Source of the DNA: an uncultured Gammaproteobacteria bacterium
Lineage (GTDB): Bacteria > Patescibacteriota > Microgenomatia > 2-02-FULL-39-11
Assembly: GCA_964354025.1 (NCBI GenBank)
Contig: CAYGXQ010000001.1
Coordinates: 5,963-69,962 of the forward strand
Direction: 5' to 3'
Length of the DNA stretch: 64,000 nucleotides
The translations under genes were made by a program, and so were the position numbers. How positions within the stretch are numbered: position 1 is the stretch's first letter; the number at the start of each line of letters is the position of its first letter. A model generated the notes under the pieces. The model was not told the origin of the DNA. It searched no databases and saw nothing but the letters and a program-made list of their open reading frames with translations. This document shows positions 1-64,000 of the stretch, in pieces.

Positions 1-1014
1 AAAAACCAAAAAAAACTGGGAGAAACATTCGTCTTTGTTTCTCAGCAATACGAAGAAGCGGTTAATTTGGTGGATTTGAATCCGGTTCGCTCGCGGACGC
101 TTTTGGCTGAAGCGAAATTGTCTTTATCTCCTCTTTTGAAAGAATTTCCCAAAGGATCAGGGGAATTTAAACAAGTTAACGAGTGGTTGGATAAAGTCTC
201 CCAGGAGGAGGTGGTGGCTTATAAAATCTATAAACTGACGGCTGTTCCTCTGTTTTTTGACTTAAACTTGGTGAAACAGGGAGGGGTGGGAGCAAAAATG
301 AGCGGTTGGAAGACAGACAAAGCGATATTGGACATGGTAAACAAAACAGTTTACAGTTTATCAACAGAGACAAAACAGTCAGGAATCGTAGCCGGAAGCG
401 AAGCGGTAAAGGATGCTAAGCTGATTACCAATCACGGAAAAATGATTTATCTCCTAAACAGTGACGGGATCGTCGGGATTGACGCGGAGGGTAAGACGGC
501 CAAAATTCTGATTAAACCGGACGAGAAGTGGGGTGAGATTGTTTCCCTTTGCAGTTTCGGCGGCAACCTGTATCTTTTGGATAAGAAAAACAACGCCATT
601 TGGAAATATATCGCCACTGATTTCGGCTTTTCCACCCGAAGCAATTATTTAAATCCCGATGTCCGGGCAAACTTTCAGGAAGCCGGAAGTATAGTGATAG
701 ACGGATCGGTTTGGGTGGCCGGGGTTAATGAAATTCTCAAATTTACCAGAGGATTAGGTGAACAGTTTTCATTGAAAAGCTTTGCCGATACCATCCAAAA
801 CATGTCGGTGATGACCACTGATGATGTAGCTAAAAATATCTATATTCTAGATAAGGCTTTATCGAGAATCGTTGTTTTCAATAAAGACGGAGAATATCAA
901 GCTCAATACCAGTGGGATGAGCTGAAGAAGGCTGATGATATAATTTCTTCAGAAGAGGAAAAAAAGATTTTTGTCCTGATAGGCAGTAAAATATACGGGA
1001 TTGATTTAAAATGA
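1..1014 (+). CDS. Hypothetical protein, 5'-truncated at the window edge. The frame is open from nt 1, so the 67 TTG start is probably internal. Repeated Y-L-D / I-Y-G-I-D blocks suggest a beta-propeller-like fold.
   Basis: Six-frame ORF 67..1014 with an in-frame open reading frame back to position 1; no recognisable catalytic motif. Confidence 0.4.
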   Translation, partial: KNQKKLGETFVFVSQQYEEAVNLVDLNPVRSRTLLAEAKLSLSPLLKEFPKGSGEFKQVNEWLDKVSQEEVVAYKIYKLTAVPLFFDLNLVKQGGVGAKMSGWKTDKAILDMVNKTVYSLSTETKQSGIVAGSEAVKDAKLITNHGKMIYLLNSDGIVGIDAEGKTAKILIKPDEKWGEIVSLCSFGGNLYLLDKKNNAIWKYIATDFGFSTRSNYLNPDVRANFQEAGSIVIDGSVWVAGVNEILKFTRGLGEQFSLKSFADTIQNMSVMTTDDVAKNIYILDKALSRIVVFNKDGEYQAQYQWDELKKADDIISSEEEKKIFVLIGSKIYGIDLK

Positions 1015-1448
1015 AAATCTTAAACCATCGAGCCACTCATGATTATCAGATTTTGGAGACCCTGGAAGCAGGGATCCATTTGACGGGACCGGAAGTCAAA
1101 TCCGTCAAAGGCGAGCGGATGTCTTTGGAAGGGTCTTTTGTGAAAGTGGTGGGAGGCGAGATATATCTGGTGAATGCCCAGATTTTCCCCTATCCCTTTG
1201 CCCGTCCGGAGGGCTATGATCCCAAGCGTTCCCGCAAGCTCCTGCTTCACAAAAGAGAGATTCTTAACTTAAAAAACAAACTGGCTACGGCCCGTTTGAC
1301 CCTGATACCCCTGGAATGTTATAATACACACGGATTTATCAAGCTGAAAATCGCTTTAGCCAAAGGGAAGAAAGAGTACGAAAAAAGGGAAAAGATAAAA
1401 AGAAAAGATTTGGATAGAGCCATGCAAAGAGAGTTAAGAGGCAAATAG
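1011..1448 (+). CDS. smpB: SsrA-binding protein SmpB
   Basis: 145 aa. Motifs HDYxIxETxEAGIxLxGxEVKS and KRSRKLLLHKRE match the SmpB family. A tmRNA follows immediately downstream. Confidence 0.9.
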   Translation: MKILNHRATHDYQILETLEAGIHLTGPEVKSVKGERMSLEGSFVKVVGGEIYLVNAQIFPYPFARPEGYDPKRSRKLLLHKREILNLKNKLATARLTLIPLECYNTHGFIKLKIALAKGKKEYEKREKIKRKDLDRAMQRELRGK

Positions 1449-1556
1449 CCCGCCTACGCTCAAATTCGTCTCGAGGTCTACGTCCTCGCAGCCGAATGTT
1501 CGCTTCGGCGGGCATAAGAAACAGTAGACTCTCTTTGTTCGTCAACTGTTTCTAAT

Positions 1557-1965
1557 GGGGACGTATTGATCGACAGAGAAAAGCTCTTTTAAATTGCAAG
1601 CCGACGATGGTACTAGGTCGCAAAAAGGTACCAAAAAATAACTGCTAATAAATCAGCAGACGAAGCAGAAGCAATTTTAGCTTTCAGAGCAAATCAAAGC
1701 TATCAATTCGCTTTTGCTCCAAGCTTATCAGCGTAAGCTGAAAGTTTTGGCATCTATTATTTCTTTCTCCCGATGAAGGGTAATAGGTGTAAACTCAGTC
1801 GGGACGCCAGGAGTTAAACCGGTCAATTAGCTTCGGAGGATTTAGACCAATACTGCGTGAACCGTTTCTGTCAGTTGAAACCACGCTTTTAGCCGACTGA
1901 CTAAGCTTGTAGATGTTTAAAGGAACTTTCTTTGGACGAGAGATCACTTCTCTCCGTCTCCACCA
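1557..1965 (+). ncRNA. ssrA: tmRNA (SsrA), standard one-piece
   Basis: The 5' GGGGACG pairs with the 3' CGUCUCC-ACCA, including a G3:U wobble. The conserved block GACUGACUAAGCUUGUAG lies near the 3' end. AAAAAAUAACU|GCU resembles the E. coli resume-codon context. The locus is directly downstream of smpB. Confidence 0.7.
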
Positions 1966-2040
1966 CGTAATAATCCGCCGGGAGGCGGATTAAACGTGGT
2001 TAGGAACGTTAATCGCAGAGCGATTTTACGTTCCACCACA

Positions 2041-2709
2041 ATGACTCTGTTAGACCTTTTATTTCCCCGCCGCTGTGTAAGTTGCGGCCGGATCGGAAAA
2101 TATATTTGTTCCCGCTGTTTCCCAAAGATTAAATTTATCCAACACCAGCTTTGTCCGGTTTGTGCCAAGCCGGCCGTTGACGGGATCACTCATCCGTATT
2201 GCCGGGGGAAATACCGGATGGACGGGATGTTTGCGGCCTGTCATTATCAGGGAGTGGTCAAACAGGCCATCCATCTTCTGAAATACCGACAGGTGAGCGA
2301 TCTGGTAGCAGAATTATCCTTATTGTTAGTTACGAATTATCCAAAGACAATTCCGAAATTAGATTTGTTAATCCCGGTTCCTCTTCACTTTCGAAGGGAA
2401 AAGGAGAGGGGATTTAACCAAAGTTTCCTGCTGGCTAAATCATTGGGGAAAAGATTGGGAGTTCCGGTTAACAATCATTTATTGAAAAGAATCAGATACA
2501 CCAAACCGCAGGCGGATCTGAAGCGGGAAAAACGGTTGGATAACATCAAAAATGTTTTTATCTGCAAAGAAAACGGAATACTTCGCGGCAAAACAATCGG
2601 TTTAGTCGACGACGTAGCCACCACCTTCGCCACCATCAACGAATGCTGTCGAGTTTTGAAACAGTCAGGAGTAAAAGCGGTTTGGGGCATCGTCCTGGCA
2701 CACGGTTAA
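2041..2709 (+). CDS. ComF-family (ComFC-like) phosphoribosyltransferase-domain protein
   Basis: N-terminal CxxC...CxxC zinc finger and C-terminal PRTase motif (GLVDDVATTFATI). The start is placed at the internal ATG at 2041. Confidence 0.7.
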   Translation: MTLLDLLFPRRCVSCGRIGKYICSRCFPKIKFIQHQLCPVCAKPAVDGITHPYCRGKYRMDGMFAACHYQGVVKQAIHLLKYRQVSDLVAELSLLLVTNYPKTIPKLDLLIPVPLHFRREKERGFNQSFLLAKSLGKRLGVPVNNHLLKRIRYTKPQADLKREKRLDNIKNVFICKENGILRGKTIGLVDDVATTFATINECCRVLKQSGVKAVWGIVLAHG

Positions 2710-3125
2710 TCCAGCCCGATTCTTCTAAGTTGATGTAATTTGTAGATTTTATCGAAGGAAAAAATATCGCTAAAGCCGTATTTCTGCATTACGGCGATAT
2801 TCGCGCAATCGACGACAGAGGTTTTATTTTTTATTTGCTTTCTAAAAAGGCTTAGAGTTTCTTTTTCCAATTCACCGGAAATGGTGTACATCTCCAAATT
2901 AGAATCTTTGACAGAATCTAAAAATTCAATTGCCGTTTGTTGATCTATACGATAACTCAAAAGATTGGCGACTTCATAGACAACAAGATTGATGACGGCA
3001 AATGTTATCTTTTCCCGGACCAATTTCTTATTAATAAATCGTGCCTTTTTATGATTTGCATCTTGAGGATTGATTAACGCATAGAAAGCGTCCGAATCGA
3101 CCAAAACTTTCTTGAGATCTTCCAT
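2706..3125 (-). CDS. vapC: PIN-domain toxin (VapC-like)
   Basis: 139 aa. Acidic residues (LVDSDAF, VVDCANIA, FSFD) are typical of PIN nucleases. It overlaps the upstream small gene by 1 nt. Confidence 0.7.
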   Translation of the reverse strand: MEDLKKVLVDSDAFYALINPQDANHKKARFINKKLVREKITFAVINLVVYEVANLLSYRIDQQTAIEFLDSVKDSNLEMYTISGELEKETLSLFRKQIKNKTSVVDCANIAVMQKYGFSDIFSFDKIYKLHQLRRIGLD

Positions 3126-3394
3126 TACCGGCCTCCTAAAACCGCTTCGGCCAAATATTTATCGTGATTTTTAGAAAGATCTTTCGGTAAACCTTTAAGG
3201 TTCCACTTAGCCAATTTATCCATCAGTTTCCAGGATTGATCTTTCCGGCTTTTTTCTTTAATAATTTTTTTAGCGCCCTTTCTGATCAGTTCTGAAAGAG
3301 TAAGATGTTCGGAACGGGCGAGAAATAGAAGATTTTGGTGCAGCTCTTCCGGAAGATAAATTTGTGTTCTAACCATATTATATACATTATACAT
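3125..3394 (-). CDS. Putative ribbon-helix-helix antitoxin (VapB-like)
   Basis: 89 aa, small, directly upstream of and overlapping the PIN gene. N-terminal TQIYLPEELHQNL resembles an RHH beta-strand. Confidence 0.5.
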   Translation of the reverse strand: MYNVYNMVRTQIYLPEELHQNLLFLARSEHLTLSELIRKGAKKIIKEKSRKDQSWKLMDKLAKWNLKGLPKDLSKNHDKYLAEAVLGGR

Positions 3395-3467
3395 TATACA
3401 TTATATCTGTCAAATAGACAGGATAGTGAATACACGTGAGATTTGATATAATTATCCAGGTTTATTT

Positions 3468-3553
3468 GGAGGCGTCCGATAGTGGTCAATTCGGGCGGTT
3501 TGCTAAACCGCTGAGCTGAAAGGCTCACGTGGGTTCAAATCCCACCGCCTCCG
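3468..3553 (+). tRNA. tRNA-Ser (anticodon GCU)
   Basis: Cloverleaf folded by hand. Acceptor GGAGGCG/CGCCUCC, long variable arm, T-loop GUUCAAAUC, anticodon loop UUGCUAA. CCA is not encoded. Confidence 0.85.
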
Positions 3554-3571
3554 CAAATTCCTGAAGTCTAT

Positions 3572-5002
3572 TTATAGTAAAAGAAAATGAGAGAGTGGAA
3601 TATTAACTGCTGTTTTACTTTCGTTTATTGATAAAGGTGATTTTGATACAACTAATCCGTATTTAGATTTTACACTCTTAGCAGTGTTATTTATTTGGGT
3701 AAATCCTTTTTTTCCGTATCCTACTTCTAATATAATATTTTGTTCATATAAACGGATAATAAAATCAGCTCCACCCGCTGCACTATCATAGGTAAGTGAG
3801 GCGTTTTTATTAACCAGACACCTTGTAAGATAAAGCCCTACCGTATCCTCCAACAACTTTCCCATATACATGTCTTGTCCGATGATATTTCCTACAAAGT
3901 TATAGTACATTGACCTAAAAGCCGGAGAAGCAAAAAGATATTTCGACGGCTTTCTCACTTGAGTTGCATGAGCTCCGTAAGGAAAGACTCTAAGCACTGT
4001 TTCTGTTTTCTCCAGCACATTTAATACCTGGGTAAGAGTTAATCTATCTATATCTAAATCGGGAGCTAAATTAGTAATGCTTAAAATATCGGTGGCGGCA
4101 ACCGTATATAAAATTTCGGGAATCTTTGAGATAATTTCATTTCTAAACTGCCCAAGTTGGGCAATATCCATACTTACCACTCTGTCTAATATCTTTTTTA
4201 TTTGGTCATAAACCAATCCCTCATTTTTCAACTTTACGGCAAACGGTAATGTTCCATATTTCATATATCTGTCTACCTCCAATCTCTCAATACCCATCCA
4301 GTACTGTTTTACTTCATTCTCCAGTATTTTTATTTGGTTAAATACTTCCTCAGATGTATTTGATTCGAAGACAGCCTTCCTTAATTTACCGGATAGTCCT
4401 TTTATTTCAAACTTGTTATCTTTAATTTTGATATATTCAGTAAAACTCATCGGATATAGCTTTTCAAAAATCACGCGTCTTGCTACATCAGGATTAGTTT
4501 GAAGCGTAACAGCAGAAGAGCCTGTTGCGAAAATGAAGACTTTTTTTGACCTGTCAAATATAGTTTTAAGGGTAATTGCCCATTTATTGTCATACTGCAC
4601 CTCATCAAGGAAAAGTACGACCGGTTTATCCAATCTTTCAAAGACGCTTCCCAAAATTTCTTCATAAGCGGACAACACATCGGAAAGCGTGACGCCTATA
4701 ATTTGGGTTATTTGGTCTACTGATAGAAAAAGTTTATTTACCCCAGGTTGAATAGTTTCATAAAATAGTTGAGAAAGAAGAGTTGTTTTCCCTACACCCC
4801 GAAATCCGGATATAGCTAACCAGCGAATTTCCGTATTATCCTGCCGAAAATCATTGTAATATTTATTTAGCTTCACATAACAATTGCGCTTAGGATTTTT
4901 GTTATTTTGTTCATCATATACATAGGCTCTGGCCCTGAAGTTTGCTTGAGCTATTTGTTCCTGAAGATATTTGAGAATAAGGTCTTTCTTCTCAGTAGTC
5001 AT
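3572..5002 (-). CDS. AAA-superfamily ATPase with DUF4143 (COG1373-like), paralog 1
   Basis: 476 aa. Walker A GFRGVGKTTL and Walker B LFLDEVQY. Paralogous to the genes at 13284 and 61119. Confidence 0.75.
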   Translation of the reverse strand: MTTEKKDLILKYLQEQIAQANFRARAYVYDEQNNKNPKRNCYVKLNKYYNDFRQDNTEIRWLAISGFRGVGKTTLLSQLFYETIQPGVNKLFLSVDQITQIIGVTLSDVLSAYEEILGSVFERLDKPVVLFLDEVQYDNKWAITLKTIFDRSKKVFIFATGSSAVTLQTNPDVARRVIFEKLYPMSFTEYIKIKDNKFEIKGLSGKLRKAVFESNTSEEVFNQIKILENEVKQYWMGIERLEVDRYMKYGTLPFAVKLKNEGLVYDQIKKILDRVVSMDIAQLGQFRNEIISKIPEILYTVAATDILSITNLAPDLDIDRLTLTQVLNVLEKTETVLRVFPYGAHATQVRKPSKYLFASPAFRSMYYNFVGNIIGQDMYMGKLLEDTVGLYLTRCLVNKNASLTYDSAAGGADFIIRLYEQNIILEVGYGKKGFTQINNTAKSVKSKYGLVVSKSPLSINESKTAVNIPLSHFLLL

Positions 5003-5408
5003 ATTACTAGTATATTACGCTAGACTAGAATAGTCAACTACTAGTGTATCCTACTATACTAGAGTACTGAAATGTGTCATTTAGCCTTGTATTTAAGGGA
5101 TTTACTAGTTTCCCCTTTTTCTTAAACTGTTTTACTTCATCCATTCATCCAGCCACATGCCGTTGTGATGGTCTTTAGCCCTGGTTTGCGCTTTGAGTAA
5201 CTCTTCATAAAGCATTGGTTTTCGCATTTTCCATTAATCAGTATTATATTTATAGTCTTCATGAGTTTATTTTATGATTTATATTAATGATAAAAAAGAG
5301 GTATATAAAGAGGAGAAAGAAAACCAAGTGTTGATACATTATATTAATTTTAGTTATTAAGAAGAAATAATAATTTTCATTTACGGCTTAGTCATGTAAA
5401 ATACAATT

Positions 5409-6260
5409 ATGAAGAGAGTTAACCCGCAACAACAAATAATTAATTATTACCACTCTGTTGAATCAAGACTCGGGTATGGATTCCTTTTAAGAGGGATTAA
5501 ACACTTTGGATATTATCCTCAAGATAAAAAACATATTTCCTTATGGAAAGCACAAATTCTTATGATTGATAAACTTGCTGAGACTATTAAATTGCCCAAG
5601 CATTCTTATCTTCTTGACGCGGGTTGCGGAGAAGGTTACACCGCTATTTACCTAGCAAAGCACTATCACTATCGTGTCTCAGGGGTAGATCTTTTGGATT
5701 TCAATATTACGAGCGCAGAGAAGAAGGCACAAAAAGAAAACGTGAAAGAAAAAGTAAATTTCCATATCATGAACTATGAACATCTAACCTATTCCGACAA
5801 TACATTTGATGGTGTTTATACTCTCGAGACTCTTGTTCATGCACAAAATTATATAAAAGCGCTAAGAGAATTTCATCGAGTATTAAAACCGCATGGAAAA
5901 ATTGTCCTCTTCGAATACACTATAGCACCACAAAAACTATTAACAAAGCAACAAAAAGAAATGGCGGTGCTCGTAAATAAAATGTCAGGAATGCATAGTT
6001 TCCCTCATTTTATTCATGGAAGTTTTCCCAACATCATGAAAGAGGCAGGTTTCACTACTGTATCTGTTACGGATATTACACAGGAAGTGTTGCCAGGGCT
6101 GAAATTTTTCTATTATCTAGCTTTCCTCGTTTATCCAATTATTAAGCTGTTGAAACTGCAAAAGATTTTTATAAATGCAACATGTGCTGTAGAGGCATAC
6201 AAAAATGTAAAGGATGATATTTTTCGCTATGTCATAGTAGAAGCAGTGAAAACACCGTGA
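5409..6260 (+). CDS. Class I SAM-dependent methyltransferase
   Basis: Motif I LDAGCGEGY and motif post-I VSGVDL. The gene body is AT-rich. Confidence 0.7.
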   Translation: MKRVNPQQQIINYYHSVESRLGYGFLLRGIKHFGYYPQDKKHISLWKAQILMIDKLAETIKLPKHSYLLDAGCGEGYTAIYLAKHYHYRVSGVDLLDFNITSAEKKAQKENVKEKVNFHIMNYEHLTYSDNTFDGVYTLETLVHAQNYIKALREFHRVLKPHGKIVLFEYTIAPQKLLTKQQKEMAVLVNKMSGMHSFPHFIHGSFPNIMKEAGFTTVSVTDITQEVLPGLKFFYYLAFLVYPIIKLLKLQKIFINATCAVEAYKNVKDDIFRYVIVEAVKTP

Positions 6261-6313
6261 ATTTGGGTAAAATATCAGCCAAATTCACGGTAATTTGACA
6301 AAACACCGTGAAT
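6249..6313. promoter_or_regulatory. Operator-like repeat unit upstream of fic. AAAACACCGTGAAT occurs twice as a direct repeat, with an inverted copy ATTCACGGT between them.
   Basis: Read directly from the sequence. The first copy overlaps the methyltransferase stop codon. Confidence 0.3.
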
Positions 6314-6332
6314 ATAGTATACTTCTCCCCAT

Positions 6333-7205
6333 ATGGCAGTCAACTCTTTGGTGAAAGAAAGGATCTGGAAGCTGAAGGAATCATACGATACACTGCGTTC
6401 GGGCAAAGACTCGCTTCTTTCGCTGATTGATGAAGCTGAACTGCCGGAAAATGTCTACAATTCCAATGCCATCGAAAACTCCACATTAACGCTTAAAGAA
6501 ACGGAACAGATTCTTATGGATTTGGAAGTGTCCAGGAAAGTATCGGTCCGCGAAGTTTTTGAAGCTAAAAACTTGGGTCGGGTGATCACCTACAAAAAAA
6601 ACATCTTACACCAGCAGGAATTGTCTATCGAGCTGATTCTTTTTCTTCATAAAATGCTTCTAAGCGGTATAAATGATGATATTGCCGGAAGATTTCGCCA
6701 AGACAATGAATATGTCCGGATCGGTACATTTATTGCCATCCCTCCTGAATATGTGGAACAGCGAATGAAGGAGATATTGATAGAATATTCCAGTAATTTT
6801 TCCCTGTATTTTTTGGAGAAAATTGCCAAATTCCATTTGGATTTTGAGACGATCCATCCGTTTAATGACGGAAACGGCCGTCTGGGACGTGTTTTAATAA
6901 ATTACCACCTGTTGTGTCTTGGTTTCCCCCGGATTATTATCCGCCAAAAAGACAGGAAAATATATTATAAAGCGTTTGAAATATACAGAAATGATAAGAA
7001 AACAAAACTGATGGAAAACGTAATATCGCTTGCGATTTTGGAATCCCTACACAAAAGAATTGCCTATTTAAAAGGGATGACGATTATTCTACTGTCGGAA
7101 TATGCCGGTAAACACAAACTGGGTTCTCCGGCGGTTTTCAATGCCGCCAAAAGACAAACCATTCCCGCTTTCAGGGAAAAAGGAATCTGGAAAATCGGTA
7201 TTTGA
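6333..7205 (+). CDS. fic: Fic/Doc family protein (AMPylase-like)
   Basis: Canonical Fic motif HPFNDGNGRLGR. Confidence 0.8.
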   Translation: MAVNSLVKERIWKLKESYDTLRSGKDSLLSLIDEAELPENVYNSNAIENSTLTLKETEQILMDLEVSRKVSVREVFEAKNLGRVITYKKNILHQQELSIELILFLHKMLLSGINDDIAGRFRQDNEYVRIGTFIAIPPEYVEQRMKEILIEYSSNFSLYFLEKIAKFHLDFETIHPFNDGNGRLGRVLINYHLLCLGFPRIIIRQKDRKIYYKAFEIYRNDKKTKLMENVISLAILESLHKRIAYLKGMTIILLSEYAGKHKLGSPAVFNAAKRQTIPAFREKGIWKIGI

Positions 7206-7332
7206 ATTCCTTATGTATCAAGTTAATACAAACCCGGCGTGAATGTAGAACTTCAGATTAAATATTAACGAACGAAGATATTATTTCTTTTATTGATTAT
7301 GCTATGAATCTACATTATTATTTAATACAAGT

Positions 7333-7719
7333 ATGAAAAATAAAATAAAAAGCAAGAAGTTCTTCTTCTTTATTATTTTTCTTTTAGCTAATTTTCCAGG
7401 AATAGGTTATTTGCCGATCGTTAATCATTTTGACTGTACAGGATTGCCAAATAATTGTACAGGAACAGAACTTGTTATCAAACTAAATCCAATCCTTTGG
7501 TTTCCAGAGATATTATCTAAATGGACCAGTGTTTTTCCTGGTAACCTATTTGGAATTAATGTACAGGAATTTGGTCACTTTACTCGTCCGTTTATGCTAT
7601 TTCCCATACTTTCATTTATAAATTATGGAGAAATTATTACAATAATGTTATTGACATTATATTGGATATTACTTTCAAATATTTTCCAAATTATTCTCAA
7701 AAAATTTAAAAGATCATAG
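7333..7719 (+). CDS. Hypothetical small membrane protein, AT-rich
   Basis: ORF only, with hydrophobic segments; no homology recognised. Confidence 0.25.
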   Translation: MKNKIKSKKFFFFIIFLLANFPGIGYLPIVNHFDCTGLPNNCTGTELVIKLNPILWFPEILSKWTSVFPGNLFGINVQEFGHFTRPFMLFPILSFINYGEIITIMLLTLYWILLSNIFQIILKKFKRS

Positions 7720-7807
7720 ATGGCCAATCGTCAATAAAAAGGTTTTAACACCGTAAATGGTCCCCCGCGAAATATACCAAGTTAGAACTTTTGGTATAAT
7801 AAATAAA

Positions 7808-8539
7808 ATGATGAAAGATAAATTTGCCGTTGTTACTGGAGCTTCGACTGGTATTGGCAGAGCCATTGCCGTAGCCTTTGCTAAAAAAGGAGTAAAGGTT
7901 GCCCTTGTGGCCCGGACAAAAGAGAGGCTACAGATGACAAAAGATTTAGTGGAAAAAGCCGGCGGCCAGGCGGAAATTTTCCCAACAGATCTTAGTAAAC
8001 TCGATTCCATCAACGATTTGATTTCCCGGATCAAGAGCAAAACAAAGAAGATAGATATCCTGGTAAACGTGGCCGGTATCTGGCATGGGGAAAATGAGGT
8101 TTATGCCGGAAGAAATTTTGCGGATTTTCCGCAGCCGGTTATTCTTGATACTTTTTTTGTCGGGACAATCGCTCCGACAATTCTTGCCCATGCTTTTGTA
8201 CCTTTGATGGGAAAGGGAAGTAAGATCATCAATATCTCCGGCACCTTTTCAAGCGGGGCAAAAGGCTGGTTGCCTTATTATGTTTCCAAAAGAGCCATTG
8301 AGGATTTGACAATCGGTTTGGCCGAGGAATTGAAGGAAAAAGACATTCAGGTCAACGCCATTTCGCCTTCCGATACCGCTACCGATGCATATAAAAAATA
8401 TTTTCCGCAATATCTGAAAGAGGCGATTAATCCCGAGGAAATTGCCGCTTATGCCGTTTACCTTTGCGAAAATAACCTGACCGGAAAAGTTTTCGTTTTG
8501 AAGAAAGACAAAGAACCCTCTGAAGGCTTTCACCGATAA
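7808..8539 (+). CDS. Short-chain dehydrogenase/reductase (SDR) family oxidoreductase
   Basis: TGASTGIGRAIA Rossmann motif, NVAG, and the YxxxK catalytic pair (YYVSK). Confidence 0.85.
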   Translation: MMKDKFAVVTGASTGIGRAIAVAFAKKGVKVALVARTKERLQMTKDLVEKAGGQAEIFPTDLSKLDSINDLISRIKSKTKKIDILVNVAGIWHGENEVYAGRNFADFPQPVILDTFFVGTIAPTILAHAFVPLMGKGSKIINISGTFSSGAKGWLPYYVSKRAIEDLTIGLAEELKEKDIQVNAISPSDTATDAYKKYFPQYLKEAINPEEIAAYAVYLCENNLTGKVFVLKKDKEPSEGFHR

Positions 8540-8569
8540 TAATCGCTAAGATTCTGGTAAAATAGACGC

Positions 8570-10306
8570 ATGAAGATGAAAGTGGTCTACTTCCTGGGAA
8601 TAATCCTTATTTTAACCGGTATCTTTTTCCGCTTTTATAATCTCCGTTACAACAGCGAATTTGAGTGGGACCAGGAAAATTCGGTAGCTTATCCGGCCAG
8701 AGGCATTATTGTTGACCATAAATTACCGCTCATCGGCGCTAAAACAAGCGTCGGCAACCTCTACGTTGGCCCGCTTTACTCCTATCTGGCGGCCGTCTTT
8801 TTTTTCTCTTTCAAGATGGACCCGATTGCCGGAGTCTATTTGGCGGCGACGGTGTCAGTGATAACAATTCTTATTAGTTACTTGTTGATGAGAAAACTGG
8901 GAAAAGAGGCCGCTTTCTTTTTCACTCTTCTTTGGTCGACCTCGTCTTTGATGATTACCTATGACCGGATACCGTGGAATGTAAATCTATTGCCGCCGGC
9001 TGCCATTTTGACTTTTTTCGGGATGTATTTAACCAATTGGATTTTGCTCGGTTTAGGCATTTTTCTCGGGATTAACAGCCATTACAGTTTTATCTTTTTT
9101 ATTCTTGCCTGCGTCATATTTTTTGTTATCAACAGGAAATTAATTACCAGGTCGATCTGTTGGACAATCCTTCTATCACTTCTTGGGATACTGCCGCTTC
9201 TGATTTTTCATTTCCGTCACGGTAATTCTCTGGGAAATAACTTACAGCAATTTACCGTCTCTTCAATCAACGGATTTTCCCGTTTGGGCAGTTCATTTAT
9301 TTTTGCTTTTACCAATACCCTTGAATCCCAAATGGCGGTGGTTTTTGGCCGCGAATCCGGCTGGATAAAGGAAATTTTTGCCGCCATTTTTATTTATTTC
9401 CTGATTTTTTTCCGGCATCTCAAGCCCATAAGGAATTTCCTCAAAGTATTTTCCGTCATTTTTTTGATGTATCTGTTGGGCTTTACCGTTTATCACGGTC
9501 ACGCGCCCTCGTACTATTTTATCGGGCTTTATCCTATAGCTACCATTGGATTGGCTTTGGTTTTGGCGGAAATTAGCCGCAGGCTTGCCGCTTTATCAGT
9601 CCTGATCCTTTTTATCGCCTTTATGAATCTTATGCAGGCGTATCCGCTGGTTAAAAAGATAAGTCCGACGTCTTTGGGTACCAAACAGGATTTATTGAAA
9701 ACCATCAAGAATCTGGCCGGAGAAGAGAAAACCAGCCTTATCTATGATATGGATCTGGGGAACAGTTTCGGCTACAGTTTCCTGGCTGATTATTACCGGC
9801 TTAATCTAGTTTCCGGGGAAGAAACGAAAAACAAGTATTGGATCAGCCGGCCGGCCGGCCGTTTTCCCGGCCGGCCGGATTATACTTTTGGCGACTTTGC
9901 CTTAGGTTTGCCTCAAACAGTAGAGCGGATCTATGCTTCTAAAGAAGTGCTATTGTTTGGGGAATTATTCCGCATAAGAATTCCCAAAAACTGGACCGTA
10001 GTTCAATGTCAGGGAATTGATTTCGATAAGTATTTTTTGACCGCGGACAACAGTGTTTCATGCGATATTTTTCCTAAAGAAAGCAAAGGCATCACCATTA
10101 CCAATCTTCCGGATTGCAACCGGTCAAAATTTGCGGCAAGTCAATTAATAAAATCGCCGGGCGGGGAGGAATTATATCAAGTAAATAATCAGGAAATCGC
10201 CGGGATTTTTGAGGAAAACCGGTGTGTTTTCTTTACTGATCTGGATAAGAGTATCAACGGAGAGATTTCATCCGATTTAGCGACAATTATATTGTCGCTA
10301 AAATAA
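8570..10306 (+). CDS. Polytopic membrane protein with a C-terminal soluble domain; possible GT-C-fold glycosyltransferase (PMT/ArnT-like)
   Basis: About 12 predicted TM helices followed by a ~200-aa hydrophilic domain. The assignment rests on architecture alone. Confidence 0.35.
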   Translation: MKMKVVYFLGIILILTGIFFRFYNLRYNSEFEWDQENSVAYPARGIIVDHKLPLIGAKTSVGNLYVGPLYSYLAAVFFFSFKMDPIAGVYLAATVSVITILISYLLMRKLGKEAAFFFTLLWSTSSLMITYDRIPWNVNLLPPAAILTFFGMYLTNWILLGLGIFLGINSHYSFIFFILACVIFFVINRKLITRSICWTILLSLLGILPLLIFHFRHGNSLGNNLQQFTVSSINGFSRLGSSFIFAFTNTLESQMAVVFGRESGWIKEIFAAIFIYFLIFFRHLKPIRNFLKVFSVIFLMYLLGFTVYHGHAPSYYFIGLYPIATIGLALVLAEISRRLAALSVLILFIAFMNLMQAYPLVKKISPTSLGTKQDLLKTIKNLAGEEKTSLIYDMDLGNSFGYSFLADYYRLNLVSGEETKNKYWISRPAGRFPGRPDYTFGDFALGLPQTVERIYASKEVLLFGELFRIRIPKNWTVVQCQGIDFDKYFLTADNSVSCDIFPKESKGITITNLPDCNRSKFAASQLIKSPGGEELYQVNNQEIAGIFEENRCVFFTDLDKSINGEISSDLATIILSLK

Positions 10307-10542
10307 TCCTATAGTAGTTATTGACTATTAAGCGGGTTTGTGGTAAACTTCTTTTACAGATTTATTAAACCGATAAATCTGCTTATATCAGATTTAGTTT
10401 TAAAGAGTCAAGATAAAGATACCCGTTTGTAAAATACTTCGTATCTTTTCCGCTTTTTGAGAGACCACTTCTTATTTAGGCAGATTCATCTGTTTTATAC
10501 TTCGACTAAGCTCAGTATTATTAATATTAAAAAGGAGAAAAA

Positions 10543-10863
10543 ATGGCTAAAAATTTATTTGTCGGGAGCATCCCCTTTACCGTTGATGAAAATGCTTTGA
10601 ACCAGTTGTTCACCACCATCGGTCAGGTTCAATCAGTCAGCATCATTAAGGATAAATATACCGGATCCAGCCGCGGATTTGCTTTCGTAGAAATGGTTAA
10701 TGAGGAAGACGCAAAAAAAGCCATAGAACAATTGAATGGACATTTACTTGAAGGCAGAAACATCGTCGTCAAAGAGGCTTTGCCGAAACCTACCTATACC
10801 AACGGTCGAAGCGACGGAAGAAGCCGCGGCGGCTTTGGTAATCGTGGCAGCCGAAGGTATTGA
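10543..10863 (+). CDS. RRM-type RNA-binding protein with a Gly/Arg-rich tail
   Basis: RNP2 LFVGSI, RNP1 RGFAFVEM, and a C-terminal RGG-like tail. Confidence 0.85.
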   Translation: MAKNLFVGSIPFTVDENALNQLFTTIGQVQSVSIIKDKYTGSSRGFAFVEMVNEEDAKKAIEQLNGHLLEGRNIVVKEALPKPTYTNGRSDGRSRGGFGNRGSRRY

Positions 10864-10888
10864 ATTTAATTTAATTTAACAAATTCTT

Positions 10889-11143
10889 GTGAAAACACCT
10901 ACTAATCCGTGCATTCGCTGCGGTAAGGAACGTATTTTTTCCAAGAAATGGAAAGAATATATCGGTAAGTCATTGGTGACTTATACCGACAATATCTGTC
11001 CGGATCCCGAGTGCCAGAAAATTGTGGAAACCGGTCTCAAAGATAAAAAAGACCGCCTTGAGACAATCCAGGCCAATTCCTTAAGACGCAGGACGGAAAA
11101 CCGGAGAAATAGAAAATCCTCAAGTAAAAGACAGACCCGTTGA
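10889..11143 (+). CDS. Small zinc-ribbon protein with a highly basic C-terminus
   Basis: CxxC ... CxxC followed by an Arg/Lys-rich tail; GTG start. Confidence 0.35.
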   Translation: MKTPTNPCIRCGKERIFSKKWKEYIGKSLVTYTDNICPDPECQKIVETGLKDKKDRLETIQANSLRRRTENRRNRKSSSKRQTR

Positions 11144-11187
11144 AGAAAGGCAGGTTGTTGTTCTATAATGATCTAAGATAGAAAAAT

Positions 11188-11721
11188 ATGAACACGGCTG
11201 CCCAAAACAATCCGCTATCCAATCAACCAAACCTTAACGAAATACTGATTTCCTGGACCAGCCCGGCTTACCCTTTCAAGAAAAGAAACCGGATTTTTTA
11301 CCAGACGATTGCCGCCCTGACTCTACTTCTGGTGGTTATTGTTTTTTTCCTGCATGAGTTTTTACTAATCGGTGTGATTTTGTCTATCGCCTTTGTCGTT
11401 TATGTTATTTCCACTATCCCGCCGCTTGAGACGGAGCACCGGATTACTCCTTTGGGGTTTGAAAATGCGGGGCGGATGTTCCGCTGGATAGAACTTTATT
11501 CTTTCTGGTTTGAAAGCAAATGGGAAGAAAGAGTACTGGTAATCCAGACGAGATTGCCTTTTCCGGCGCAACTGCGTGCGGTTGTGCGCGGAGTTGAGGA
11601 GAAAAAGCTGAAGGAGATTATCGGCAAATACCTTCTTTTTCAAGAAAAACCGCCGAAAAGCGTGGTTGATAATTTTTCCGACTGGCTGTCCAAAAAAATC
11701 CCCATGGAGTCGGAAAGCTAA
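11188..11721 (+). CDS. Hypothetical membrane protein
   Basis: Two TM helices near the N-terminus; no motif. Confidence 0.4.
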   Translation: MNTAAQNNPLSNQPNLNEILISWTSPAYPFKKRNRIFYQTIAALTLLLVVIVFFLHEFLLIGVILSIAFVVYVISTIPPLETEHRITPLGFENAGRMFRWIELYSFWFESKWEERVLVIQTRLPFPAQLRAVVRGVEEKKLKEIIGKYLLFQEKPPKSVVDNFSDWLSKKIPMESES

Positions 11722-11775
11722 GGTTACTCCTCAAAGTGGCGTATTTACCTTCCAGATAATATAATAGGTAGTAAT

Positions 11776-11847
11776 GTTCCCGTAGCTCAACGGATAGAGC
11801 GCGGCCCTGCGGAGGCTGAAATACCAGTTCGATTCTGGTCGGGAACG
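11776..11847 (+). tRNA. tRNA-Arg (anticodon reads GCG)
   Basis: 72-nt cloverleaf. Acceptor GUUCCCG/CGGGAAC, T-loop UUCGAUU, anticodon loop CUGCGGA. Confidence 0.7.
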
Positions 11848-11853
11848 CAAAAA

Positions 11854-11939
11854 GGAGAGTTGGCTGAGCGGTTCAAAGCGACGGTCTCGAAAACCGTTCT
11901 CCCGTAAGGGAGGCGCAGGTTCAAATCCTGCACTCTCCG
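11854..11939 (+). tRNA. tRNA-Ser (anticodon CGA)
   Basis: 86 nt, long variable arm, anticodon loop CUCGAAA, T-loop GUUCAAAUC. It lies 6 nt after the tRNA-Arg. Confidence 0.8.
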
Positions 11940-12050
11940 CAAAATCTGAAAATTTCAATTAATATAGATTGTTATATAGCCTCAAAACTCATTTTAGGTT
12001 CTAACACTATGACGGGCTGTCTCAAAATTCCTAATTCTTAAAATATCCGT

Positions 12051-13193
12051 TTGAGATGTATAATTCACTATATGGCAATTGAATTAATTGGAATGACTGG
12101 TGGGCATCCAGAACAACTAAATCCTACTTTCGTTAATCCTGCAGTAATGGCGGTAGTAAATAATGCTAATTTGGAAAGAATTATTGCAAAAGGTTTAAAT
12201 GTATCTGACAGTGGACAAATTCCAATTACGGATGTAAGGGATCTTATTCAAATGAGTCAAGAGATAAGGACCGCCAGTAGAAAAGAGGTAGGAGGATTTA
12301 AAGAAATAGTCGTATATCTAGGTAAAAAAAGTCATGATATCAGTCGAGGAGTTGGTGCTGTTTCATTCGTAGGGGTAGAAAGAAGTGTTCCAATCCCTTT
12401 TGCTGGTCAAACAAGCGCAATTCTTGATGATCTTAGTCCTGAATCTGATATTTTAATAGTTCATTTACACCCAGAATCCCCAGAAGCAAGCAATGAAGAT
12501 TTAAGCGCATTACAAACAATCGCTAGAGCTTTATCAGTAAAATCAGATAGAAATATAAGAGCTTCCTTATTAATTATTGGGGATAAAGATAATGAGGAGA
12601 TACTCTACACTTTTGATTCCAGAGGCAAATATATGACTGTTATTTTGGAGAATTTACTTGCCAGAGAACGGTTATCCCCGCCTCTTTTAGATAAACTTTT
12701 TCTATTAATATACAGAGGTGATCGTTTTGATAAAGCAGCAGATGCTTATCAGTCAACATGGTATCGGGATAATAAATTATATCCGCCGGAAATTCCAGGA
12801 ATAGGTCTTCTTCTACCCGGTTATTTAAATTCTACACCCCAAACTGCGTCTATTCCAGATCAGGCAATTATTGCTGAACCAAAGTCGAATTTACTAGTTT
12901 TACGTAATACTGGAGATACAGGAAAGTGGCCTGTTATATATATTGAAAAAGATGGAATTGTTCAACCTCTTGAGCGTCAATATAATGGAAAACAATATTG
13001 TTATCTATTAAATGGGATACCCTATTTTGCAGCGCCAAATAGTTTTATTCTTACTTCTGGAGTGAAAATTGGTATTCCTCAGGGAGGAATAAAGGTTGCA
13101 GATTATAAAATTAATCTAACTGGAGGAAGAAATATTCATGAAATTGATATACTTGCTGTGCCAAAAGACTCACTTCCGAGGGAAGCAAAATAG
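12051..13193 (+). CDS. Hypothetical protein in an AT-rich island; weak JAB/MPN-like HxH...S..D motif
   Basis: HLHPESPEASNED resembles the JAMM motif HxHx7Sx2D but is one residue short. Otherwise no homology is recognisable. Confidence 0.35.
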   Translation: MRCIIHYMAIELIGMTGGHPEQLNPTFVNPAVMAVVNNANLERIIAKGLNVSDSGQIPITDVRDLIQMSQEIRTASRKEVGGFKEIVVYLGKKSHDISRGVGAVSFVGVERSVPIPFAGQTSAILDDLSPESDILIVHLHPESPEASNEDLSALQTIARALSVKSDRNIRASLLIIGDKDNEEILYTFDSRGKYMTVILENLLARERLSPPLLDKLFLLIYRGDRFDKAADAYQSTWYRDNKLYPPEIPGIGLLLPGYLNSTPQTASIPDQAIIAEPKSNLLVLRNTGDTGKWPVIYIEKDGIVQPLERQYNGKQYCYLLNGIPYFAAPNSFILTSGVKIGIPQGGIKVADYKINLTGGRNIHEIDILAVPKDSLPREAK

Positions 13194-13283
13194 ATTTTAA
13201 TACTGTAAATGGTTCTCCGTCTGGTGCGGGACAAATCCCTCTCCCACCGCATAAAGAGGAAGATTGCCATCTGACGGAAAAAT

Positions 13284-14567
13284 TTAAGATAAATAATTAT
13301 TATCAATTACCCACTTATAAACAGGGATTACTTTTATAATCTGTTTCTTATCCGGTATTTCCTGCTCGGTATTATAAGTCAATATCAAACCGCTGGTTAC
13401 TTTTAATTCTTCCATTGCCTGCTTTAGACTGTCGATCTCTCTTTTCTTCGTCATTTCATCATGTAAATCCCAACATACCTGAATCAGCGCTTTTTTCCTG
13501 TTTGGCAGTTTAATCAAAAAATCAATTTCTTTATTATTCCCGGTTTTATAAAAATAGGTTTCACAACCTTTTCTTAATAACTCCAGAAAAACGCACTGTT
13601 CCATAATTCTTCCCTTATCTTCTGAAAATCTGAAGGAGACGGTATTTGCCAGTCCGCAATCAACGGAATATATCTTTTTGCTAGCTTTTTGTTGAAACTT
13701 GAGAGAATAGGAAAATTGAGACAGTTCAAACGTTAAAAATGCTTCATTGAAATAATTCAGATAATCAGAAATAGTTTCAAAAGAAAGGGAAAAAGTTTTT
13801 TTCAGTGATTCTATAGAAACAGTTTTTGCGGAGTTGGTAATAAGAAATATTCCCATTTTTTCCAGAGTATCTTTTTGCCGCACATCATATCTCATAACAA
13901 TATCTTTCTGGATGATATCAAAATAATATTGTTTTAATAGAGAAAGATTTCCTGTTTTGACTATTTCAGGAAATCCGCCGATTAACAGATATTCATCAAA
14001 ATTTTTAAGTAAAGTTTTTTCCTTGAGTATCAAATCCTTTTTACTTTCTACTTTTATTTCCTTAAAAGATAGAAATTCGCTGAAGGATAAAGGCAGTACC
14101 GAATATGAGATATGCCTGCCGGTAAGCAGAGTGGATAATTCCCGGCTTAACAATTTTGAAGAGGAACCGGTAAGAAAAATTTTATAATTCCCGCCGTCTC
14201 TTAATTTTCTCACCGCGCTTTCCCAATGATTCACGGCGTGGATTTCATCAAAGAAAAGATATTTCAGATTTTGACTGAAATATTCTTTCTGGACTGAGAT
14301 CAATTCTTCTATAACTTCAGGTGAATTATGGGAAACAAAATAAGGATCTTCAAAATTGATAAACAGAAAATCATCAGTGAGTTTTAATTTTTTGATCAGC
14401 AGTTTCAGAATTGATGACTTACCGCTTCTTCTGGGACCAATAATGTCGATCGCTTCCTTGCTTTTATAATCGATATGATCCACAACAGGACGATAATGTA
14501 GGTCTTCCTCATAAGCAGTCTTTTTCCAGAAGTCTATAATTTTGACCAATTGTTGGGTATCATACAT
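13284..14567 (-). CDS. AAA-superfamily ATPase with DUF4143, paralog 2
   Basis: Walker A GPRRSGKSSIL and Walker B LFFDEIH. The architecture matches the genes at 3572 and 61119. Confidence 0.75.
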   Translation of the reverse strand: MYDTQQLVKIIDFWKKTAYEEDLHYRPVVDHIDYKSKEAIDIIGPRRSGKSSILKLLIKKLKLTDDFLFINFEDPYFVSHNSPEVIEELISVQKEYFSQNLKYLFFDEIHAVNHWESAVRKLRDGGNYKIFLTGSSSKLLSRELSTLLTGRHISYSVLPLSFSEFLSFKEIKVESKKDLILKEKTLLKNFDEYLLIGGFPEIVKTGNLSLLKQYYFDIIQKDIVMRYDVRQKDTLEKMGIFLITNSAKTVSIESLKKTFSLSFETISDYLNYFNEAFLTFELSQFSYSLKFQQKASKKIYSVDCGLANTVSFRFSEDKGRIMEQCVFLELLRKGCETYFYKTGNNKEIDFLIKLPNRKKALIQVCWDLHDEMTKKREIDSLKQAMEELKVTSGLILTYNTEQEIPDKKQIIKVIPVYKWVIDNNYLS

Positions 14568-14626
14568 ACTAGAGTATAGTTTACTATAATATTAGATTAT
14601 AGTCAAGTATAGTTGATGATATCTTG

Positions 14627-15922
14627 TTACTTCATCCGCTTCTGGAGGTCTGATTCGACTGTCTGGCGGTCTTCTCCGAATTTCTTTTGGGATTGGATTT
14701 TAAACTCCTCAACTTTCGCTTTGTCAGGTTTATTTTCCGGTAAATTTTGTTCAAAATTGACCGGTTCTTCTTTAATGGCGACATTTCCCTCCTGAAGCGT
14801 TTTGAGATAAGCCTGGTATTTTTTAAGGAGACAAAGTTTGTCGACCGTGATATTTTGGGAATGAAATTCGGGTGCAACTACCTGAGCCTCTTCCGTTGTT
14901 TGTCTGAAAGAGACAAGCGTACCGACTTTTGATAAAGCTCTTTTAAGCGGAAGAGACGCTTCAGAGATTTTATTGGTCGTCAGAGTAAGGTTAATGCCGT
15001 ATCTTCGGTTTTCCATTAATAAATCGCACATTAAGGTTGTTGGCCAGGCTGAAGCTTCATCTATATAAAGATTAACGATTGGATTGCCGGCGGAATGTTC
15101 CAAATAATTGATGAGCTTAAAAAGAAGGATAGTAGTAATGATTTTATTGACATCGCTATTTTTCTTGAGGTTTTTGAAATCAAAGAGAATGATTTGATAA
15201 TTTGAAAAAAGTGACGGAAAAGAAAAGGTTGATTTTGGTTGTCCCAGAATATAGCGCATGGATTTATCGGTCACAAACAGACCGAGTTTTGAAACGATAT
15301 AATCCAATACTTCTGATTTATGAAAGTCAGAGGTTTGGGCGACCTGCTTATTCCAGTAATTCAGGACAATAGGATCCTGCACTTTCGGTAAAATATTTTT
15401 TAAGTACGAAGCATCCGTCAAACAGCGGAGAAGTTCGACAAAAGAAGCATTTTCGTCGTACAGAATTGTTAAAATGGCATTTCTGACCGCGTGTTCGAAA
15501 CGCGGTCCGATGACGCCGGTATGTTTCGGGTCATACAAATCATACATGAGGCTGATCAGGATATTGGCGATTTGTTGTCTGTTTTTCTCGTCTTTTTCTT
15601 CAAACAGATTAAGGCCAACAGGAAAGTCATTATTGCCCAGGTCCAGATAAGCGATTTTTGGCAACGTTTCGTTATCAGCACTGGTAATAATTTCTTCAGC
15701 CAGATCGCCATACTGATCGAATACGACAATGGGACAGGAGGAACGGATATCCTGATTGATTAAATTAAAAAAATATCTGGAAACACCGACTCCGGGAATA
15801 CCGGTGACAAGGATATTTCTTGACCGGTCGTCCGGGGACAAAAAAAGATTTTTAAAAATTTCCAGACCGTTAGTTGGATTATTCATATATTTATATACTA
15901 ACAAATTGGTTTTATTATTCAA
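14627..15922 (-). CDS. P-loop NTPase of the HerA/FtsK/VirD4-like (DUF87-type) class, with an atypical Walker A
   Basis: Walker B LYIDEASAW. Walker A reads GIPGVGVS, with Val in place of the canonical Lys. No TM segments. Confidence 0.5.
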   Translation of the reverse strand: MNNKTNLLVYKYMNNPTNGLEIFKNLFLSPDDRSRNILVTGIPGVGVSRYFFNLINQDIRSSCPIVVFDQYGDLAEEIITSADNETLPKIAYLDLGNNDFPVGLNLFEEKDEKNRQQIANILISLMYDLYDPKHTGVIGPRFEHAVRNAILTILYDENASFVELLRCLTDASYLKNILPKVQDPIVLNYWNKQVAQTSDFHKSEVLDYIVSKLGLFVTDKSMRYILGQPKSTFSFPSLFSNYQIILFDFKNLKKNSDVNKIITTILLFKLINYLEHSAGNPIVNLYIDEASAWPTTLMCDLLMENRRYGINLTLTTNKISEASLPLKRALSKVGTLVSFRQTTEEAQVVAPEFHSQNITVDKLCLLKKYQAYLKTLQEGNVAIKEEPVNFEQNLPENKPDKAKVEEFKIQSQKKFGEDRQTVESDLQKRMK

Positions 15923-15990
15923 CGGTCAGTCTTAAAACACACATTTGACAACGGATATAATGTAGTATATAGTATATACATAGAGAAATT

Positions 15991-16281
15991 ATGGGAAGTG
16001 AGAATATTACGAATTTTCAATGGGACAAGGGAAATATCGGGAAAAACCTTAAACATAAAGTGATGGATGAAGAGACAGAACAGGTATTTTTTGATAAGAA
16101 TAAAGTAATTTCAGAAGATATCGCTCACTCGCAAAAAGAAAAAAGATATATCATTATCGGTAAAACGAAAGAAGGAAGGTTACTTTATACAGTATATACA
16201 TTTAGAGGAAACAAGATAAGAGTCGTTTCCTCAAGAGATATTAATAAAAAGGAGGTTCATTTTTATGAAAAAGCCGCTTAA
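15991..16281 (+). CDS. brnT: BrnT-family ribonuclease toxin
   Basis: N-terminal FQWDKGNIGKNLKHKV matches the BrnT signature (FxWDxxKxxxNxxKHGV). It overlaps the downstream antitoxin gene. Confidence 0.65.
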   Translation: MGSENITNFQWDKGNIGKNLKHKVMDEETEQVFFDKNKVISEDIAHSQKEKRYIIIGKTKEGRLLYTVYTFRGNKIRVVSSRDINKKEVHFYEKAA

Positions 16282-16531
16282 ATTGCCAAAATTTAAGAAT
16301 GAGGAGGAAGAAAGAAAATATTGGTGGAATCTGGACCTTTCCGGATATTTTGAACCGTCTGATTTCAAAAAAGGCGTGACATTTCCGAATCTTAAGCCAA
16401 CTACCACTCCCATTTCTATCCGTATTCCGAAGTACCTTTTAAATCGGGTCAAAGAAAAAGCAAATGAACTGGCGATGCCTTATCAGAGCCTGATTAAGCA
16501 GTATATTCAAAAAGGAGTGATGGCAAGATAA
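16265..16531 (+). CDS. brnA: BrnA-family antitoxin
   Basis: 88 aa with a C-terminal RHH-like segment (ISIRIPKYLLNRVKEKANE). It overlaps the brnT stop. Confidence 0.6.
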   Translation: MKKPLKLPKFKNEEEERKYWWNLDLSGYFEPSDFKKGVTFPNLKPTTTPISIRIPKYLLNRVKEKANELAMPYQSLIKQYIQKGVMAR

Positions 16532-16550
16532 AATAAACAAGAGAATCAAT

Positions 16551-17030
16551 ATGATCAAAGAATTTTCCGCCGGAGGAATTGTTTATAAGCGTAAAGCGGA
16601 AAGCGTAAAGCGGAAAGCCAGTGATGTTGTTTGGTTAGTATGTCAACATTCGCAGCATAAGGGCTGGGTTTTTCCGAAAGGCTTTATCGGCGACCACCCT
16701 TCGACAAGCTCAGGGCAAGCAGAATCTGAAGAAGAAGCGGCTTTGCGGGAAGTGGAAGAGGAGACTGGCGTCAAAGGCAAAATCTTAGCCAAACTGCCCA
16801 AACCCGCCGGATATTTTTACGTTTGGAAAGGCGAGAAACGTTTTAAAACCGTCTATTATTTCCTGATGGAATATGCAGGAGGAGACATAAAAAACCATGA
16901 TTTCGAAATGATGAAAGTCGAATGGTGGCCGAGGGAGAAAGTGGAAAAAAGTTTGACGTATAAGTCCGATAAGACCGCCTTTGCCGAAGCGTTAAAATTA
17001 TTTAATGATGCGGAGTACAATAAATCCTGA
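16551..17030 (+). CDS. NUDIX hydrolase
   Basis: Nudix box (E)x7REVEEETGV. Confidence 0.8.
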   Translation: MIKEFSAGGIVYKRKAESVKRKASDVVWLVCQHSQHKGWVFPKGFIGDHPSTSSGQAESEEEAALREVEEETGVKGKILAKLPKPAGYFYVWKGEKRFKTVYYFLMEYAGGDIKNHDFEMMKVEWWPREKVEKSLTYKSDKTAFAEALKLFNDAEYNKS

Positions 17031-17088
17031 TTAAATCGGGATTTAAACACTCCAGCAAAGTTTAATCTTCGAAGAAGATTATTACTTT

Positions 17089-17277
17089 GCGCCTGTAGCT
17101 TAACTGGACCTGCCCGCAAATGCCTCGCATAGCGATGTCAGGCGGGTAGAGCATCCCGATTTGCTCCCGTAGCTTAATGGATAGAGTAGTGGTTTCCGGA
17201 ACCGCTGATGCCAGTCCGATTCTGGCCGGGAGCGCAACATCGGGGCGGTTGGAGGTTCGAGTCCTCTCAGGCGCGCA
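17089..17277 (+). other. Split tRNA-like locus. A 5' tRNA half (17089-17158) and a matching 3' tRNA half (17236-17277) flank the intact tRNA-Arg(CCG).
   Basis: The 5' half has acceptor GCGCCUG and a D-arm carrying a ~38-nt insert. The 3' half has T-arm GGAGGUUCGAGUCCUCU and CAGGCGC+G, which pairs perfectly with the upstream 5' acceptor. UCCCG (17154-17158) can pair with CGGGG (17241-17245) as an anticodon stem. Confidence 0.35.
17163..17234 (+). tRNA. tRNA-Arg (anticodon CCG), nested inside the split tRNA-like locus
   Basis: 72-nt cloverleaf. Acceptor GCUCCCG/CGGGAGC, anticodon loop UUCCGGA. The T-loop is the atypical UCCGAUU. Confidence 0.6.
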
Positions 17278-17373
17278 GAAGTGAATGATATAAAAATAAT
17301 ATTCTTTAATCAAAAAGCAGAAAAATTGGGAAAAGAGCTGCTTAATAAGTTATAATACAGTTTAATACATACT

Positions 17374-17459
17374 GGAGAGGTGTGATAATTGGTAGTCGGC
17401 GCGCTTGGAAAGCGCGTGTCTCGGAAACGAGATTACGGGTTCGAGCCCCGTCCTCTCCG
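17374..17459 (+). tRNA. tRNA-Ser (anticodon GGA)
   Basis: 86 nt, long variable arm (UCUCG-GAAA-CGAGA), anticodon loop UUGGAAA, T-loop GUUCGAGCC. Confidence 0.85.
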
Positions 17460-17598
17460 CAAGAAAAAGGTACCGTAAGAAATGGACTTCTATTTCGGCT
17501 TAAATTCCTTATGTGTCAAGCTAATACAAACCTGGTGTGGATATAATGGTGTGGATATAATAATTGATATCGGTAGCTGTTAGCTGTACCATATAAAT

Positions 17599-18141
17599 AT
17601 GGGTAAGAAACCGAAAATACTTTTAAGTATATTAATCATTATAATTTTAATATGTGTTGGTTTGTTAATTTATTTAAATAAATTTCGGACAGAAGAGGCA
17701 CCATCAAAAGACGGTCTTTTTACCTATACCGGGATATTAGATCCCAAAAAATTGGATGACACTGCTGTGTCAGGATATAAAATAAAAATCAACATAGATC
17801 AATTGAGGAATAACGATACAATAGAGTTAAACTTACCCGGACCAATCACCTATACGGTTATTAAGGATCATACTGATCCTGAATTGCTGGTCGATACGTT
17901 TAGTGACCCGGCAGGAAAGACAAGAATTGTCAATGATTTCATTTGGTTTGGCAAGACTGTCCAGCCGGATGGCAAGGTAGGCTTGGGAGGCGATGTATTA
18001 TTTAATGTAAGTGAGGGGAAATATGTTACAGCGACTATCCATACTTTTTTAAGCGATAGATATATGTATGATATCAGACATTTAAACGATTCAGAACATA
18101 TGCTGCAAAAAATTGACCAGAGAAGATTTGGGGAGGATTAA
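17599..18141 (+). CDS. Hypothetical membrane-anchored or secreted protein
   Basis: N-terminal TM/signal anchor; AT-rich; no motif. Confidence 0.35.
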   Translation: MGKKPKILLSILIIIILICVGLLIYLNKFRTEEAPSKDGLFTYTGILDPKKLDDTAVSGYKIKINIDQLRNNDTIELNLPGPITYTVIKDHTDPELLVDTFSDPAGKTRIVNDFIWFGKTVQPDGKVGLGGDVLFNVSEGKYVTATIHTFLSDRYMYDIRHLNDSEHMLQKIDQRRFGED

Positions 18142-18200
18142 TTTTCCAATTACTAGCCTTTTGAATATAGATTCTGGTTATACCCCAAAACAGATAATAG

Positions 18201-18893
18201 TTATTTCCTTGATACAGTCTTTGCTTGGGAAAAATAAATCTTCAGTCTCAAAAGGAAATGCATCACACAGGCTGTTCCAAACACGATAGATAATTCCACA
18301 TGATTATAGAGCATATTGCCGCCTGAAAAATTATAAAACCAGGGATATTGTTTTGCCAAAATCATGATAATTCCAAAACCAAAGGAAGGGATCAGTCCCA
18401 ACAGTAAAATGCTGTCCCAAATGAGATTATGGATTTGTCTTCGTAAAACCTTCAGGGTAAACAGATATGCCACTATCGTTCCTAATAAAGGAAGATACAA
18501 ATTATAATTTCCGACAGGATTTGTTGTTTTCACATTTATCAGAGTATCGGTTGGCTTGATTTGTCCTCCGGTATCTAAAATGCCGATAAGATATTGATTC
18601 AATAAACTGTTGGCCCGGCTGCTATGGCTTTGGCCTCTGCCGTTTTTATCATTATAATCAGTGGTGGCGTCTTTGCCGCACCAGGACCGAATATCTAAAT
18701 TACTGTCATGGTCGGTCAGATAGTTGGTCAGATCATAGACGTTTTGATTAATAATCATCCAACAATCTTTTGGATTGTTATGTTGGGCAACCTGATTTGA
18801 AGTATAAGAAGTTTGGGCATACGTATTGGTAGAAAGTAAAAGAGTCATGATTAATGAAACCAAAAATGCAGTTAAAAGAGAGATTTTTTTCAT
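18201..18893 (-). CDS. Membrane protein with an N-terminal extracytoplasmic cytochrome b5-like domain
   Basis: A signal peptide is followed by HNNPKDCWMIINQNVYDLTNYLTDH...GKDATTDYN. This resembles the cyt b5 heme-binding fold, but HPGG is replaced by HDSN. C-terminal TM helices follow. Confidence 0.4.
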   Translation of the reverse strand: MKKISLLTAFLVSLIMTLLLSTNTYAQTSYTSNQVAQHNNPKDCWMIINQNVYDLTNYLTDHDSNLDIRSWCGKDATTDYNDKNGRGQSHSSRANSLLNQYLIGILDTGGQIKPTDTLINVKTTNPVGNYNLYLPLLGTIVAYLFTLKVLRRQIHNLIWDSILLLGLIPSFGFGIIMILAKQYPWFYNFSGGNMLYNHVELSIVFGTACVMHFLLRLKIYFSQAKTVSRK

Positions 18894-19005
18894 ACAAACA
18901 TAATATACAATATTCCTTAAAAATTTGCTAAAGAATTATTACAGTTTAATTTACGGCAGGAATACAATAGAATATAGGAGTTATTAATTATTAATTTAAA
19001 CAAAT

Positions 19006-20301
19006 ATGAAAATAAAATCTGTGAAAGCCCTGGAAATTCTTGACAGTCGGGGGAATCCGACAGTGGAAACATTTATCACTTTGGCCAACGGTTGTGTCGG
19101 CTGGGCGGCGGTTCCCTCAGGAGCTTCAACCGGAAAGTACGAAGCGGTCGAACTGCGGGACGGCGACAAAAAACGATACCTGGGCGCCGGAGTTTTAAAA
19201 GCAGTAGCAAATGTTAATCAGAAAATTTCCAAAGCGGTCCGCGGACTTGACGCGGGTGACCAAAAAACACTTGATAGGACAATGATTGAACTGGACGGCA
19301 CGGAAAATAAAGCTCATCTGGGAGCCAATGCTATTTTGTCTGTTTCTCTAAGCGCGGCCCGGGCACAGGCAGTTTCGGAGAAAAAAGAACTCTATCAGTA
19401 TCTGACTAAATTCAATCCCCATTTTTCCGGAACATACCTCATGCCGATACCGGAAATGAACGTCATGAACGGCGGCAAACACGCCAACTGGGCCACTGAT
19501 ATCCAGGAATACATGTTGTTTCCCATCGGCGCAAAAACAATTGCCGAAGCCATCAGGATGAACGCGGAGGTCTATCAGCTTTTGAAAAAAATCATCAAAG
19601 CCAAAGGTTATGCCATTTCCGTTGGCGATGAGGGCGGCTTCGCGCCGAATGTCGGATCCAATGAAGAACCGTTTCAACTCCTTTCCGAAGCGATTAATAA
19701 ATCCGGATATCTGCTTGGAAAAGATATTTCTCTGGGAATCGATTCAGCTGCCTCCGAATTTTACAAAGACGGCAAGTATAAGCTGAACAAAGAGGGAAAA
19801 ACAGTCACCAGTGACGGGTTGGCTGATTTTTATGCCAAATTGGCCACCAAATACCCGATTGTCTCCATGGAGGATATCTTTGCCGAGGACGATTGGAATG
19901 CCTTCCAAAAATTTACCAGGTCACAGGGCCATAAAATCCAAATTGTCGGTGATGATCTGTATGTCACCAATAAAAAAAGGTTCCAAAGGGGAATTGCGGA
20001 AAAAACCACCAATTCCATTCTCATCAAGTTAAACCAGATCGGCACTTTGACCGAAACCGTCGAGACTGTTCTTTTGGCCAAAGAAAACGGAATGACCGCC
20101 ATTGTTTCCCACCGGAGCGGCGAGACGGAAGATCCTTTCATTGCCGATTTTGCGGTGGCCATGGGTTGCGGGCAGATAAAAACCGGGGCCCCGGCCCGGT
20201 CTGAACGGGTGGTCAAATACAACCGGCTGATCAAGATCGAAAATGATTTAGGTCCGAAAGCGGTTTATCCAACGGGAAACCTGAAAGCTTTTTTAAGCTG
20301 A
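19006..20301 (+). CDS. eno: Enolase (phosphopyruvate hydratase)
   Basis: N-terminal EILDSRGNPTVE plus catalytic motifs, at full length of 431 aa. Confidence 0.95.
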   Translation: MKIKSVKALEILDSRGNPTVETFITLANGCVGWAAVPSGASTGKYEAVELRDGDKKRYLGAGVLKAVANVNQKISKAVRGLDAGDQKTLDRTMIELDGTENKAHLGANAILSVSLSAARAQAVSEKKELYQYLTKFNPHFSGTYLMPIPEMNVMNGGKHANWATDIQEYMLFPIGAKTIAEAIRMNAEVYQLLKKIIKAKGYAISVGDEGGFAPNVGSNEEPFQLLSEAINKSGYLLGKDISLGIDSAASEFYKDGKYKLNKEGKTVTSDGLADFYAKLATKYPIVSMEDIFAEDDWNAFQKFTRSQGHKIQIVGDDLYVTNKKRFQRGIAEKTTNSILIKLNQIGTLTETVETVLLAKENGMTAIVSHRSGETEDPFIADFAVAMGCGQIKTGAPARSERVVKYNRLIKIENDLGPKAVYPTGNLKAFLS

Positions 20302-21078
20302 AGAATTGGCGTAGGTTGTGACTTTGTCTATTCTTTCCTCACGGGTTAGGGGACTGGTAATTCCCGGTCCGCCGATACAGCCTCCGTCGCAAAAGAGGAT
20401 GTCCAACAGACGGACTTTTTTGTTTGTCTCAAAATTTTTGATGGCCTCCTGGCAATTATTCCAATTGGAAATAATCTGGACTTCTCCGTTGGTGAATTTA
20501 CTTGTCAGGCCACTGCTGTGGGACAATCCGCCGTCGATAGGGTAAAGCCTGGTCAGGCCGGGCTCGGAAATGTCGAATTTATCATCAGGATTTGAATCTT
20601 GCCGTATATTGAAATGTTTAAAAACCTGGTTTAGTTCATTATAAGTAACGACCAGGATTTCCAACTCGGGGAAATCCTCAGTGGCTTCCAGTTTCTTGAC
20701 GATGCACGGTCCGATAAAAACCGGCCGGTAGCCGGGATATTTCTCCCTGACGATTTTTGCGGTGGCCACCATCGGAGAATCGACGTTATAGGTCAGGTAT
20801 TTTTCATACTGGGGCATTTGTTTTCGGATCATCCTCACCACTGTCGGACAGGGACTGGTGATATAGCGGGTATTGGGATTCTCCTGCAGAAGTTTTAAAA
20901 GTTGCTCATTGGTTCTTTTGGCACCGGCGGCCACTTCAAGTGTATAGGTAAAACCGAGCTTTTTCAGCATGGTGATGATGGCTGGATAACCAAACATAAT
21001 CGGAAAAGAAGGGGCCACCATGGCGGCCAGTTTGGCCTTTTTCCCGATAAGTTCGATTAAAGTAGCGGTTTCATTCAT
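20293..21078 (-). CDS. [FeFe]-hydrogenase large-subunit C-terminal (H-cluster) domain-like protein
   Basis: TSPCP, GPCIVKK and FCDGGCIGGPG correspond to the L1 TSCCPxW, L2 MPCxxK and L3 ExMxCxGGCxxGGG motifs. L1 has a single Cys. No ferredoxin-like N-terminal domain is present. Confidence 0.55.
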   Translation of the reverse strand: MNETATLIELIGKKAKLAAMVAPSFPIMFGYPAIITMLKKLGFTYTLEVAAGAKRTNEQLLKLLQENPNTRYITSPCPTVVRMIRKQMPQYEKYLTYNVDSPMVATAKIVREKYPGYRPVFIGPCIVKKLEATEDFPELEILVVTYNELNQVFKHFNIRQDSNPDDKFDISEPGLTRLYPIDGGLSHSSGLTSKFTNGEVQIISNWNNCQEAIKNFETNKKVRLLDILFCDGGCIGGPGITSPLTREERIDKVTTYANSSA

Positions 21079-21602
21079 ATCTGCTTTTTGGCAATTTTAA
21101 ATAAAGCAAATGCGACGGTTCCGCCCATCAGGGAGGTAAACAGTTGGATCATTCCCATGGAGGTTAGGAAAATATTGGGGGCTACGTGACTACCGACCAG
21201 AATCAGGGAGGAGAAATAAAGGACGGAAGTTTTCAAAATTGAAGGAAAAATTATACTCAACGGAAAAGAGAAAACAGTTTTTATTTTTGCAAATGACCGG
21301 ATCAGGATTATGTTGCCCAGCCAGATAGACGGGAGAAACAAAATCAAAAAAGGAGTGAATTTTCCCAAGAGGATGCCGTTGGAAATGGCTCCAACACTCG
21401 GAAGAAGGGAAATAAATACGAGTTGTTTTCCCTTGACTTGTTTGGAGGAAGCGAGATACAAAAGGGCGTTGACCATGGTGCCGGTTAGCCATTGAGGACC
21501 GGTGAGAAGAAAAGGGATGGCAAAAGCGAAGGCCGGTAAAATAATTTCTAAGCTTAACAAACGGATATTGGTGATGGAAATGCTCACTGCTTTCTTTTCC
21601 AT
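21075..21602 (-). CDS. Hypothetical polytopic membrane protein, translationally coupled to the hydrogenase-like gene
   Basis: 5-6 TM helices and a 4-nt overlap with the downstream gene. Confidence 0.4.
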   Translation of the reverse strand: MEKKAVSISITNIRLLSLEIILPAFAFAIPFLLTGPQWLTGTMVNALLYLASSKQVKGKQLVFISLLPSVGAISNGILLGKFTPFLILFLPSIWLGNIILIRSFAKIKTVFSFPLSIIFPSILKTSVLYFSSLILVGSHVAPNIFLTSMGMIQLFTSLMGGTVAFALFKIAKKQI

Positions 21603-21637
21603 GGATTAATTATACAATAACTCGGAATTACCTTGTA

Positions 21638-21733
21638 GTCATTCCGACCGATTCCACGATAGTGGATGAGTGGAGGAATCTTCCCCAGTTGGAAGATCCC
21701 TCGGATCCGCCAGCTGGCGGACTCGGGATGACA
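21638..21733. repeat. MITE-like element copy E1 (imperfect TGTCAT...ATGACA terminal inverted repeats, internal hairpin)
   Basis: A 45-nt core is near-identical to the copy at 33706-33815. The ends are AGTCATTCCGAC / TCGGGATGACAT. Confidence 0.5.
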
Positions 21734-22877
21734 TAAGATACTTTAAAGTATTGCTTTGGGGTGATTCATTTACTCGAAAACAGCGGAGGTAGGGGATATA
21801 GAAAGTAAATAGCCGATTCCCAATTTTCCGGTAATTTATCTGGCACTTCAGATAATCCCCAAAAACTATCTCGTACGGTGTCGGTACGGGTATGGAAACG
21901 GTCGGAGTGGGAGTCAGCGTCGGCGTCTCTATCGATTGGGGTGTAGGAGTAGTGGTAGGAGTAATTGTTGGTGAAACCGTCGGAGTAACAGTCGGCGTTG
22001 GAGTTTGAGTAATAGTTGGGGTGATAGTAGCAGTTGGCGTTAGTGTTTGAGTTGCGGTTGGAGTAGCGGTCATTGTCGGAGTTGGAGTTTCCGTTGGAGT
22101 AACGGTTACAGTTGGCGTAATGGTTGGTGTTACAGTCGGCGTTTCTGTAGGAGTGGGAGTTTGGGTGACAGTCGGGGTAACCGTTGGCGTTGTAGTAGGA
22201 GTTTCTGTCGGTGTTTCTGTTGGCGTTATAGTCGGTGTTACTGTCCCTTCAGGCGGCTCTTGGGGACTGCTGGCATTTTGCGGATCGGATATTGCCCGAG
22301 TGACAAAATCATTTGCGTTATTATCAGAATCTTCCCCGTTTCCGGCAAATTCTTCAAGACCGCCAGGTTTTCGTTCGATACTGCCATTTGCAGTCGGATT
22401 GGTTGGAAAAGGCGCACTCTCAAAATTTTCAGCGGTACCAAATCCCACTTCATCAATAATTGAATCAGTTTGGTTCGTAAGAAATATCGTGTTATTAGGA
22501 GCGAGGATATATGAACCAGAGTTAGAATAAGTAATATCTGGAGTAACCGCTCCATCGTAAGTTGGTGAAGAATAAGTTATCAGGAAATAACTACGCGCAT
22601 TGATAGAAGTTTGTGAAGGAAGTGTGATAATGTCATAAAATGTTGTTCCGCTAGCTGACTTTTTTCTTATTTTCCATCCACTAATATCTTCCGTTTGGCT
22701 CATTGGATTATAAAGTTCGATAAATTCGTCATTAGCAGTCGCGCCAGCAATTTGTATTTCTGAAATGACGACATGGCCGGCGGCGGAAAGGACATTTTGA
22801 GGGAAGAATTTAATGAGAGTTAAAAAAACACCAAAAAGAAAACAAAAAGAAAGAGCGGGCAGGTATTCTTTTTTCAT
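21639..22877 (-). CDS. Secreted lamin-tail-domain (LTD) protein with a long Thr-Pro repeat linker
   Basis: Signal peptide; LTD motif [23 protein letters not shown]...WKI; about 110 residues of TPT(E/V/I)TP repeats. The annotated C-terminus runs into the MITE-like element. Confidence 0.65.
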
Positions 22878-22983
22878 AAATAAAATTTAAACGATGTTTC
22901 TAATATATGGTTTTGAGAAAGACAAAGTCAAGAGGGATCTGGAAAAGCCGGCGGAATTTAGCTATAATCGTCAGGCAGGTATA

Positions 22984-23727
22984 ATGGATAAACTATTTTA
23001 TATTATTATTTCCACTTTTTTCATAAGCCTTGGAGCTTTAGTCGGTGTTTTCACTTTTTCCCTCAAACAGGAAAAATTATCAAAAATACTTTTATTTATG
23101 GTTTCTCTATCAGCCGGAGCTTTGATGGGCGGAGCATTTCTTCACCTTTTGCCAGAAGCCACGGAGAAGTTGGAAGCAGAGACTGTTTTTATAATCGTAC
23201 TAATCTCTTTTATTCTCTTTTTCCTTGTCGAGAAACTATTTCACTGGAGGCATTGCCATAAAGGAAAATGTAATATTCACAGTTTCGGTTATATGAATCT
23301 TTTCGGAGACAGTATCCATAATTTTATTGACGGATTGATTATTGCGGCTACTTTTCTGACAGATGTAAAACTCGGTTTTATTACCACTTTAGCCGTTGCC
23401 TTGCATGAGATACCGCAGGAAATAGGAGATTTTGGCGTTTTGCTTTATGCGGGATTTGAAAAAGAAAAGGCATTGATAGCCAACTTTCTGGTGGCTTTGA
23501 CAGTAGTCTTGGGAGGGATTGTTGGTTATTTTCTTTCATTTAGATTACAAAATTTTGTCAGCTATCTTCTTCCGGTGGCTGCCGGAGGATTTATCTATAT
23601 TTCAGCCTCAGACTTAATGCCGGAAATAAGGAAAGAAGAAAGTCTAAAGAAATCTCTCCTTTCATTCGGAATGTTCCTGATTGGTGTTTTGCTCATGTAT
23701 TTAGTGAAACTGATGGGTTATAAGTAG
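22984..23727 (+). CDS. zupT: ZIP-family metal (Zn/Fe) transporter
   Basis: Signature HEIPQEIGDFGVLL plus multiple TM helices. The start is set at the internal ATG at 22984. Confidence 0.8.
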   Translation: MDKLFYIIISTFFISLGALVGVFTFSLKQEKLSKILLFMVSLSAGALMGGAFLHLLPEATEKLEAETVFIIVLISFILFFLVEKLFHWRHCHKGKCNIHSFGYMNLFGDSIHNFIDGLIIAATFLTDVKLGFITTLAVALHEIPQEIGDFGVLLYAGFEKEKALIANFLVALTVVLGGIVGYFLSFRLQNFVSYLLPVAAGGFIYISASDLMPEIRKEESLKKSLLSFGMFLIGVLLMYLVKLMGYK

Positions 23728-23757
23728 CCCCCAGTACCAGAGAGCCCCGCACAACCT

Positions 23758-24009
23758 TTAGTTATAAACATTAGACCGGTGGCCGGCGGTGATAATGTTG
23801 ATAACATTATCCTTTTTGTTTATTTTATAAATAATTCTAAATACTCCTATCCGATATGAATATTTTCCTAAAAGCTCTCTTCCGAGTGGTTTGCCCAAAT
23901 ATGGATCCTGTTTAAGAGTCTCGATGATTGAGGCCAATGCATTTTGGTGGATCTGTTTAATTTGTTTCAGTTGATTCTTTGCTTCCGGAGAAATGATTAT
24001 TCTATACAT
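23758..24009 (-). CDS. ParE/RelE-family toxin
   Basis: 83 aa. YRIGVFRIIYKI...ITAGHRSNVY is typical of RelE/ParE. It overlaps the upstream antitoxin. Confidence 0.7.
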   Translation of the reverse strand: MYRIIISPEAKNQLKQIKQIHQNALASIIETLKQDPYLGKPLGRELLGKYSYRIGVFRIIYKINKKDNVINIITAGHRSNVYN

Positions 24010-24284
24010 TTAGCTTGAAGCTTGAGACTTTTTTTAACTTCTTCCCAATCCAATCCCTTTCCCTCAGCAAGCTCTTTTTCCCCCTTTTTTATTGCATGCA
24101 TAAGAGTTTTATCGGCTAGAATTTCATTGGTTTCTTTCCAGGATTCATATTCTGTCGCAGAGATCAGTACCGCCGCGGGAACACCGTTGACAGTAATGAT
24201 GTATTCATCCAGAAGCCGGTTAGCTTTTTCCACAAGCGTAGTCAGTTGTTCCCTGGCTTTGGTAATTGGAAGAGTTTTAGTCAT
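23997..24284 (-). CDS. Phd/YefM-family antitoxin
   Basis: 95 aa. LPITKAREQLTTLVEKA...ITVNGVPAAVLIS is the Phd/YefM fold signature. Confidence 0.7.
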   Translation of the reverse strand: MTKTLPITKAREQLTTLVEKANRLLDEYIITVNGVPAAVLISATEYESWKETNEILADKTLMHAIKKGEKELAEGKGLDWEEVKKSLKLQAKCIE

Positions 24285-24369
24285 AATTTGATTATTAATT
24301 GATCTTACATAATTCTGTACAGATTGTCAACAGATGTAGGATATTGGTATAATCAGTCACTCTTTTTAT

Positions 24370-25320
24370 ATGAATTTAAACTCTATTTTTTTCAAAGAAC
24401 AAGTAATCAAATCTGTCAGGAAGTTTTTTGCTGATCAGAAATTTCATGAAGTGATCTCGCCGGTTCTGGGTAAATCGGTTCCCTACGAGCCGAATATTTA
24501 TCCCTTTTCTACAGTTTGGGAAAATGGCAAAAATAGAGAGATTTTTTATCTAGCTACTTCACCGGAAGGTTATATGAAAAAAGTTCTCGTCCAAGGCATC
24601 GGCAATTGTTTTACCATCGGATATTCTTTTAGAAATCAGGAAGATTTCAGCCCGATCCACCGGCCGGAGTTTCTGATGCTTGAATGGTATAGGGAAAATT
24701 CAAATTATAAAGAAATAATAGAAGACACAAAAGAGTTGATAAAATTTATTATTAATAAAATCGGTTACCGGGGAAAGAAGATAAAAACGGATAATAAATG
24801 GCCGGTTTTTTCGATGATCCAACTTTTTCAAAAATACAGCGGTTTAGATCTGGAAAAAATTATTGGCGATGAAGAGATGATCAAAGCGGCGGTGGCAAGA
24901 AACTATAATATTAAAGGCGCAAACTGGGAACAGCTTTTTAATCAAATATTTCTAAATGAAATCGAACCGCATTTAGGCAGCAACCCGTTTTTTATCATTG
25001 ATTATCCTGCGCGGATTTCTCCCCTTTGTGCCAAAAGACGGGATAAACCAAACTTTGCCGAGCGTTTCGAGTTTTACCTTGACCGGACGGAAGTGGGCAA
25101 CGGCAATACGGAAAATACAGATGTGGAAGATGTAAAAAAAACTTTTTTGGCAGAAAAAAAACAAAGAGAGAAATCCAGGATGTCGGTTTCAGCGGTTGAC
25201 GAAGAATTTTTGGAAGCTTTGGGGAAAATGAAAGAAAAAAATTACAGCGGAATGGGACTGGGAGTTGACCGGTTGATAATGATTTTGGGAGAGATCAAAG
25301 ACATAGGAGAAATCTACTGA
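24370..25320 (+). CDS. Class II aminoacyl-tRNA-synthetase catalytic-core paralog without an anticodon-binding domain (EpmA/GenX-like, or AsnA-like)
   Basis: Motif 2 FRNQEDFSPIHRPEFLMLEWY and motif 3 GMGLGVDRLIM, in only 316 aa. Confidence 0.55.
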   Translation: MNLNSIFFKEQVIKSVRKFFADQKFHEVISPVLGKSVPYEPNIYPFSTVWENGKNREIFYLATSPEGYMKKVLVQGIGNCFTIGYSFRNQEDFSPIHRPEFLMLEWYRENSNYKEIIEDTKELIKFIINKIGYRGKKIKTDNKWPVFSMIQLFQKYSGLDLEKIIGDEEMIKAAVARNYNIKGANWEQLFNQIFLNEIEPHLGSNPFFIIDYPARISPLCAKRRDKPNFAERFEFYLDRTEVGNGNTENTDVEDVKKTFLAEKKQREKSRMSVSAVDEEFLEALGKMKEKNYSGMGLGVDRLIMILGEIKDIGEIY

Positions 25321-25361
25321 ATATTCTTGTTTTATAAATAATTATCTGGAATAATGAACAT

Positions 25362-26750
25362 ATGGCCGTACAACTTGACTACCTTGCTCCATCGGGCTGG
25401 CAGCCGGAGAATCCGGATGAAAATTACGTTTTGGCCCAGTATAAACTGGAACTGGCGGACGGGATTGATAAAAGCATGTTTGTCCAGGCGGCCGCCTCAA
25501 TCGCCGCCGAATCCTCCACCGGTACCTGGACCAAAGTGGATGCGGGACCGGATTCGGGTATAAAAGTCGCCGAGCAATATAAAGCGGTCGTTTATGACAT
25601 TGATGAGGCAAGCCGTCTTTTCAAAGTCGCATATAAAAAGGATCTCTTTGAAAGAGATAATCTCTCCGGTCTTTTGGCCGGGCCGGCCGGTAACATCGCC
25701 GGAATGAAAATGGTCAAGGCTATGCGGCTTTTTGATATCCGTTTCCCCAAAGTGATGGTTGAGGCTTTCCCTGGACCAAGATACGGCGTTTTGGGAGTGC
25801 GTGACCTTTTGAGCCAAAGCGATGAACAAAGACAAATGCCGATTTTAGGCACTGTCGCCAAACCGAAAGTCGGAAGAACTGCCGGTGAGCAGGCTATTTT
25901 GGCTAAAAGATTGTGGACGGCCGGCGGAGGACTTTACGATTTCATCAAAGATGACGAGAATCTGACCAGTTTGCCTTTTAATAAATTTGAAGACCGCGTC
26001 CGTTTAGTCCATCAAGTCCAAAAAGAGCTGGAAGGAAAAGGCGGCCCCAAAAAACTGTATCTGTGCAACATCACCCATTCCAATCTCGATGTGATGTTGG
26101 AAAGAGCCAACTTGATCAAAGAAAACAGCGGCAGATGTTTAATGATTGACGCAGTGGTTACCGGTTTTTCCGCAGTACATACCCTCAGGTTGAAAAATCC
26201 GGATTTGATCATCCATGCCCACCGGGCGATGCACGGTTTTTTGACGCGGGAAAGCGGTAAAGATTTTATGGGCAGCGGATCTTTGCAGGGATTCAGTATT
26301 TCCATGATTTTACTGGCAAAAATATACCGATTATTGGGAGTGGATTCCCTGCATTCCGGTTCCCCGAAGGCCAAAATGGAGGATTACGGTGAAAGCGGGG
26401 AAATCATGCGTTTACTGACAACGGAAATTACTCCGCCAAATTCCAATTATCATTCTTTAGGGCAAAACTGGTTTGGGAAGTATAAGGTTTGGCCGGTGGC
26501 CTCCGGCGGATTGCATCCGGGAGTGATGGATAAAGTGATGGAAGCCTTCAGCAAAGATTGTTATATCCAGCTCGGCGGCGGAGTTTTGGGGCACCCGCAA
26601 GGGATAGAACGCGGAGTGGAAGCGGCCATTGAGGCAAGAAAAACTGTAATGAAAGGAATGACAATCAATGATTATGTCCGGAAATACCCTGAGTCTGCCC
26701 TTTCTGCCGCCGTCAAACTTTGGGGTACCGAGCCGAAGATTGTTTACTGA
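25362..26750 (+). CDS. rbcL: Ribulose-1,5-bisphosphate carboxylase large-subunit homolog (form II/III-like)
   Basis: GGLYDFIKDDENL, the active-site Lys context MPILGTVAKPKVG, and HAHRAMHG. Size is 462 aa. Confidence 0.85.
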   Translation: MAVQLDYLAPSGWQPENPDENYVLAQYKLELADGIDKSMFVQAAASIAAESSTGTWTKVDAGPDSGIKVAEQYKAVVYDIDEASRLFKVAYKKDLFERDNLSGLLAGPAGNIAGMKMVKAMRLFDIRFPKVMVEAFPGPRYGVLGVRDLLSQSDEQRQMPILGTVAKPKVGRTAGEQAILAKRLWTAGGGLYDFIKDDENLTSLPFNKFEDRVRLVHQVQKELEGKGGPKKLYLCNITHSNLDVMLERANLIKENSGRCLMIDAVVTGFSAVHTLRLKNPDLIIHAHRAMHGFLTRESGKDFMGSGSLQGFSISMILLAKIYRLLGVDSLHSGSPKAKMEDYGESGEIMRLLTTEITPPNSNYHSLGQNWFGKYKVWPVASGGLHPGVMDKVMEAFSKDCYIQLGGGVLGHPQGIERGVEAAIEARKTVMKGMTINDYVRKYPESALSAAVKLWGTEPKIVY

Positions 26751-26778
26751 TAGAAGAGGAGAGTATAATATAAAATCT

Positions 26779-27987
26779 ATGGAAGAATTGGACAGGCTAT
26801 ATCCTTTGATTACGAGCGAAGACCTGACGAAGTACGCCAAACTTTTCCAAAGGGATTTGATCGCCGCTTTGCACAACCAACAGTCTTCGCTTCCTTCCAT
26901 CCTCAATCCCATCCATAAAATTTCAGCCAAAGAGGGTTTTGGAGTGGCTCTCTCCATCGGCGGGACCAACGGTTATGTCTCGGCCTTCCGGATCTCCCGG
27001 AAAAAGGTGATCACTTTCTTAAACCGGAAAATATTTAATCTGCCGGAAAAAACGACCAGGGAAGAACTTTTTCATTTAATCACTAAAAATGTTTTTGCGG
27101 TGGCCTCCGGCCGGAAGAAAAAATTCCCCATAGGTATCGGTCTGGCATACACGCTGAAGCCGGTGCTTCACCACCGCTTCATCGACGGCACTTTGATGTA
27201 TATGTCCAAGGGCAGGGAGATTGAGGGACTGGTGGGACTGCGGGTCGGACAGGAATATCATAAATTTTTAATCGATAAATACGGGATTGATACGGAAGTG
27301 GCGGTGGCCAACGATGCCATTTGTCTGCTTTTGGGCGGAGACGGAGTGGAAATTGCCGGAGTGGTTGGGACAGGACTTAACTTCGCCTATTGGGAAAAAA
27401 GGACGGCCATTGCCCCTTTGAAACTCGGGGAGCTTAATAATTTCTGCCAGGGGGATATCGCCGTCAACATTGAGTCAAATAATTTTGACAAGATAGAGGG
27501 GACGAAGTTAAGAAGCATTGTCGATAAAGAAAGTGAAGATGTTGGATATTCTCTGGCGGAAAAAGAAGCCTCAGGTGCTTATCTGTACCGGCTGTTTAAT
27601 GCCGGAAAAGTGAAACTTTTGGGCAAAGATTTTCCCGATCTGTCTTCCACCGATCAGCTGAACGATATTCTGACGGGCGCTTATATTTTTCCGAAAAATA
27701 TCAGTCAGGAAAAAATAAAAAAGGCCGGACTTTTTGCCCAGCGACTGTTACATCGGAGCGCCCAGATTACGGCCATCCAGTTATGCGGGATCTTCATGAA
27801 AATCGGCAAAACCAAAGGAATAGTATCGGTAGTTATGGAAGGCGGGATTTTTTGGAAAGCGAAAAACTACGCTTCCTTGGTTAACCTTTACGTCAATATG
27901 ATCTTGCCGGAAGTGATCCCTTCTTTTGCCCGGCTTTTTGGAAGCAGTCGTCGCGGAATGGCCATTCTGGCCAGCAGCTTGATCTAA
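26779..27987 (+). CDS. Hexokinase-family sugar kinase
   Basis: SIGGTN, VAVANDAICLLLG, VVGTGLNFAYWE and VNIESNNFD map onto the hexokinase phosphate-1, connect and adenosine motifs. The start is set at an ATG preceded by GAGGAG. Confidence 0.55.
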   Translation: MEELDRLYPLITSEDLTKYAKLFQRDLIAALHNQQSSLPSILNPIHKISAKEGFGVALSIGGTNGYVSAFRISRKKVITFLNRKIFNLPEKTTREELFHLITKNVFAVASGRKKKFPIGIGLAYTLKPVLHHRFIDGTLMYMSKGREIEGLVGLRVGQEYHKFLIDKYGIDTEVAVANDAICLLLGGDGVEIAGVVGTGLNFAYWEKRTAIAPLKLGELNNFCQGDIAVNIESNNFDKIEGTKLRSIVDKESEDVGYSLAEKEASGAYLYRLFNAGKVKLLGKDFPDLSSTDQLNDILTGAYIFPKNISQEKIKKAGLFAQRLLHRSAQITAIQLCGIFMKIGKTKGIVSVVMEGGIFWKAKNYASLVNLYVNMILPEVIPSFARLFGSSRRGMAILASSLI

Positions 27988-28027
27988 TAACTTCTCCATT
28001 GTAATTATTCAGTTCTTCCCAAAAACA

Positions 28028-28128
28028 ATGTCATTGCGATCCCGATGGAAATCGGGAGAAGCAATCCCGTGATGCTGCAATAATTCCTGCGGGATCGCCA
28101 CGGCCAGTCGGACTGGCCTCGCGATGAC
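28028..28128. repeat. MITE-like element copy E4 (TGTCATTGCGA...TCGCGATGACA)
   Basis: 11-nt terminal inverted repeats. Internal blocks GAAGCAATCCCG and GCCACGGC are shared with the copy at 45933-46002. Three internal hairpins. Confidence 0.5.
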
Positions 28129-28205
28129 ATATTTACTGGGACATACTGAATAGATACCCTCCATTCCATTGACTATCCGTTTATATTCCCTTACCATGAA
28201 ATTAT

Positions 28206-31200
28206 ATGAGTTCACCGGAACACGGACATCATGGAGGAGACGCCAAGCCGGATTTGATGAAAAGGCTGGCTCAATTTTTTAGGGCGCTTTTTCAAAATAA
28301 AGCGGAGAAAGAGATGGCTGAAAGGGCAGCCGCGGGAGAAATCGCTAAGCGCGATTACGCCAAACACGAAACTGAAGCAAAATGGGAAGAGGAAAGAAGA
28401 AAACGGGAAGAAAGAGACCGGACACGAAAATACCATGAAGCCAGAAGCGCGGAAGTGGCTGAAGCCGAGGTGGAAGTAACCAGACGGCAAAACGCACAGA
28501 AAGTGAGAGATAAGCTGCAAGATGTAATCAATGATACCTCCGGTCAAAACGATATCGAAGGTTCAAGATATCTAATGGCGGAGATAAGAGGAAATACACA
28601 TGTACAAGAAGCCTTGAAGCATCTAATTGACGAAAGTCCCAACGCTAGGGAAGTCATCAGGGAGTTTTTGACGCAAGATAAGCGGGTTCACGGGAGAAGT
28701 CGGGAACTGATCAAACTGACACAGGCGCTTTTGTATGAAGCCCAAAAAACCGGTGACATAGGCAACTTGGATTCTTTTATTACCCAAGTAAAAAAACAAA
28801 TTGACGGACTTTTGATAGATGAATATTCCGCGGCAAATAGAGCAGCTAGGGGAAGGAGGGGGCAGGGATTTAATACTTTCAAGGAATTCTTAGAGGAGGA
28901 ACCGGGAATCGTGATGACTGATGACGAACAAAAAGAACTACAAACGCCTGTTTATTATAAAGATAAAGATAATAAAGATACAGATAGAGTCAATGAAACG
29001 GAAACTACGGAGAAATGGAAAAGAATAGTTCAGGAAATGGTGACAGAACCTCGAGTTGGTACCGTCCGAGCTTTTACTGCTGCGAAAGTAGATAAATTTG
29101 CCGAGAATTATGGCGGCAATATTCCTGACAGTCAAGTTGTCATTGATAAGATGGTGGCGCCGCTTGACCGGGTTTGGGGCGAGCTTGAAAGGAAAGATGT
29201 TGCCGGACAGTTAACGAGTGAAGATTTAATCAAATACAGCCGACAATTAGTCAGGGAAGAATCGCAGATCCGGCCAACTGATGTGGCGCCGGGAAGTGAT
29301 GCTTATTTTGCCGCTTCTCGAGCAATGGGGGATTACATGAATAATAAATTGGAAATTTTAGCCAAGAAGCTGGAAGAAAAATTAAAAGCGGAGAAAGTGG
29401 TCATGAAAGAAGGGATTAACGATGAGACGGAATTTTTGGCGGAAATGGCCAAAAGAAAAGGCCGGATAGGAGATTTGTTTGAACTTAACCCGGCGATGGA
29501 AGAACTTTTATACGGATTGGATGATAAAAGCCGTAAGTTTCGGGATAGAGTTTTTATGAATATCCACTCCAGAGTTTTATCCGATCAACGGAATTCCTCA
29601 AACGATAACTTCGGCCTTTACGAGCGGGCGGATTTTTCGACTATAATTGATCTTTTAAAAGTAGGATTGGAAAAATTTAAGGTAATGGAAACAGGCAGAA
29701 GTTTGGGTGAAACTCTAAGCGACCATTACAATAATCTCAGCAACGCCATCCGCCAGTGCCGGGACATTGATTTTTGGGCCTCCCAACCGGCTGCCAATTC
29801 GGAGAACTTCAACAAATCTCTCGGCATGTTCCAAAATGAGTATGTCAAAGAAGCTCTTAACATCCCTGGGGTGATAGTGGCTTTCCGGGCTTTTGAGGAT
29901 AATCTTCGCAGTATTATCGCTTCCAACGACGGTTATCTGCCGCCGGCTCTCATGGAATACGATGCGACCAGCGGACGCTCTTTCTGGGATAACATGTCCC
30001 GGGCACAGGTTGAGAAAATGGTCGGCATGGGAGTGGTCCCGGGTATCAAAAGAGATGAAAGAAATTATTATCTTCATGTCAGAAATAAAGACGGCTATTC
30101 AGTCGAGATGGACTTTAAAAATCCTTTGAAAAAAGAGGATGTTTCCTCCGATGAGTATCTGATGTATATGACTTTGGCCAAAGGGATCGGAATGGCCACT
30201 GCCCGGTATCTGGAAATGATTGCCCAGACGAAAGTCCCGGGGTCGGACAATCCGACGCTGGGTTTGGATACTTTCCACAGTATGCCTTATGAGGGAATGG
30301 CGAAAGCGATGAACTATTTTAATGTCTATATTGAGAAATGGAAAATGGGTTCATATAAATACGGCCATCTCATGAATATGCTGATACCGGATGAAAAAAA
30401 TAGGATGACAATAGACCAAAATGATTCTACTTCAGCCATCCGCGCTTATATGGCTTACCAGGACGGCACTTTTGAGGAAAAATTCGGCACTGATGCCAAA
30501 AGATTTATTGACCTGACTAATTTCTCCGGCATTTCCTCGGCTATAGGCAAAGACACAACCTGGCGGCAATATGACATGACGCTTGACTGGGAGGACCGGA
30601 AAAAAGAATTTTTAGGCGGTCCGACGCAGCTGGTTTTAAGCAAAAGATACGCGGAGGAGAAAGTCAAAGACCATCTGGTAGTGGCCAAATATCGGGAGCA
30701 ATACCGGCAGGAACTAATCAGCCAAAAATCCGGACTGCCGACCAGCGGCGCCGGTTTTGATAAGCTTTGGCGGGAATACGGGAAAAATAGATATGCTTAT
30801 AACATTGAAAAGGAATGGGAAAAACTTAACGGGCTTGACCCTAAAAAAGGCAGACAGCATACGGCTTTATGGCATCAGACAGACCATTTGATAGGAGCAT
30901 ATAGAAATGCCTTGAAGGCGAGAGTCTGGGTAGAGATGGCCATGAGAAATCCTCTGGTGGTGGCTCACAGCTTAAAAGTCGACCTTCCTTTGGTTGGGGG
31001 AGAGAAACGGAAGAAACAGATGACTCTTCATACCATGCTGGTACAGGATATTTTAGGCATTCCGCCGGAAGATACGAAATACGGTGAGGAAGTCGGTAAA
31101 TCCGCTACCAGAAAATCACCGACAAAACAGCAAGAACAATACATGATTGACGTCATGAATCTGGAGTGGGATCTGGCGGCAGTACGGGAGAAAGCCATCA

Positions 31201-32180
31201 ATGGTGAAGATACAGAATATGTGAGAGATCTGACCGATAAGGATTTTAAGGTTATTGGAGATGAAAAAAGGAAAGAACAGGCTTTGGCTTACTGGAGAAG
31301 AGTGAAAAAAGTAATTTTAGGCAGCGAAGATTCGGCTGAAGCGGATAGATTGATTAAACATTTTGGTTTGGGTCTGATGGAAAATCAGGTGGATTACGAA
31401 TGGGATCATCATCACATCCATGAATTGATGACCGATAAAAAGGACGGCTTTTTGGATAAATTAGATAAACAGTTAAATCAAAGTCCGATGTTTACGATTG
31501 TCGGTTCAGACGGCCAACAGATCGAAATCCCTTTTCTTTTGAAAAAAGCGGTGAAGATGGAGCCGGAGTGGATTTTAGGAACTGACGATATGGTTTTTAA
31601 CAAAATGGATATCCTCAATCTCGGTTCAAGACAGCTGATAAGAAGAGGAGGCGATATTGCCGCCCACCAGGCCGGCGGCGATGCCGTTATTCAGTATCTC
31701 CTGTATGGTTTAACGCCAACGCCAAATAAGGAAGAAGCGGTGAAACTGCTTGCCAAACTTCGTGATGCCTACTCCGGCGATATGATTGAAATCGGTTGGT
31801 CAGTTGGATCCAATCTTGCTTACATGACTGACCGGCTTTATGCCTGGGATTGGAATCATTATGGGCAGTCGGTCGCGCAAAGAGATGTCTGGGGTACAAG
31901 AAGAGGAGTGGCCTCCTGGTTAGCCAATGAAAGACGGGAATGGTGGGATACTTTGGAACACGCTGATGTTTTTCCGCCGAACGCGCATTCTTACTTTTAT
32001 AACATCGATGATAAAGTAAATATCCATACAATGAGAAAATGGTGCCACGCGGATAATTCGGATGTCTGGAAAGAAATCATTGCCCTGGGAGTTTTACTGG
32101 CTTTGGCGATCACCATCTACCGTGCCTTCACCGCCCCAAGTGAAGAAGAAGAGGGCGGCGGTAAAGGCGGACACCATTAG
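28206..32180 (+). CDS. Giant hypothetical protein (1324 aa), with a charged coiled-coil-like N-terminus, one C-terminal TM helix, and an EEEEGGGKGGHH tail
   Basis: A single long ORF with CDS-like composition; no catalytic motif recognised. Convergent with the VirB6-like gene. Confidence 0.6.
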   Translation: MSSPEHGHHGGDAKPDLMKRLAQFFRALFQNKAEKEMAERAAAGEIAKRDYAKHETEAKWEEERRKREERDRTRKYHEARSAEVAEAEVEVTRRQNAQKVRDKLQDVINDTSGQNDIEGSRYLMAEIRGNTHVQEALKHLIDESPNAREVIREFLTQDKRVHGRSRELIKLTQALLYEAQKTGDIGNLDSFITQVKKQIDGLLIDEYSAANRAARGRRGQGFNTFKEFLEEEPGIVMTDDEQKELQTPVYYKDKDNKDTDRVNETETTEKWKRIVQEMVTEPRVGTVRAFTAAKVDKFAENYGGNIPDSQVVIDKMVAPLDRVWGELERKDVAGQLTSEDLIKYSRQLVREESQIRPTDVAPGSDAYFAASRAMGDYMNNKLEILAKKLEEKLKAEKVVMKEGINDETEFLAEMAKRKGRIGDLFELNPAMEELLYGLDDKSRKFRDRVFMNIHSRVLSDQRNSSNDNFGLYERADFSTIIDLLKVGLEKFKVMETGRSLGETLSDHYNNLSNAIRQCRDIDFWASQPAANSENFNKSLGMFQNEYVKEALNIPGVIVAFRAFEDNLRSIIASNDGYLPPALMEYDATSGRSFWDNMSRAQVEKMVGMGVVPGIKRDERNYYLHVRNKDGYSVEMDFKNPLKKEDVSSDEYLMYMTLAKGIGMATARYLEMIAQTKVPGSDNPTLGLDTFHSMPYEGMAKAMNYFNVYIEKWKMGSYKYGHLMNMLIPDEKNRMTIDQNDSTSAIRAYMAYQDGTFEEKFGTDAKRFIDLTNFSGISSAIGKDTTWRQYDMTLDWEDRKKEFLGGPTQLVLSKRYAEEKVKDHLVVAKYREQYRQELISQKSGLPTSGAGFDKLWREYGKNRYAYNIEKEWEKLNGLDPKKGRQHTALWHQTDHLIGAYRNALKARVWVEMAMRNPLVVAHSLKVDLPLVGGEKRKKQMTLHTMLVQDILGIPPEDTKYGEEVGKSATRKSPTKQQEQYMIDVMNLEWDLAAVREKAINGEDTEYVRDLTDKDFKVIGDEKRKEQALAYWRRVKKVILGSEDSAEADRLIKHFGLGLMENQVDYEWDHHHIHELMTDKKDGFLDKLDKQLNQSPMFTIVGSDGQQIEIPFLLKKAVKMEPEWILGTDDMVFNKMDILNLGSRQLIRRGGDIAAHQAGGDAVIQYLLYGLTPTPNKEEAVKLLAKLRDAYSGDMIEIGWSVGSNLAYMTDRLYAWDWNHYGQSVAQRDVWGTRRGVASWLANERREWWDTLEHADVFPPNAHSYFYNIDDKVNIHTMRKWCHADNSDVWKEIIALGVLLALAITIYRAFTAPSEEEEGGGKGGHH

Positions 32181-32196
32181 TTACTACTAGTTACTA

Positions 32197-33726
32197 CTAC
32201 TTGTGAGTTCCTTTATCTCCACCTCCGAAGATACCGCTGGCCATCATTTTCAACTGGCCCATATAGTAGAACTGGCTGGCCGCGCCCATGGCCGTCTGGA
32301 AAGAACCGGTCAAAGGCGCCATGATGGTGCCCGGAGAAACAGGCAGGGCCGGTTTAGGCGCGAACATCTTTTTGATCGAGGCAATCAAAGTCGGGGCCAT
32401 GAAAAGGACACCGATGCCGATAAAAGCGGAAAAAACAGGAGGAGTCCCTATGCCCAAAAGAGGCGGTTGCCAGGCCGTGTTTTCCGGATTTTGGGAAGTC
32501 AAAAACATGGCAAACATCAAGACGGCGGCGGTGGCCGGGAAGACGACCAGATTAGCAATGACATTTAAAATCCAGTCGGTAAAAGCGGATTTGCCGGGGA
32601 CAGCCTCCGCCAGAAGCTGGATCGGGCCAATGATCAAAGAAATCATCACCTGGATATAGGAATTCACCAGAAGAAGTACCAGTCTGATGAAAGTAAAAAG
32701 CAGTCCCAGAGCCAAAATCAATATAATAATAGCTGATGGAGCAGCAGCGACAGCTGCTGTGCCCAAACCGATAGTAACGAGACCGGGAATCATAGAAATG
32801 AGTCCAATTACAACAGAGATACCGCCCAGTTGACCTCCATAACCTTTGATAAAATCGTCTACAGATCGGAAGCCGCCGCTGAAAACCGATCCGGCTAAAG
32901 TGCCTAACCCGCCGGTCATATACTGGCTTTGCAGTTCCGCCACTTTTGAAGCAAAACCGCCGCCCATGCCCTGAGCCATGACAGAGATCAGGATAGCCAT
33001 GACCAGATACATCATGTCAATCAGAAAACCGACGATCGGATAAGAAAGGGTGATCAGGACTAAAGTCAGAATGATTTTTGGTAAAGCCGCCTGAAGAGAG
33101 ATGACTGTTTTCGGATCAATTTTCATCCGGAAGATGATCATGAAGCCGATGGCCACCATGACGATAATCAAGATAGCGTAAGCAATATTTCGGGAAGTTT
33201 TCCAAAGAGAAAGAAGCGGGGTCATGGCGGCAAAACCGATCCCTTGGGCAAAAACAGGCTTGATAAAGCCGGCGTTGGCCAGATAGTCACGGGCATAATA
33301 GGCAAAACTGGCCGGAGGATTAGCGTAAATGGATGCTATAACTGTGCTGATATTTCCCAGAGCCGTTTGCTGCGGATTACAATTGTTATCATCAGGAAGG
33401 CAGACTAACAAACTAGTAATAGCGGCCACTTGGACATTAGCGATAAAGATGCTATGAGGGACCGCAGAAATATCAGTTTGTCCTTCTTTGGCTTTTTCCT
33501 CAGTAATATTTAAGTCGTTGACGATTTCCTTCAAACCCATCCTCCAATATCTTGTAGCGGTAGCGGCCGTAGCTTCTTTGGGGAATGAGAAGAATGGAAT
33601 TGCGGCAATAAATATCAAAAGTAAAAATCTGTAGATTTTGGGCAGACGGAGCATATTTTTATTATTCTGCTTTTTGACGGTGGTGTCAATCCTGTATTGT
33701 GTTATTGTCATCCCGACCGATTCCAC
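32197..33726 (-). CDS. VirB6/TrbL-like polytopic membrane protein (putative type-IV-secretion channel component)
   Basis: Signal/TM followed by an extracytoplasmic segment, then 8 or more TM helices and a Gly-rich tail. It sits directly downstream of six VirB2/TrbC-like genes. The true start is probably the ATG at 33711. Confidence 0.45.
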   Translation of the reverse strand: MESVGMTITQYRIDTTVKKQNNKNMLRLPKIYRFLLLIFIAAIPFFSFPKEATAATATRYWRMGLKEIVNDLNITEEKAKEGQTDISAVPHSIFIANVQVAAITSLLVCLPDDNNCNPQQTALGNISTVIASIYANPPASFAYYARDYLANAGFIKPVFAQGIGFAAMTPLLSLWKTSRNIAYAILIIVMVAIGFMIIFRMKIDPKTVISLQAALPKIILTLVLITLSYPIVGFLIDMMYLVMAILISVMAQGMGGGFASKVAELQSQYMTGGLGTLAGSVFSGGFRSVDDFIKGYGGQLGGISVVIGLISMIPGLVTIGLGTAAVAAAPSAIIILILALGLLFTFIRLVLLLVNSYIQVMISLIIGPIQLLAEAVPGKSAFTDWILNVIANLVVFPATAAVLMFAMFLTSQNPENTAWQPPLLGIGTPPVFSAFIGIGVLFMAPTLIASIKKMFAPKPALPVSPGTIMAPLTGSFQTAMGAASQFYYMGQLKMMASGIFGGGDKGTHK

Positions 33727-33815
33727 GATAGTGGATGAGTGGAGGGATCTTCCGCGTTCCGTTAGATGGAAGATTCCTCGACGCGGCCATTATCATGGCC
33801 TTACTCGGAATGACA
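33706..33815. repeat. MITE-like element copy E2 (TGTCATCCCGAC...ACTCGGAATGACA)
   Basis: Same 45-nt core as the copy at 21638. It overlaps the 5' end of the VirB6-like gene. Confidence 0.5.
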
Positions 33816-33816
33816 C

Positions 33817-34137
33817 TCAAGGTGAAGAAGGAATTTCGAAAATCAGGACATTGACGCCGGTGAAGTATTGGATGATTTTAAAAATCAGAAAAGCGACGGC
33901 CATCAGAGCGATGCCGGCAATGGCATAAGTCATCGTTTGTTGGGCGGAAGCGGTTGCTTTATGGTCACCGCCTGAAGTGAGATACTTGAAGCCGCCGATG
34001 ATAAGCATAACCATCAGAGCCAGCCCGGCTAAACTGACGGCGACAGTCAAAATATTGGAAAAAACAATTTCCAGACATTTGAGGGTGGGAACATCAACTC
34101 CGCCCACCGTCTGCATGCAGGAAGTCCAGTCTTTCAT
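33817..34137 (-). CDS. TrbC/VirB2-like small membrane protein (pilin-like), paralog 6 of 6
   Basis: TM1 - SGGD(H/K) motif - amphipathic helix - TM2 architecture, shared by all six tandem genes. Confidence 0.5.
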   Translation of the reverse strand: MKDWTSCMQTVGGVDVPTLKCLEIVFSNILTVAVSLAGLALMVMLIIGGFKYLTSGGDHKATASAQQTMTYAIAGIALMAVAFLIFKIIQYFTGVNVLIFEIPSSP

Positions 34138-34156
34138 GAGGGTTTAAATCTTCTGT

Positions 34157-34537
34157 TTAATAACCCGACGGCAACTTGATACCTCTCAGGATCGAGATAC
34201 CGAAGAATTGTTCGATGACGATCATCAGTCCCCAAGCGGCAAAGACGATGAAAAGGCCGAGGATGGCCGCCTGGATTTTGTGCTGGGCGGCTTCCACTTT
34301 ACTCTTGTCTCCACCGGAAAGGATCCATTCAACACCGGCGATAAGAAGATAGATGAAAGTCGCCAGAGCAGCCATTACAAGGATAAGACCGACCGCACCG
34401 CTGACTAATTTACCCAAATCGCCTGTTCTCAGATTTGAAGGACTAGGGATGATAATAGGAATGTCTTCAGCGAAAGCGGTTGTTTTTGAGAACAAAACCA
34501 GCGATAAAGTAGAAAGACCGGCGATAATTTTTTTCAT
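34157..34537 (-). CDS. TrbC/VirB2-like small membrane protein, paralog 5
   Basis: N-terminal signal peptide; LSGGDKSKVEAAQHKIQAAILGLFIVFAAWG. Confidence 0.5.
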   Translation of the reverse strand: MKKIIAGLSTLSLVLFSKTTAFAEDIPIIIPSPSNLRTGDLGKLVSGAVGLILVMAALATFIYLLIAGVEWILSGGDKSKVEAAQHKIQAAILGLFIVFAAWGLMIVIEQFFGISILRGIKLPSGY

Positions 34538-34596
34538 AAAATTTTTCCTCCCCTTATAAAATTATTATGACAATGTTTTGACTTGTTTGTCAAGCT

Positions 34597-34953
34597 CTAA
34601 AATAAAGTCGGCAGTTTTATCTGAAAACCGCCGCCTCCGCCAAGAGGCGAAATGCCCAAGAATTGCAAAACAACAACATACAATCCCCAGGATGCAAAAA
34701 GAATGAAGAGTCCGACGATGGCATTGGTAATTCTTTTTTGCGCTCCTTCCAGCGCTGCCTTATCTCCGCCTGAAGAAATCCATTCTAAACCGCCCTGGAG
34801 GAGATTGACAAAAGCCCAGATAGAGCCGGCGGTAAGCATGACGCCAACCAAAGCGGCAAAAAATTTGGCAAAAATCTCCGGCGCTTTTTCTGGATTTTGG
34901 CCGGAAATACCGGTGACAACTGGATTGGTGATTGGTGAGATTTGATAAATCAT
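34597..34953 (-). CDS. TrbC/VirB2-like small membrane protein, paralog 4
   Basis: ISSGGDKAALEGAQKRITNAIVGLFILFASWG. Confidence 0.5.
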   Translation of the reverse strand: MIYQISPITNPVVTGISGQNPEKAPEIFAKFFAALVGVMLTAGSIWAFVNLLQGGLEWISSGGDKAALEGAQKRITNAIVGLFILFASWGLYVVVLQFLGISPLGGGGGFQIKLPTLF

Positions 34954-34955
34954 AG

Positions 34956-35369
34956 TTAAAATCCGATATTCTGTAAAACTGCTCCCGGATTTAAGATGTT
35001 CAAACCGATGATTTTGCCGATCAATCCGGTAATTACCCAGGCGGAAACAACAATGATCAAGCCGATTAGGGCATTAACGATTTTATTACGGGCTTCTTCA
35101 AGATTATGCTTGTCGCCGCCCGCATTCATCCAGCCGTAACCGGCGATAATTATCTGGAAGATAAACCAGAGCGCGGCAACTATTGTTAAGAAACCTATGA
35201 TGCCGCTGAGAGCTTTGTTTAACTGGTTGCCGACTTTGGCGCTGTCGCCAATACCCAAATTGCACATCGCTTTTGCGATCTCTCCGAAACCATCACCGCA
35301 ACCCAAACCTTTGCTTGAAGGCGGAAGCGGGGCGGCCGCGTAGACAGCACTGATTAATTTATTTATCAT
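34956..35369 (-). CDS. TrbC/VirB2-like small membrane protein, paralog 3
   Basis: MNAGGDKHNLEEARNKIVNALIGLIIVVSAW. Confidence 0.5.
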   Translation of the reverse strand: MINKLISAVYAAAPLPPSSKGLGCGDGFGEIAKAMCNLGIGDSAKVGNQLNKALSGIIGFLTIVAALWFIFQIIIAGYGWMNAGGDKHNLEEARNKIVNALIGLIIVVSAWVITGLIGKIIGLNILNPGAVLQNIGF

Positions 35370-35740
35370 TGTAATTTCGGTTGTAAAATAGCCGTCGGAT
35401 CTTTGAAAAACAATATACCGAATACCGCCGCCAGCAAAAATGAAGCAACGATAATCACCAATCCCAAGAGAGTTTGCCAGATCCGGTCCAAGGCTTTGGT
35501 GACTTTTTTCGCGTCGCCGCCGGCCGACATATAATCAAAGCCGGCAATAATCAGATTGACGAATGAATAAAGTCCGGCGACAACAAAAACCAGTTTAAGG
35601 ATGGAATTCAGTAAAACCATGATACCGGTTAGCTCTCCGCCTGATCCAATCCCTTCAGGCATATAGGGAGGACGGGAAATGCAACCGATCGGGTCATTCG
35701 GATCGCAGGCGGCCAGAAGGGTGGTTAAAAGATAAATCAT
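35366..35740 (-). CDS. TrbC/VirB2-like small membrane protein, paralog 2
   Basis: MSAGGDAKKVTKALDRIWQTLLGLVIIVASF. Confidence 0.5.
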   Translation of the reverse strand: MIYLLTTLLAACDPNDPIGCISRPPYMPEGIGSGGELTGIMVLLNSILKLVFVVAGLYSFVNLIIAGFDYMSAGGDAKKVTKALDRIWQTLLGLVIIVASFLLAAVFGILFFKDPTAILQPKLQ

Positions 35741-35744
35741 ATTG

Positions 35745-36053
35745 CTAGCCTAAAATACCGCTTAGAGCTCCTCCAGTGATGAAATTTATTATTTGTAAAA
35801 TCCAATAGGCTCCAAACATAATAGTAAAGCCGATGATGGCAAAAGTCAAAATATTTTTACGCGATTCGGCTGCGTGTTCGTCGCCGCCGGCGTTCATAAT
35901 CACCCCTAAACCGGTAATGACGATGATAAAAAAGAAAATGACTCCGCCGACGATCAATATTTTCGGCAGCAGCGAGGACACCAGTGAGGAAAGGGTCGGA
36001 AAATTTTTGGCAAGCGGCCACTCTTTACTTATGTCCACCTGTGCGAGAAGCAT
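35745..36053 (-). CDS. TrbC/VirB2-like small membrane protein, paralog 1 (first gene of the array)
   Basis: MNAGGDEHAAESRKNILTFAIIGFTIMFGAY. Confidence 0.5.
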   Translation of the reverse strand: MLLAQVDISKEWPLAKNFPTLSSLVSSLLPKILIVGGVIFFFIIVITGLGVIMNAGGDEHAAESRKNILTFAIIGFTIMFGAYWILQIINFITGGALSGILG

Positions 36054-36150
36054 ACCTTCAGTCTAAGGAATCGGAGGCGGATTTGTCAAATGGCGGGAGA
36101 AGAACTAAAATAAGAGCATGAATTTATTAGTTTTGACCGACTTATAAGAT

Positions 36151-36699
36151 ATGTTCGACGAAAAATTGCTAGTCAAAGACATTTTGGCGGGAAACGAAAA
36201 AACCTTAAGGTTTTTTTACCGGCATTTCAAAAATCCCCTTATGAGTTATATAAAAAACAAAGTCGGTAATCCCCAGGATGCCGAAGAAATTATGCAGGAC
36301 GTCCTTCTTTCGACCATTGAAGCTTTCCGGGATTTCACTTTCCGCTGCCGGATTTTTACCTATATTTGCAGTATTGCCAATCACAAAGTGATTGATTATT
36401 ACCGCCGGAAGAAAATAAAAAACATCGTTTTCTCCCGGATCAAAGACGTGGAGCCGTTGATAATTACCCTCTTAAGCCCGGAAACTACTTTCGACGACGA
36501 GCTTTTGAAGGAAAAAATAACCCTGACATTTGGCCGGTTGACACCGCTGTACCGTAAAATTTTAACCTTGAAATATATTGACGGCTATTCCGTTTCCGAA
36601 ATTGCCCGGATGCTCTCCCTTTCTTTCAAAAGCGTAGAGAGCCATCTTTTCCGGGCCAGACGAACGTTTGCGATAATTTTTTCCTATGAAAGAAGATAA
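36151..36699 (+). CDS. ECF-type RNA polymerase sigma-70 family factor
   Basis: Region 2 (FYRHF...DAEEIMQDVLL) and region 4 (YSVSEIARMLSLSFKSVESHLFRARR). Divergent from the pilin array. Confidence 0.8.
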   Translation: MFDEKLLVKDILAGNEKTLRFFYRHFKNPLMSYIKNKVGNPQDAEEIMQDVLLSTIEAFRDFTFRCRIFTYICSIANHKVIDYYRRKKIKNIVFSRIKDVEPLIITLLSPETTFDDELLKEKITLTFGRLTPLYRKILTLKYIDGYSVSEIARMLSLSFKSVESHLFRARRTFAIIFSYERR

Positions 36700-36919
36700 A
36701 ACCTATCAGTTGCTGGTTCAAAGAATGCATGAGGTAGCCCTGTTGCCGACACAAAACGTCGGTTTCTTCACTCCTTTATATAAAAAAATAGCGCCAAAAC
36801 TGAAATTCTCACCCTGGAAAAGCGCCACAGTCATCTCCGTTACGGCCGCCGTCTGTCTGTATATTTTGTTTGGAGCAATTTTGGTTAGATTGGCATCTCT
36901 TCTTCAATTCGGTTTTTAA
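36686..36919 (+). CDS. Putative membrane-anchored anti-sigma factor
   Basis: 77 aa with a single TM, overlapping the sigma factor stop codon. The call rests on position and architecture alone. Confidence 0.3.
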   Translation: MKEDKTYQLLVQRMHEVALLPTQNVGFFTPLYKKIAPKLKFSPWKSATVISVTAAVCLYILFGAILVRLASLLQFGF

Positions 36920-36925
36920 CCCATT

Positions 36926-37555
36926 ATGGCTGATTTTGTCATCAAAATACTCAGACAATCTTTCCTGTTCGGTAGAAATGTTGCCGGCTGTTTGAACAAT
37001 CCTTATATTACTTTTCGGAAAATAGCGCTGGAAAAGAATAATTTTTGGCCGACCGCATTTATTACCCTTTTCTCGCTAGCCTATTTTGAATTTGCCGGTA
37101 TCATCAGAGCCGGTTTAGGCAACCCCATTTTTTTGACGTCGAAATTTAACAGCTTGGTATTGACTTCCTCCATCTGCTTTATCGGCTGCATTTCGCTTTT
37201 TTATCTTTTGGGAAAGATAATGAAGAAGACCGGCAGTTTCAGGACTTTGACCGTGCTTTGGTCTTACTCCCTTTTGCCGACCTTAATTTGGTTTTTTACC
37301 ACTTCCTGTTTGTATCTTATTTTGCCGCCGCCGCGGACGATGAGCATCCTGGGTAAAATCTATAGCGTATTCTATATCGCTTTTTCCATCGCTCTTCTTT
37401 ATTGGAAAATCATCCTTTACTATTTGACCTTGAGGTTCGGCTTGAAAATGGAAATCGGGAAAATTATGCTTGTCTCGGTTGTCTTTGTTGCCTATCTTGG
37501 ATTATTTGCATTGATTACATACCGTTTGGGAGTTTTCCGGATTCCGTTTATATGA
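36926..37555 (+). CDS. Hypothetical polytopic membrane protein
   Basis: 5 TM helices; the stop overlaps the hmgA start (ATGA). Confidence 0.35.
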   Translation: MADFVIKILRQSFLFGRNVAGCLNNPYITFRKIALEKNNFWPTAFITLFSLAYFEFAGIIRAGLGNPIFLTSKFNSLVLTSSICFIGCISLFYLLGKIMKKTGSFRTLTVLWSYSLLPTLIWFFTTSCLYLILPPPRTMSILGKIYSVFYIAFSIALLYWKIILYYLTLRFGLKMEIGKIMLVSVVFVAYLGLFALITYRLGVFRIPFI

Positions 37556-38706
37556 AATTACGACAATATAAAACCATTGAAGAAAGAAGAAAGTTGATCG
37601 AAGAAAAAACCAAGCTTTGTTTTGAGTCTATCAATATTTACCCTAAAGATTTAGAAGAAGCGCAGTTTCGAAACTGCGAAAATATGATCGGAGCAGTTCA
37701 GATTCCGCTTGGCATTGCCGGACCGTTACTGGTAAAAGGTCAGGAAGCCCGGGGAGAATATTTTTTGCCCCTAGCAACGACAGAAGGAGCTTTAGTGGCT
37801 TCAGTCAACCGCGGCTGTAAAGCAGTATCTTTAGCCGGCGGAGTAACTGTTTTTTCGGAAAATGCCGGGATGACCCGGGGTCCGATTTTCAAAACCAAAA
37901 ACCTTGAAGAGAGTTTTATGCTTAAAAAATGGCTGGAAGGGCATTTTGATTTGTTATCTCAAACCGCTTCTTTGACTTCGTCACATATCAAACTTCTTGA
38001 CGTTTTCATGAAAATAGTCGGCCGGAATGTTTATATCCGTTTCTCATACGATACTGATGAAGCGATGGGGATGAATATGGTGACTATTGCTACTGATAAA
38101 ATAGTGAAGTTGATAGAACAAAAGACGGGAACAGTCTGTCTTTCGCTGGCCGGCAATTTTGACACGGACAAAAAACCGTCATGGTTAAATTTTATTTTAG
38201 GCCGCGGCAGACAGGTTTGGGCAGAAGCGTTAATAAGTGAAAAAATAGTGAAGGAGGTTTTAAAAACTACTCCCCAAAAAATCCATCAGGTCGTTTTGGA
38301 TAAATGCCATTTAGGATCAATCGTCAGCGGTTCGATGGGATATAACGCCCATTTCGCCAATATTATTACCGCTCTTTTTATCGCTCTCGGTCAGGACGTT
38401 GCCCACACAGTTGAAGGAAGTCTGGGGGTGACTGCGACAGAAATAGCAAACGGAAATCTTTATATGACCGTCTATCTTCCGGATTTGCCGATCGGGACGG
38501 TGGGAGGAGGGACGGTTTTACCTTCCCAAAAAGAAGCGCTGAAGATTTTGGGAGTCGATCAAGAGAATGGAAAGAAAAACAGCCAGACTTTAGCAGAAAT
38601 TGTTGGAGGAGCCGTATTGGCAGGAGAATTATCACTGCTGGCTGCTTTGGCGCAAGGAGAATTGGCAGAAGCTCACGCGAGTTTGGCAAGAGGAAAAAAT
38701 GCATAA
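37552..38706 (+). CDS. hmgA: HMG-CoA reductase (class I-like)
   Basis: ENxIGxxxxPLGxAGPL, ATTEGxLVAS, DAMGMNMV and GTVGG motifs. The start is the internal ATG at 37552. Confidence 0.85.
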   Translation: MKLRQYKTIEERRKLIEEKTKLCFESINIYPKDLEEAQFRNCENMIGAVQIPLGIAGPLLVKGQEARGEYFLPLATTEGALVASVNRGCKAVSLAGGVTVFSENAGMTRGPIFKTKNLEESFMLKKWLEGHFDLLSQTASLTSSHIKLLDVFMKIVGRNVYIRFSYDTDEAMGMNMVTIATDKIVKLIEQKTGTVCLSLAGNFDTDKKPSWLNFILGRGRQVWAEALISEKIVKEVLKTTPQKIHQVVLDKCHLGSIVSGSMGYNAHFANIITALFIALGQDVAHTVEGSLGVTATEIANGNLYMTVYLPDLPIGTVGGGTVLPSQKEALKILGVDQENGKKNSQTLAEIVGGAVLAGELSLLAALAQGELAEAHASLARGKNA

Positions 38707-39742
38707 AGTCGGAATTACCGCTTACGGTGTTTATGTGCCAAGCAATCGGATTACAACCGCCGAGATTGCTTCTGTCTGGGGAAAAAATGCCGCCGATATC
38801 ACCAGATCATTGGGTGTCACCGAAAAATCAACGGCTGACCGTGATGAAGACACGGTGACTTTGGCCTTTGAAGCCGCTTCCAACGCGCTCCTTCGGACAA
38901 AGATCCTTCCCAGTCAGATAGACGCCTGTTTGGTTGGCTCCGAAAGCCATCCGTATGCCGTCAATCCCACTTCAACCATCGTGGCCGAATTCTTGGGTGT
39001 AGAAAAAAATTACCTGGCGGCTGATTTGGAGTTTGCCTGTAAAGCGGCGACCGCCGGTATAATTGCGCTATCAGGATTATTAATTTCCGGAAAAATCAAT
39101 TACGGTTTAGTGATTGGCAGCGACACCGCCCAAGCCAAACCGCACGATGTTTTGGAATATACGGCGGCGGCTGGCGCAGCCGCCTACATTTTAAGCCGTA
39201 AAGAAGCTGATTTTTTGGCCGAGATTTTGGATTTTGCCTCTTTTTCTTCAGATACTCCGGATTTTTGGCGGAGGGACGCTGTCCGTTTTCCCAGCCACGG
39301 CGGCCGGTTTACCGGAGAGCCGGCTTATTTTTATCATGTCGAATCAAGCGCCAGAAGCCTGCTCCAAAAGACCAAATCAGAACCGGCTGATTTTGCCTAC
39401 TGTGTTTTCCATATGCCCAACGGTAAATTTCCCCGGCAAGCGGCCAAACGTCTGGGTTTTTCCGAGAAACAACTGGCGCCTTCTTTGATTATTGACCAAA
39501 TAGGCAATCCTTACAGCGCCTCCAGTCTTTTAGGACTGGCGGCGGTTTTGGATATCGCCAAGGCCGGCGAAAAAATATTTATGGTTTCATACGGTTCCGG
39601 CGCCGGTTCAGACGCTTTTATTTTCGAAACCACTAAAAATCTTGAAAAAAGGCAAAAATCAGTGCCCACGTTTTCAGGTCAAATGAAAAATAAAAAATAC
39701 ATCTCTTATACCGATTATTTAAAATCAAGTAAAAAAATATGA
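38699..39742 (+). CDS. HMG-CoA synthase (archaeal type)
   Basis: GITAYGVYVP N-terminus plus the catalytic Cys context ACKAAT, at 347 aa. It overlaps hmgA by 8 nt. Confidence 0.8.
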   Translation: MHKVGITAYGVYVPSNRITTAEIASVWGKNAADITRSLGVTEKSTADRDEDTVTLAFEAASNALLRTKILPSQIDACLVGSESHPYAVNPTSTIVAEFLGVEKNYLAADLEFACKAATAGIIALSGLLISGKINYGLVIGSDTAQAKPHDVLEYTAAAGAAAYILSRKEADFLAEILDFASFSSDTPDFWRRDAVRFPSHGGRFTGEPAYFYHVESSARSLLQKTKSEPADFAYCVFHMPNGKFPRQAAKRLGFSEKQLAPSLIIDQIGNPYSASSLLGLAAVLDIAKAGEKIFMVSYGSGAGSDAFIFETTKNLEKRQKSVPTFSGQMKNKKYISYTDYLKSSKKI

Positions 39743-40887
39743 AAATCAATATTGCCGGCGCGGCCACTACCAAATTCGGTGAGCTCTGGCGGACTTCTCC
39801 TCGAGACTTGATCAAAGAAGCGGCCAGTAATGCTTTGGATCAGGCAAAAATAAAACCCTCGGCCGTTAAAGCGGTTTTCGTCGGCAACATGCTTTCCAGT
39901 GCTTTGGGTAATCAGGACCATTTGGGCGCTTTTTTTGCCGAGGAATTGGGGATGCCGGTAGCCGCCATGAAAATAGAAGGCGCTTGCGCCTCAGGCGGTT
40001 TGGCAGTTCATAGCGGTGTGATGGCCATTGAGTCAGGCCTTTACGGGACGGTTTTGGTTTTGGGAGTGGAGAAAATGACCGATCATAAACCTGAAGAAGT
40101 AGCTCAAATGCTGATGGGGGCAGGGACTGATGCCGAACGGGAAGCCGGGGCTACTTTTCCCGGGCTTTACGCGATTATGGCCAGGTGCCACATGCAAAAA
40201 TACGGGACTACCGAAGAGGAGATGGCGCAAGTGGCAGTCAAGAATCATTATCATGCTTCCCTTAATTCCCACGCCCAATTTGTTTTTCCGGTCACTTTGG
40301 AAAAGGTGATGAAGAGTCCGAAAGTGGCCGATCCTCTGAAGCTTTTGGACTGTTCGCCGATTACCGATGGCGCGGCGGCGGTAGTGTTAACAACGACTAA
40401 AGACCAACGAGCAAAGACCAATGTATCCATTATCGCTTCGGTGGTGGCGACCGATACTTTAGGCCTGTCTGAAAGGGAAGATCTGACCGGTTTGAAAGCG
40501 GTGAGAGTTGCCTCCCAAAAAGCCTACCGGATGGCGGGAATTTCCCCGAAAGAAATTGAGGTGGCCGAAGTGCATGACTGTTTTACCATTGCCGAAATCA
40601 TGGCTATGGAAGATTTGGGATTTTTCGAAAAAGGAAAAGCGGCCCGAGCCATCACTTCCGGAAAGACAAAGTTGGGCGGCAGCGGGCCGATAGTCAATAC
40701 TTCCGGAGGGCTGAAAGCCTGCGGTCATCCGGTGGGAGCCACCGGCGTCAAACAGATTGTCGAGATTTACAGTCAGTTAAAAGGAATTGCCGGCCGGAAA
40801 CAGGTTGAAGGAGCAAAAATCGGTTTAACTCATAATGTCGGCGGTAGCGGAGCAACGGCAGTTGTTCATATTTTAATAAAAGGATAA
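39739..40887 (+). CDS. Acetyl-CoA acetyltransferase (archaeal-type thiolase)
   Basis: Catalytic Cys in GACASGG, a C-terminal CGHPVGATG, and N-terminal similarity to SCP-x/archaeal thiolases. Confidence 0.8.
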   Translation: MKINIAGAATTKFGELWRTSPRDLIKEAASNALDQAKIKPSAVKAVFVGNMLSSALGNQDHLGAFFAEELGMPVAAMKIEGACASGGLAVHSGVMAIESGLYGTVLVLGVEKMTDHKPEEVAQMLMGAGTDAEREAGATFPGLYAIMARCHMQKYGTTEEEMAQVAVKNHYHASLNSHAQFVFPVTLEKVMKSPKVADPLKLLDCSPITDGAAAVVLTTTKDQRAKTNVSIIASVVATDTLGLSEREDLTGLKAVRVASQKAYRMAGISPKEIEVAEVHDCFTIAEIMAMEDLGFFEKGKAARAITSGKTKLGGSGPIVNTSGGLKACGHPVGATGVKQIVEIYSQLKGIAGRKQVEGAKIGLTHNVGGSGATAVVHILIKG

Positions 40888-40901
40888 GTATATAAGTATA
40901 T

Positions 40902-41201
40902 ATGATTTCACCTGTAAAAATTTGGCGAAACCAGAAAAGGATAAGACAACTTTTGGGTTTGGAGGGGAAAATCGTTTCCTTTACCAAAATATTCGTGCCG
41001 CCGGCCGGTTTCGAAGCCCAGGCTCCTTATATTGTCGCTTTGGTTAAACTGGACAACGGCCGAAATTTTACCGCCCAGATGGTCGATTGGGAAGAAAAAC
41101 AATTACAGATCGGACAAAAAGTAAAAACCATCCTTCGTAAAACCCGGGACCCGGGAGAAGAAGGGATCATTCCATACGGGATTAAATTCAGACCGATATG
41201 A
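40902..41201 (+). CDS. DUF35 OB-fold protein (scaffold subunit of the archaeal thiolase/HMG-CoA synthase complex)
   Basis: 99 aa; sits between the thiolase and mevalonate kinase genes; lacks the Zn-ribbon. Confidence 0.55.
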   Translation: MISPVKIWRNQKRIRQLLGLEGKIVSFTKIFVPPAGFEAQAPYIVALVKLDNGRNFTAQMVDWEEKQLQIGQKVKTILRKTRDPGEEGIIPYGIKFRPI

Positions 41202-42151
41202 CTCTTACAGTTTCCGCTCCGGGTAAAATCCATCTTTTAGGTGAACACGCGGTCGTTTACGGGAGACCGGCGTTTTTAGCGGCGATTGATAAAAGACTTT
41301 ACGTAAGTATTAAGTATCAGGTATCAGGTATCAGGTATAAAAATAACTCGCTAATTAATTCATCTGAAAAAAAAGATTTGATCCATAGCGCGATTGAAGT
41401 TTTTAAAAAATATTATCAACTAGATAAATTACCTCCAATAGAAATTACCGTAGATTCCCAGATTCCCGTCGGTAGCGGGCTTGGTTCATCGGCCGCGCTT
41501 TCAGCCGCCTTGATCGGCGCACTGATGAAACTTATCAAAAATCTCTGGAATCCGGTAAAAATAAACGAGTTGGTTTACGAAGTGGAAAAAATAGCCCACG
41601 GTCATCCTTCAGGCGCGGATAACACAGCGGTTGTTTTCGGCGGCTTGGTCTGGTACCGGCGTGAATTTGATTTTTTAAAATCCATTTGGAGCTTGCCGGT
41701 TACCGCTTATAAAATCCCTAAATTTCTTTTGATAGATTCGGGCAGACCGATTGAAACAACTAAAAAGATGGTAGAGGCGGTTGCTTCTCAATATCATAAA
41801 AATCCAAAAAAGATGGAAGTAGTTTTTGCCGATCAGGAGAAACAGACAAAAAAACTGCTTTTGGCTTTAAAAAGCGGCGACCGTCAAATTTTGATTAGAA
41901 CGATGAAAAAAGGACAGAGGAATCTGGATAAAATATCTGTTGTTGGTTCATACGCAAGAAAAATTATCAAAGAGATTGAAAAGGCGGGAGGAGCGGCAAA
42001 AGTTACCGGCGCCGGGGGAAAGAAAAAAGGAAGCGGAATGATTCTTGCTTATCATCATGATCCAAGCGTCATCCAGCAAATTGCGGCAATGTTTAAAGTG
42101 TCAGTTTTATCGGTTGATTTAGGAGGAGAAGGAGTGCGGATTGAGTATTAG
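41198..42151 (+). CDS. mvk: Mevalonate kinase (GHMP family)
   Basis: APGKIHLLGEHAVVYG and PVGSGLGSSAA, with a C-terminal GAGGKKKGSG. Contains an in-frame GTATCA hexamer repeat. Confidence 0.75.
   Translation: MTLTVSAPGKIHLLGEHAVVYGRPAFLAAIDKRLYVSIKYQVSGIRYKNNSLINSSEKKDLIHSAIEVFKKYYQLDKLPPIEITVDSQIPVGSGLGSSAALSAALIGALMKLIKNLWNPVKINELVYEVEKIAHGHPSGADNTAVVFGGLVWYRREFDFLKSIWSLPVTAYKIPKFLLIDSGRPIETTKKMVEAVASQYHKNPKKMEVVFADQEKQTKKLLLALKSGDRQILIRTMKKGQRNLDKISVVGSYARKIIKEIEKAGGAAKVTGAGGKKKGSGMILAYHHDPSVIQQIAAMFKVSVLSVDLGGEGVRIEY
41305..41338. repeat. In-frame hexamer microsatellite (AGTATT/GGTATC, about 5.5 units) inside mvk
   Basis: aagtattaagtatcaggtatcaggtatcaggtat, encoding VSIKYQVSGIRYK. Confidence 0.6.
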
Positions 42152-42236
42152 GTATTAGGTATCAAGTATTAAGTATAAAAATACTTTTTTAATAAATACA
42201 TAATACCTAATACTTAATACCTGATACTTTATACTA
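42144..42236. repeat. Palindromic hexamer-repeat hairpin (GTATTA/GGTATC arms) in the mvk-kinase intergenic spacer
   Basis: A left arm of hexamer repeats and a right arm that is its approximate reverse complement, separated by an AT-rich loop. Confidence 0.55.
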
Positions 42237-42238
42237 TT

Positions 42239-43150
42239 ATGTCAATTACAGTAACAGCGCCGGGGAAACTGATGCTCATGGGAGACCATGCGGTGGTTTA
42301 CGGCCGGCCGTGCCTGGTGGCCACCGTTGATAAATATTTGACCGTCAAAGCCGGTTTATCAGATAGTCAAGACGATGTTTTGGCAACGCCCACGGCAAAC
42401 AATCAGACTTTTTTGACCCAGGCGATAAAATTATTCCGGGAACATTACCGGCTGGACAAACCGGTGACGCTCGAGACGGAAAGCGAGTTGGGAAATTACG
42501 GTTTAGGTTCGTCATCGGCGGTGACGGTGGCAACAATCAAAGCCTTAAGCGAGTTATTCCAGCAAAAAATTACGGATAGAGAATTATTTGATCTGTCGTT
42601 TAAAACTGTTTTGTCGGTTCAGGGTTTGGGATCGGGTTTTGACGTGGCCAGCGTCATATATGGCGGCATTATTTATTTTGTTTCCAAAGGTGAAACGATC
42701 GAACGGTTACCGATGACGGATTTAAATTTGGTTGTTGGTTACTCCGGAGTGAAAGCCGATACGGTCAAAATGGTAAAATCGGTGGAAGGAAAAAAGAAAC
42801 AGTACTCGGAAGGGGTAGAGAAAATTTTTAACAGCATTGCCGACTTGGTGGAAAAGGGAAAAAATGCCATCTTTGAAAAAGACTGGCCGACTCTGGGGAA
42901 ATATCTGAATTACCATCAGGACTATCTGGAGGATTTGGGCGTTTCGACGCCAAAACTGGCCGGGATGATTGCGGCGGCCAGGGAAGCCGGCGCCTACGGA
43001 GCCAAGTTGTCCGGAGCCGGCGGAGGAGATTGCATGTTCGCATTAGTTGACCAAACTTCAAAAGAAAAAGTGACCAAAGCAATCGAAAAAGCGGGTGGAG
43101 AAATTGTCGAAATGATTGTTGGAACAGCGAAAGGCGTGAGTCAGGTATGA
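42239..43150 (+). CDS. Second GHMP kinase, probable phosphomevalonate kinase
   Basis: APGKLMLMGDHAVVYG, GLGSSSAV and GAGGGDC motifs. Its position between mvk and the decarboxylase supports the call. Confidence 0.55.
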   Translation: MSITVTAPGKLMLMGDHAVVYGRPCLVATVDKYLTVKAGLSDSQDDVLATPTANNQTFLTQAIKLFREHYRLDKPVTLETESELGNYGLGSSSAVTVATIKALSELFQQKITDRELFDLSFKTVLSVQGLGSGFDVASVIYGGIIYFVSKGETIERLPMTDLNLVVGYSGVKADTVKMVKSVEGKKKQYSEGVEKIFNSIADLVEKGKNAIFEKDWPTLGKYLNYHQDYLEDLGVSTPKLAGMIAAAREAGAYGAKLSGAGGGDCMFALVDQTSKEKVTKAIEKAGGEIVEMIVGTAKGVSQV

Positions 43151-44127
43151 AAGCAACCGCTATCGCACCATCAAATATCGCCTTTATCAAATACTGGGGA
43201 AAGACGGATGAAATCTTGCGTCTGCCGGCAAACAGTAGTATTTCCATGAATTTAAGCGAGTTGCAGACAACTACTACCGTGGAATTTAATAATGATTTAA
43301 ATGAAGACACAGTGCTTATTGACGGGAAAAAAGTTACAGAGCTGAAAAAAAAGCGGGTAACAGAGCATCTGGACCGGATCAGAAAAATGGCCGGAATAAA
43401 TTCGAAAGGGAAAGTAGTCAGTCAAAATAATTTTCCCATGGGAGGAGGATTATCTTCCTCCGCTTCCGCTTTTGCGGCCTTGACCCTGGCGGGAGTGATT
43501 GCCGCCGGTTTGGATTTGACGGAAAAAGAATTGTCAATTTTAGCCAGGCAGGCTTCCGGTTCGGCTTGCCGGTCAATCCCCGACGGTTTTGTGGAATGGT
43601 TGGAAGGTAAAACCAATGAGGATTCCTACGCTGTTTCCCTGTTTCCCCACGACTTTTGGGAGATCTGCGATATTGTCGTTGTTGTTAACACTGCCGAAAA
43701 GGCGGTAACTACTACAGAGGCGCAACAATCGGCCTTTTCCAGCCCGTTTTTCAGGGAAAGATTGAGTAAAATCGACGATAAAATTTCCCTGCTTAAAAAA
43801 TATCTTGGAGAAAAAGATTTCCCTAAATTTGGAACACTCGTGGAAAATGAAGCTTTGGAAATGCACGCTATCATCATGACCTGCCAACCGAGCTATCTTT
43901 ATTGGCTGCCGGAAACGGTCAAATTAATGTTACTCGTGAGACAGTGGCGGAAAGACGGCCTAGCGGTTTATTTTACGATTAATACCGGCCATGATCTGCA
44001 CCTGCTTTGTCAGAAAAATGACGTAGACAGAATAACTCAATTGTTAAAAGTGATCCCGGAGGTAAAAAATATAATAATTAATCAACCGGCAGTCGGGGCA
44101 AAAACAATCGATAAACATTTATTTTAA
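43147..44127 (+). CDS. Mevalonate diphosphate (or phosphomevalonate) decarboxylase
   Basis: N-terminal NIAFIKYWGK, GGGLSSSASAFAAL and RxxSGSACRS motifs. Confidence 0.75.
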   Translation: MKATAIAPSNIAFIKYWGKTDEILRLPANSSISMNLSELQTTTTVEFNNDLNEDTVLIDGKKVTELKKKRVTEHLDRIRKMAGINSKGKVVSQNNFPMGGGLSSSASAFAALTLAGVIAAGLDLTEKELSILARQASGSACRSIPDGFVEWLEGKTNEDSYAVSLFPHDFWEICDIVVVVNTAEKAVTTTEAQQSAFSSPFFRERLSKIDDKISLLKKYLGEKDFPKFGTLVENEALEMHAIIMTCQPSYLYWLPETVKLMLLVRQWRKDGLAVYFTINTGHDLHLLCQKNDVDRITQLLKVIPEVKNIIINQPAVGAKTIDKHLF

Positions 44128-45165
44128 GTGCTTATGCATTTTAAAGATTATTTAGAAGATTCAAAAAAAGAAATTGAAAAAGAGATGTCCATAGTTTTTA
44201 ACGGATGGGAAAAAGAGATTGCCGGGACTAAGCCGAAACTATTGCCGCTATTTCAGGCTTTGGTGGGAAGTATGACCGGCGGGAAGAAATTACGCGGAAC
44301 GCTGGTTAAATTGGGATATTCTCTCATTAATCCCAATCCTCCGCCGGAAATTATTAAGGCGTCTTTAGCTTACGAAATTTTCCAAACTTCCATCCTCATC
44401 CATGATGATATTATTGACAGAAGTGAACTTCGGCGCGGGAAAAAGTCCCTTTACACATTATTAGGTGCTGATCATTATGGCATCTCCCAGGCGATTTGTT
44501 TGGGTGATCTTGGTTTTTTTCTCTCCCTAAAACTTTTTAATTCATTGGATTTTCCTAAAACCAATAAAGAGATGGCTACCCGGTTATTTATCCAAACAAT
44601 GCAGGATACGGTTTTGGGAGAAATGGCGGATATTCAGGAAGCCGGGAAAAAATTAATTTCCGAGAAAAAAATTATTGATATTTATCGCAGTAAAACCGCC
44701 CTCTATACCATCATCGGACCGATGCAGCTTGGCGCGGTTTTGGCTGGAGCTGATAAAAAAATTCTTACTGAGATAAGAAATTTCGGCGAAAATTTAGGAA
44801 TTGCTTTCCAAATATATGATGATATCATAGGAGTTTTTGGTCAAAAAGAAATCACCGGCAAATCGGCCTCATCTGATATTAAAGAAGGGAAAGCCACCTT
44901 ACTATTGATTGAGGCGAGAAAACAGGTCAATCAAAAACAATTAGATATTCTTGACAAATATTACGGTCAAGATAAAGTAACAGAAAATGAAGCGGAAATA
45001 ATAAGAAAAGTTTTTATTGAAACAGGCGCATTGACATGCACAGAAGAAAAAGCTAAGGAATATATGACCGAAGCCAAAGCGCAAATCTCTACAATGAAGA
45101 TAAGCAGTAATATGAGGAAAATATTATTTGAATTAGTAGACGATCTTACCAATAGAGTAAAATAA
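44128..45165 (+). CDS. Polyprenyl diphosphate synthase (trans-isoprenyl diphosphate synthase)
   Basis: First DDIID (LIHDDIIDR) and second DDxxD (QIYDDIIG) motifs. Confidence 0.85.
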   Translation: MLMHFKDYLEDSKKEIEKEMSIVFNGWEKEIAGTKPKLLPLFQALVGSMTGGKKLRGTLVKLGYSLINPNPPPEIIKASLAYEIFQTSILIHDDIIDRSELRRGKKSLYTLLGADHYGISQAICLGDLGFFLSLKLFNSLDFPKTNKEMATRLFIQTMQDTVLGEMADIQEAGKKLISEKKIIDIYRSKTALYTIIGPMQLGAVLAGADKKILTEIRNFGENLGIAFQIYDDIIGVFGQKEITGKSASSDIKEGKATLLLIEARKQVNQKQLDILDKYYGQDKVTENEAEIIRKVFIETGALTCTEEKAKEYMTEAKAQISTMKISSNMRKILFELVDDLTNRVK

Positions 45166-45169
45166 GCCT

Positions 45170-45913
45170 ATGATAAAGGGAAATATTCCCACACACGTCG
45201 CTTTCATCATGGACGGCAACCGCCGGTGGGCCAAAGAACGCGGTAAGCCAGTCTTTGAAGGTCACCGGGAAGGGGAAAAGCGGGTTGAACCGCTGATCGA
45301 TAAAGCGATAGAAATGGGTATTTCGCATCTTACTTTTTGGGCCTTCTCAACGGAAAATTGGTACCGTTCAAGCAAAGAAGTGCAATTCCTCTGCAATATA
45401 TTCAGGTATGTCCTTGATAAAAAATACGACGCATATCACCGGAAAAACATAAAAATAAATATCATTGGTGATCTATCCAAATTTCCGGAAGATATTCAGA
45501 AAAAGACCAAAAAGTGGATGGAGGAGATGAAAAATAACAAGAAAATCACCGTTAATTTTGCCTTAAATTACGGCGGTCGGGACGAGATTATGCGCGCCAT
45601 TAATAAATTGAATCATGAATTAAGAATTAAGAATTATGCCTGTCCGCCATCAGCTATTGCTGAAGGCAATTGCAGGCGGGAATTAGGAGTAACAAAAGAA
45701 GAATTTGAGAAATATTTGGATACGGCGGGACAGCCGGATCCGGATCTGATCATAAGAACCGGAGGCGAAAAAAGACTATCCGGTTTTCTTTTGTGGCAGT
45801 CGGAATACGCGGAATTGTATTTTACCGAATCTTTTTGGCCGGATTTTACTCCGGCGGAATTTGAGAAAGCGGTTGATGATTATTCAAACAGAAAGAGAAG
45901 ATTTGGGAAATAG
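45170..45913 (+). CDS. uppS: Undecaprenyl diphosphate synthase (cis-prenyltransferase)
   Basis: HVAFIMDGNRRWA, FSTENWYR and RTGGEKRLSGFLLWQ motifs. Confidence 0.9.
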   Translation: MIKGNIPTHVAFIMDGNRRWAKERGKPVFEGHREGEKRVEPLIDKAIEMGISHLTFWAFSTENWYRSSKEVQFLCNIFRYVLDKKYDAYHRKNIKINIIGDLSKFPEDIQKKTKKWMEEMKNNKKITVNFALNYGGRDEIMRAINKLNHELRIKNYACPPSAIAEGNCRRELGVTKEEFEKYLDTAGQPDPDLIIRTGGEKRLSGFLLWQSEYAELYFTESFWPDFTPAEFEKAVDDYSNRKRRFGK

Positions 45914-45932
45914 TATCAGTATCAGTATAGAT

Positions 45933-46002
45933 TGTCATTGCGAGCAAAGCGAAGCAATCCCGGTCGAGATTGCCACGGCTACTTCGTAGCCTCGCAATGA
46001 CA
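45933..46002. repeat. MITE-like element copy E3 (perfect 12-nt terminal inverted repeats TGTCATTGCGAG / CTCGCAATGACA)
   Basis: Internal blocks are shared with the copy at 28028. It is preceded by a GTATCA tandem repeat (45911-45930). Confidence 0.55.
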
Positions 46003-46045
46003 TAGGATTGCGTAAGTCTTGGTAGTATAATAAAGGAAATTTTTT

Positions 46046-46882
46046 ATGGATAGAGAGCGCCTGACCATCACTTTAAAAAAATCCCTACTGACTAAAGTAG
46101 ACGGTTTCATCGACGGGACGAAAATCAGAAACCGTTCACACGCCATCGAGTATTTAGTCACCCAAAGCTTATCTCCCCGGGTAAACCAGGCGGTTATCCT
46201 GGTTGGCGGAAAGGGACTGAATATGCGGCCATTTACTTTTGAGATGCCCAAAGGGCTTTTCCCGGTTGGCGGCCGGCCGATTTTAGAGCACATTGTTGAG
46301 AGGCTGAAAAAATACGAGATCAGGGATATCATTTTTTCCATCGGCCATCTGGGAGAGAAAATCAGGGAACATTTCGGCGACGGCAAGAAATTCGATGTCA
46401 AAATCACTTACGTCGATGAAAGCAAAGAAGCGGGTACCGGCGGAGCGCTGGTCTTGGCGAAAAAATATCTTAAAAGCGAATCGTTTCTGGTTATCCACGG
46501 CGATATTTTGATTGACATCAATCTGGCAGATTTAGTGGCTTTCCACAAAGAACAGGGGACGGTCGGGACAATTGCCTTAACCTCGGTCGTTGATCCTTCC
46601 AGTTTCGGGGAAGTGATTTTGCATGGCGCCCTCATCAAGCAATTTATCGAAAAGCCGGAAAAGGGACGGCAGACTTCGCAGTTGATCAACAGCGGCCTCT
46701 ATGTTTTTGACAGGGAAATTTTTGATTATTTGCCCAAAACCGGCAGTTGCCTTTTAGAAGATATTTTTTCCAAGCTGGCCCAAAACCGGCAACTTTCCGG
46801 ATTCCTCTTTGCCGGCCGGTGGGTAGATATCGGCACGCCTCAATCCTACGAAAAAGCCATCAAAGAGTGGGGGAAGATATAA
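46046..46882 (+). CDS. Sugar-phosphate nucleotidyltransferase with an N-terminal ribbon-helix-helix-like extension
   Basis: ILVGGKGLNMRPFTFEMPKGLFPVGGRPIL is the NTP-transferase signature. The first ~40 aa (RLTITLKKSLLTKVDGFIDG...RSHAIEYLV) resemble a CopG/RHH fold. Confidence 0.6.
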   Translation: MDRERLTITLKKSLLTKVDGFIDGTKIRNRSHAIEYLVTQSLSPRVNQAVILVGGKGLNMRPFTFEMPKGLFPVGGRPILEHIVERLKKYEIRDIIFSIGHLGEKIREHFGDGKKFDVKITYVDESKEAGTGGALVLAKKYLKSESFLVIHGDILIDINLADLVAFHKEQGTVGTIALTSVVDPSSFGEVILHGALIKQFIEKPEKGRQTSQLINSGLYVFDREIFDYLPKTGSCLLEDIFSKLAQNRQLSGFLFAGRWVDIGTPQSYEKAIKEWGKI

Positions 46883-46884
46883 TT

Positions 46885-47343
46885 TTATCGGTAGGTTTTG
46901 ATGCGGTAGGATTTGGAGACGGTCGAGCCGTTGGTCATTTTGGCGGTTAAGACCAATCTGGCCCCCGTTAAATTATAGTGGTAAGTACAAACGGAGGTTG
47001 AACAGGTGCCGAAAAGAAGTTCCCTTTCCATCCCCGGATTGTTATCCGCTCTGACGGCACCACCGGCTCCCTGTTGGATATTATTGCTTCTATAAAGAAA
47101 AGAATAGGCGACTGATTCGATGCCTGAGAAATTGGAAAAGGAGAAAAGGATACCCAGTTTATCAGAACGGTAACGGACAACGGCCGGGATAGAACCGGAT
47201 GAAGCGGTTGATTTTTTAACAGTCGTTGTTTTTTTGGTGGAAGGGACGAATTTTTTCGCTGCGTCAGCATTTTTCGGAAAGGCAGCGGCAATTATGATAC
47301 AGAATATAATAATTAAAAATATTTTTTTCATTTTACCACCCAA
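46885..47343 (-). CDS. Hypothetical secreted protein
   Basis: Signal peptide; no motif. Confidence 0.35.
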   Translation of the reverse strand: MGGKMKKIFLIIIFCIIIAAAFPKNADAAKKFVPSTKKTTTVKKSTASSGSIPAVVRYRSDKLGILFSFSNFSGIESVAYSFLYRSNNIQQGAGGAVRADNNPGMERELLFGTCSTSVCTYHYNLTGARLVLTAKMTNGSTVSKSYRIKTYR

Positions 47344-47382
47344 TTATAGCAATTCTTCTCTCTGATTGGTATACTATTCCCT

Positions 47383-47997
47383 ATGGGAATAGGGAAATGG
47401 CTCGTTATTATTGTTGTGACCGTGCTTTTGGCTGCTGGCGGATATTTTGCCTACCGGCAATTTTTGGCTCCCCAAGTCACCAGTCCGGTGGCTAATGTCC
47501 AACCCACACCGTTGCCGGCGGAAGAATTGGCTGAATGGGTAGATCAATCGGAATTTTCTTTTAAATATCCTAAAAGCCTGAAGCTTGATCCGCATGTAGA
47601 AGACCAGAAAAATTATGCCCATGTGGAACTGACGGTACCGGACAAATCGGGCAACCTGATTATCTGGGTGAAAGATACCAATGCCGAGGACATAGAAGAC
47701 TGGATCAAAAAGGAAAAAATTTCCAGCGCGATCGACAGTACCTTAGGCGGCGAGCCGGCGAAGAAAGTTTTAGGGAGCGAAGGAGATTCGAAGTTGACTT
47801 TAACCACAATCAGAGGCGGTTATTTATACCAGATAGAGGTGAATGATAAAGGCGAAAACTACTGGAACAAAATTTTTGAGATTATTGCCCCGAGTTTCAA
47901 ATTTGTCAGTGTGGAGAAAGAAAAGACAGAAGAAAATGGAGGAGAGAGCGCTCCGGTCGAAGAAGAATTTACAGGAGATGAAGAAGTAATAGAATAA
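47383..47997 (+). CDS. Hypothetical membrane-anchored acidic protein
   Basis: N-terminal TM; acidic C-terminus. Confidence 0.35.
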   Translation: MGIGKWLVIIVVTVLLAAGGYFAYRQFLAPQVTSPVANVQPTPLPAEELAEWVDQSEFSFKYPKSLKLDPHVEDQKNYAHVELTVPDKSGNLIIWVKDTNAEDIEDWIKKEKISSAIDSTLGGEPAKKVLGSEGDSKLTLTTIRGGYLYQIEVNDKGENYWNKIFEIIAPSFKFVSVEKEKTEENGGESAPVEEEFTGDEEVIE

Positions 47998-48156
47998 ATA
48001 GATTAAGGCACTCCCTCGGAGACGGAATTTCTCCATTGCTTATGTCTTTTCTGATCTTGATTATTTTGGGCAAAGTATCATATCTTTACTTAATCGATTA
48101 TTATTATTGGTATCCCGCATTCCGAAATTGTCTCCTTCGGGATTGCCATATTTTAT

Positions 48157-49428
48157 ATGAGTAACTATTTCTTCATATTAGGCCGTGATCCGGCCTTGTC
48201 AGTGGCCGAAATTATTTCTGTCCTCAACCGTTTATCCGTCAAGCACTCCCTGAAATATTTTTCCCAGGAAGCATTAATCGTCGAAACGGAAACGGATTTA
48301 TCAAAGATGTCTCTGATGAATGTTTTGGGCGGGACGGTGAAGTTCGGAAAAGTTATTAGTGAAGTGGGATTGGATGAAAGCGAAAAAAAATTTGAGGAAG
48401 TCATCAGCGCCAAAAGTTTAAGGAAAAATTTCCTCCCTGAATACCCCGGCAAACTGCATACCGGTATCAGCATATACGACGCCGGAGGGGAGAAATTGCT
48501 GCTTTCCAGTTTGACGGATCAGTTAAAAGATCTTAATGTTGTGGTCAAAAAAAATCTGCAGGCGGACGGTTTGAAAATCGGTTTTGTCCAGATAAAAGAC
48601 CGGTATCTCTCAAGCGTTTCGGTTGAGAAAAATGAACTTTTGAAAAAAGGGGCGGAAATAGTTTTCCTGGTTTCTAAAGACAAAATACTAATCGGGAAAA
48701 CGCTTGAGGTACAGAAATTCGCTGAATTCACCTTCCGGGATATGGCCAGGCCGGAGAAAGACAAACGCTCCGGTATCATGCCGCCGAAACTGGCGCGGAT
48801 GATGATAAATTTGTCGGAGACCGCAAGCGTAGGAGTTTTGCTTGATCCTTTTTGCGGCAGCGGCACTATTTTACAGGAAGCGGTAACGATGGGGTACAGG
48901 CAAATTCATGGAACCGATATCAGCCAAAAAGCCGTTTCCGACAGCCAAAAAAATATCCACTGGCTGTTGGGACATATCCACAATGCGGAGAGATCGTCGT
49001 ACAATATAAAAATAGGGGAGGCGGACGCGCGCAGACTGTCGGAAAAATTTTCCCGAAATTCTGTTGACGCCATTGTGACCGAACCGTATCTCGGACCGGC
49101 ATTTTTTGAAAAACCGAAATTTTTGACAGTTAACAGACTTTTGCCGGAACTGGGCAGTTTGTATCTGGCGGCTTTCGGAAGTTTCGGGAAAATATTGCAA
49201 AAAGACGGTAAAGTGGTAATCATTTTTCCGGCTTTTAACGTCGAGGGAAAATGGCAGTTTATGGATATCCTGCCGCAGATACAAAGAAACGGTTTTATCC
49301 AGAAAGATTTGTTGTCATCAGTCGTGCAGACCGCATATCCTGCTTATCAGAAAGACAGACGATCGGTGGTTTACGGCGGCAAGGAGCAGTTTGTCAGGCG
49401 GGAAATTCTCGTTTTTCAAAAAATATGA
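48157..49428 (+). CDS. Putative RNA (guanine-N2/adenine-N6-type) methyltransferase, UPF0020/Trm14-like
   Basis: Motif I LDPFCGSGT and motif IV VTEPYLGP (a DPPY-like variant), with an N-terminal THUMP-like region. Confidence 0.5.
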   Translation: MSNYFFILGRDPALSVAEIISVLNRLSVKHSLKYFSQEALIVETETDLSKMSLMNVLGGTVKFGKVISEVGLDESEKKFEEVISAKSLRKNFLPEYPGKLHTGISIYDAGGEKLLLSSLTDQLKDLNVVVKKNLQADGLKIGFVQIKDRYLSSVSVEKNELLKKGAEIVFLVSKDKILIGKTLEVQKFAEFTFRDMARPEKDKRSGIMPPKLARMMINLSETASVGVLLDPFCGSGTILQEAVTMGYRQIHGTDISQKAVSDSQKNIHWLLGHIHNAERSSYNIKIGEADARRLSEKFSRNSVDAIVTEPYLGPAFFEKPKFLTVNRLLPELGSLYLAAFGSFGKILQKDGKVVIIFPAFNVEGKWQFMDILPQIQRNGFIQKDLLSSVVQTAYPAYQKDRRSVVYGGKEQFVRREILVFQKI

Positions 49429-49555
49429 GCAATTTTAATACCACTTTTAAGCTGATCATGATGCTGGCGATAGCCGTCGGTTCGCTTCTGTTGTATTTCC
49501 TTTATATGATTATATTTACCCCAAACGGGGTTTTAAGTATGTTATAATCTTTTTT

Positions 49556-49990
49556 ATGTTAAAAGACGACATCCAAAAATCGGTAAATGAAAACCTAAAA
49601 GCCGGTAAAGCTCTGGAAGTGAAAGTCCTCCGATTTCTTCTTTCGGAAATCCAATACGCCGAGATTGCCAAACAGGCTCCTTTAACTGACGAGGAGACGG
49701 TTACCCTTTTGGCCAAAGAACTGAAAAAACGGAAAGAAGCCATCGGGATGTTCCAAAAAGCCAATCGTGACGATTTGGTAGCCGATGAAGAAAAACAACT
49801 AACTGTCATCCAAAAATATTTACCGCAACAGCTGACGGAAAAAGAATTGGAAAAAGCGGTTGACGAAATCCTCTCTACCCTAACCGATAAATCAAATATG
49901 GGAAAAATCATCGGGTTAGTGATGGCCAAAGTAAAAGGGCAAGCCGACGGAAAAACAGTTGCGGATTTAGTGAAAAATAAAATCAGTTAA
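49556..49990 (+). CDS. GatB/YqeY-domain protein
   Basis: 144 aa. LKAGKALEVKVLRFLLSEIQ is typical of YqeY. Confidence 0.7.
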   Translation: MLKDDIQKSVNENLKAGKALEVKVLRFLLSEIQYAEIAKQAPLTDEETVTLLAKELKKRKEAIGMFQKANRDDLVADEEKQLTVIQKYLPQQLTEKELEKAVDEILSTLTDKSNMGKIIGLVMAKVKGQADGKTVADLVKNKIS

Positions 49991-50035
49991 CGTACAACTT
50001 GCAGAAACGTTAAGAGTCGTGTATATTATGCCAAT

Positions 50036-50680
50036 ATGCCAAGAAAAACTAAAAAATTAAAGACAGAAATAGCCGTCGAACCGCAAAAGCCGGAAAAAAA
50101 GAAAATAAAGCTTTTTTCGGTAAAAAACATCATCCTACTCGCAGTATTTGTAATTATTGTTTTAGCCTGGAAATTCAAAGGTAATTTCGTCGCTGCCCTG
50201 GTTAACGGACAGCCTATCTCGCGTTTTGAATTAAACGACCAGCTGGTTAAACAGTATGGCGACTCGACTTTGGACAACATTATCAATGAACGGTTAATTA
50301 TTGCCGGGGTCAGACAGAAAGGCATTTTTGTCACTTCAGCAGAAATCAATGATAGGGTGAAACAGATTGAAGATAAATTAAAAGACAAGATCTCTCTGGC
50401 AGACGCTTTGAAGGCTCAAGGGTTAACGGAGGCGGCTTTTCGAAAACAGCTGGAAATCCAAATCTCAATCGAAAAAATGTTTGATAAAGACGCGACAGTT
50501 TCTTCAAAAGAAATAGATGATTATCTTGCCCAAAACAAAGAGGCTTTCAAGACCGCCACCGATCAGGCGGCCATCCGGACAGACATTGAGAGCACACTCA
50601 AGCAGCAAAAAAGCAGTGATCTTTTTAACAACTGGTTTACCGAAATCCGCAAGAACGCCAGCATCAAAAAATTTCTCTAA
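50036..50680 (+). CDS. Membrane-anchored SurA-N/PpiD-like chaperone-domain protein
   Basis: A TM anchor followed by a SurA N-terminal-like segment. Adjacent to the cyclophilin gene. Confidence 0.4.
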   Translation: MPRKTKKLKTEIAVEPQKPEKKKIKLFSVKNIILLAVFVIIVLAWKFKGNFVAALVNGQPISRFELNDQLVKQYGDSTLDNIINERLIIAGVRQKGIFVTSAEINDRVKQIEDKLKDKISLADALKAQGLTEAAFRKQLEIQISIEKMFDKDATVSSKEIDDYLAQNKEAFKTATDQAAIRTDIESTLKQQKSSDLFNNWFTEIRKNASIKKFL

Positions 50681-50694
50681 ATACTAAAATATAC

Positions 50695-51357
50695 ATGGCT
50701 GATGAGTTGAAACCTTACCTGAAAGATTTTCTTCTATATTTATTGATCATTATTATCGTCATTGCCGGTTTAACTTTCTTGATCTCACAAAAACCAACAT
50801 CCAATAATGAAAATAAAGAGGCCACCGGTTCCTCATCGGTTGCTTACAAACAATACTCTACCCCACCGAAGATGGAGATTGATGTGTCCAAAAAATACAC
50901 CGCTAAACTGACAACCGGAAAAGGCGTAATTTCCGTGGAACTTTTTGCCAAAGAAGCGCCCAACGCCGTCAATAATTTCGTCTTTCTGGCCAAAGAAGGA
51001 TTTTACGACGGAACAAAATTCCACCGGATCGTTAAAGATTTCATGATCCAAGGCGGTGATCCTCAAGGAGATGGTGCCGGCGGGCCGGGGTACACTTTTC
51101 CTGATGAGCCGATCACCAGGGATTACAAAAGAGGAATAATTGCCATGGCCAACAGGGGGCCGGATACTAATGGCAGCCAGTTTTTCATCATGCTCAAAGA
51201 CAACGACCTGCCTAAACAATATGTTATTTTCGGACAGGTGACCAGCGGTTTGGACGTGGTCGACAAAATCGCCCAGACACCGGTGGCCGACAACGGCATG
51301 GGAGAAATATCCAAACCGACGGAAGAAATAAAAGTTGAAAAAATTGTCATCCAATGA
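50695..51357 (+). CDS. ppiB: Cyclophilin-type peptidyl-prolyl cis-trans isomerase, membrane-anchored
   Basis: FHRIVKDFMIQGGDP, MANRGPDTNGSQFFI and an N-terminal TM. Confidence 0.9.
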   Translation: MADELKPYLKDFLLYLLIIIIVIAGLTFLISQKPTSNNENKEATGSSSVAYKQYSTPPKMEIDVSKKYTAKLTTGKGVISVELFAKEAPNAVNNFVFLAKEGFYDGTKFHRIVKDFMIQGGDPQGDGAGGPGYTFPDEPITRDYKRGIIAMANRGPDTNGSQFFIMLKDNDLPKQYVIFGQVTSGLDVVDKIAQTPVADNGMGEISKPTEEIKVEKIVIQ

Positions 51358-52211
51358 GCCTCCTCTTTGCCTTACTGACCGCCTTTTTCTGGGGCTGTGG
51401 TGATTTCTTCATCGCCATTTCTTCAAAAAAGTTCGGAGCCGGTTTCAGCTTTCACTTTTTTCGGATAGTTTCTCTTCTCGTCCTGACGATTCCGGCCATT
51501 ATCCTTTTTCCGACGACGAATTTTACGCCAATAAATTTTTGGACCGTGGTCGCCACTTCTATCCTGGAAAGCATCGGTATCCGTTTCTTTTTCAAAGCGC
51601 TGGCCGAAAAAAACACCATCATCAACGGGACAATCGCTTCTTCATTTTCAATTATTACTGTTTTAGTTTCCCTGATATTTTTTGGAGAGAGGCCGACAGT
51701 TACTCAATTGATAATTATTGGTTTGGTGATTGTCGGTATCATCATGGCATCGCTCAATGTCCGCGACTTATCCAAAATCCACCTGATTGAAAAAGGGGCC
51801 CTTTATGCTTTCGCCGCCATGTTTATTTGGGGAGTCTATTTTGCGGTGGTGCGGATTCCCACCCGGGAACTGGGTTGGTTCTGGCCGGTCTATTTTGTCA
51901 GATTGACGGTCATTTTGGAACTGCCGTTTATTTTCTCCAAAAAAATTTCTTTACCAAAAAGATTTTTCAGTTGGAAAGCGATTGGTTTAATGATGATTGC
52001 GGCTGTAATACCGACCATCGGCGACTCTTTTTATAATTTGGGAATTGCCGTCCCCCAAACCGCTACCTCTTTGTTTGTACCGGTGGCGTCCGCTTCACCA
52101 GTTATTTATAATATTCTAGCCGGTTGGTTTTTCCGGGAAAAAATCGAGCCGATCCAAAAACTGGGCATTGCCGCCACTATCCTCGGCGTCATCCTTTTGA
52201 GTATAAAGTAA
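51354..52211 (+). CDS. EamA/DMT-superfamily transporter
   Basis: 10 TM helices arranged as two EamA-like repeats. Confidence 0.65.
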   Translation: MSLLFALLTAFFWGCGDFFIAISSKKFGAGFSFHFFRIVSLLVLTIPAIILFPTTNFTPINFWTVVATSILESIGIRFFFKALAEKNTIINGTIASSFSIITVLVSLIFFGERPTVTQLIIIGLVIVGIIMASLNVRDLSKIHLIEKGALYAFAAMFIWGVYFAVVRIPTRELGWFWPVYFVRLTVILELPFIFSKKISLPKRFFSWKAIGLMMIAAVIPTIGDSFYNLGIAVPQTATSLFVPVASASPVIYNILAGWFFREKIEPIQKLGIAATILGVILLSIK

Positions 52212-52220
52212 TTTATTTGT

Positions 52221-52505
52221 TTAATTCTTTTCGGATCGTTTGTCCAATTCCATCATGATTTCTTTGGGAGTAATATTAACCGATGCCAAAAAGACTAATA
52301 AGTGAAACCAAAGGTCAGCCATTTCGGAAATGATCATTTTTCTATTTTTGTTTTTTCCGGCAATGATTACTTCACTGGCTTCTTCCCCGATTTTTTGAAG
52401 GATACGATCTGTTCCATTTTTACACAAAAAAACAACATACGACTTTTTTGGAAGCGTTTTTAATCGTTCTTGAATAATGGTAAATAATTTATTTAGCGTC
52501 ATCAT
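52221..52505 (-). CDS. hisE: Phosphoribosyl-ATP pyrophosphatase
   Basis: 94 aa; EEASEVIIAGKN and EMADLWFHLLV motifs. Confidence 0.8.
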   Translation of the reverse strand: MMTLNKLFTIIQERLKTLPKKSYVVFLCKNGTDRILQKIGEEASEVIIAGKNKNRKMIISEMADLWFHLLVFLASVNITPKEIMMELDKRSEKN

Positions 52506-52816
52506 ATTTTTTCCCTAAAACAACTTTTATATCCCCAGTGACAGGCGGCCGAACCGATTAAATCTGCTTTTATAAGCAAAGTATCTCTGTCACAATCGGT
52601 AAAAATATTTTTCACCCGTAATTTATTACCCGAAGATTCTCCTTTTAACCAAATTTTTCGTCGGCTTCGGCTCCAGAAATAGACATAACCGGTCTTTAGC
52701 GTAAGTTGCAGAGCTTGTCTATTGGTATAACCGAGCATTAATACTTCAGCGGATTTTTCTTCCTGAATGATAACCGGAATCAATCCAGTTAGTTTTTCAA
52801 AGTTAAGTTTTCTCAT
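52502..52816 (-). CDS. hisI: Phosphoribosyl-AMP cyclohydrolase
   Basis: 104 aa; GLIPVIIQ and CDRDTLL...CHWGYKSCF motifs. Confidence 0.85.
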   Translation of the reverse strand: MRKLNFEKLTGLIPVIIQEEKSAEVLMLGYTNRQALQLTLKTGYVYFWSRSRRKIWLKGESSGNKLRVKNIFTDCDRDTLLIKADLIGSAACHWGYKSCFREKI

Positions 52817-52817
52817 A

Positions 52818-53576
52818 TTAATTCCTTATAAAAATATTTTTATTTTTTAAATATGTTTTTACATCAGGAACCGTTAATTCTCCAAAGTGGAAAAGGGAAG
52901 CCGCCAACGCCGCATCCGCTTTTCCTTCTTCAAAAATTTCTGCAAAATCAGACAATTTACCGGCACCGCCTGAGGCAATTACTGGGATTGAGAGGTTGCT
53001 TGATACGAGCCGTGTCAATTCCAGATCAAAGCCTTTTTTTGTCCCGTCAGAGTCAATGCTGGTTAAAAGTATTTCTCCGGCACCCAATGCTGCCGCTTTT
53101 TTGGTCCAGTCAAAGGCGGAAATACCGGTATCGGTTCGGCCGCCATTAATAAAGACGTGCCACTCGTCAGGACCGGTTTTTCTGGCATCAAGTGATAAAA
53201 CCACACACTGACTGCCGAAAATATTGGCGCAGTCGCTGATCAGTTTCGGACGATTGAAAGCACCGGTATTCACAGAGACTTTATCAGCCCCGGTACGAAG
53301 AATAATCCGCATATCTTCAATAGTCCGCACTCCACCACCGACGGAAAAAGGGATAGTAACCTCAAGAGCGGTTTTTTTCACTACCTCCAGTAAAATATCC
53401 CTATTTTCCACCGTGGCGGTGATATCCAAAAAGACCAATTCGTCGGCCCCCTGCCGGTCGTAAACTTTGGCTAGCTTGACCGGATCGCCGGCATCACGAA
53501 AAGTCTCAAAGCATATGCCTTTGACGACTTTACCTTCAGTCATATCCAGACAGGGAATAATCCGTTTAGTCAACAT
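52818..53576 (-). CDS. hisF: Imidazole glycerol phosphate synthase cyclase subunit
   Basis: RIIPCLDMTEGKVVKG, SVGGGVRT and ASGGAG motifs. The start is set at the internal ATG (MLTKRIIPC). Confidence 0.9.
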   Translation of the reverse strand: MLTKRIIPCLDMTEGKVVKGICFETFRDAGDPVKLAKVYDRQGADELVFLDITATVENRDILLEVVKKTALEVTIPFSVGGGVRTIEDMRIILRTGADKVSVNTGAFNRPKLISDCANIFGSQCVVLSLDARKTGPDEWHVFINGGRTDTGISAFDWTKKAAALGAGEILLTSIDSDGTKKGFDLELTRLVSSNLSIPVIASGGAGKLSDFAEIFEEGKADAALAASLFHFGELTVPDVKTYLKNKNIFIRN

Positions 53577-54207
53577 AATAGTTTCTCCAATTCTTGAGTA
53601 ATTGAAAACCAGCTTTACCGCTTTTTTCCGGGTGAAATTGGGTTGCGACGATATTATTTTTAACAATAATACTGGCGAACTTTTCTCCATAATCAGTTTC
53701 GCCGGCAATAATTGATTTTTCTGCCGGTTGGCAATAATAACTGTTCACGAAATAAAAAAAACTTTTATCCCGGATAGAAAAAAATAATTGTTTTATTGCC
53801 TGCCTTGTCGGCAGGCAGGTTAAATTGTTAAATTGTTGCATTGCTACCTGGTTCCAGCCGATCTGCGGTATCTTCCTCTCCTTGCGGAATTTTTTGACTT
53901 GGCCTTTGAGCAGACCCAAACAATTGACATTGCCTTCTTCACTTTTGTCAAACAAAAGCTGCATCCCTAAACAAATTCCCAAAACCGGTTTACCTCGTTT
54001 AACTTCCTCTTTAATGACTTTCGTTAAACCTTTTTTCTCCAAGTTTTTCATGCCTTCTCCGGCCGCCCCGACTCCGGGGAAAACCAGGGCTTTGGCCTTG
54101 GTAAGCACAAGAGAATCGCCGGAAATTTCCGTTGGAATTCCCAGTTTGGTAAAAGCATTAGACACGCTGGCCAGGTTACCCAGGCCATAATCAATAATGG
54201 CGATCAT
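53566..54207 (-). CDS. hisH: Imidazole glycerol phosphate synthase glutaminase subunit
   Basis: MIAIIDYGLGNL, the catalytic GICLGMQ, and HPEKS. Confidence 0.9.
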   Translation of the reverse strand: MIAIIDYGLGNLASVSNAFTKLGIPTEISGDSLVLTKAKALVFPGVGAAGEGMKNLEKKGLTKVIKEEVKRGKPVLGICLGMQLLFDKSEEGNVNCLGLLKGQVKKFRKERKIPQIGWNQVAMQQFNNLTCLPTRQAIKQLFFSIRDKSFFYFVNSYYCQPAEKSIIAGETDYGEKFASIIVKNNIVATQFHPEKSGKAGFQLLKNWRNYYVD

Positions 54208-54797
54208 AAAACTCCTTTCGTCGAAGGAATGTCGCTGCTTACCCGCTGGTCAATTTCTAAGGCCTTGCGGATGGCCCGGGCACAGGCTTTGAAAATCGCC
54301 TCTATTTGGTGATGATCGTTGCGTCCGTTTTCCACTTTGATGAATAAATTGATTTTGGCATTTTGGGCAAAAGCCTCCCAAAAGTCATAAACCAGTTCCG
54401 TCGGCAGATCGCCGACTTTTTCCCGGGTAAATTGACAATTAAAATTAAAGGCATACCGGCCGGAAAAATCGACTGCCGCCGTTGCCAGGACTTCATCCAT
54501 CGGCAGGATAAAAAAACCATAACGGTTGACGCCTTTTTTATCACCTAAGGCTTTTTGAAAAGCCTGGCCCAATAAAATGCCTATATCTTCAACTGTGTGG
54601 TGTTCGTCAACTTCGATGTCACCAATAGCTTTGATATTTAAATCGAACAAACCGTGTTTGGCAAAAAGATCGAGCATGTGATTTAGAAATCCAACCGGAG
54701 TCTTGATCATCCTCTTTCCGCAACCATCGATATTTAAAACAATTGAAATATCGGTTTCTCCAGTCTTACGTGTAATTTCCGCGATTCTTGGTTTCAT
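54204..54797 (-). CDS. hisB: Imidazoleglycerol-phosphate dehydratase
   Basis: RKTGETDISIVLNIDG and the two His-rich motifs DEHHTVED and RNDHHQIEA. Confidence 0.9.
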   Translation of the reverse strand: MKPRIAEITRKTGETDISIVLNIDGCGKRMIKTPVGFLNHMLDLFAKHGLFDLNIKAIGDIEVDEHHTVEDIGILLGQAFQKALGDKKGVNRYGFFILPMDEVLATAAVDFSGRYAFNFNCQFTREKVGDLPTELVYDFWEAFAQNAKINLFIKVENGRNDHHQIEAIFKACARAIRKALEIDQRVSSDIPSTKGVL

Positions 54798-55555
54798 AAA
54801 AGTATCTCCTTCAACTGATTAACATTAGTAATTTGGAAATCACCAAGTGGGTTTTGGCCGATAAAAATACATTTCATCCCCGCATTTTTGGAAGCTAATA
54901 CGTCGTTGATACTGTCACCGACATAGATGGGGTTTTGAACTTGCATTCTCTTTTTAGCTGTAAGCAGAGGTTCAGGATTTGGTTTTTCCCGTAAAACATC
55001 TTCCAGGGCTATGACGGAGGTTTCTTGAATATAATCCGGCAGATACTGGAGATTTTTTAAGGCATACAAAGCTTCAAACCGGGGCCGGCCGGTGGCGACG
55101 CCAAGCCGGTATTTCCGGGACAGTTTTTTCCAGAGACTGAATTTTAATAAAGAAGGTTCGTTGTCGATAAGACCAACCGGATATTTAACCGGAGGCAAAC
55201 GGTTATAACAGGAAGAAAATAATCGTTCGCCTAAATAATAAGATTGAAAGACATCTTTGATTTTTTGGTATTTATCCGACTCTCTTAATTTTATATCAAT
55301 GCCTTTGGCTTTTTGCGCGAAATTTTTCCGCGGAATACCATCAGTAAAAAGTTCTATTAATGAATATGACAAATCCCAATCATTATTGTAGCCTGGCAAT
55401 TCTTTCAAAGCTTCAATATCTTCCTGCAAAGCCCTGATTTTATTGGAATATTTGTCTAAAAAATAATTCACCGTTTTTTCAATAGCCAAACGGTATGATT
55501 GACTGACGTCGACTAAGACGCCGTCCATATCGAAAATGATGCCGTCAAATTTCAT
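54794..55555 (-). CDS. HAD-superfamily hydrolase, candidate histidinol-phosphate phosphatase
   Basis: HAD motif I IIFDMDGVL and motif IV GDSINDV. Embedded in the his operon. Confidence 0.55.
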   Translation of the reverse strand: MKFDGIIFDMDGVLVDVSQSYRLAIEKTVNYFLDKYSNKIRALQEDIEALKELPGYNNDWDLSYSLIELFTDGIPRKNFAQKAKGIDIKLRESDKYQKIKDVFQSYYLGERLFSSCYNRLPPVKYPVGLIDNEPSLLKFSLWKKLSRKYRLGVATGRPRFEALYALKNLQYLPDYIQETSVIALEDVLREKPNPEPLLTAKKRMQVQNPIYVGDSINDVLASKNAGMKCIFIGQNPLGDFQITNVNQLKEILL

Positions 55556-56640
55556 ATAACCTCCTTGATAGTTTTTAGTAATAAACGATTTTCTTCAGAA
55601 CTTCTGACGGTGATTCTTACGCAACCATCGAGATACTTTTTGTTACTCCGGTCGCGGATAATAAATCCTTTCTTTTTCAACTTTTGACAAAGCAGAGTTG
55701 CTCCACTGCCGACTTTAACCAGCAAAAAATTTGTTCGTGAAGGATAAACATAAAGACCTAAGTCCGTCAGTTCTTTTGTAAGTCTCTCTCTTTCTTTAAT
55801 TATCATTTTTATTTGCTTTTTGATCCAATTTCCGTCTTTTTCCAAAACCGTTTCCGCCAGTTTATAGGAGAAATAACTGACACCCATCGGGAAGCGGATA
55901 CCGTCAAATTTTTGACTCAAAAATCGGTTGCTGATCAGATAACCGACTCTGGCTCCGGCGATGGCGGCAAATTTGGAAAAGCTGCGCAAGATCACTAAGT
56001 TATCATATTTTTGCAGAAAGAAAGTTGTGCTTTGACCATAAAATTCCCGATAGGCTTCATCGACAACCACAATACTTTTTGATCTCTTAACAATTTCCCC
56101 AATAACTTTCGGAGGAATAACCGTCCCGGTCGGATTATTGGGATTGCATAGAAAAATAATTTTCACTCTATTTTTATTGGCAAGATCAATTATTTTTTCC
56201 GCGTCAATGGAAAAATCCGGCAGAAGAAGAGGCACCTCCAAATTTATGCCTCTGTTTATTTCACACTGGATGGAAAACATTTCATAAGTCGGCGGAGAAG
56301 TAATAAAAAAATCTCCAGGATTGAGAAAAGTTTTTGCCAGTATGTCGATTGCTTCATCGCCGCTGTTGGTAACGGTAATCATGGAAGGCTTAGCCTTTTC
56401 ATAGCCGGCGATCAATTTTTTCAGTTTGGTGTAAGAGGGATCGGCGTATTCATTGATTGGGCAGTTAAGCGCCATTGTTTTCAGGAAAAAAGGCAGGCTT
56501 TTGGGAGGAAATGGCGGAGTATTGGCATCGAAACGCCAGGTTTTTTCCAGACCGGTTTCTTCCCACTGATAGGGAATTATTTTTTCCGCTACTTCTGATA
56601 GATATTGATTATTATTTTTCATATATTTGTAGTGACACAA
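55552..56640 (-). CDS. hisC: Histidinol-phosphate aminotransferase
   Basis: Class II aminotransferase motifs: NPNNPTG and the PLP lysine context SFSKFAAIAGARVGY. Confidence 0.85.
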   Translation of the reverse strand: MCHYKYMKNNNQYLSEVAEKIIPYQWEETGLEKTWRFDANTPPFPPKSLPFFLKTMALNCPINEYADPSYTKLKKLIAGYEKAKPSMITVTNSGDEAIDILAKTFLNPGDFFITSPPTYEMFSIQCEINRGINLEVPLLLPDFSIDAEKIIDLANKNRVKIIFLCNPNNPTGTVIPPKVIGEIVKRSKSIVVVDEAYREFYGQSTTFFLQKYDNLVILRSFSKFAAIAGARVGYLISNRFLSQKFDGIRFPMGVSYFSYKLAETVLEKDGNWIKKQIKMIIKERERLTKELTDLGLYVYPSRTNFLLVKVGSGATLLCQKLKKKGFIIRDRSNKKYLDGCVRITVRSSEENRLLLKTIKEVI

Positions 56641-56665
56641 ATGTAACAGATAGCATGCATCCGTG

Positions 56666-57970
56666 TCAGTTATTAATAAACCTTATACTGGTTGCGTTTT
56701 TATGCGCCGGCAACTGTTCGATATCCGCCATAATTTCAATTGTTTCTGAAATCCTTGATAATCCGTTTCTGGTACATTTTTGGATCTGCATCCATTTGCC
56801 GAAAGCGTCCACACCCAGAGGCGGATACATTTTGGCCATTCCGCCGGTTGGCAGGACATGGTTGGCGCCGGTTGCGTAGTCTCCGCTTGACTTAGTCGTC
56901 CAATTGCCAAGAAAGACTGATCCGGCATTTTGGATTTGACTGACGATTTTTTCCGGATTTCCGGTCATGATTTCCAAGTGCTCGGGCGCATAATCATTGA
57001 TAAAATCAATCGCTTCTTTAAAGGTATCGGCCGTCAGAATCAAACCGTATTTTTTTAACGATTCCTTTATCCGGTCTTTGGTTGCGAGATTATTTATTTG
57101 TTTCTTAATTTCCTTAACACAGTTTTTCGCTATAGCGAAATTTTGTGTTTTGACCGTTACAATAACGCAGGCAGAATCAGGACCGTGTTCGGCGTCAGCC
57201 ATAAGATCGGCTACTGCCCAGGCGGGATTGGCGCTCTCGTCAGCCAGGATCAGGACTTCCGAAGGGCCGGCCGGCATATCGATGGCGACTTTCGGGAAAA
57301 CCGTTATTTTAGCAGCCGTCACGAATGAATTTCCGGCGCCGAAAATCTTATAGACTTTTGGAATACTTTCAGTTCCGTAAGCCATGGCGGCGATTGCTTC
57401 GGCGCCGCCGACTTTAAATATCTTTTTCAAACCCAACATGTCAGCCGCAACCAGTGTCGCCGGCGGAATTTGTCCGTCTCCTCTTGGCGGAGAGCAAATA
57501 ATAATTTCCCGGCAGCCGGCAATTTGGGCCGGAATGGCGGTCATGAGGACCGATGACGGATAAACCGCTTTTCCGCCAGGAATATATAAACCGACTTTTT
57601 CAATCGGCCGCCAGACCCGCCAGACGGAAATACCCTTTTCCGGTTTGACCACGGTATCAACTTTTTTCGGTAGTTGCGCCTTCTGCACAGCGGTAATATT
57701 TTTTATCATTTGTTTTATGGCTGAGATAAATGCTTGATTTACTTCCTTATAAGCGTTGGTTATTTCTTCTTCAGTTGTTTGGATTGATCGATAATTCTCT
57801 TTCCCAAACCTGGCTTGGTATTTTTCCAGCATGATTTGGTTCCCGTCTCTTTTCACGTTTTCAATAATTTTTATCACTTGAGGCATGATTTCCTCATTGG
57901 TTCCAAATGACCTTTGCATAATTCTTTGATAGTCTTTTCTTGATAATTTATTAAGCTGAACAATTTTCAT
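56666..57970 (-). CDS. hisD: Histidinol dehydrogenase
   Basis: 434 aa with typical HisD blocks (IICSPP, GPSEVLILADE, HGPDSACVIVT). Confidence 0.9.
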   Translation of the reverse strand: MKIVQLNKLSRKDYQRIMQRSFGTNEEIMPQVIKIIENVKRDGNQIMLEKYQARFGKENYRSIQTTEEEITNAYKEVNQAFISAIKQMIKNITAVQKAQLPKKVDTVVKPEKGISVWRVWRPIEKVGLYIPGGKAVYPSSVLMTAIPAQIAGCREIIICSPPRGDGQIPPATLVAADMLGLKKIFKVGGAEAIAAMAYGTESIPKVYKIFGAGNSFVTAAKITVFPKVAIDMPAGPSEVLILADESANPAWAVADLMADAEHGPDSACVIVTVKTQNFAIAKNCVKEIKKQINNLATKDRIKESLKKYGLILTADTFKEAIDFINDYAPEHLEIMTGNPEKIVSQIQNAGSVFLGNWTTKSSGDYATGANHVLPTGGMAKMYPPLGVDAFGKWMQIQKCTRNGLSRISETIEIMADIEQLPAHKNATSIRFINN

Positions 57971-57985
57971 AATTTACTCCTTAAA

Positions 57986-58861
57986 TTAAATAATTATTTT
58001 TTCAATCGGTAGTACCATGATTTCCGAGGCGCCGACTTTTTTTAATCTTTCCATCGTCTCCCAAAAAATATCTTCTTTGACTACCGATTGGACTGAAACC
58101 CAACCGGTCTTTGCCAGAGAAGAAATGGTTGGCGATTTCAGGCCGGGAATGATTTTTTTAAGCCTCGGCAATATTTTTTCAGGCGCATTCATCAAGATAT
58201 ATTTGTAGTTTCTTGCCGATAAAACTCCCTTAAATCTGGTTAATAACTGTTTTATACAAGATTGTCGTTTTTGGGAAGTTAATGATTTATCATTTGTAAT
58301 CAAAACCGCTTCCGAATCGTAGATTTTCCTGATAATTTTCAAATCATTTAAGATCAGAGTGCTACCGGTTGAAACCAGGTCAACGATCACTTGGGCAACT
58401 CCCAAAGATGGTGCAACCTCAACCGAACCTTTAATCTGCACAAGATCAACCGGTATATTTTGCCGGCTGAAAAAACGTTCTGCCGAGTTCGGATAAGCGG
58501 TGGCAATTTTCTGGTTTTTCAATTCCTTAATGTTGGTAAAGTTTGATTCTTTGGGAACAGCGACGATCAAAGAACAAAAACCGAATCTCAAGTTAAGGAG
58601 TTTCTTAACTTTTGGCCTCAGTTCATATAGTAAATTTTGTCCAATGATGCCGAGATCGACAATACCGGCAGAAACATAATTTGGGATATCGTCATCCCGC
58701 AGGAATAGGATTTCCAGAGGGAAATTCAGACAGCGGGAAAAAAGTCTCTTTTGATAACTTTCAAAAACTAAACCGGAAGACCGCAAAAAAGCGAGCGTCT
58801 CGTCCGTCAAACGCCCATCTTTCTGGATCGCTAATTTAAGATATTTATCTGATGTATTCAT
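57986..58861 (-). CDS. hisG: ATP phosphoribosyltransferase (long form)
   Basis: LKLAIQKDGRL and DLVSTGSTL, with a C-terminal regulatory domain. Confidence 0.9.
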   Translation of the reverse strand: MNTSDKYLKLAIQKDGRLTDETLAFLRSSGLVFESYQKRLFSRCLNFPLEILFLRDDDIPNYVSAGIVDLGIIGQNLLYELRPKVKKLLNLRFGFCSLIVAVPKESNFTNIKELKNQKIATAYPNSAERFFSRQNIPVDLVQIKGSVEVAPSLGVAQVIVDLVSTGSTLILNDLKIIRKIYDSEAVLITNDKSLTSQKRQSCIKQLLTRFKGVLSARNYKYILMNAPEKILPRLKKIIPGLKSPTISSLAKTGWVSVQSVVKEDIFWETMERLKKVGASEIMVLPIEKIII

Positions 58862-58868
58862 ATCTTTG

Positions 58869-58942
58869 GGTGACCGAGCGGGTTTGAACCGCCGACCTTC
58901 TCGTTCACAGCGAGATGCTCTACCAATTGAGCTACGGCCACC
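58869..58942 (-). tRNA. tRNA-His (anticodon GUG), with an encoded G-1
   Basis: The reverse complement folds as GGUGGCCG...anticodon loop CUGUGAA...GGUUCAAACCC...CGGUCACC. The extra 5' G pairs with the discriminator C. Confidence 0.85.
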
Positions 58943-59268
58943 ATGCCCCGCCTTTGGCGGGGAATTATCAAATTACAAATTTCAAATTACAAAAAAAGAC
59001 CCTCGTTACTTAAACACAAGTTATTATCAACTCGTGATCAAGGAACGAAGGTCTTAAATAAAAAAGAGACCTCCGCGGTCCCATCCTTTTTCCCTATACC
59101 GTATAGTATAGGGCTCTTGGGGTCGGCTCCGTCCGCCAGCTGGCGGACGACATCGACTGTTGTATTTTTACGGTTCAACTTCCGTCCCACATTTTGGCGG
59201 GAAGCTCGTGGATCGTGACTCCACTCAAACGCTTTTATGAATTGTATTAAACATTATACCAAAGCTTG

Positions 59269-59595
59269 TCAAATTTTTTGTTTATTTCCCAATTCCTGTT
59301 TTATCCAGTGCTCTACCTTTTTGGTAGTTTTTGTTACCGGAGAAGACAGAAGAACGAAGGTTTCGTAACTGTGGATTTTGGCTACTTCTTTCTCTATTTT
59401 TGGGAAATTTTCCTCAATAGATTCCATCACCAGCATTACTTCATTGTTTGAAGCAATCTTTCCTTTCCACAAATATGAAGAAGTAACGGGAAACCTCTTC
59501 GTGCAGACTACCAGTTTTTTGGCCAAAAGAGTTTTAGCGATTTTTTCCGCCTCTTTATCACTGGCGCAGGTGAGAAAAAGCAAACACATTTTCAT
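59269..59595 (-). CDS. cutA: Divalent-cation tolerance protein CutA
   Basis: 108 aa with a CutA1 fold signature (LVVCTKRFPVTSSYLWKGKI). Confidence 0.75.
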   Translation of the reverse strand: MKMCLLFLTCASDKEAEKIAKTLLAKKLVVCTKRFPVTSSYLWKGKIASNNEVMLVMESIEENFPKIEKEVAKIHSYETFVLLSSPVTKTTKKVEHWIKQELGNKQKI

Positions 59596-60644
59596 TGGAA
59601 ATAATGGGTATTTGAGTAGAGATACTGATTGACAAAGATCCGTTTGAAATTGAAAATATTGTTTTGCTCATAAAAGACAATCAGGGCTTTTTTATACTCC
59701 AGCTCATCAATATCCCGGTAAGAAAGAGGAATCAGGTCATAAGCGATAAGGATGGCGTTGGCAATCATTCTTCCGGTCCTTTTATTGCCATCGGTAAACG
59801 GCTGTAAATAAGAAATCATACTGATTGCCGTCAGCGCTTTGGTAAAAGGATTATTAAGTTTATTAATGAAGGAAACTGTTTTTCTTAAATACTTTTCAAT
59901 TGCTTCTTTATTGGAAGGAGGTAAGTAGTTTGTCCCCGAAATCCCCACACGATGAGAACGGATACCGGAGGTAACCGGAAGATCTTTGATCATCAGAGAG
60001 TGTATTTCGATTATTTTGTCAACGGAAAGATTATCAAATTGAGAAGGATTTTCCAAAACAAAAGAAAGCGCGTCTTTATGATTGAGTATCATAATAGCCT
60101 CCTCTTTCGGGTGACCGGCAGCCTGCTGTTTTTGTTTTATCAATTGCTCCGTCTCAAGAAGGGTATAGGTATTGCCTTCAATCCTGCTTGATTTCCAGGA
60201 AAATTCGATGGTCAATCTTTCAAGTTCTTTCTGAAAAATTGTCGGACCAATAATACTTTTTTGCCGGGCAAGACTTTTTTTACTTCCTTGAAGAGTTTTT
60301 ATTTCCTCATCGGTAAAAAGGTCGCAAAGTTTGGAAAAAATTGTTTCATCGAATGATTCCTTTACGTATTGCCTGATACTGCTTCCCTCGGAAAAGTAAA
60401 AATCAAGGCTGAGCGGAATAAGAAGTGAATATTTTTCATTGATGAGATATTTGGTCGATCTTCCCGCGCCTGTCGATTTGACCCAATTCATTTTGATAAG
60501 ACTGTTTAAGTCACGCAGGATGGTTATCTTTGACGAAGGATTTGTTTCCCGTAAGGCAAGTTCTAACTCGCCGCGGGTTTGGGGCTTGGCGATTAATTGG
60601 CAGATGATCGCCTGAATACGTCTTGAAATGATCGTATCATTCAT
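59592..60644 (-). CDS. Fic/Doc family protein, second copy
   Basis: Fic motif HPFTDGNKRTGR, with an N-terminal wHTH-like region. Confidence 0.75.
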   Translation of the reverse strand: MNDTIISRRIQAIICQLIAKPQTRGELELALRETNPSSKITILRDLNSLIKMNWVKSTGAGRSTKYLINEKYSLLIPLSLDFYFSEGSSIRQYVKESFDETIFSKLCDLFTDEEIKTLQGSKKSLARQKSIIGPTIFQKELERLTIEFSWKSSRIEGNTYTLLETEQLIKQKQQAAGHPKEEAIMILNHKDALSFVLENPSQFDNLSVDKIIEIHSLMIKDLPVTSGIRSHRVGISGTNYLPPSNKEAIEKYLRKTVSFINKLNNPFTKALTAISMISYLQPFTDGNKRTGRMIANAILIAYDLIPLSYRDIDELEYKKALIVFYEQNNIFNFKRIFVNQYLYSNTHYFQ

Positions 60645-60704
60645 TCCTTAATATCGTATCATAATGAAACGGAAAATGGTATTGTTTGGAACGAAAAAGA
60701 CTAA

Positions 60705-61043
60705 TTAGAAAGTGCCTATTTGGCCGGTGATGGCCTGGCTGTAGGTGTTCATGAAATTAAATATAAGCATAATTGAAACGATTAAAGAGATCACAGTGAG
60801 AACGATGGCGATAATGCCAACTTGTTTTGATTTGCTATCTTCCTGACGAAGATATTTGATGGCCGGGATAAGCCCAAATGGCGGCAGAAGGAAACTGAGG
60901 GCATAGAGTGATAATTGCTTAAATAATGAGATGGAGGGCGGCTTTTCTTTCAGCTTCGCTCCGCAAGCCCGGCAGAAAAAATCCGTCAGATCAATGCTAT
61001 TTCTACATACAGGACATACAGAATAAGCAACTATCTGATCCAT
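60705..61043 (-). CDS. Zinc-ribbon membrane protein
   Basis: CPVCxn...CRAC followed by two TM helices. Confidence 0.4.
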   Translation of the reverse strand: MDQIVAYSVCPVCRNSIDLTDFFCRACGAKLKEKPPSISLFKQLSLYALSFLLPPFGLIPAIKYLRQEDSKSKQVGIIAIVLTVISLIVSIMLIFNFMNTYSQAITGQIGTF

Positions 61044-61118
61044 ACGATCATTATATCATCGAAAGAAACAGGATAATATCGTCTTGCAAACAGGACGATA
61101 ATATGGTAATATTGTTCT

Positions 61119-62423
61119 ATGAATACAATATTAAGGACGCTTTTATACGAATGGAAGGATAGAAAATTACCCCCGATAATAGGGCGGGATACCCATTTGG
61201 ACACCTCACTGCAACAGGGGACTAATAACGCAACGGTGATAACCGGGTTTAGACGGGTAGGAAAGACATACCTGGTTTATGAGGCTATAGAAAAGCTTTT
61301 GGAGACCCATCCCCGTGATGAGGTAGTTTATATTAACTTTGAAGATGAGCGGATAATTTCACCCGCCACCGAGTTACTCACTGATCTGATACCGGAAATA
61401 CAGGCGGTTTACGGTAAAAAACCTAAATATCTCTTTTTGGATGAACTGCAGCTTATCCCTAACTGGTCAAAATGGGTGCGCCGGATACTGGATACAGAGT
61501 CAATACAAATATTTATAACCGGTTCCTCCTCAAAAATGGGCAGTGCGGAATTGCCGACAGAGCTTCGGGGCAGAGAATGGGAAGTAATAGTCAGCCCGCT
61601 TACCTTCGCCGAATTTTTACGCTTTAAGAAGGTAAATATAGACTTTGGGAAATCAGCCTTCGTAAAAGATGAGATGGCGCGCTTTCGTTTTCTTTTTGAC
61701 GAATACCTGACATTTGGATCGTTACCGGCCGTAGTGTTGACAACACATGAGAAAAAACAGGAGCTTTTACAGTCCTATTTTCAGACCGTAGTACAAAGGG
61801 ATATAGCCGAAAGGCATAAGATAGACAATGACACCGCGCTAAAAACACTTTTGAAACTGCTTCTTAATTCGAGCTATATTACGATTTCAAAACTGGCCAA
61901 TTCTCTCAAAAGCATGAGTATACCAATAGGAAAGTCAACAGTAAATAATTACCTTTCCTATATAGAAAGCTCGTACTTTATGAGCGAGCTTTATATCTAT
62001 AGTCCGGCAGTGATAAATCAACTGCAATATCCGCGAAAAGTATATTTTGTCGATACCGGATTTATGACCGCGTTGTCCACTAAATTTTCTAAAAATATGG
62101 GTAGACTATTTGAAAACACAGTTTTTCATAAGTTGGTGCGGGAAAACCTGTTAGCACAGACAGGCGAAACTATACACTACTACAAAGACGATAAAGGCAG
62201 CGAGGTAGATTTTGCCATTCTTAGTCAAGGTAAAACTACTGCTTTATATCAGGTATGTTTTGATCTGACTGATGAAGAAACACAGAGCCGGGAAGTGAAA
62301 TCGCTCATAAAAGCGGGGACAACTTTAAACTGCAAAAACCTTAACCTTATAACCCTGGAAAAACCTAATGCATTAAAACTGCTTCAAGAAATAAAAGTTA
62401 TTTCCGCCCCGGAATTTCTATAA
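61119..62423 (+). CDS. AAA-superfamily ATPase with DUF4143, paralog 3
   Basis: Walker A GFRRVGKTYL and Walker B LFLDELQ. A C-terminal DUF4143-like region as in paralogs 1 and 2. Confidence 0.75.
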   Translation: MNTILRTLLYEWKDRKLPPIIGRDTHLDTSLQQGTNNATVITGFRRVGKTYLVYEAIEKLLETHPRDEVVYINFEDERIISPATELLTDLIPEIQAVYGKKPKYLFLDELQLIPNWSKWVRRILDTESIQIFITGSSSKMGSAELPTELRGREWEVIVSPLTFAEFLRFKKVNIDFGKSAFVKDEMARFRFLFDEYLTFGSLPAVVLTTHEKKQELLQSYFQTVVQRDIAERHKIDNDTALKTLLKLLLNSSYITISKLANSLKSMSIPIGKSTVNNYLSYIESSYFMSELYIYSPAVINQLQYPRKVYFVDTGFMTALSTKFSKNMGRLFENTVFHKLVRENLLAQTGETIHYYKDDKGSEVDFAILSQGKTTALYQVCFDLTDEETQSREVKSLIKAGTTLNCKNLNLITLEKPNALKLLQEIKVISAPEFL

Positions 62424-62504
62424 TGCAGTGAATCCTTTTATTAATGGATACGGCCTTAGGTGCCAACCATGAACCAGAACAAAGTTCGGTATCATGGCAT
62501 AGCG

Positions 62505-62527
62505 TAATACACACCTGGTGTGTATGA
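62505..62527. terminator. Perfect palindrome ATACACACC-T-GGTGTGTAT between two convergent genes (candidate bidirectional terminator)
   Basis: 9-bp stem with a short loop, read directly from the sequence. The flanks are not strongly T-rich. Confidence 0.35.
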
Positions 62528-62542
62528 ATAGCCAATCCATAT

Positions 62543-62980
62543 CTATATATGAACTACCTCGACTTGTTTGCCCGCGTAATCCTTTATATAATCCGCGACT
62601 ACATTTCTGTGACAGTAATGCGGATCTTTCTCAAAACAGAGAAGACATATTTTTTTATCGGATCCCATGTCAATGATATCATCGATGGAATCCTTAAATT
62701 CCGGCAGATATGATCGGTATTGGTCAAAAAAAGTACGGTAATCCTGATAATGAGCAAGATAGTTTCTTAGCGGTTTGGGAGTTCCCAATTCCTGAAAATG
62801 GTAATAGGAAATCCCGGTTTGCTTAAGATAATTACTTAATGCCTTTTGGCTAAATCCCGGTTTGCGACTGTAAGGATTTTCCCGGATATCAACGATAGTG
62901 TCTATATTTTCCGCCTGTAATTTATTTAGAAATTCTTTTATTGTTTCCCCTTCATATCCTGACGTGAATAGGTGTGTCAT
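62543..62980 (-). CDS. DUF488-family protein
   Basis: 145 aa; the N-terminal LFTSGYEG...DIRENP...KPGFS pattern is typical of DUF488. Confidence 0.6.
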   Translation of the reverse strand: MTHLFTSGYEGETIKEFLNKLQAENIDTIVDIRENPYSRKPGFSQKALSNYLKQTGISYYHFQELGTPKPLRNYLAHYQDYRTFFDQYRSYLPEFKDSIDDIIDMGSDKKICLLCFEKDPHYCHRNVVADYIKDYAGKQVEVVHI

Positions 62981-63194
62981 AAATCCAGTATATCAAAAAC
63001 TGGAGAGAATAATTATAGGAAGATTTTTTCCCGTCGGAGATGGCTAAACCAGTTTATTTATTTGTATAACTTGGCCAGGAGGTGATGATTAAAGGATTTT
63101 GATCCCAAATATTGATCTGCTGGTTTATTTCTTCGGTGATAAACGGCATGAAGGGATGAAGGAGTTTCAAACAGAAACATCTTGAGGCAACTCT

Positions 63195-64000
63195 TTAACT
63201 TTTTCTTTCTTGAGCGAAGGGAGAGACTGTCAGAGATAATGGTTGGGGAACAATTACCGCCTGTCCTATACCATGTGATAAAAGAGAGTCATTTTGTGAA
63301 AGTTTGTATGCTTTGCCGATCATATCCACTGTATGTAATGATGACCGAAATCGCATACCGTTGTCTGGAGAAACCGTTTGACCTATTCCGTAGACCTTAA
63401 GAAGAAAATCAGTTAATGTTCTGGTATAACCAACTCCTCCACCAGGAAATTGCCAAATTTGTGGAGGATTTCCGTTCGCTTGCCGAAGTAATAAATATGG
63501 TTCATGTACTTCACTACCGGTAAAAATTTCCAATGAACCTCTGTCACCGGTGAGTCGAATACCATAATAGGTCGTCTCAAGTCCCTTCCCGCCATCAAAT
63601 AAGACCGTAATATTGCCTATGTGTCCTTTTAACCAAAGATAGGTTTCTAAATTTCCAGGAGCAGGGGTATTATCAGACTGTTGATAGCGTGCTAAGACAG
63701 CTTGATCAACCGTAGCACGTAATTTATTTCCTGATAATTGCGCGAAGAGAAATCCAAGATGCGCCGGGTGGACAACCATATCCATTCCCAAGCCTCCGCC
63801 ACTCTTATTTCTATCTGCAACCAACCATTCTCTTCCCTCTTCAATCGGCCAGCGTTCGATACATCTTCCTTCAATTTGCGAGAGAGTGCCAATCTTTTCA
63901 TAAAGTTTTTCCTGAATAGTATATCGAAGAGCATCACTGTCGGCAAAAAAGTCAATGGGCACAAGACGGTCTTTATTTCCTTGGAATAGTTGGACCATAG
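63195..64000 (-). CDS. Gfo/Idh/MocA-family oxidoreductase, C-terminal part only
   Basis: The alpha/beta C-terminal domain is typical of Gfo/Idh/MocA. The ORF reaches the window end, so the gene is 5'-truncated and the N-terminal Rossmann domain lies outside the window. Confidence 0.5.
   Translation of the reverse strand, partial: MVQLFQGNKDRLVPIDFFADSDALRYTIQEKLYEKIGTLSQIEGRCIERWPIEEGREWLVADRNKSGGGLGMDMVVHPAHLGFLFAQLSGNKLRATVDQAVLARYQQSDNTPAPGNLETYLWLKGHIGNITVLFDGGKGLETTYYGIRLTGDRGSLEIFTGSEVHEPYLLLRQANGNPPQIWQFPGGGVGYTRTLTDFLLKVYGIGQTVSPDNGMRFRSSLHTVDMIGKAYKLSQNDSLLSHGIGQAVIVPQPLSLTVSPFAQERKS

Follow-up and report, generated by a model that had tools for sequence, protein, structure and literature searches.

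Two overlapping genes on the minus strand of a 64,000-nucleotide stretch of DNA (the window) are best explained as a self-contained module of CPR bacteria that consists of just this pair. The upstream gene (21075..21602) encodes a 175-aa membrane protein with six helices and the predicted fold of an ECF-transporter S component, from a family that is uncharacterised. The downstream gene (20293..21078) encodes a stand-alone [FeFe]-hydrogenase H-domain protein of 261 aa, placed provisionally in the CPR branch of an ultraminimal, group-E-like lineage. We consider it about an even bet (probability near 0.5) that the pair combines an enzyme of minimal hydrogenase type with a partner dedicated to binding or importing a ligand.

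Both ORFs are on the minus strand and, as in the original prediction for this locus, they overlap by 4 nt. The shared sequence is an ATGA (21075..21078), in which the TGA of the membrane-protein ORF lies over the ATG of the H-domain ORF. This arrangement suggests translational coupling of the two genes, and stop/start overlaps recur in the loci of relatives (L002, L003, L005, L006 and L089-L092). A TATAAT hexamer (21609..21614, minus strand), read directly from the sequence, lies 6 nt 5' of the membrane-gene ATG and within the 36-nt gap behind the preceding gene. It is possible that this hexamer is the pair's own promoter, in which case the transcript would be leaderless or nearly so; a scan for consensus promoters was silent here because there is no -35 box.

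The H-domain protein and its active site

The proposed assignment of the 261-aa protein to the H-cluster domain holds, also in the profile search that the original prediction had named as a way to refute it. A search with the Pfam profile PF02906 (Fe_hyd_lg_C) gave E = 2.9e-34 and a score of 119.3 bits, compared with a cut-off of 22.1 bits, and the match extends over profile positions 2-245 of 245. This is the only significant Pfam match, with PF18121 and PF01191 falling under their gathering cut-offs. The AF2 model of the protein has a pLDDT of 90.3 and a pTM of 0.90, and all 44 significant matches in a Foldseek search of the PDB are [FeFe] hydrogenases (query-normalised TM 0.71-0.81), confirming the H-domain fold for the predicted structure. 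The protein contains five cysteines, at residues 77, 125, 209, 230 and 234. There are none in residues 1-76 and therefore no ferredoxin-like accessory domain, in agreement with what had been claimed at first. In alignments with CpI and TmHydA, C77, C125, C230 and C234 correspond to CpI C300, C355, C499 and C503, and they are invariant in 120/120 relatives.

The three H-cluster motifs of the original prediction are present with the letters then given, all on the minus strand. The L1 motif (TSPCP, T74-S75-P76-C77-P78; 20845..20859) had been described as depleted, and one of its cysteines is indeed missing. The missing residue is the one equivalent to C299, which relays protons to the azadithiolate amine; it is replaced here by P76, and C77 preserves the [4Fe-4S] ligand C300. 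To call the motif ‘depleted’ goes too far, since ligation of the cluster is unaffected and the loss is confined to the proton relay of group A. P76 is kept in at least 95% of the 120 relatives, and with Pro at this position there is therefore no side-chain proton donor. The rest of the group-A proton pathway, which runs over E279, S319, E282 and R286, is also altered in the alignment: the segment containing E279 is deleted, R286 is replaced by Leu and S319 by Thr, the last being the only conservative change among the pathway residues examined.

Within the L2 motif (GPCIVKK, G123-P-C125-I-V-K128-K129; 20692..20712), G123 is equivalent to M353, C125 to the ligand C355, and K128 to K358, which contacts CN-; E131, just past the motif, is equivalent to E361. 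The L3 motif (FCDGGCIGGPG, F229-C230-D-G-G-C234-I-G-G-P-G; 20362..20394) contains C230, equivalent to C499, and C234, equivalent to C503, which forms the bridge to the [2Fe] subsite. Just before it, L228 takes the position of M497. Positions of the [2Fe] pocket were assigned by profile alignment to CpI. On this basis, A22-P23-S24 (21007..21015, minus strand) corresponds to the ligand-contacting A230-P231-S232 of CpI, aligning with the APA/APS segment of TmHydA and CpI, and S101-P102 corresponds to S323-P324. Y179 (20542..20544, minus strand) replaces F417, a Tyr as in Y223 of TmHydS (PMC10055695). The APS and SP segments, P76, K128, E131 and Y179 are all invariant across an alignment of 65 relatives.

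These features were compared with each of the described groups of [FeFe] hydrogenases. With TIGR02512, the model for group A, the protein scores 54 bits compared with a cut-off of 406 bits, and the signature residues of that group are replaced (Pro at C299, Gly at M353, Leu at M497). Group B was considered and rejected: the score with TIGR04105 is 135 bits against a cut-off of 450 bits, the match covers only the C-terminal half of the model (positions 213-459 of 462), and there are no N-terminal ferredoxin-like domains. The group-B-like relatives of ∼485 aa in Bacteroidales retain TSCCP. Chlamydomonas HydA1, an M1-type group A enzyme, is similar in being made of the H-domain only and in receiving electrons directly from ferredoxin. 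It differs in its length of 457 residues, in having the full TSCCP, M353/M497 and the proton pathway, and in needing HydEFG; in a phmmer comparison it matches the 261-aa protein only weakly, with E of about 5e-3. It was reportedly the minimal characterised hydrogenase until 2024.

The closest likeness is to the group E enzymes (Greening et al. 2024, Cell). These ‘ultraminimal’ [FeFe] hydrogenases of DPANN archaea average 286 aa, an example being Fm from ‘Ca. Forterrea multitransposorum’, and an archaeal group E enzyme bound the H-cluster and made H2 after semisynthetic maturation (PMC11216029). At 261 aa, the protein is below the size of ∼300 aa that marks this group, stands alone, matches PF02906 only and has no extra Cys motifs. 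Shared features include the stand-alone H-domain, condensed loops, the lack of accessory FeS clusters, a presumably solvent-exposed H-cluster, and proton-transfer residues that depart from group A, along with hosts that are ultra-small and genome-reduced and appear mostly to lack HydEFG. The nearest relatives outside the family are likewise stand-alone proteins of 260-330 aa from other CPR bacteria and Woese-/Pacearchaeota, with 36-41% identity to those of ∼290 aa and ∼285 aa, respectively. A neighbour-joining tree, built without bootstraps or the published reference sequences, places the family in one clade with these proteins and sets the stand-alone proteins of 260-330 aa apart from multidomain forms of ∼580 aa.

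The family itself is large and highly conserved, with members of ∼260 aa across Microgenomates/Peregrinibacteria, and more than 1000 related sequences were found. Its named hosts are Roizman-, Gottesman-, Levy- and Beckwithbacteria, Microgenomates and Peribacteria, and not the DPANN archaea that host group E, which was published as a monophyletic archaeal clade. Further differences from group E, a comparison made by description, are the shorter length (∼261 aa against an average of 286), the lack of a Lys-rich C-terminal tail, the Pro fixed at C299, and an obligate pairing with the S-component-like membrane gene, which is absent from 11/11 archaeal loci. The survey of Greening et al. covered archaeal genomes, and CPR homologues are not mentioned in it (PMC11216029).

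Three options had been put forward originally, namely a minimal hydrogenase, a HydS-like sensory protein and a Nar1-like protein. The first fits best, given the invariant ligand cysteines and [2Fe]-pocket residues and the grouping with DPANN group E in a crude tree. The second is partly borne out. The second sphere is of HydS type, with P76, G123 and Y179 in the places of A131, G177 and Y223 of TmHydS, and the group C TmHydS and group D TamHydS share with the 261-aa protein a non-protonatable residue at C299, Gly at M353, Tyr at F417, the four ligand cysteines and the residues hydrogen-bonding to [2Fe]. Many of the ∼580-aa relatives also carry an xSPCP variant. In contrast, the domains of HydS proteins (N-terminal [4Fe-4S] domains, a C-terminal 4-Cys cluster and, in group C, PAS) and their neighbouring regulators are all missing: the 261-aa protein has none of these or other signalling domains, and no regulator recurs beside it. 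The third option is not supported. Nar1/NARFL proteins have an H-domain-like fold with four conserved cysteines for a [4Fe-4S] cluster, an extra N-terminal 4-Cys cluster and no hydrogenase activity. The 261-aa protein differs in having no Cys before residue 77, and so no such N-terminal cluster, and in keeping invariant the residues that contact only the [2Fe] subsite. Overall, the sequence comparisons are best explained if it is the shortest kind of [FeFe]-hydrogenase-type protein, consisting of a bare H-domain.

The membrane partner and its gene linkage

The membrane protein was at first treated as incidental to the H-domain gene, a view that does not stand, and it is the most informative part of the locus. 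In the close family, the two genes show strict reciprocal linkage. The membrane gene is directly upstream of the H-domain gene in 18/18 non-redundant loci, where no other neighbouring gene recurs in more than 3, and in 6/6 loci seeded from the membrane protein an Fe_hyd_lg_C gene lies next to it. Among distant CPR cousins, the partner is found upstream (L031 and L044), downstream (L026, hhalign 98.5%) or divergent (L043 and L062). Cousins in Staskawiczbacteria have an unrelated 125-aa four-helix protein downstream of the H-domain gene. DPANN and many CPR cousins have no partner, and therefore it is not universally required by small H-domain proteins; an HMM of the partner family gave no match in 11 archaeal group-E-like loci.

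No HydE/HydG-like radical-SAM ORF (CxxxCxxC) was found in the 64-kb window or in 251 kb around 21 family loci. Neither an ECF energising module (EcfT/EcfA) nor a ferredoxin was found in the window or recurrently near the pair, and no kinase, phosphatase or regulator recurs around the family loci. In group II ECF systems, the energising modules are usually encoded elsewhere than the S components. In some loci the pair adjoins genes of central metabolism, such as POR alpha/beta with an ADP-forming acetyl-CoA synthetase (L002), or acetyl-CoA synthetase with malic enzyme (L091).

The partner has the six-helix fold of ECF S components in its predicted structure. It contains no Cys, and its only invariant charged residue is K124. 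Across the family, Lys and Arg number 4.2 per sequence in the predicted cytoplasmic segments compared with 0.54 outside, following the positive-inside rule. Positions that are at least 90% conserved lie almost entirely in the outer and middle thirds of the membrane or in outer loops (37/38), and the cytoplasmic face has only one such position among 69. Together with the AF2 helices, this points to a protein that is probably N-in/C-in, with a conserved polar pocket (Q37, N45, T83, W94, N97, K124, Q153 and T156) predicted to face the extracytoplasmic side. None of the 103 family members matches a Pfam or NCBIfam model of S components, even at E values up to 10, and the family profile found no S component in the PDB. 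There is no detectable sequence-level relationship to RibU, ThiT, BioY, FolT, PanT, CbiM or the solitary BtuM, and the AxxxA motif in TM1 of S components is not strictly conserved. In the searchable literature there is no S component tied to any hydrogenase. The partner founds an unannotated family of S-component-like proteins.

Possible functions of the pair

In the preferred reading of an enzyme with its own ligand-binding or importing partner, C77, C125, C230 and C234 would hold the [4Fe-4S] cubane, and C234 would bridge to a [2Fe] subsite pocketed by the invariant A22-P23-S24, S101-P102, K128 and E131. There are no accessory clusters, and therefore a soluble carrier such as ferredoxin would have to pass its electrons straight to the exposed cubane. 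The absence of the group-A relay, along with a second sphere like that of HydS and group E, leads to the expectation of slow or biased H+/H2 conversion, which may serve as a fermentative electron sink. The pocket of the partner would face the outside or the middle of the membrane, with a variable cytoplasmic face. Its most likely role is to bind and import a small and probably anionic or polar molecule needed by the H-domain protein as a cofactor, cofactor precursor or substrate; a passive anchor is less likely. The analysis shows the family membership and fold, the conservation of ligands and pocket, the fold and topology of the partner, and the gene linkage; from there we infer [2Fe] binding, H2 turnover, ferredoxin as the redox partner, and any transport by the membrane protein with its substrate.

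Several observations weigh against this reading. Leu takes the place of M497, and an M497L variant of a prototypical enzyme lacked a properly integrated [2Fe] subsite (PMC10055695). The lack of a HydE/HydG-like gene in the window or the flanks leaves the source of the subsite unaccounted for. No ECF module or ferredoxin is nearby, the partner belongs to no known S-component family, C299 is replaced by Pro, and DPANN and many CPR cousins manage without the partner.

One alternative is a membrane-anchored hydrogenase, with the six-helix protein as a structural subunit that holds the enzyme at the membrane in a stoichiometric complex and transports nothing. It would serve to localise or stabilise the enzyme, or to couple it to a membrane process. 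Overlapping stop/starts, the ATGA among them, suggest translational coupling and equal stoichiometry and fit such a complex, as do the missing energising module and the unrelated four-helix protein of Staskawiczbacteria. A parallel is ‘hyd6TM’, the name used by Greening et al. for uncharacterised membrane proteins of 4-6 helices encoded beside archaeal minimal group A1 hydA genes (PMC11216029). As described there, these are also small polytopic proteins of ultra-small organisms and are genetically tied to a minimal [FeFe] hydrogenase. They belong with another hydrogenase group (A1) in archaea, and the likeness is one of description. The anchor is nonetheless unlikely, since the cytoplasmic face on which the enzyme would dock is the least conserved, and those polar residues that are invariant occur in the outer and middle membrane like the ligand pockets of S components. 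Nor does the H-domain protein carry a signal or Tat motif by which it could reach the conserved outer face, and the pair persists when divergent or reordered, contrary to the prediction from strict co-translational assembly.

It is similarly improbable that the protein is not a hydrogenase at all, and uses a [4Fe-4S] cluster only, or other site-differentiated chemistry, as a reductase, processing enzyme or cluster-transfer protein acting on an imported vitamin or metabolite. The genes of S components in group II classically sit beside enzymes that use their substrate, and eukaryotic Nar1/NARFL reuse the H-domain fold without a [2Fe] subsite. Along with these precedents, the lack of maturase genes nearby, the lost proton relay and the Leu at M497 favour this explanation. 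Against it, the APS segment, K128 with its partner E131, and S101-P102 are invariant in the family, and their only known role is to hold [2Fe]/CN-. The bridging Cys and GGC spacing are also kept, and no other catalytic motif is evident. Related enzymes of groups C, D and E with similar substitutions bind [2Fe]; for example, TmHydS, with Ala at C299, Gly at M353 and Tyr at F417, still incorporates the subsite and turns over H2 (PMC10055695, PMC10407848).

A more speculative proposal, to which we give rather little credence, is that the partner takes up a ready-made piece of the H-cluster from a host or from neighbouring cells, and that the bare apo-H-domain would then mature spontaneously in the cytoplasm. 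The piece could be the [2Fe] subcluster or else an Fe(CO)x(CN) synthon. Two reports describe apo-enzyme that inserts synthetic [2Fe] complexes by itself, even inside live cells of E. coli and Synechocystis when the complex is supplied in their medium (PMC8159234, PMC6243476). A module strictly of two genes that has no maturase close by, and a partner whose sole invariant charge is a mid-membrane Lys suited to an anionic ligand, are compatible with such cofactor piracy. If true, it would explain how ultra-small organisms without HydEFG have an active [FeFe] hydrogenase. Least probable, and scarcely to be expected, is an H2 sensor like the group C/D HydS proteins that reports H2 partial pressure to the membrane protein as its output partner, as the HydS-type second sphere and the HydS-like ∼580-aa nearest multidomain relatives are set against the missing PAS, C-terminal 4-Cys and N-terminal FeS domains, the lack of a recurrent kinase, phosphatase or regulator, and a partner with no recognisable output domain and a variable cytoplasmic face.

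Significance for small hydrogenases and their maturation

The archaeal enzymes presented in 2024 as the most minimal hydrogenases average 286 aa. At ∼261 aa, the proteins described here are shorter, and through them the ‘ultraminimal’ lineage of DPANN archaea would reach into CPR bacteria. If active, these proteins would define a smaller scaffold for H-cluster chemistry. If the protein is instead a non-hydrogenase FeS enzyme, it would be the first bacterial case in which the H-domain has been put to another use. Maturation without HydE/F/G is an open question in Giardia, Entamoeba and most hydrogenase-bearing archaea (PMC11216029). In this respect, a hydrogenase core whose gene is so tightly linked to that of a protein with the predicted fold of a cofactor importer may provide a lead on how maturation is achieved in organisms that lack HydE/F/G.

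Ligands and pocket of a stand-alone H-cluster domain

On the minus strand of the window, an upstream gene for a 175-aa membrane protein (21075-21602) is followed by a downstream gene for a 261-aa protein with the catalytic H-domain of [FeFe] hydrogenases (20293-21078). Both ORFs of the original prediction are present, and so is the 4-nt overlap between them, in which the TGA stop of the membrane partner and the ATG of the H-domain gene share the tetranucleotide ATGA. The motifs TSPCP, GPCIVKK and FCDGGCIGGPG were all located in the codons of the H-domain gene. Only 36 nt separate the membrane partner gene from the gene that precedes it; a perfect TATAAT hexamer, read directly in the sequence, lies 6 nt upstream of the partner's ATG, so this two-gene module may have its own promoter, with a transcript that would be nearly leaderless.

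The gene directly upstream of the module (21639-22877, minus strand) encodes a 412-aa secreted protein, probably a cell-surface protein, in which a Lamin-tail domain (PF00932) is followed by about 180 residues of Thr-Pro repeats (TPTxTPT...). Two genes from the module, at 18201-18893 (minus strand), a 230-aa protein begins with a signal or anchor and ends in a multi-helix membrane region; it also has a cytochrome-b5-like haem-binding domain (PF00173, E = 5e-16). An extracytoplasmic b5 domain is unusual for a fermentative CPR organism, and neighbour clustering indicated that this gene is not conserved beside the module at other loci.

Several lines of evidence make it very likely that the 261-aa protein is of the H-domain, H-cluster type. 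It matches the Pfam profile Fe_hyd_lg_C (PF02906) with E = 2.9e-34 over profile positions 2-245 of 245, and sequence and profile searches of the PDB return [FeFe] hydrogenases only. The best NCBIfam model, TIGR04105 (monomeric group B1 hydrogenase), covers the C-terminal half alone, with 135 bits against a cut-off of 450, and group A models score lower still. An AlphaFold2 model from the family alignment has a pLDDT of 90.3 and a pTM of 0.90, and Foldseek gives 44 significant matches in the PDB, every one an [FeFe]-hydrogenase H-domain (query-normalised TM 0.71-0.81).

The protein has five cysteines (77, 125, 209, 230 and 234), with none in residues 1-76, and its membrane partner has none. In the PDB sequence and profile alignments, C77, C125, C230 and C234 correspond to C300, C355, C499 and C503 of the reference hydrogenase CpI, its four H-cluster ligands, one of which bridges to the [2Fe] subsite. 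These four are invariant in 120 close relatives, and C209 is not. The L1 motif had been described as depleted, with only one of its two cysteines. One cysteine is indeed gone, but H-cluster ligation is intact: the absent residue is the counterpart of C299, which is not a ligand and relays protons to the azadithiolate amine, and its position is occupied by P76.

In an alignment of 65 sequences P76 is invariant, as are A22-P23-S24 (CpI A230-P231-S232), S101-P102 (S323-P324), G123-P124 (M353-P354), K128 (K358), E131 (E361), Y179 (F417) and L228 (M497). To our knowledge, the sole role of several of these pocket residues is to hold the [2Fe] subsite and its cyanides, and the fact that they do not vary favours a real H-cluster over a bare cubane. 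It also speaks against the protein being a non-hydrogenase FeS enzyme that acts on an imported metabolite, a reading that we disfavour. The protein does not keep the group-A proton pathway: it has Pro for C299 and Leu for R286, and it lacks the segment that contains E279. The change of S319 to Thr is the only conservative one. A Nar1-like protein, another of the options first considered, is rejected because the N-terminal cluster is absent; a periplasmic hydrogenase is rejected for want of a Tat or signal peptide, and a pseudogene or chance ORF because of the conservation throughout the family, at 63-90% identity.

The membrane partner and its linkage to the H-domain gene

Pfam and NCBIfam searches with the 175-aa protein and 103 relatives gave nothing, even at E up to 10, and the partner family profile matched no solved structure among PDB sequences. 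Only the fold search was informative, placing this six-helix protein with the S components of ECF transporters. Across the family, Lys and Arg average 4.2 per sequence on predicted cytoplasmic segments and 0.54 on outer loops, an asymmetry from which an N-in/C-in topology is predicted, as in S components. Conservation in at least 90% of sequences is seen at 38 positions; 37 of these are in outer loops or in the outer or middle thirds of helices (they include Q37, T40, T42, N45, S69, T83, W94, N97, K124, Q153 and T156), and of 69 positions that face the cytoplasm only 1 is conserved to this degree. Among charged residues K124 alone is invariant; no Cys or His is invariant in the alignment, and M149 reaches at least 90% conservation. 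This distribution fits a putative ligand pocket open to the outside and is not that of a surface on which a cytoplasmic enzyme docks. The partner could instead be a passive membrane anchor, which is disfavoured since its cytoplasmic face is variable.

In every close-family locus examined, the membrane gene lies directly upstream of the H-domain gene on the same strand, with ends that overlap or abut. The arrangement is intact in the window and at loci L002, L003, L005, L006 and L010-L022 of relatives' genomes; L009 and L023 also have the membrane gene, interrupted or decayed. Clustering by BLAST of neighbours within 7 kb at 18 non-redundant loci identified the membrane gene as the only recurrent neighbour, with any other found at no more than 3 of the 18. 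In the reverse direction, a Fe_hyd_lg_C gene adjoins the partner in all six long-contig loci seeded from membrane-protein matches, one of them in the closed 1.45-Mb Roizmanbacteria genome CP065004.1 (module at 383-392 kb). Among more distant CPR cousins, CPR3 (L031) and a Parcubacterium (L044) have the partner upstream, L026 has a remote homologue of it downstream (hhalign 98.5%), and in L043 and L062 the two genes are divergent; the partner was found at none of 11 archaeal loci. The pairing therefore survives rearrangement, which is strong evidence for a shared function of the two genes.

Two of these loci differ in detail. In the closest relative, 'Candidatus Microgenomates bacterium isolate PFL108', the partner gene (L009:1402-1929) has an in-frame TGA aligned with the Gly58 codon of the window (GGA vs TGA), in a variable cytoplasmic loop, and is otherwise unbroken. 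Possible explanations are a sequencing error, a fresh pseudogene and UGA read-through or recoding. In Candidatus Roizmanbacteria CG_4_9_14_0_2_um_filter_35_15 (L023:9651-10501) the module is decayed or chimeric: a single frame fuses membrane-protein residues ~44-108 to H-domain residues ~88-260, with the N-terminus of the membrane protein in a different frame; this looks like an internal deletion with a frameshift, or a mis-assembly. A different arrangement is seen in Staskawiczbacteria (L033:10867-11247, L034:10972-11352 and L039:1707-2084), where a gene for a ~290-aa mini H-domain is followed by one for a conserved four-helix membrane protein of 125-126 aa, unrelated to the S-component-like family (hhalign probability 0.2%). 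By analogy, small polytopic membrane partners may be a recurring theme of minimal hydrogenases.

Relatives and lineage of the H-domain family

More than 1000 relatives of the H-domain protein are detectable. The best 120 of these are 255-277 aa long, contain PF02906 only and are 63-100% identical; their named sources are Roizman-, Gottesman-, Levy- or Beckwithbacteria or Microgenomates. A version in Peregrinibacteria (Peribacteraceae) is ~50% identical and has SSPCA at L1. Database annotation is generic, either "hypothetical" or "Fe-hydrogenase large subunit C-terminal domain-containing". Searched exhaustively with phmmer, 1.84 billion cluster representatives yielded 1824 hits, which beyond the family itself fall into stand-alone proteins of 259-310 aa (33-42% identity) and proteins of 480-680 aa with a match that begins around residues 65-80. 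In GTDB species genomes 80 loci were found, with ~290-aa cousins in other Patescibacteria (Moranii-, Staskawicz-, Parcubacteria, CPR3) and ~285-aa cousins in Woese-/Pacearchaeota and unnamed archaea.

Archaeal "ultraminimal" hydrogenases have been described as group E (n = 30, mean 286 residues) in Iain-, Micr- and Nanoarchaeota, and one member binds the H-cluster and evolves H2 after semisynthetic maturation (PMC11216029). That survey concerned archaeal genomes, with CPR appearing in its reference list only (PMC11216029). A neighbour-joining tree of H-domain segments placed all stand-alone short forms in one clade, with the Microgenomates/Peregrinibacteria family as a distinct sub-clade, apart from ~580-aa HydS-like proteins of Thermotogae and Firmicutes and from Bacteroidales TSCCP proteins. 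Since this crude tree has no bootstraps and leaves out the published group E references (Fm/Na), the family is labelled "group-E-like, CPR branch" on the basis of size, taxonomy and the tree, and is not a proven member of group E.

At the C299 position, most CPR forms and many multidomain relatives have Pro, archaeal forms have Ala, Thr or Val, and the sensory hydrogenases TmHydS and TamHydS have Ala (PMC10407848; PMC10055695). The 261-aa protein also has in common with TmHydS a Gly at M353 and a Tyr at F417, with which that enzyme still takes up [2Fe] and shows slow H2 turnover (PMC10407848, PMC10055695). These two residues lend some substance to the suggestion of a sensory, HydS-like protein, but neither a signalling domain nor a signalling neighbour is present, and a role as an H2 sensor is disfavoured. 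Caution is due over the Leu found at the M497 position throughout the family in the 65-sequence alignment, given that M497L in a prototypical enzyme impaired [2Fe] integration (PMC10055695).

Genomic context and a probable minimal hydrogenase-type module

The search for hydE, hydF and hydG maturase genes that had been proposed covered the window and family flanks: motif scans found no radical-SAM (CxxxCxxC) or HydF-like ORF in the 64-kb window, and no credible HydE/G/F candidate in 251 kb of flanks at 21 family loci. In uncultured archaea, a radical-SAM protein of ~390-400 aa with an N-terminal CNLxCEYC motif is encoded immediately downstream of a mini H-domain gene of the FIASVCP type (L049:3130-4290 and L051:913-2118), with a second rSAM gene further downstream at both loci; it is a possible candidate for an alternative maturase. 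The ferredoxin motif CxxCxxCxxxC is absent from the 64-kb window, and neighbour clustering gave no recurrent third partner. No ABC ATPase was found among four P-loop ORFs examined in the window: as ECF ATPase candidates, three were rejected as AAA_14/DUF4143 proteins, and no Pfam family matches the fourth (67-1014). The 64 kb contain three paralogous AAA_14 + DUF4143 ATPase genes, at 3572-5002 (minus), 13284-14567 (minus) and 61119-62423 (plus).

Only a few loci have neighbouring genes that hint at fermentation: beside the module lie POR alpha/beta and ADP-forming acetyl-CoA synthetase at L002, and acetyl-CoA synthetase and malic enzyme at L091. Enolase is near it in the window and L002, and rubrerythrin/Nramp at L003. 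With one or two loci each, POR/ACD, enolase and rubrerythrin/Nramp were rejected as a defining context. Elsewhere in the window, the plus strand carries a 462-aa RuBisCO large-subunit homologue (25362-26750; PF00016 E = 1e-56, PF02788 E = 3e-28), presumably a form II/III enzyme that serves nucleoside salvage in CPR, and a mevalonate-pathway cluster (37402-45913) in which two Pfam-checked genes, for HMG-CoA reductase (PF00368, E = 6e-121) and a thiolase-fold protein, are followed by GHMP-kinase-like ORFs and a UPP-synthase-like ORF. A tmRNA gene (1557-1965, plus) has an unusually long predicted tag of 30 residues (ANKSADEAEAILAFRANQSYQFAFAPSLSA). ORFs of 1324 aa (28206-32180, plus) and 509 aa (32197-33726, minus) have no Pfam match at E up to 1e-4, and a run of small minus-strand ORFs (102-137 aa) follows at 33.8-36.1 kb.

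The best-supported reading is a minimal [FeFe]-hydrogenase-type enzyme without accessory clusters, together with a dedicated S-component-like partner. Electrons would enter the enzyme directly at the cubane, it would work without the fast proton relay of group A, and the partner would bind or import a small molecule that the enzyme needs. Real H2 turnover is predicted with somewhat better than even odds, and a transport or supply role, though unproven, is the most likely of the options for the partner. We know of no natural pool of a pre-formed organometallic H-cluster fragment. Import of such a fragment by the partner is an unlikely though chemically conceivable reading, since a synthetic [2Fe] complex supplied in the medium matures apo-HydA inside living E. 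coli and Synechocystis (PMC8159234, PMC6243476). A literature search, with incomplete coverage of subscription papers, found nothing on a CPR ultraminimal hydrogenase or on an association between an S component and an [FeFe] hydrogenase. What appears to be new here is an obligate partner for probable ultraminimal [FeFe] hydrogenases, and a CPR family of such proteins.

Follow-up and report, generated by a model that had tools for sequence, protein, structure and literature searches.

The window, i.e. the whole 64-kb stretch of DNA that was analysed, comes from a candidate-phyla-radiation genome and holds four short elements (E1, E4, E2 and E3), each located between co-directional genes, with co-transcription being probable. 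E1 includes the stop codon of the LTD gene, the last 31 codons of which come from the element. E4 lies 42 nt past the stop of a hexokinase-like gene and 77 nt ahead of a 1324-aa gene. E2 is found 2 nt past the stop of a T4SS-pilin gene and about 52 nt before the ATG of a VirB6-like gene at 33654, and E3 20 nt past the uppS stop and 44 nt before the ATG of an NTP-transferase gene. The genes flanking the four elements are unrelated to each other.

The window contains eight matches to GTCATYSCGA versus 0.33 expected, and none of 100 shuffles reaches eight. These matches pair up as four inverted pairs, which corroborates the four elements that a previous reading of the sequence alone had proposed. 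The elements and their arms are as follows:

E1, 21637..21733 (GTCATYSCGA pair 21638-21732), unstranded: inverted doublet, heterodimer of an ATTCC arm and an ATCCC arm, 14-nt spacer
E1 left arm, 21637..21680, plus strand: AGTC tag; basal stem ATTCC/GGAAT; apical hairpin CCAC-GATA-GTGG; C tail
E1 right arm, 21695..21733, minus strand: TGTC tag; basal stem ATCCC/GGGAT; apical hairpin TCCGCC-AGCT-GGCGGA; C tail
E4, 28029..28129 (GTCATYSCGA pair 28030-28128), unstranded: inverted doublet of an ATTGC arm and an ATCGC arm, 26-nt spacer
E4 left arm, 28029..28066, plus strand: TGTC tag; basal stem ATTGC/GCAAT; apical hairpin TCCCGAT-GGAA-ATCGGGA; C tail
E4 right arm, 28093..28129, minus strand: TGTC tag; basal stem ATCGC/GCGAT; apical hairpin GCCAGT-CCG-ACTGGC; C tail
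E2, 33706..33815 (GTCATYSCGA pair 33707-33814), unstranded: inverted doublet of an ATCCC arm and an ATTCC arm, 22-nt spacer
E2 left arm, 33706..33749, plus strand: TGTC tag; basal stem ATCCC/GGGAT; apical region as in the E1 left arm
E2 right arm, 33772..33815, minus strand: TGTC tag; basal stem ATTCC/GGAAT; apical hairpin GGCCAT-GATA-ATGGCC; C tail
E3, 45933..46002 (GTCATYSCGA pair 45934-46001), unstranded: inverted doublet, ATTGC homodimer, 8-nt spacer
E3 left arm, 45933..45959, plus strand: TGTC tag; basal stem ATTGC/GCAAT; minimal apical GC-AAA-GC; C tail
E3 right arm, 45968..46002, minus strand: TGTC tag; basal stem ATTGC/GCAAT; apical hairpin GCTAC-GAA-GTAGC; C tail

The similarities that had been pointed out among the elements were borne out by the comparison: the ends of E3 are perfect over 12 nt (TGTCATTGCGAG/CTCGCAATGACA), E1 and E2 have 52 nt in common at 92% identity (21633-21684 versus 33702-33753), and the internal blocks GAAGCAATCCCG and GCCACGGC are common to E3 and E4. 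The earlier description needs correction in that E1 starts with AGTC instead of TGTC, and in that the two ends of E1, E2 and E4 differ at position 6.

Arm anatomy and covariation

A tagged hairpin module underlies all four elements: each has two such modules in inverted order with their tags on the outside, and none is a simple TIR transposon. The module comprises an NGTC tag and a continuous 5-bp basal stem (ATYSC/GSRAT, all arms beginning AT.../...AT), with a purine-rich (GA-rich) internal loop above it, a variable hairpin at the apex and a C tail. With DNA parameters all eight window arms adopt one common fold with tag, basal stem, apical hairpin and C tail; the tag, which is TGTC in seven arms and AGTC in one, is unpaired in every DNA fold. 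Of 136 copies across the family, 74 have C and 49 have T as the base preceding GTC. The window arms have the tails CTT, CCC and CTC, always with C as the first base, and the commonest tail in the genome sample is CCAG. The family consensus, ATTGCGAG-CGAAG-CGAAGCAAT, fits an 8+5+9 arrangement only when G/A mismatches are allowed; among the window arms the E3 left arm is nearest to it.

Six different apical stems occur among the window arms, and pairing is kept in all of them. The basal stem is complementary within the arm in 215 of 224 arms, with four pair types, and the maximum reached in 2000 permutations is 141. Of 19 heterodimers, none is consistent across arms and 16 show consistency within each arm. 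Where the ends of E1, E2 and E4 differ at position 6, the matching change lies within the arm concerned and not at the opposite end. The covariation for which the sequence-only reading had suggested a test is found within arms but not between the two ends of an element. Folding z-scores of single arms are modest (-0.5 to -3.4), and solo arms also occur.

These data bear on the earlier view of the elements as MITE-like, non-autonomous transposon remnants. Classical MITEs would be deletion derivatives of insertion sequences encoding a DDE transposase, recognised via their terminal inverted repeats, and the small size of the elements, their multiple copies and their inverted termini of 10-12 nt of the TG...CA type are in line with such an origin. 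However, the termini covary with the internal blocks of their own arm and not with each other, solo arms are found, and no transposase family recurs nearby. Moreover, a flanking direct repeat of any length is absent in 120 of 135 copies, and the TA target-site duplication that had been suggested is absent as well. A classical MITE is therefore extremely unlikely. The TIR/TSD-type MITE was rejected on two grounds, the lack of a TSD and the nature of the apparent TIRs, each of which is the tag and basal stem of a hairpin module of its own. What stands of the transposon-remnant proposal is that the elements resemble non-autonomous derivatives of some larger unit in their behaviour; longer relatives carry a gene between the same ends. 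The flanking bases at -1 and +1 are complementary in 80% of the copies versus 44% expected. Stuttered terminal duplications adjoin some copies (loci L076, L113, L120 and L143).

Distribution and genomic placement

Viral contigs and at least 14 bacterial phyla contain the same termini. Beyond the window, the pattern recurs at more than 119 loci in genomes and at more than 120 viral ones, and these also have in common internal blocks that lie outside the search pattern. The copies are discrete dispersed repeats and not parts of duplicated genes, the flanking genes being unrelated; no recurring gene family was found beside the copies across 119 loci. One could argue from the mere four copies in the window that the resemblance arose by chance or is the remnant of a duplicated gene. 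This explanation is practically out of the question, and it is already refuted by the excess of matches in the window, by the number of loci sharing blocks that were not searched for, and by the unrelated flanks.

In the window, a start codon follows each element at 35-77 nt, and the stop codon of the preceding gene is nearer (0-42 nt). Family-wide, the copies hug upstream stop codons, i.e. the 3' ends of genes, and the distance to the upstream stop, about 25 nt as judged by eye from the per-locus list, is mostly smaller than that to the downstream start. The gene context is co-directional for 49, convergent for 27 and divergent for 14 copies, compared with a background of 243/76/83. Between element and downstream gene there is a sigma-70-like promoter match for both E2 and E4, and a relative without E4 retains the promoter block found at E4. 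The assignment to 5' gene leaders is right with regard to the nearby start codons, but it is doubtful because copies throughout the family hug stops and because the promoter matches of E2 and E4 lie downstream of the element. A relative lacks E3 and more than one lacks E4 at the same intergenic site, so that two window sites display insertion polymorphism.

The elements could also act as RNA, either as structured cis-regulatory 5' leaders, as had been proposed, or as 3' stem-loops of the REP kind, with a role in transcription termination or in shielding the upstream mRNA from exonucleases; such RNA roles of REPs have been discussed (PMC3733652). The probable co-transcription with co-directional genes would permit this, whole elements fold strongly as RNA (z = -4.3 to -6.5), and their position near upstream stop codons resembles that of REPs. 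On the other hand, sense and antisense energies do not differ, with no folding bias (23 vs 24, p = 0.89), and both strands of an element are equally palindromic. A U-tract terminator is absent from all four window elements, an Rfam search gave no match, the neighbour genes are unrelated across the loci, and relatives dispense with E3 and E4. Furthermore, SsnA, a nuclease of the type discussed below, does not bind RNA (PMC11893778). We therefore regard a primary RNA function as unlikely and reject the reading as a cis-regulatory RNA, although a secondary mRNA-stabilising side effect may exist.

Comparison with known repeat systems

The closest descriptions come from a survey of CGTC REPs (Di Nocera, De Gregorio, Rocco 2013, BMC Genomics 14:522; PMC3733652). 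These repeats have an unpaired terminal tag, CGTC with the variants TGTC and CCTC, an 8-9 bp stem opening with A-T and then T-A, a loop of 4-5 nt that is longer in some hosts, and a short unpaired tail with the consensus CCA (PMC3733652). They mostly form head-head dimers with the tags outside, and they lie close to the upstream stop where neighbouring ORFs are unidirectional or convergent (PMC3733652). The window elements resemble them in the tag, the AT-starting stem, the C-rich tail and the outward dimers, which are frequently heterodimers, as well as in their location near upstream stops and sometimes inside ORF ends. A further likeness is that some copies are nested in other palindromes, and Bradyrhizobium, sphingomonads and Micavibrio are hosts in common. 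In contrast, the stem of 8-9 bp and the loop of 4-5 nt are replaced in the window arms by a 5-bp basal stem, an internal loop and an apical hairpin of 4-7 bp, and the 2013 survey covered five phyla, with Patescibacteria not included. Rickettsia RPE-4/RPE-6 and Neisseria dRS3 have also been assigned to CGTC families (PMC3733652). RPEs may be inserted in ORFs, where they contribute stretches of peptide in the way that E1 contributes to the LTD gene, but RPE-4/RPE-6 and dRS3 have other stem sequences and belong to other host lineages. In addition, dRS3 serves as an integration site for filamentous prophages, and nothing of that kind was seen in the window.

A second relevant system is that of REPINs, which are mobilised by RAYT, an IS200-like Y1 HUH transposase, and are reportedly treated by Nunvar (2010), Bertels and Rainey (2011) and Ton-Hoang (2012). 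The architecture is the same: inverted doublets of 5'-tagged hairpins without TSD, positioned 3' of genes. There is also a small, low-copy, repeat-flanked nuclease gene, the product of which recognises ssDNA hairpins, and gene-less copies far outnumber this gene. However, the tag of the present family is (C/T)GTC instead of GTAG/GTGG, and REP sequences are lineage-specific, whereas termini of the window type are common to many phyla. When the ORFs of the window and of 119 loci (about 1 Mb around 136 copies) were searched by phmmer with approximate IS200 TnpA and RayT queries, no IS200/RayT-like ORF was found at E < 0.04. Likewise, the 2013 survey came upon no RAYT gene with CGTC repeats at its sides, and these repeats were then described as being without a transposase (PMC3733652). 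Since, moreover, the gene between arms of the present kind encodes a GIY-YIG nuclease rather than an HUH enzyme, mobilisation by RAYT is very unlikely.

Tagged arms flank ssn genes

The Ssn nucleases, small proteins with a single GIY-YIG domain, bind and cut the hairpins of NTS and of Ssn-related motifs (SRM) as ssDNA only (Chenal et al. 2025, Nat Commun 16:2388; PMC11893778). Cleavage needs GTC directly 5' of the palindrome, and binding needs C directly 3' of it (PMC11893778). Both features, GTC before an AT-starting hairpin and C after it, are found in all eight window arms. Arms of this kind flank genes for GIY-YIG proteins in Spirosoma, Planktothrix, Azospirillum, Rhizobium and Neisseria; the copy flanking the gene in Spirosoma reads TGTCATCCCGAGGAACGAGGGATC. 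An Ssn profile (A3) recovers a 94-aa GIY-YIG protein of N. meningitidis with E = 4.6e-39. Bracketing of ssn by the motif is re-confirmed for arms with window termini.

We quantified this association in 80 metagenome loci, a sample biased to Spirosoma-like Ssn proteins. Within 350 bp of ssn, a YGTCAT tag is present upstream at 62 of 76 loci and downstream at 46 of 67, 38 of 63 loci having tags on both sides, and the tag density is 4.4/kb near the gene versus 0.74/kb further off. In 31 of the 80 loci the ssn gene is placed between two outward-tagged arms. Of the near-gene tags, 61 are TTCCG/TCCCG, i.e. of the E1/E2 type, and three are TTGCG. ATTGC/ATCGC arms, as in E3 and E4, clearly flank ssn in only one locus of this Spirosoma-biased set of 80; at L141, ATTGC-type arms occur on either side of the ssn gene. 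Another parallel to NTS/SRM is the occurrence of gene-less copies, up to hundreds per genome.

The likeness has its limits. The 64 kb of the window contain no ORF resembling ssn, and the natural transformation role of NTS/SRM has been shown for Neisseria only. The published SRM motif (HGTCWYN(0-2)YYVSBRHN(0-5)WNVSBRGN(0-2)RNCYNB), which is an operational search string from 29 genomes and not a biochemical definition, matches none of the eight window arms and none of 270 arms from the GTCATYSCGA branch. It misses this branch because G/A residues interrupt the stem and the apex is extended; the same expression does match arms of Neisseria, Rhizobium and Azospirillum.

Taken together, we consider it likely that the four elements are gene-less inverted doublets of the very widespread CGTC/TGTC-tagged REP superfamily and represent the same kind of motif as Neisseria NTS/dRS3 and SRM, the CGTC-family assignment being based on the verbal description and shared host taxa. 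In single-stranded DNA each arm would fold alone into a hairpin with a 4-nt unpaired NGTC tag and a C after the stem. The Ssn of characterised members cuts a few nt upstream of the tag, and does not cut dsDNA, RNA or the opposite strand (PMC11893778). A doublet would accordingly offer one cleavable arm per strand, at that strand's own 5' boundary. Full-length relatives have ssn between the two arms, and the window copies would be short non-autonomous derivatives, comparable to REPINs relative to RAYT genes, that landed in intergenic DNA just past stop codons. The cognate Ssn is presumably encoded elsewhere in the genome, which makes the window arms its putative substrates, and cutting might lead to copying of the element or, by analogy with Neisseria, to restriction of incoming ssDNA.

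We know of no report of transposition activity for any Ssn. A more far-reaching proposal, which we put forward tentatively and on balance rather doubt, is that 'tagged arm - ssn - tagged arm' constitutes an autonomous or recently domesticated ssDNA mobile element using the GIY-YIG nuclease of about 94 aa as transposase, with the gene-less doublets as its MITE/REPIN-like offspring. Such a system would be active in more than 14 phyla, reduced CPR genomes and (pro)viral contigs among them. If this were true, the large GTCATTGCGAG/GTCATYCCGA branch, which escapes the published SRM motif, would be the most widespread form of the element, and the stuttered terminal duplications at L076, L113, L120 and L143 would be footprints of its copy mechanism.

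Four palindromic elements and their neighbourhood

In the 64-kb window the decamer GTCATYSCGA is present at 8 sites, where 0.33 would be expected, and no shuffle gave 8. The sites form inverted pairs that mark out four small palindromic elements, E1 to E4:

21638-21732, E1, inverted pair of GTCATYSCGA
28030-28128, E4, inverted pair of GTCATYSCGA
33707-33814, E2, inverted pair of GTCATYSCGA
45934-46001, E3, inverted pair of GTCATYSCGA, ends perfect over 12 nt

A chance resemblance of short termini is contradicted by this count and by inner blocks that lie outside the search pattern and are common to copies. E1 and E2 have 52 nt in common with 92% identity, and E3 and E4 share the blocks GAAGCAATCCCG and GCCACGGC. 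The repeat family recognised in the sequence-only reading is thus real, and its description of the four elements was accurate save for small details, e.g. the start of E1, which is AGTC. The window has a G+C content of ~42% and carries one tmRNA and six tRNAs. Since the proteins closest to its UppS and hexokinase-like proteins are named Candidatus Gottesmanbacteria, Roizmanbacteria or Patescibacteria, the host is a CPR bacterium.

All four elements have co-directional genes on both sides. An LTD-domain gene ends inside E1, which supplies its stop codon and the codons for its final 31 residues; E1 itself ends 35 nt before the next start. The LTD-domain gene (21639-22877, minus strand) encodes a long Pro/Thr-rich linker, and its frame without E1 would reach a stop after three further codons (ITR*). 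E2 follows the stop codon of a T4SS-pilin gene by 2 nt and precedes the ATG of a VirB6-like gene by ~52 nt. E3 follows uppS by 20 nt and precedes an NTP-transferase gene by 44 nt; E4 follows the hexokinase-like gene by 42 nt and precedes a gene for a 1324-aa protein by 77 nt.

Other repeats are present in the window. AT-rich heptamer arrays (GTATCAG, ATTAAGT/AATACCT) at 41306-41363 and 42140-42240 are mutually inverted around an ORF (41198-42151), and a short AGTATC array (45912-45928) adjoins E3 on its left side. A 46-nt direct repeat (7202-7247 and 17500-17545, 85% identity) may represent a common promoter or leader, because both copies precede a plus-strand ORF (7333.. and 17599.., respectively) by ~50-90 nt.

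Hairpin modules and their published counterparts

Each element consists of two arms, i.e. tagged hairpin modules, with the tags facing outward. The terminal inverted repeats described in the sequence-only reading hold as inverted pairs; stem complementarity is conserved inside each arm rather than between the two. The pentamer following the tag (ATTGC, ATTCC, ATCCC or ATCGC) has its complement (GCAAT, GGAAT, GGGAT or GCGAT) 12-35 nt later within that arm. This covariation, which that reading had proposed looking for, comprises four pair types and is found in 215 of 224 arms, against at most 141 in 2000 permutations. Among 19 elements with differing ends, both arms are internally consistent in 16, and blocks matching across the arms occur in none. 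E1, E2 and E4 are heterodimers of this kind, which explains the apparent mismatch at position 6 of their termini. RNA folding had suggested a cloverleaf with an outer stem and two to three inner hairpins; this model was dropped, as the heterodimer covariation points to arms that each form a hairpin of their own.

All eight window arms have the same order: NGTC, ATYSC, GA(G), apical hairpin, purine-rich strand, GSRAT and C. The six distinct apical stems are all paired (CCAC/GTGG, TCCGCC/GGCGGA, TCCCGAT/ATCGGGA, GCCAGT/ACTGGC, GGCCAT/ATGGCC, GCTAC/GTAGC). Folded with DNA parameters, each arm has a free 4-nt tag, a 5-bp basal stem, an internal loop, the apical hairpin and a free tail, with modest single-arm z-scores (-0.5 to -3.4). 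Solo arms and stuttered termini occur at other loci. Within the window, CGTCATCCC-N26-GGGATTCCA at ~7040-7081 (minus strand, inside ORF 6333-7205) resembles a solo arm in its tag, basal stem and CCA tail but lacks the apical hairpin; it probably matches by chance.

By description, this anatomy probably places the elements among the CGTC-tagged REPs (Di Nocera et al. 2013, PMC3733652); the family is a known kind of repeat and not a new class. The published repeats have an unpaired CGTC, often TGTC, tag, a stem beginning with A-T pairs and a short tail with the consensus CCA. They form mostly head-head dimers with the tags outside, often heterodimers, and lie between unidirectional or convergent ORFs near the upstream stop, at times inside ORFs, with part of the copies nested within other palindromes. 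Their hosts include Bradyrhizobium, sphingomonads, Micavibrio, Rickettsia (RPE-4/6) and Neisseria (dRS3), and an associated transposase was not found (PMC3733652).

A nuclease acting on a motif of this type has been described in Neisseria, where SsnA, a 94-aa GIY-YIG protein, binds the NTS motif CGTCATTCCCGCGMAVGCGGGAATCYRG in single-stranded DNA and cuts it, being inactive on dsDNA, RNA and the reverse strand (Chenal et al. 2025, PMC11893778). Cutting depends most on the GTC before the palindrome, binding on the C that follows it. Across bacteria, ssn genes are flanked by an Ssn-related motif (SRM), and four Ssn proteins cut near the tag in an ssDNA- and strand-specific manner (PMC11893778). 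Both the GTC and the C are present in all eight window arms. However, the published SRM regular expression, which does recover Neisseria, Rhizobium and Azospirillum arms, matches none of these eight and none of 270 arms of the GTCATYSCGA branch.

Distribution and insertion context

Pairs of the TGTCATYSCGA type, which the sequence-only reading suggested seeking in the whole genome and its relatives, are widespread. A scan with GTCATYSCGA-N48-78-TCGSRATGAC of one genome per species (596 Gb) matched at least 119 loci, and at least 120 stretches were found in IMG/VR viral contigs. By our own arithmetic a few hundred chance matches are possible in 596 Gb; the matches nevertheless have internal blocks outside the search pattern in common. 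Such blocks are recognisable in 115 of 136 genome copies and 128 of 150 viral copies among the matches listed. The consensus of the listed genome copies is GTCATTGCGAG-CGAAGCG-AAGCAATCCAG-[loop]-CTGGATTGCTT-CGCTTCG-CTCGCAATGAC. Judged by record titles, the listed genome matches come from Alpha-, Beta- and Gammaproteobacteria, Bacteroidota, Cyanobacteria, Chloroflexota, Acidobacteriota, Planctomycetota, Nitrospirota, Gemmatimonadota, Verrucomicrobiota, Bacillota, Hydrogenedentota, Patescibacteria and others; the branch is present with near-identical termini in at least 14 phyla and in viral contigs. A literature search by element sequence strings returned primer matches only.

Several copies (loci L068, L013, L098, L099, L062 and L080) are enclosed by another inverted repeat with no relation to the element, e.g. 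CGGAAAAA...TTTTTCCG (Acidobacteriota) and TACCCAGTTT...AAACTGGGTA (Dehalococcoidia), so that the elements may insert into other palindromes or move together with them. At further loci (L076, 2544-2640 and 2742-2780; L113, 2747-2790; L120, ~830-900; L143, ssn flanks) the tag and the next 12-35 nt are repeated in tandem, 2-5 times, ahead of a complete copy, e.g. GTCATCGCGAGGCCACGCCACTYC three times. This stutter looks as if copying had been started and aborted several times at the tagged end.

The target-site duplication (possibly TA) envisaged in the sequence-only reading is lacking: among the matches listed, no direct repeat flanks the element in 120 of 135 copies, which contradicts an origin as DDE-type MITEs. 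In 80% of copies versus 44% expected, the base at -1 complements that at +1 (C..G or T..A), so that the unit is YGTCAT...ATGACR. Hairpin doublets could also be RAYT-driven REPINs. Against this, phmmer with approximate IS200 and RayT queries found nothing in ORFs near 136 copies. A YhbQ query and a GIY-YIG regular expression likewise gave nothing in these ORFs.

A further alternative is a role in RNA, as leader or terminator, and the elements had been read as lying in 5' gene leaders, possibly as a structured cis-regulatory RNA family. Direct observations contradict this. Conservation is strand-neutral, the sense RNA folding better in 23 copies and the antisense RNA in 24 (Wilcoxon p = 0.89). 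Rfam gave no match to the window copies (gathering and E-value modes) or to typical copies (gathering, 18 loci), no T-run terminator follows any of E1-E4, and an all-vs-all blastp of ORFs adjoining the listed copies revealed no recurrent neighbour gene in cis. Sigma-70-like sequences, which are consensus matches only, lie between element and start codon at E2 (TTGACA-17-AATAAT) and E4 (TTGACT-17-TACCAT) and argue against E2 and E4 being part of the 5' UTRs. Stable stem-loops could still have a secondary mRNA-protecting effect. Genes around the copies are co-directional in 49 cases, convergent in 27 and divergent in 14, against a background of 243/76/83 (crude gene caller), and per-locus distances place most copies nearer the upstream stop than the downstream start.

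Comparison with relatives showed insertion polymorphism of E3 and E4 in the lineage of the window, albeit with flanks too diverged for base-exact junctions. A relative with a 78%-identical UppS keeps the gene order, with 19 nt between uppS and the NTP-transferase gene and E3 absent. Relatives with 91%- and 75%-identical hexokinase-like proteins have 81- and 89-nt spacers without E4. Synteny between Bradyrhizobium and Tardiphaga (L004/L111) likewise revealed presence/absence at two sites, at a divergence too great to fix the insertion point. The promoter-like block downstream of E4 (28169-28197) is kept in the 91% relative without E4. The end of its -10 hexamer is 9 nt from the annotated ATG (28206), so that the 1324-aa gene may have no leader or use the second ATG as its start.

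Association with ssn genes

A tblastn search with an approximate GIY-YIG sequence as second seed retrieved genes annotated as 'GIY-YIG nuclease family protein' at one or two places per record in Planktothrix, Rhizobium, Sinorhizobium, Azospirillum, Sphingobium, Spirosoma and Neisseria. The first seed, an equally approximate YazA-like sequence, had given nothing in the viral scan and only Firmicutes YazA in plasmid tblastn. A profile of the retrieved proteins (A3) matched the 94-aa N. meningitidis protein with E = 4.6e-39. Their genes are flanked by tagged arms and whole doublets, e.g. TGTCATCCCGAGGAACGAGGGATC...GATCCCTCGTTCCTCGGGATGACA upstream of the Spirosoma gene. In the best 80 metagenome loci for A3, a sample biased to Spirosoma-like proteins, a YGTCAT tag lies within 350 bp of the ssn gene upstream in 62 of 76 cases, downstream in 46 of 67 and on both sides in 38 of 63, with a tag density of 4.4/kb close to the gene versus 0.74/kb farther off. 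The near tags include 31 TTCCG and 30 TCCCG (E1/E2 type) and only 3 TTGCG, the rarity of ATTGC arms being uninformative because of the sample bias.

The commonest layout is tag-arm, gene, arm-tag (31/80), in which the ssn gene occupies the place of the short spacer in the window copies. At one such locus (L141) the gene is bracketed by ATTGC arms with the build of E3 and E4 (GAA, apical stem, TGTG, GCAAT, C). An Ssn-like ORF is present in 2 of the 120 viral loci listed and in none of the 119 genome loci listed, nor in the window. Long terminus pairs considered as gene carriers in genome loci resolved to solo arms, adjoining copies or stuttered ends. The ssn homologues in high-G+C DNA of two viral contigs (L248, L307) and a Novosphingobium plasmid (L123) have variant flanking tags and stems (TGTCACCCCGGA...TCCGGGGTCC, CGTCAGCCCGGGC... 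and CGTCGCCCCGTG...), and the family thus extends past GTCAT. Ssn proteins with like flanking arm type (L126-L205) are slightly more alike (56% versus 52% identity), and the nearest neighbour has a like arm type in 22 of 54 cases versus 21% by chance; this weak signal hints at enzyme-site co-evolution, with phylogeny as a confounder.

A cognate Ssn, presumably encoded elsewhere in the host genome, would recognise the arms of E1-E4 whenever they become single-stranded, e.g. during replication, repair or uptake, and on either strand its nick would fall at the 5' boundary of the element. Nicking would then lead to copying of the doublet, as REPINs depend on RAYTs, or serve to restrict incoming ssDNA, as in Neisseria. 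We know of no demonstrated case of Ssn transposition.

The incremental additions are the CPR host, the conservation of termini across phyla, the presence in viral contigs and the invisibility to the published SRM motif. A Patescibacteria genome now joins the hosts of Ssn-type hairpin repeats, and since an entire branch is missed by the only published search motif, published repeat counts are likely underestimates. For annotation, the family accounts for four GC-rich palindromes and the spurious extension of one ORF by 31 codons, and in other genomes for many 'hypothetical' peptides; it also cautions against reading such palindromes as riboswitch-like leaders. The multiplication of CGTC repeats without a transposase is now testable with Ssn as candidate, an idea already raised in 2025 (PMC11893778).

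Follow-up and report, generated by a model that had tools for sequence, protein, structure and literature searches.

Two palindromic elements in a 64-kb Gottesmanbacteria window are likely head-to-head dimers of inverted REP-like units

The window analyzed here, which is the whole 64-kb stretch of DNA from a CPR bacterium (Gottesmanbacteria), contains two palindromic elements, designated E1 (core at 21638-21732) and E2 (core at 33707-33814), each lying directly after an upstream ORF. E1 follows the LTD gene and precedes the gene of a 175-aa membrane protein, both read from the minus strand, whereas E2 is located between a pilin gene (106 aa) and a VirB6-like gene; exact look-up of the pilin gene product matched no record. 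As had been noticed from the letters alone, both copies are upstream of membrane-protein start codons on the minus strand; the distance was found to be 35 nt for E1 (ATG 21602) and 52 nt for E2 (ATG 33654).

The core of E1 can be read as a head-to-head heterodimer of two inverted REP-like units, of which the left one has the form aGTC-ATTCC...GGAAT-C (T unit) and the right one, placed after a spacer, the form G-ATCCC...GGGAT-GACa (C unit); we call it a heterodimer because stem position 3 is T-A in the one and C-G in the other. E2 was found to have the same architecture with the unit types swapped (tGTC-ATCCC...GGGAT-C, spacer, G-ATTCC...GGAAT-GACa). The ends of both elements conform to GTCATYCCGA...TCGGRATGAC, and both are larger quasi-palindromes enclosing a central hairpin. 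The central hairpin of E1 (21673-21702) consists of the inner unit arms GA-GGAAT and ATCCC-TC, the spacer stem CTTCC/GGAAG and the loop CCAGTT, so that its two arms are GAGGAATCTTCC (21673-21684) and GGAAGATCCCTC (21691-21702). In E2 (33742-33779) the corresponding arms are GAGGGATCTTCC (33742-33753) and GGAAGATTCCTC (33768-33779), separated by the 14-nt loop GCGTTCCGTTAGAT. In this way 7 bp of the central 12-bp hairpin come from the inner arms of both units and 5 bp from the spacer, which forms CTTCC-loop-GGAAG in either element. The sequence-only reading had quoted these hairpins exactly and at the correct positions, and its remark that the loops differ in length (6 nt in E1 and 14 nt in E2) was equally accurate. 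When one mismatch was allowed, the central 12-mer gave four matches over both strands against 0.8 expected, all of them confined to E1 and E2 in the window, and the left 52 nt of the two elements were 92% identical.

Each half, taken as one REP-like unit, is composed in order of a tag (T/A/C)GTC, a stem ATYCC, GA, a variable interior, GA, the complementary GGRAT and a short tail; the two units are inverted, with the tags pointing outward and the spacer between them. E1 carries the tags AGTC and TGTC, and E2 carries TGTC in both units. The unit stems of E1 and E2 comprise 5 bp followed by GA/GA, and the tail is CTT, which is paired inside the spacer stem. The interior of a unit measures 11-12 nt or else holds a nested hairpin, and the loops of E1 and E2 with a nested hairpin reach 25-29 nt. 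We located such nested hairpins in the loop of the E1 T unit (CCAC-GATA-GTGG, 21654-21665), in the E1 C unit (CCGCC-AGCT-GGCGG, 21707-21720) and in the E2 T unit (GGCCAT-TATC-ATGGCC, 33785-33800). Their sequence is wholly different among copies, with eight versions at the left position, yet it is always self-complementary. A 25-nt module, CCGATTCCACGATAGTGGATGAGTG, lies on the same side in E1 and E2, even though the stems of the two elements are reverse complements of each other; the arms of one element resemble the reverse-complemented arms of the other because the CCGA-hairpin-TGAGTG module is borne by a different unit type in each.

E1 is embedded in a composite repeat, whose left flank (21621-21637) is CTCGGAATTACCTTGTA, a truncated form of the GAATTCCTCGAAGCTCTGCTTCGGGGTTACCTTGTA present in other genomes, and whose right flank (21733-21771, ATAAGATAC...GGGGTGATTCATT) is read on the minus strand as codons of the LTD gene. 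E2 is adjoined by a 17-nt flank (33690-33706), which is AATAACACAATACAGGA on the minus strand. Two further family members were detected, which brings the number of copies within the window to four. The third one (28030-28128) is a T/C heterodimer of the GC stem type, GTC-ATTGC...GCAAT / ATCGC...GCGAT-GAC, and contains two nested hairpins, while the fourth (45934-46001), also of the GC stem type, is a homodimer, ATTGC...GCAAT / ATTGC...GCAAT.

It had been proposed that an A/G difference in the 5′ arm of the central hairpin is mirrored by a C/T difference in the 3′ arm, and that these reciprocal changes preserve pairing. The two differences do fall on one base pair, the 5th of the 12. On the plus strand, however, E1 combines A with C here and E2 combines G with T, a mismatch and a wobble, respectively; this is not compensatory, since compensation would need A-T or G-C. 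The stem is nearly perfect to the extent that each copy has 11 Watson-Crick pairs; the remaining pair is non-Watson-Crick in both. On the minus strand, the one transcribed at either locus, G·U takes this position in E1 and C·A in E2. The outer stem behaves alike at its sixth pair, with T·G in the former element and C·A in the latter. Folding of both strands, which had been suggested as a check, gave structures far better than those of shuffled sequences for E1 as well as E2, with z-scores of -4.6 to -5.7 for RNA and -3.5 to -4.3 for DNA, but each strand of each copy contains one wobble together with one mismatch, so that neither strand is favored. The predicted fold is a cloverleaf made of an outer stem, a left hairpin, a central hairpin and a right hairpin. 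Since the units are inverted copies of each other, the whole dimer can fold as a long hairpin or cloverleaf in addition to two separate unit hairpins; in that case the heterology between the units shows up as a single T·G and a single A·C, and the internal hairpin described earlier forms the inner part of this larger fold.

To see how these positions behave in other copies, we turned to related genomes and metagenomes. An exact search with the left module revealed more copies in Gottesmanbacteria and Roizmanbacteria MAGs, and a metagenome scan for the central hairpin, in which R and Y were left free, returned 48 loci. At nearly all of these the hairpin was flanked by the GTCATYCCGA and TCGGRATGAC ends, which the search pattern did not contain. 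Four variable positions were followed, namely Y1 at the 5′ end, R1 in the 5′ arm of the central stem, Y2 in its 3′ arm and R2 at the 3′ end. Among the unique copies of the CC type, 24-25 carried T,A,C,G or its reverse complement C,G,T,A at Y1,R1,Y2,R2 and are T/C heterodimers, 17 carried C,G,C,G and are C/C homodimers, and 2 were single-site exceptions. The four positions are thus linked, and it follows that Y1 is complementary to R1 and Y2 to R2; in other words, each half bears its own inverted repeat, ATTCC...GGAAT or ATCCC...GGGAT.

The within-half pairing and the cross-half pairing (outer stem plus central hairpin) were both tested on an alignment of 15 distinct combinations from about 50 copies, the inner arms being located by a script that scored both pairings. 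Within halves, 99.3% of the cells were paired, with double-sided changes in 6 pairs and 21 cells, and none of 500 shuffles reached this; across halves, 92% of the cells were paired, with double-sided changes in 4 pairs and 6 cells, the paired cells being reached by 2 of 500 shuffles, and 9 cells at variable columns were left unpaired; these figures come from closely related copies with three variable stem positions and represent few independent events. The other stem types obey the same rule, as in ATTGC-GCAAT | ATCGC-GCGAT of the window copy at 28030-28128 and in ATCCT-AGGAT | ATTCT-AGAAT of two other contigs (L026 and L045). Furthermore, two chimeric dimers, L050:3194 (ATTGC-GCAAT | ATTCC-GGAAT) and L052:1657 (ATTCC-GGAAT | ATCCT-AGGAT), keep the within-half pairing, while their cross-half pairing is broken by transversion mismatches. 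The cloverleaf is nevertheless more stable by 3-14 kcal/mol, and the two-unit fold was therefore rejected as the thermodynamic ground state; in ViennaRNA the cloverleaf or long hairpin was better by 5-14 kcal/mol with RNA and 3-6.5 kcal/mol with DNA parameters.

The copies with the CCGA-hairpin-TGAGTG module were found to form two lineages. In type 1, to which E1 is similar, the module is in the T unit, the loops are of 6 nt and the element lies inside a composite repeat of 190-210 nt; in type 2, which is E2-like, the module is in the C unit, the loops are of 13-14 nt with the form RCRTTCCGTWNRTT, and the flanks differ from those of type 1. Flip/flop inversion as in parvovirus hairpins was considered and rejected, since type-1 copies hold one orientation relative to the composite flanks and the two types differ in both loops and flanks. 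In the QMCD group of copies the common stretch is just 185-300 nt, and there is therefore no kilobase-scale parent element. The same ends and central stem also occurred on contigs of 67-69% GC, one of which encodes a PhoX protein 85% identical to that of Vineibacter and 84% identical to that of Reyranella, both Alphaproteobacteria. Viral contigs scanned for the central hairpin gave no match, and a full-text literature search with the terminal 12-mers produced nothing but unrelated primer sequences.

Comparison with orthologous sites showed that E1 and E2 are insertions, being absent from those sites in related Gottesmanbacteria. At the E1 site, the order of Zip, LTD, the 175-aa protein and the Fe-hydrogenase domain protein is conserved in L056-L059. 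L056 and L059 have an empty site, with 3 nt between the LTD stop and the following ATG; the site measures about 166 nt in the window against about 23 nt in element-free relatives. At the E2 site, the pilin and VirB6-like genes are syntenic in relatives, and their spacer is 37-66 nt and element-free in five of them (L053, L054, L062, L063 and L064) as compared with 162 nt in the window. The insertion boundaries of E1 and E2 are approximate, filled and empty sites being strongly diverged. A sixth relative, L052, carries at the E2 site a different, canonical dimer of 53 nt, TGTC-ATTCCCGC-GAAA-GCGGGAAT-CTAG-ATCCTCCGG-TCAAG-CCGGAGGAT-GACA, and because its closest relative, L062, is empty, the presence of the element varies even among close relatives. 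The 17-nt flank of E2 adjoins the element of L052 at the same site and is missing from the empty site of L062; it probably belongs to the inserted DNA. Over all unique copies, 43 of 54 (80%) were intergenic at loci where ORFs cover 73% and non-ORF DNA 27%. No flanking direct repeat was present in 41 of 53 copies, and the short ones in the remainder (1 nt in 10 and 2 nt in 2) were as chance predicts. The elements are thus insertion-polymorphic and mostly intergenic, they lack target duplications, and their within-unit complementarity is kept by double-sided changes.

The insertions also have consequences for the reading of the adjacent genes. The LTD ORF continues through the flank of the composite repeat and then through the entire E1 core (MSSRV...NRSE) up to a TGA provided by the far terminus of the element, GGAATGAC; the annotated protein has 412 aa and is identical to P0121. 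LTD homologues stop 0-13 residues past the second conserved Cys, the closest one ending in ...RCFREKISLENNLLYN. The 3′ tail at 21639-21771 on the minus strand is accordingly derived from the element and is not genuine LTD coding sequence, as had been suspected, but it amounts to about 43 codons plus the stop and not to 13 codons. In a similar way, the VirB6-like ORF is extendable upstream to GTG 33726 or ATG 33711, both within E2, which would add a product beginning VESVGMTITQ... (33655-33726, minus strand). In homologues the N-terminus is M-x-x-LPK, equivalent to ATG 33654 of the window, and this start is also the one chosen in the public annotation (P0001, 485 aa). The GTG-initiated extension is spurious, again in agreement with the earlier suspicion, with 24 codons instead of the 5 that had been counted. 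Comparison of the two termini with orthologs, the test that had been recommended for the LTD C-terminus and the MESVG N-terminus, hence came out in favor of their being read out of the element. As a result, the public LTD annotation carries about 43 spurious C-terminal residues from a repeat, and a purely ORF-based reading adds 24 spurious N-terminal codons to the VirB6-like gene.

Promoter-like sequences were noted near both downstream genes. TTGACA-N17-AATAAT (33661-33689, minus strand) is 6 nt upstream of ATG 33654 and is conserved at filled as well as empty orthologous sites. For the 175-aa membrane-protein gene, an extended -10 box, TGTATAAT (21609-21616, minus strand), was recognized by inspection of the sequence, 6 nt before ATG 21602; it has no -35 match and is hence unlisted in the promoter consensus scan. 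This box is conserved at element-free orthologous sites, within the last LTD codons, and therefore lies outside the element.

These observations bear directly on the role that had been implied for E1 and E2, i.e. that of a conserved structured RNA on the minus strand (a cis-regulatory leader, a terminator/attenuator or a small RNA) upstream of membrane-protein genes, with a central hairpin under compensatory evolution. The position of both copies 35-52 nt before membrane-protein starts on the same strand, the very stable predicted folds (z about -5) and the nested hairpins, which vary in sequence but remain paired, would all agree with it. Orthologous genes of relatives, however, retain their promoters without the element, which largely refutes such a role, and since the promoters are downstream of the elements, the elements are outside the 5′ leaders of those genes. 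Copies other than E1 and E2 adjoin unrelated genes in either orientation. The key pair, A·C in one copy and G·T in the other, is not compensatory, the presence of one wobble and one mismatch on each strand of each copy shows no strand preference, and the covariation favors pairing within halves. Rfam 15 gave nothing at the gathering threshold over the whole window, and with E-values up to 10 on E1 and E2 just chance-level matches were obtained. Taken together, a structured RNA is very improbable indeed. The observation on the mirrored bases was real but misread; E1 and E2 are ordinary repeat DNA and not conserved regulatory RNA. A palindromic dimer made of two slightly unlike units can give rise to mirrored base changes in a hairpin, so that a structured RNA should be proposed only after the covariation has been compared with that of the alternative pairing. 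A ribozyme, of the hammerhead or another class, was suggested by the GATGAG and GUC strings but rejected, as the core does not fit and there was no Rfam match.

Two kinds of mobile element were weighed as well. A DDE-type MITE would account for the perfect or near-perfect terminal inverted repeats of 10-11 bp with TG...CA ends, and also for a length of 70-120 bp, the intergenic and presence-polymorphic distribution and the embedding in larger composite repeats. Against this, 41 of 53 copies are without a flanking direct repeat and the rest have 1-2 nt at chance level, and by the covariation every terminus is coupled with a segment inside its own half, a coupling that a transposase binding terminal repeats does not need. 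Neither a longer element with the ends of E1 and E2 nor a transposase gene was found in the window or near copies, which makes a MITE improbable. A GTAG-type REPIN/BIME mobilized by a RAYT (REP-associated HUH tyrosine transposase) has the same layout, in which two inverted REP units and a spacer give a long hairpin, is likewise extragenic without target duplication, and its Y/Z2 pairs in E. coli resemble the heterodimers seen here. The tag is (T/A/C)GTC, however, and not GT[AG]G; none of the 74 window ORFs, which encode ordinary CPR functions, was a transposase by Pfam, Y1 transposases included; and tblastn of E. coli RayT against all 0.48 Mb of DNA collected for this analysis gave a best E-value of 0.84, which is not significant. 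Moreover, CGTC-type REPs are reported not to flank any RAYT (PMC3733652). We regard a RAYT-mobilized element as quite improbable, somewhat more so than a MITE. Clustering of the ORFs near copies yielded no recurrent family except syntenic genes and spurious ORFs over the repeats.

The explanation that we consider likely is that E1 and E2 represent a dispersed palindromic DNA repeat that is non-coding, and that each of them is a head-to-head dimer of inverted REP-like hairpin units. Such a repeat may spread, now or formerly, as single-stranded or cruciform (extruded) DNA, and its unit hairpins may be recognized in trans by a putative recombinase, while the heterology between units would keep the long palindrome imperfect. 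At both loci the elements would be neutral 3′-UTR or intergenic passengers, which at most may stabilize or terminate the upstream transcript.

A further, more speculative idea concerns the heterology itself. The T-A versus C-G difference recurs in three stem families (ATYCC, ATYGC and ATYCT), on CPR-type contigs and on at least one high-GC contig (L030). It is conceivable, but unlikely, that this recurrent one-base heterology makes the dimer a four-way junction that branch-migrates between two isomers and, if selected, could mark the left and right ends for a strand-specific recombinase. One isomer would consist of two perfectly paired unit hairpins; in the other, a cloverleaf or long hairpin, exactly a single T·G and a single A·C would be present. 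If this were true, the strand-specific recombinase would be the missing mobilizing enzyme of CGTC-type REPs, the heterodimers of which are left unexplained in the literature. Of all features, only the recurring T/C heterodimer, with its branch-migratable junction, might merit more study.

Several families of bacterial repeats are comparable with E1 and E2. A REPIN consists of two inverted REPs and a spacer folding into one hairpin (Bertels and Rainey, 2011; PMC3116915), and like REPINs and BIMEs the present elements are inverted doublets with a hairpin-forming spacer that are extragenic, multi-copy and devoid of target duplications; BIMEs of E. coli also pair different REP subtypes (Y with Z). 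GTAG REPs are defined by a guide tetranucleotide, GT[AG]G, on the 5′ side of the hairpin foot and are described as species-specific (Quentin et al., 2018; PMC6006769), whereas the E1/E2 family is without this tag, no RAYT was found for it in the window, near copies or in the 0.48 Mb searched by tblastn, and the same termini occur in two phyla. In Neisseria, the dRS3 repeat with the consensus ATTCCCN8GGGAAT flanks RS elements (PMC1797815). The unit stem ATTCC.../...GGAAT is common to dRS3/NIME and the present family, inverted units flank variable spacers in both, and the left unit of L052:1657 at the E2 site, ATTCCCGCGAAAGCGGGAAT, fits the dRS3 consensus exactly. E1 and E2 themselves do not show the feature ATTCCCNNNNNNNNGGGAAT, their arms being ATTCC-N25-29-GGAAT as opposed to six-base arms; there are no long arrays in the window, and filamentous-phage integration was not seen at the E1 and E2 sites. 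The RPE-4 and RPE-6 repeats of Rickettsia are palindromic and can be read through within an ORF, much as happens to E1 in the LTD gene, with the difference that E1 replaces the C-terminus and stop of a gene while an RPE is an in-frame internal insertion.

The closest counterpart is the CGTC-tagged REP superfamily (Di Nocera, De Gregorio and Rocco, 2013, BMC Genomics 14:522; PMC3733652), within which CGTC-1 has been equated with the Neisseria dRS3, and CGTC-4 and CGTC-1 with RPE-4 and RPE-6, respectively. As described there, the tag CGTC, often TGTC and also CCTC, is unpaired at the stem foot, and the stems almost invariably begin with complementary A-T residues at the first and second positions. 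E1 and E2 carry unpaired TGTC/AGTC tags, and CGTC is present in alphaproteobacterial copies (L004, L011, L033 and L044); ATYCC...GGRAT occurs in all four units of E1 and E2, and the A-T and T-A columns are invariant in the alignment. CGTC REPs are reported there to be mostly head-to-head dimers with the tags outside, the components of which fold separately or as one large stem-loop, and among which heterodimers are frequent with "no obvious explanation" in the words of the authors. Every copy in our set has its tags outside, and 24 T/C heterodimers stand against 17 C/C homodimers among the unique copies of the CC type. The same source places CGTC REPs just 3′ of ORFs, where they sometimes supply stop codons or lengthen ORFs, and in five phyla, chiefly Alphaproteobacteria, with no dedicated transposase; the copies collected here are likewise multi-copy, mainly intergenic, near ORF 3′ ends and spread over several phyla. 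The alphaproteobacterial contig with the Vineibacter/Reyranella-like PhoX and the same ends agrees with this host range and contrasts with the species-specific GTAG REPs.

Some differences were observed as well. The stems published for CGTC REPs have 8-9 bp, with loops of 4-5 nt and a short unpaired tail, mostly CCA (PMC3733652), whereas the unit stem of E1 and E2 is 5 bp plus GA/GA with loops of 25-29 nt, and the tail is CTT rather than CCA. Canonical relatives with 8-9-bp stems and 4-5-nt loops do exist, namely L052:1657 (8 and 9 bp; loops GAAA and TCAAG), L032:539 and the left unit of L045:7884, and their tails are CCA in L032:539 and L045:7884 and CTA in L052. E1 and E2 are derived forms with a 5-bp unit stem and expanded loops, which lie outside the published stem and loop lengths, and we class them as a new member or variant lineage of this kind. 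The host is different too, being a CPR bacterium (Gottesmanbacteria); PMC3733652 predates most CPR genomes, and in its accessible part neither Gottesmanbacteria nor CPR bacteria are mentioned as hosts of CGTC-type repeats. Judged against the text description in PMC3733652 and not against published consensus sequences, E1 and E2 are likely head-to-head heterodimers of TGTC-tagged REP-like units that match the architecture of the CGTC-tagged superfamily. E1 and E2 probably belong to an already described kind of bacterial repeat; what is added here is that CGTC/TGTC-tagged REP dimers are placed in a CPR bacterium with a very small genome, and that the within-unit covariation bears on how this transposase-less superfamily is recognized and spread.

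To compare the occupancy of the E2 site, the intergenic region between the pilin gene and the VirB6-like gene was inspected in related loci. In the window this site carries the 108-nt dimer (33707-33814), whereas the related locus L052 was found to hold a different, canonical 53-nt dimer (1657-1709), and the site was empty in L062 (1447-1501), the closest relative of L052. A 17-nt flank was common to both filled sites. This pattern suggests that either one site was targeted repeatedly or an insertion of long standing underwent remodelling and was subsequently lost.

The starts of the genes adjoining the two elements were compared with the related loci L052, L053, L054, L062, L056 and L059. Conserved promoter-like boxes were observed on the minus strand at 33661-33689, before the VirB6-like gene's ATG, and at 21609-21616, before that of the 175-aa membrane-protein gene; in both cases only 6 nt separated the end of the box from the ATG, and this short spacing suggests that both mRNAs would be leaderless or near-leaderless. 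For the 175-aa membrane-protein gene, the -10 box at element-free sites fell within the final codons of the LTD gene. In L062 (1490-1510), the start deposited for the VirB6-like homologue P0003 (MSKIF...) appears to have been placed too far downstream; 6 nt past the conserved AATAAT box, matching the other genomes, an in-frame ATG CTC CGC TTG TCC AAA (MLRLSK) was found.

Two further dimers of the same REP superfamily as E1 and E2, with GC-type stems (GTCATTGCGA...), were present in the window. The one at 28030-28128 is a T/C heterodimer with two nested hairpins, flanked by an ORF with its end at 27987 and by a 1324-aa gene, and the other (45934-46001) is a T/T homodimer whose neighbours are the genes of undecaprenyl diphosphate synthase and a nucleotidyl transferase. 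A RuBisCO large-subunit homologue (25362-26750), judged form II/III-like by context, was also observed in the window, and its 3′ end overlaps by about 80 nt with the adjoining 439-aa ORF (26668-27987).

Other repeats were also seen. A 46-nt direct repeat (TTRAATTCCTTATGTRTCAAGYTAATACAAACCYGGYGTGRATRTA; 7202-7247 and 17500-17545) has copies of 85% identity lying 10.3 kb apart, the second immediately past tRNA-Ser(gga), and a plus-strand ORF starts about 50-90 nt downstream of each; between them lie four tRNA genes along with a BrnT/CopG toxin-antitoxin pair, and an AAA_14/DUF4143 ATPase is also encoded there. The repeat could be a common leader or promoter; alternatively, its copies could delimit an island. 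In the mevalonate operon, most of the first GHMP-kinase gene lies between the arms of a 33-nt inverted repeat (41306-41338 and 42203-42235; 88% complementary) that is composed of GTATCAG-like heptamers. The 64 kb also hold three AAA_14 + DUF4143 ATPase paralogues (3572-5002, 13284-14567 and 61119-62423), several toxin-antitoxin pairs (PIN/RHH, BrnT/CopG, ParE/Phd) and two Fic-domain genes, a density that is high for a small CPR genome.

Among the metagenome loci, C/C homodimers of the QMCD contigs (54-61% GC; L005, L006, L009, L012, L014, L016, L020, L027, L028, L043, L046 and L051) were found within a composite repeat of 185-300 nt whose flanks are conserved (…GCGAATGGAAATGCGAGCATGCGCGACACAAGG…); this composite occurred in many different contexts in one metagenome and was crossed by spurious ORFs. 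Incomplete units were detected adjoining complete dimers in four loci (L026:4417-4470, L007:5569-5610, L015:5640-5690 and L047:1091-1110), including three 5′ ends in tandem (GTCATCCCRAGGGGTT...) and additional 3′ halves (GGAAGATCCCTCGACAGGCTCGGGATGAC). REP clusters and decayed singlets have been described for other REP families, and these partial units beside dimers look similar.
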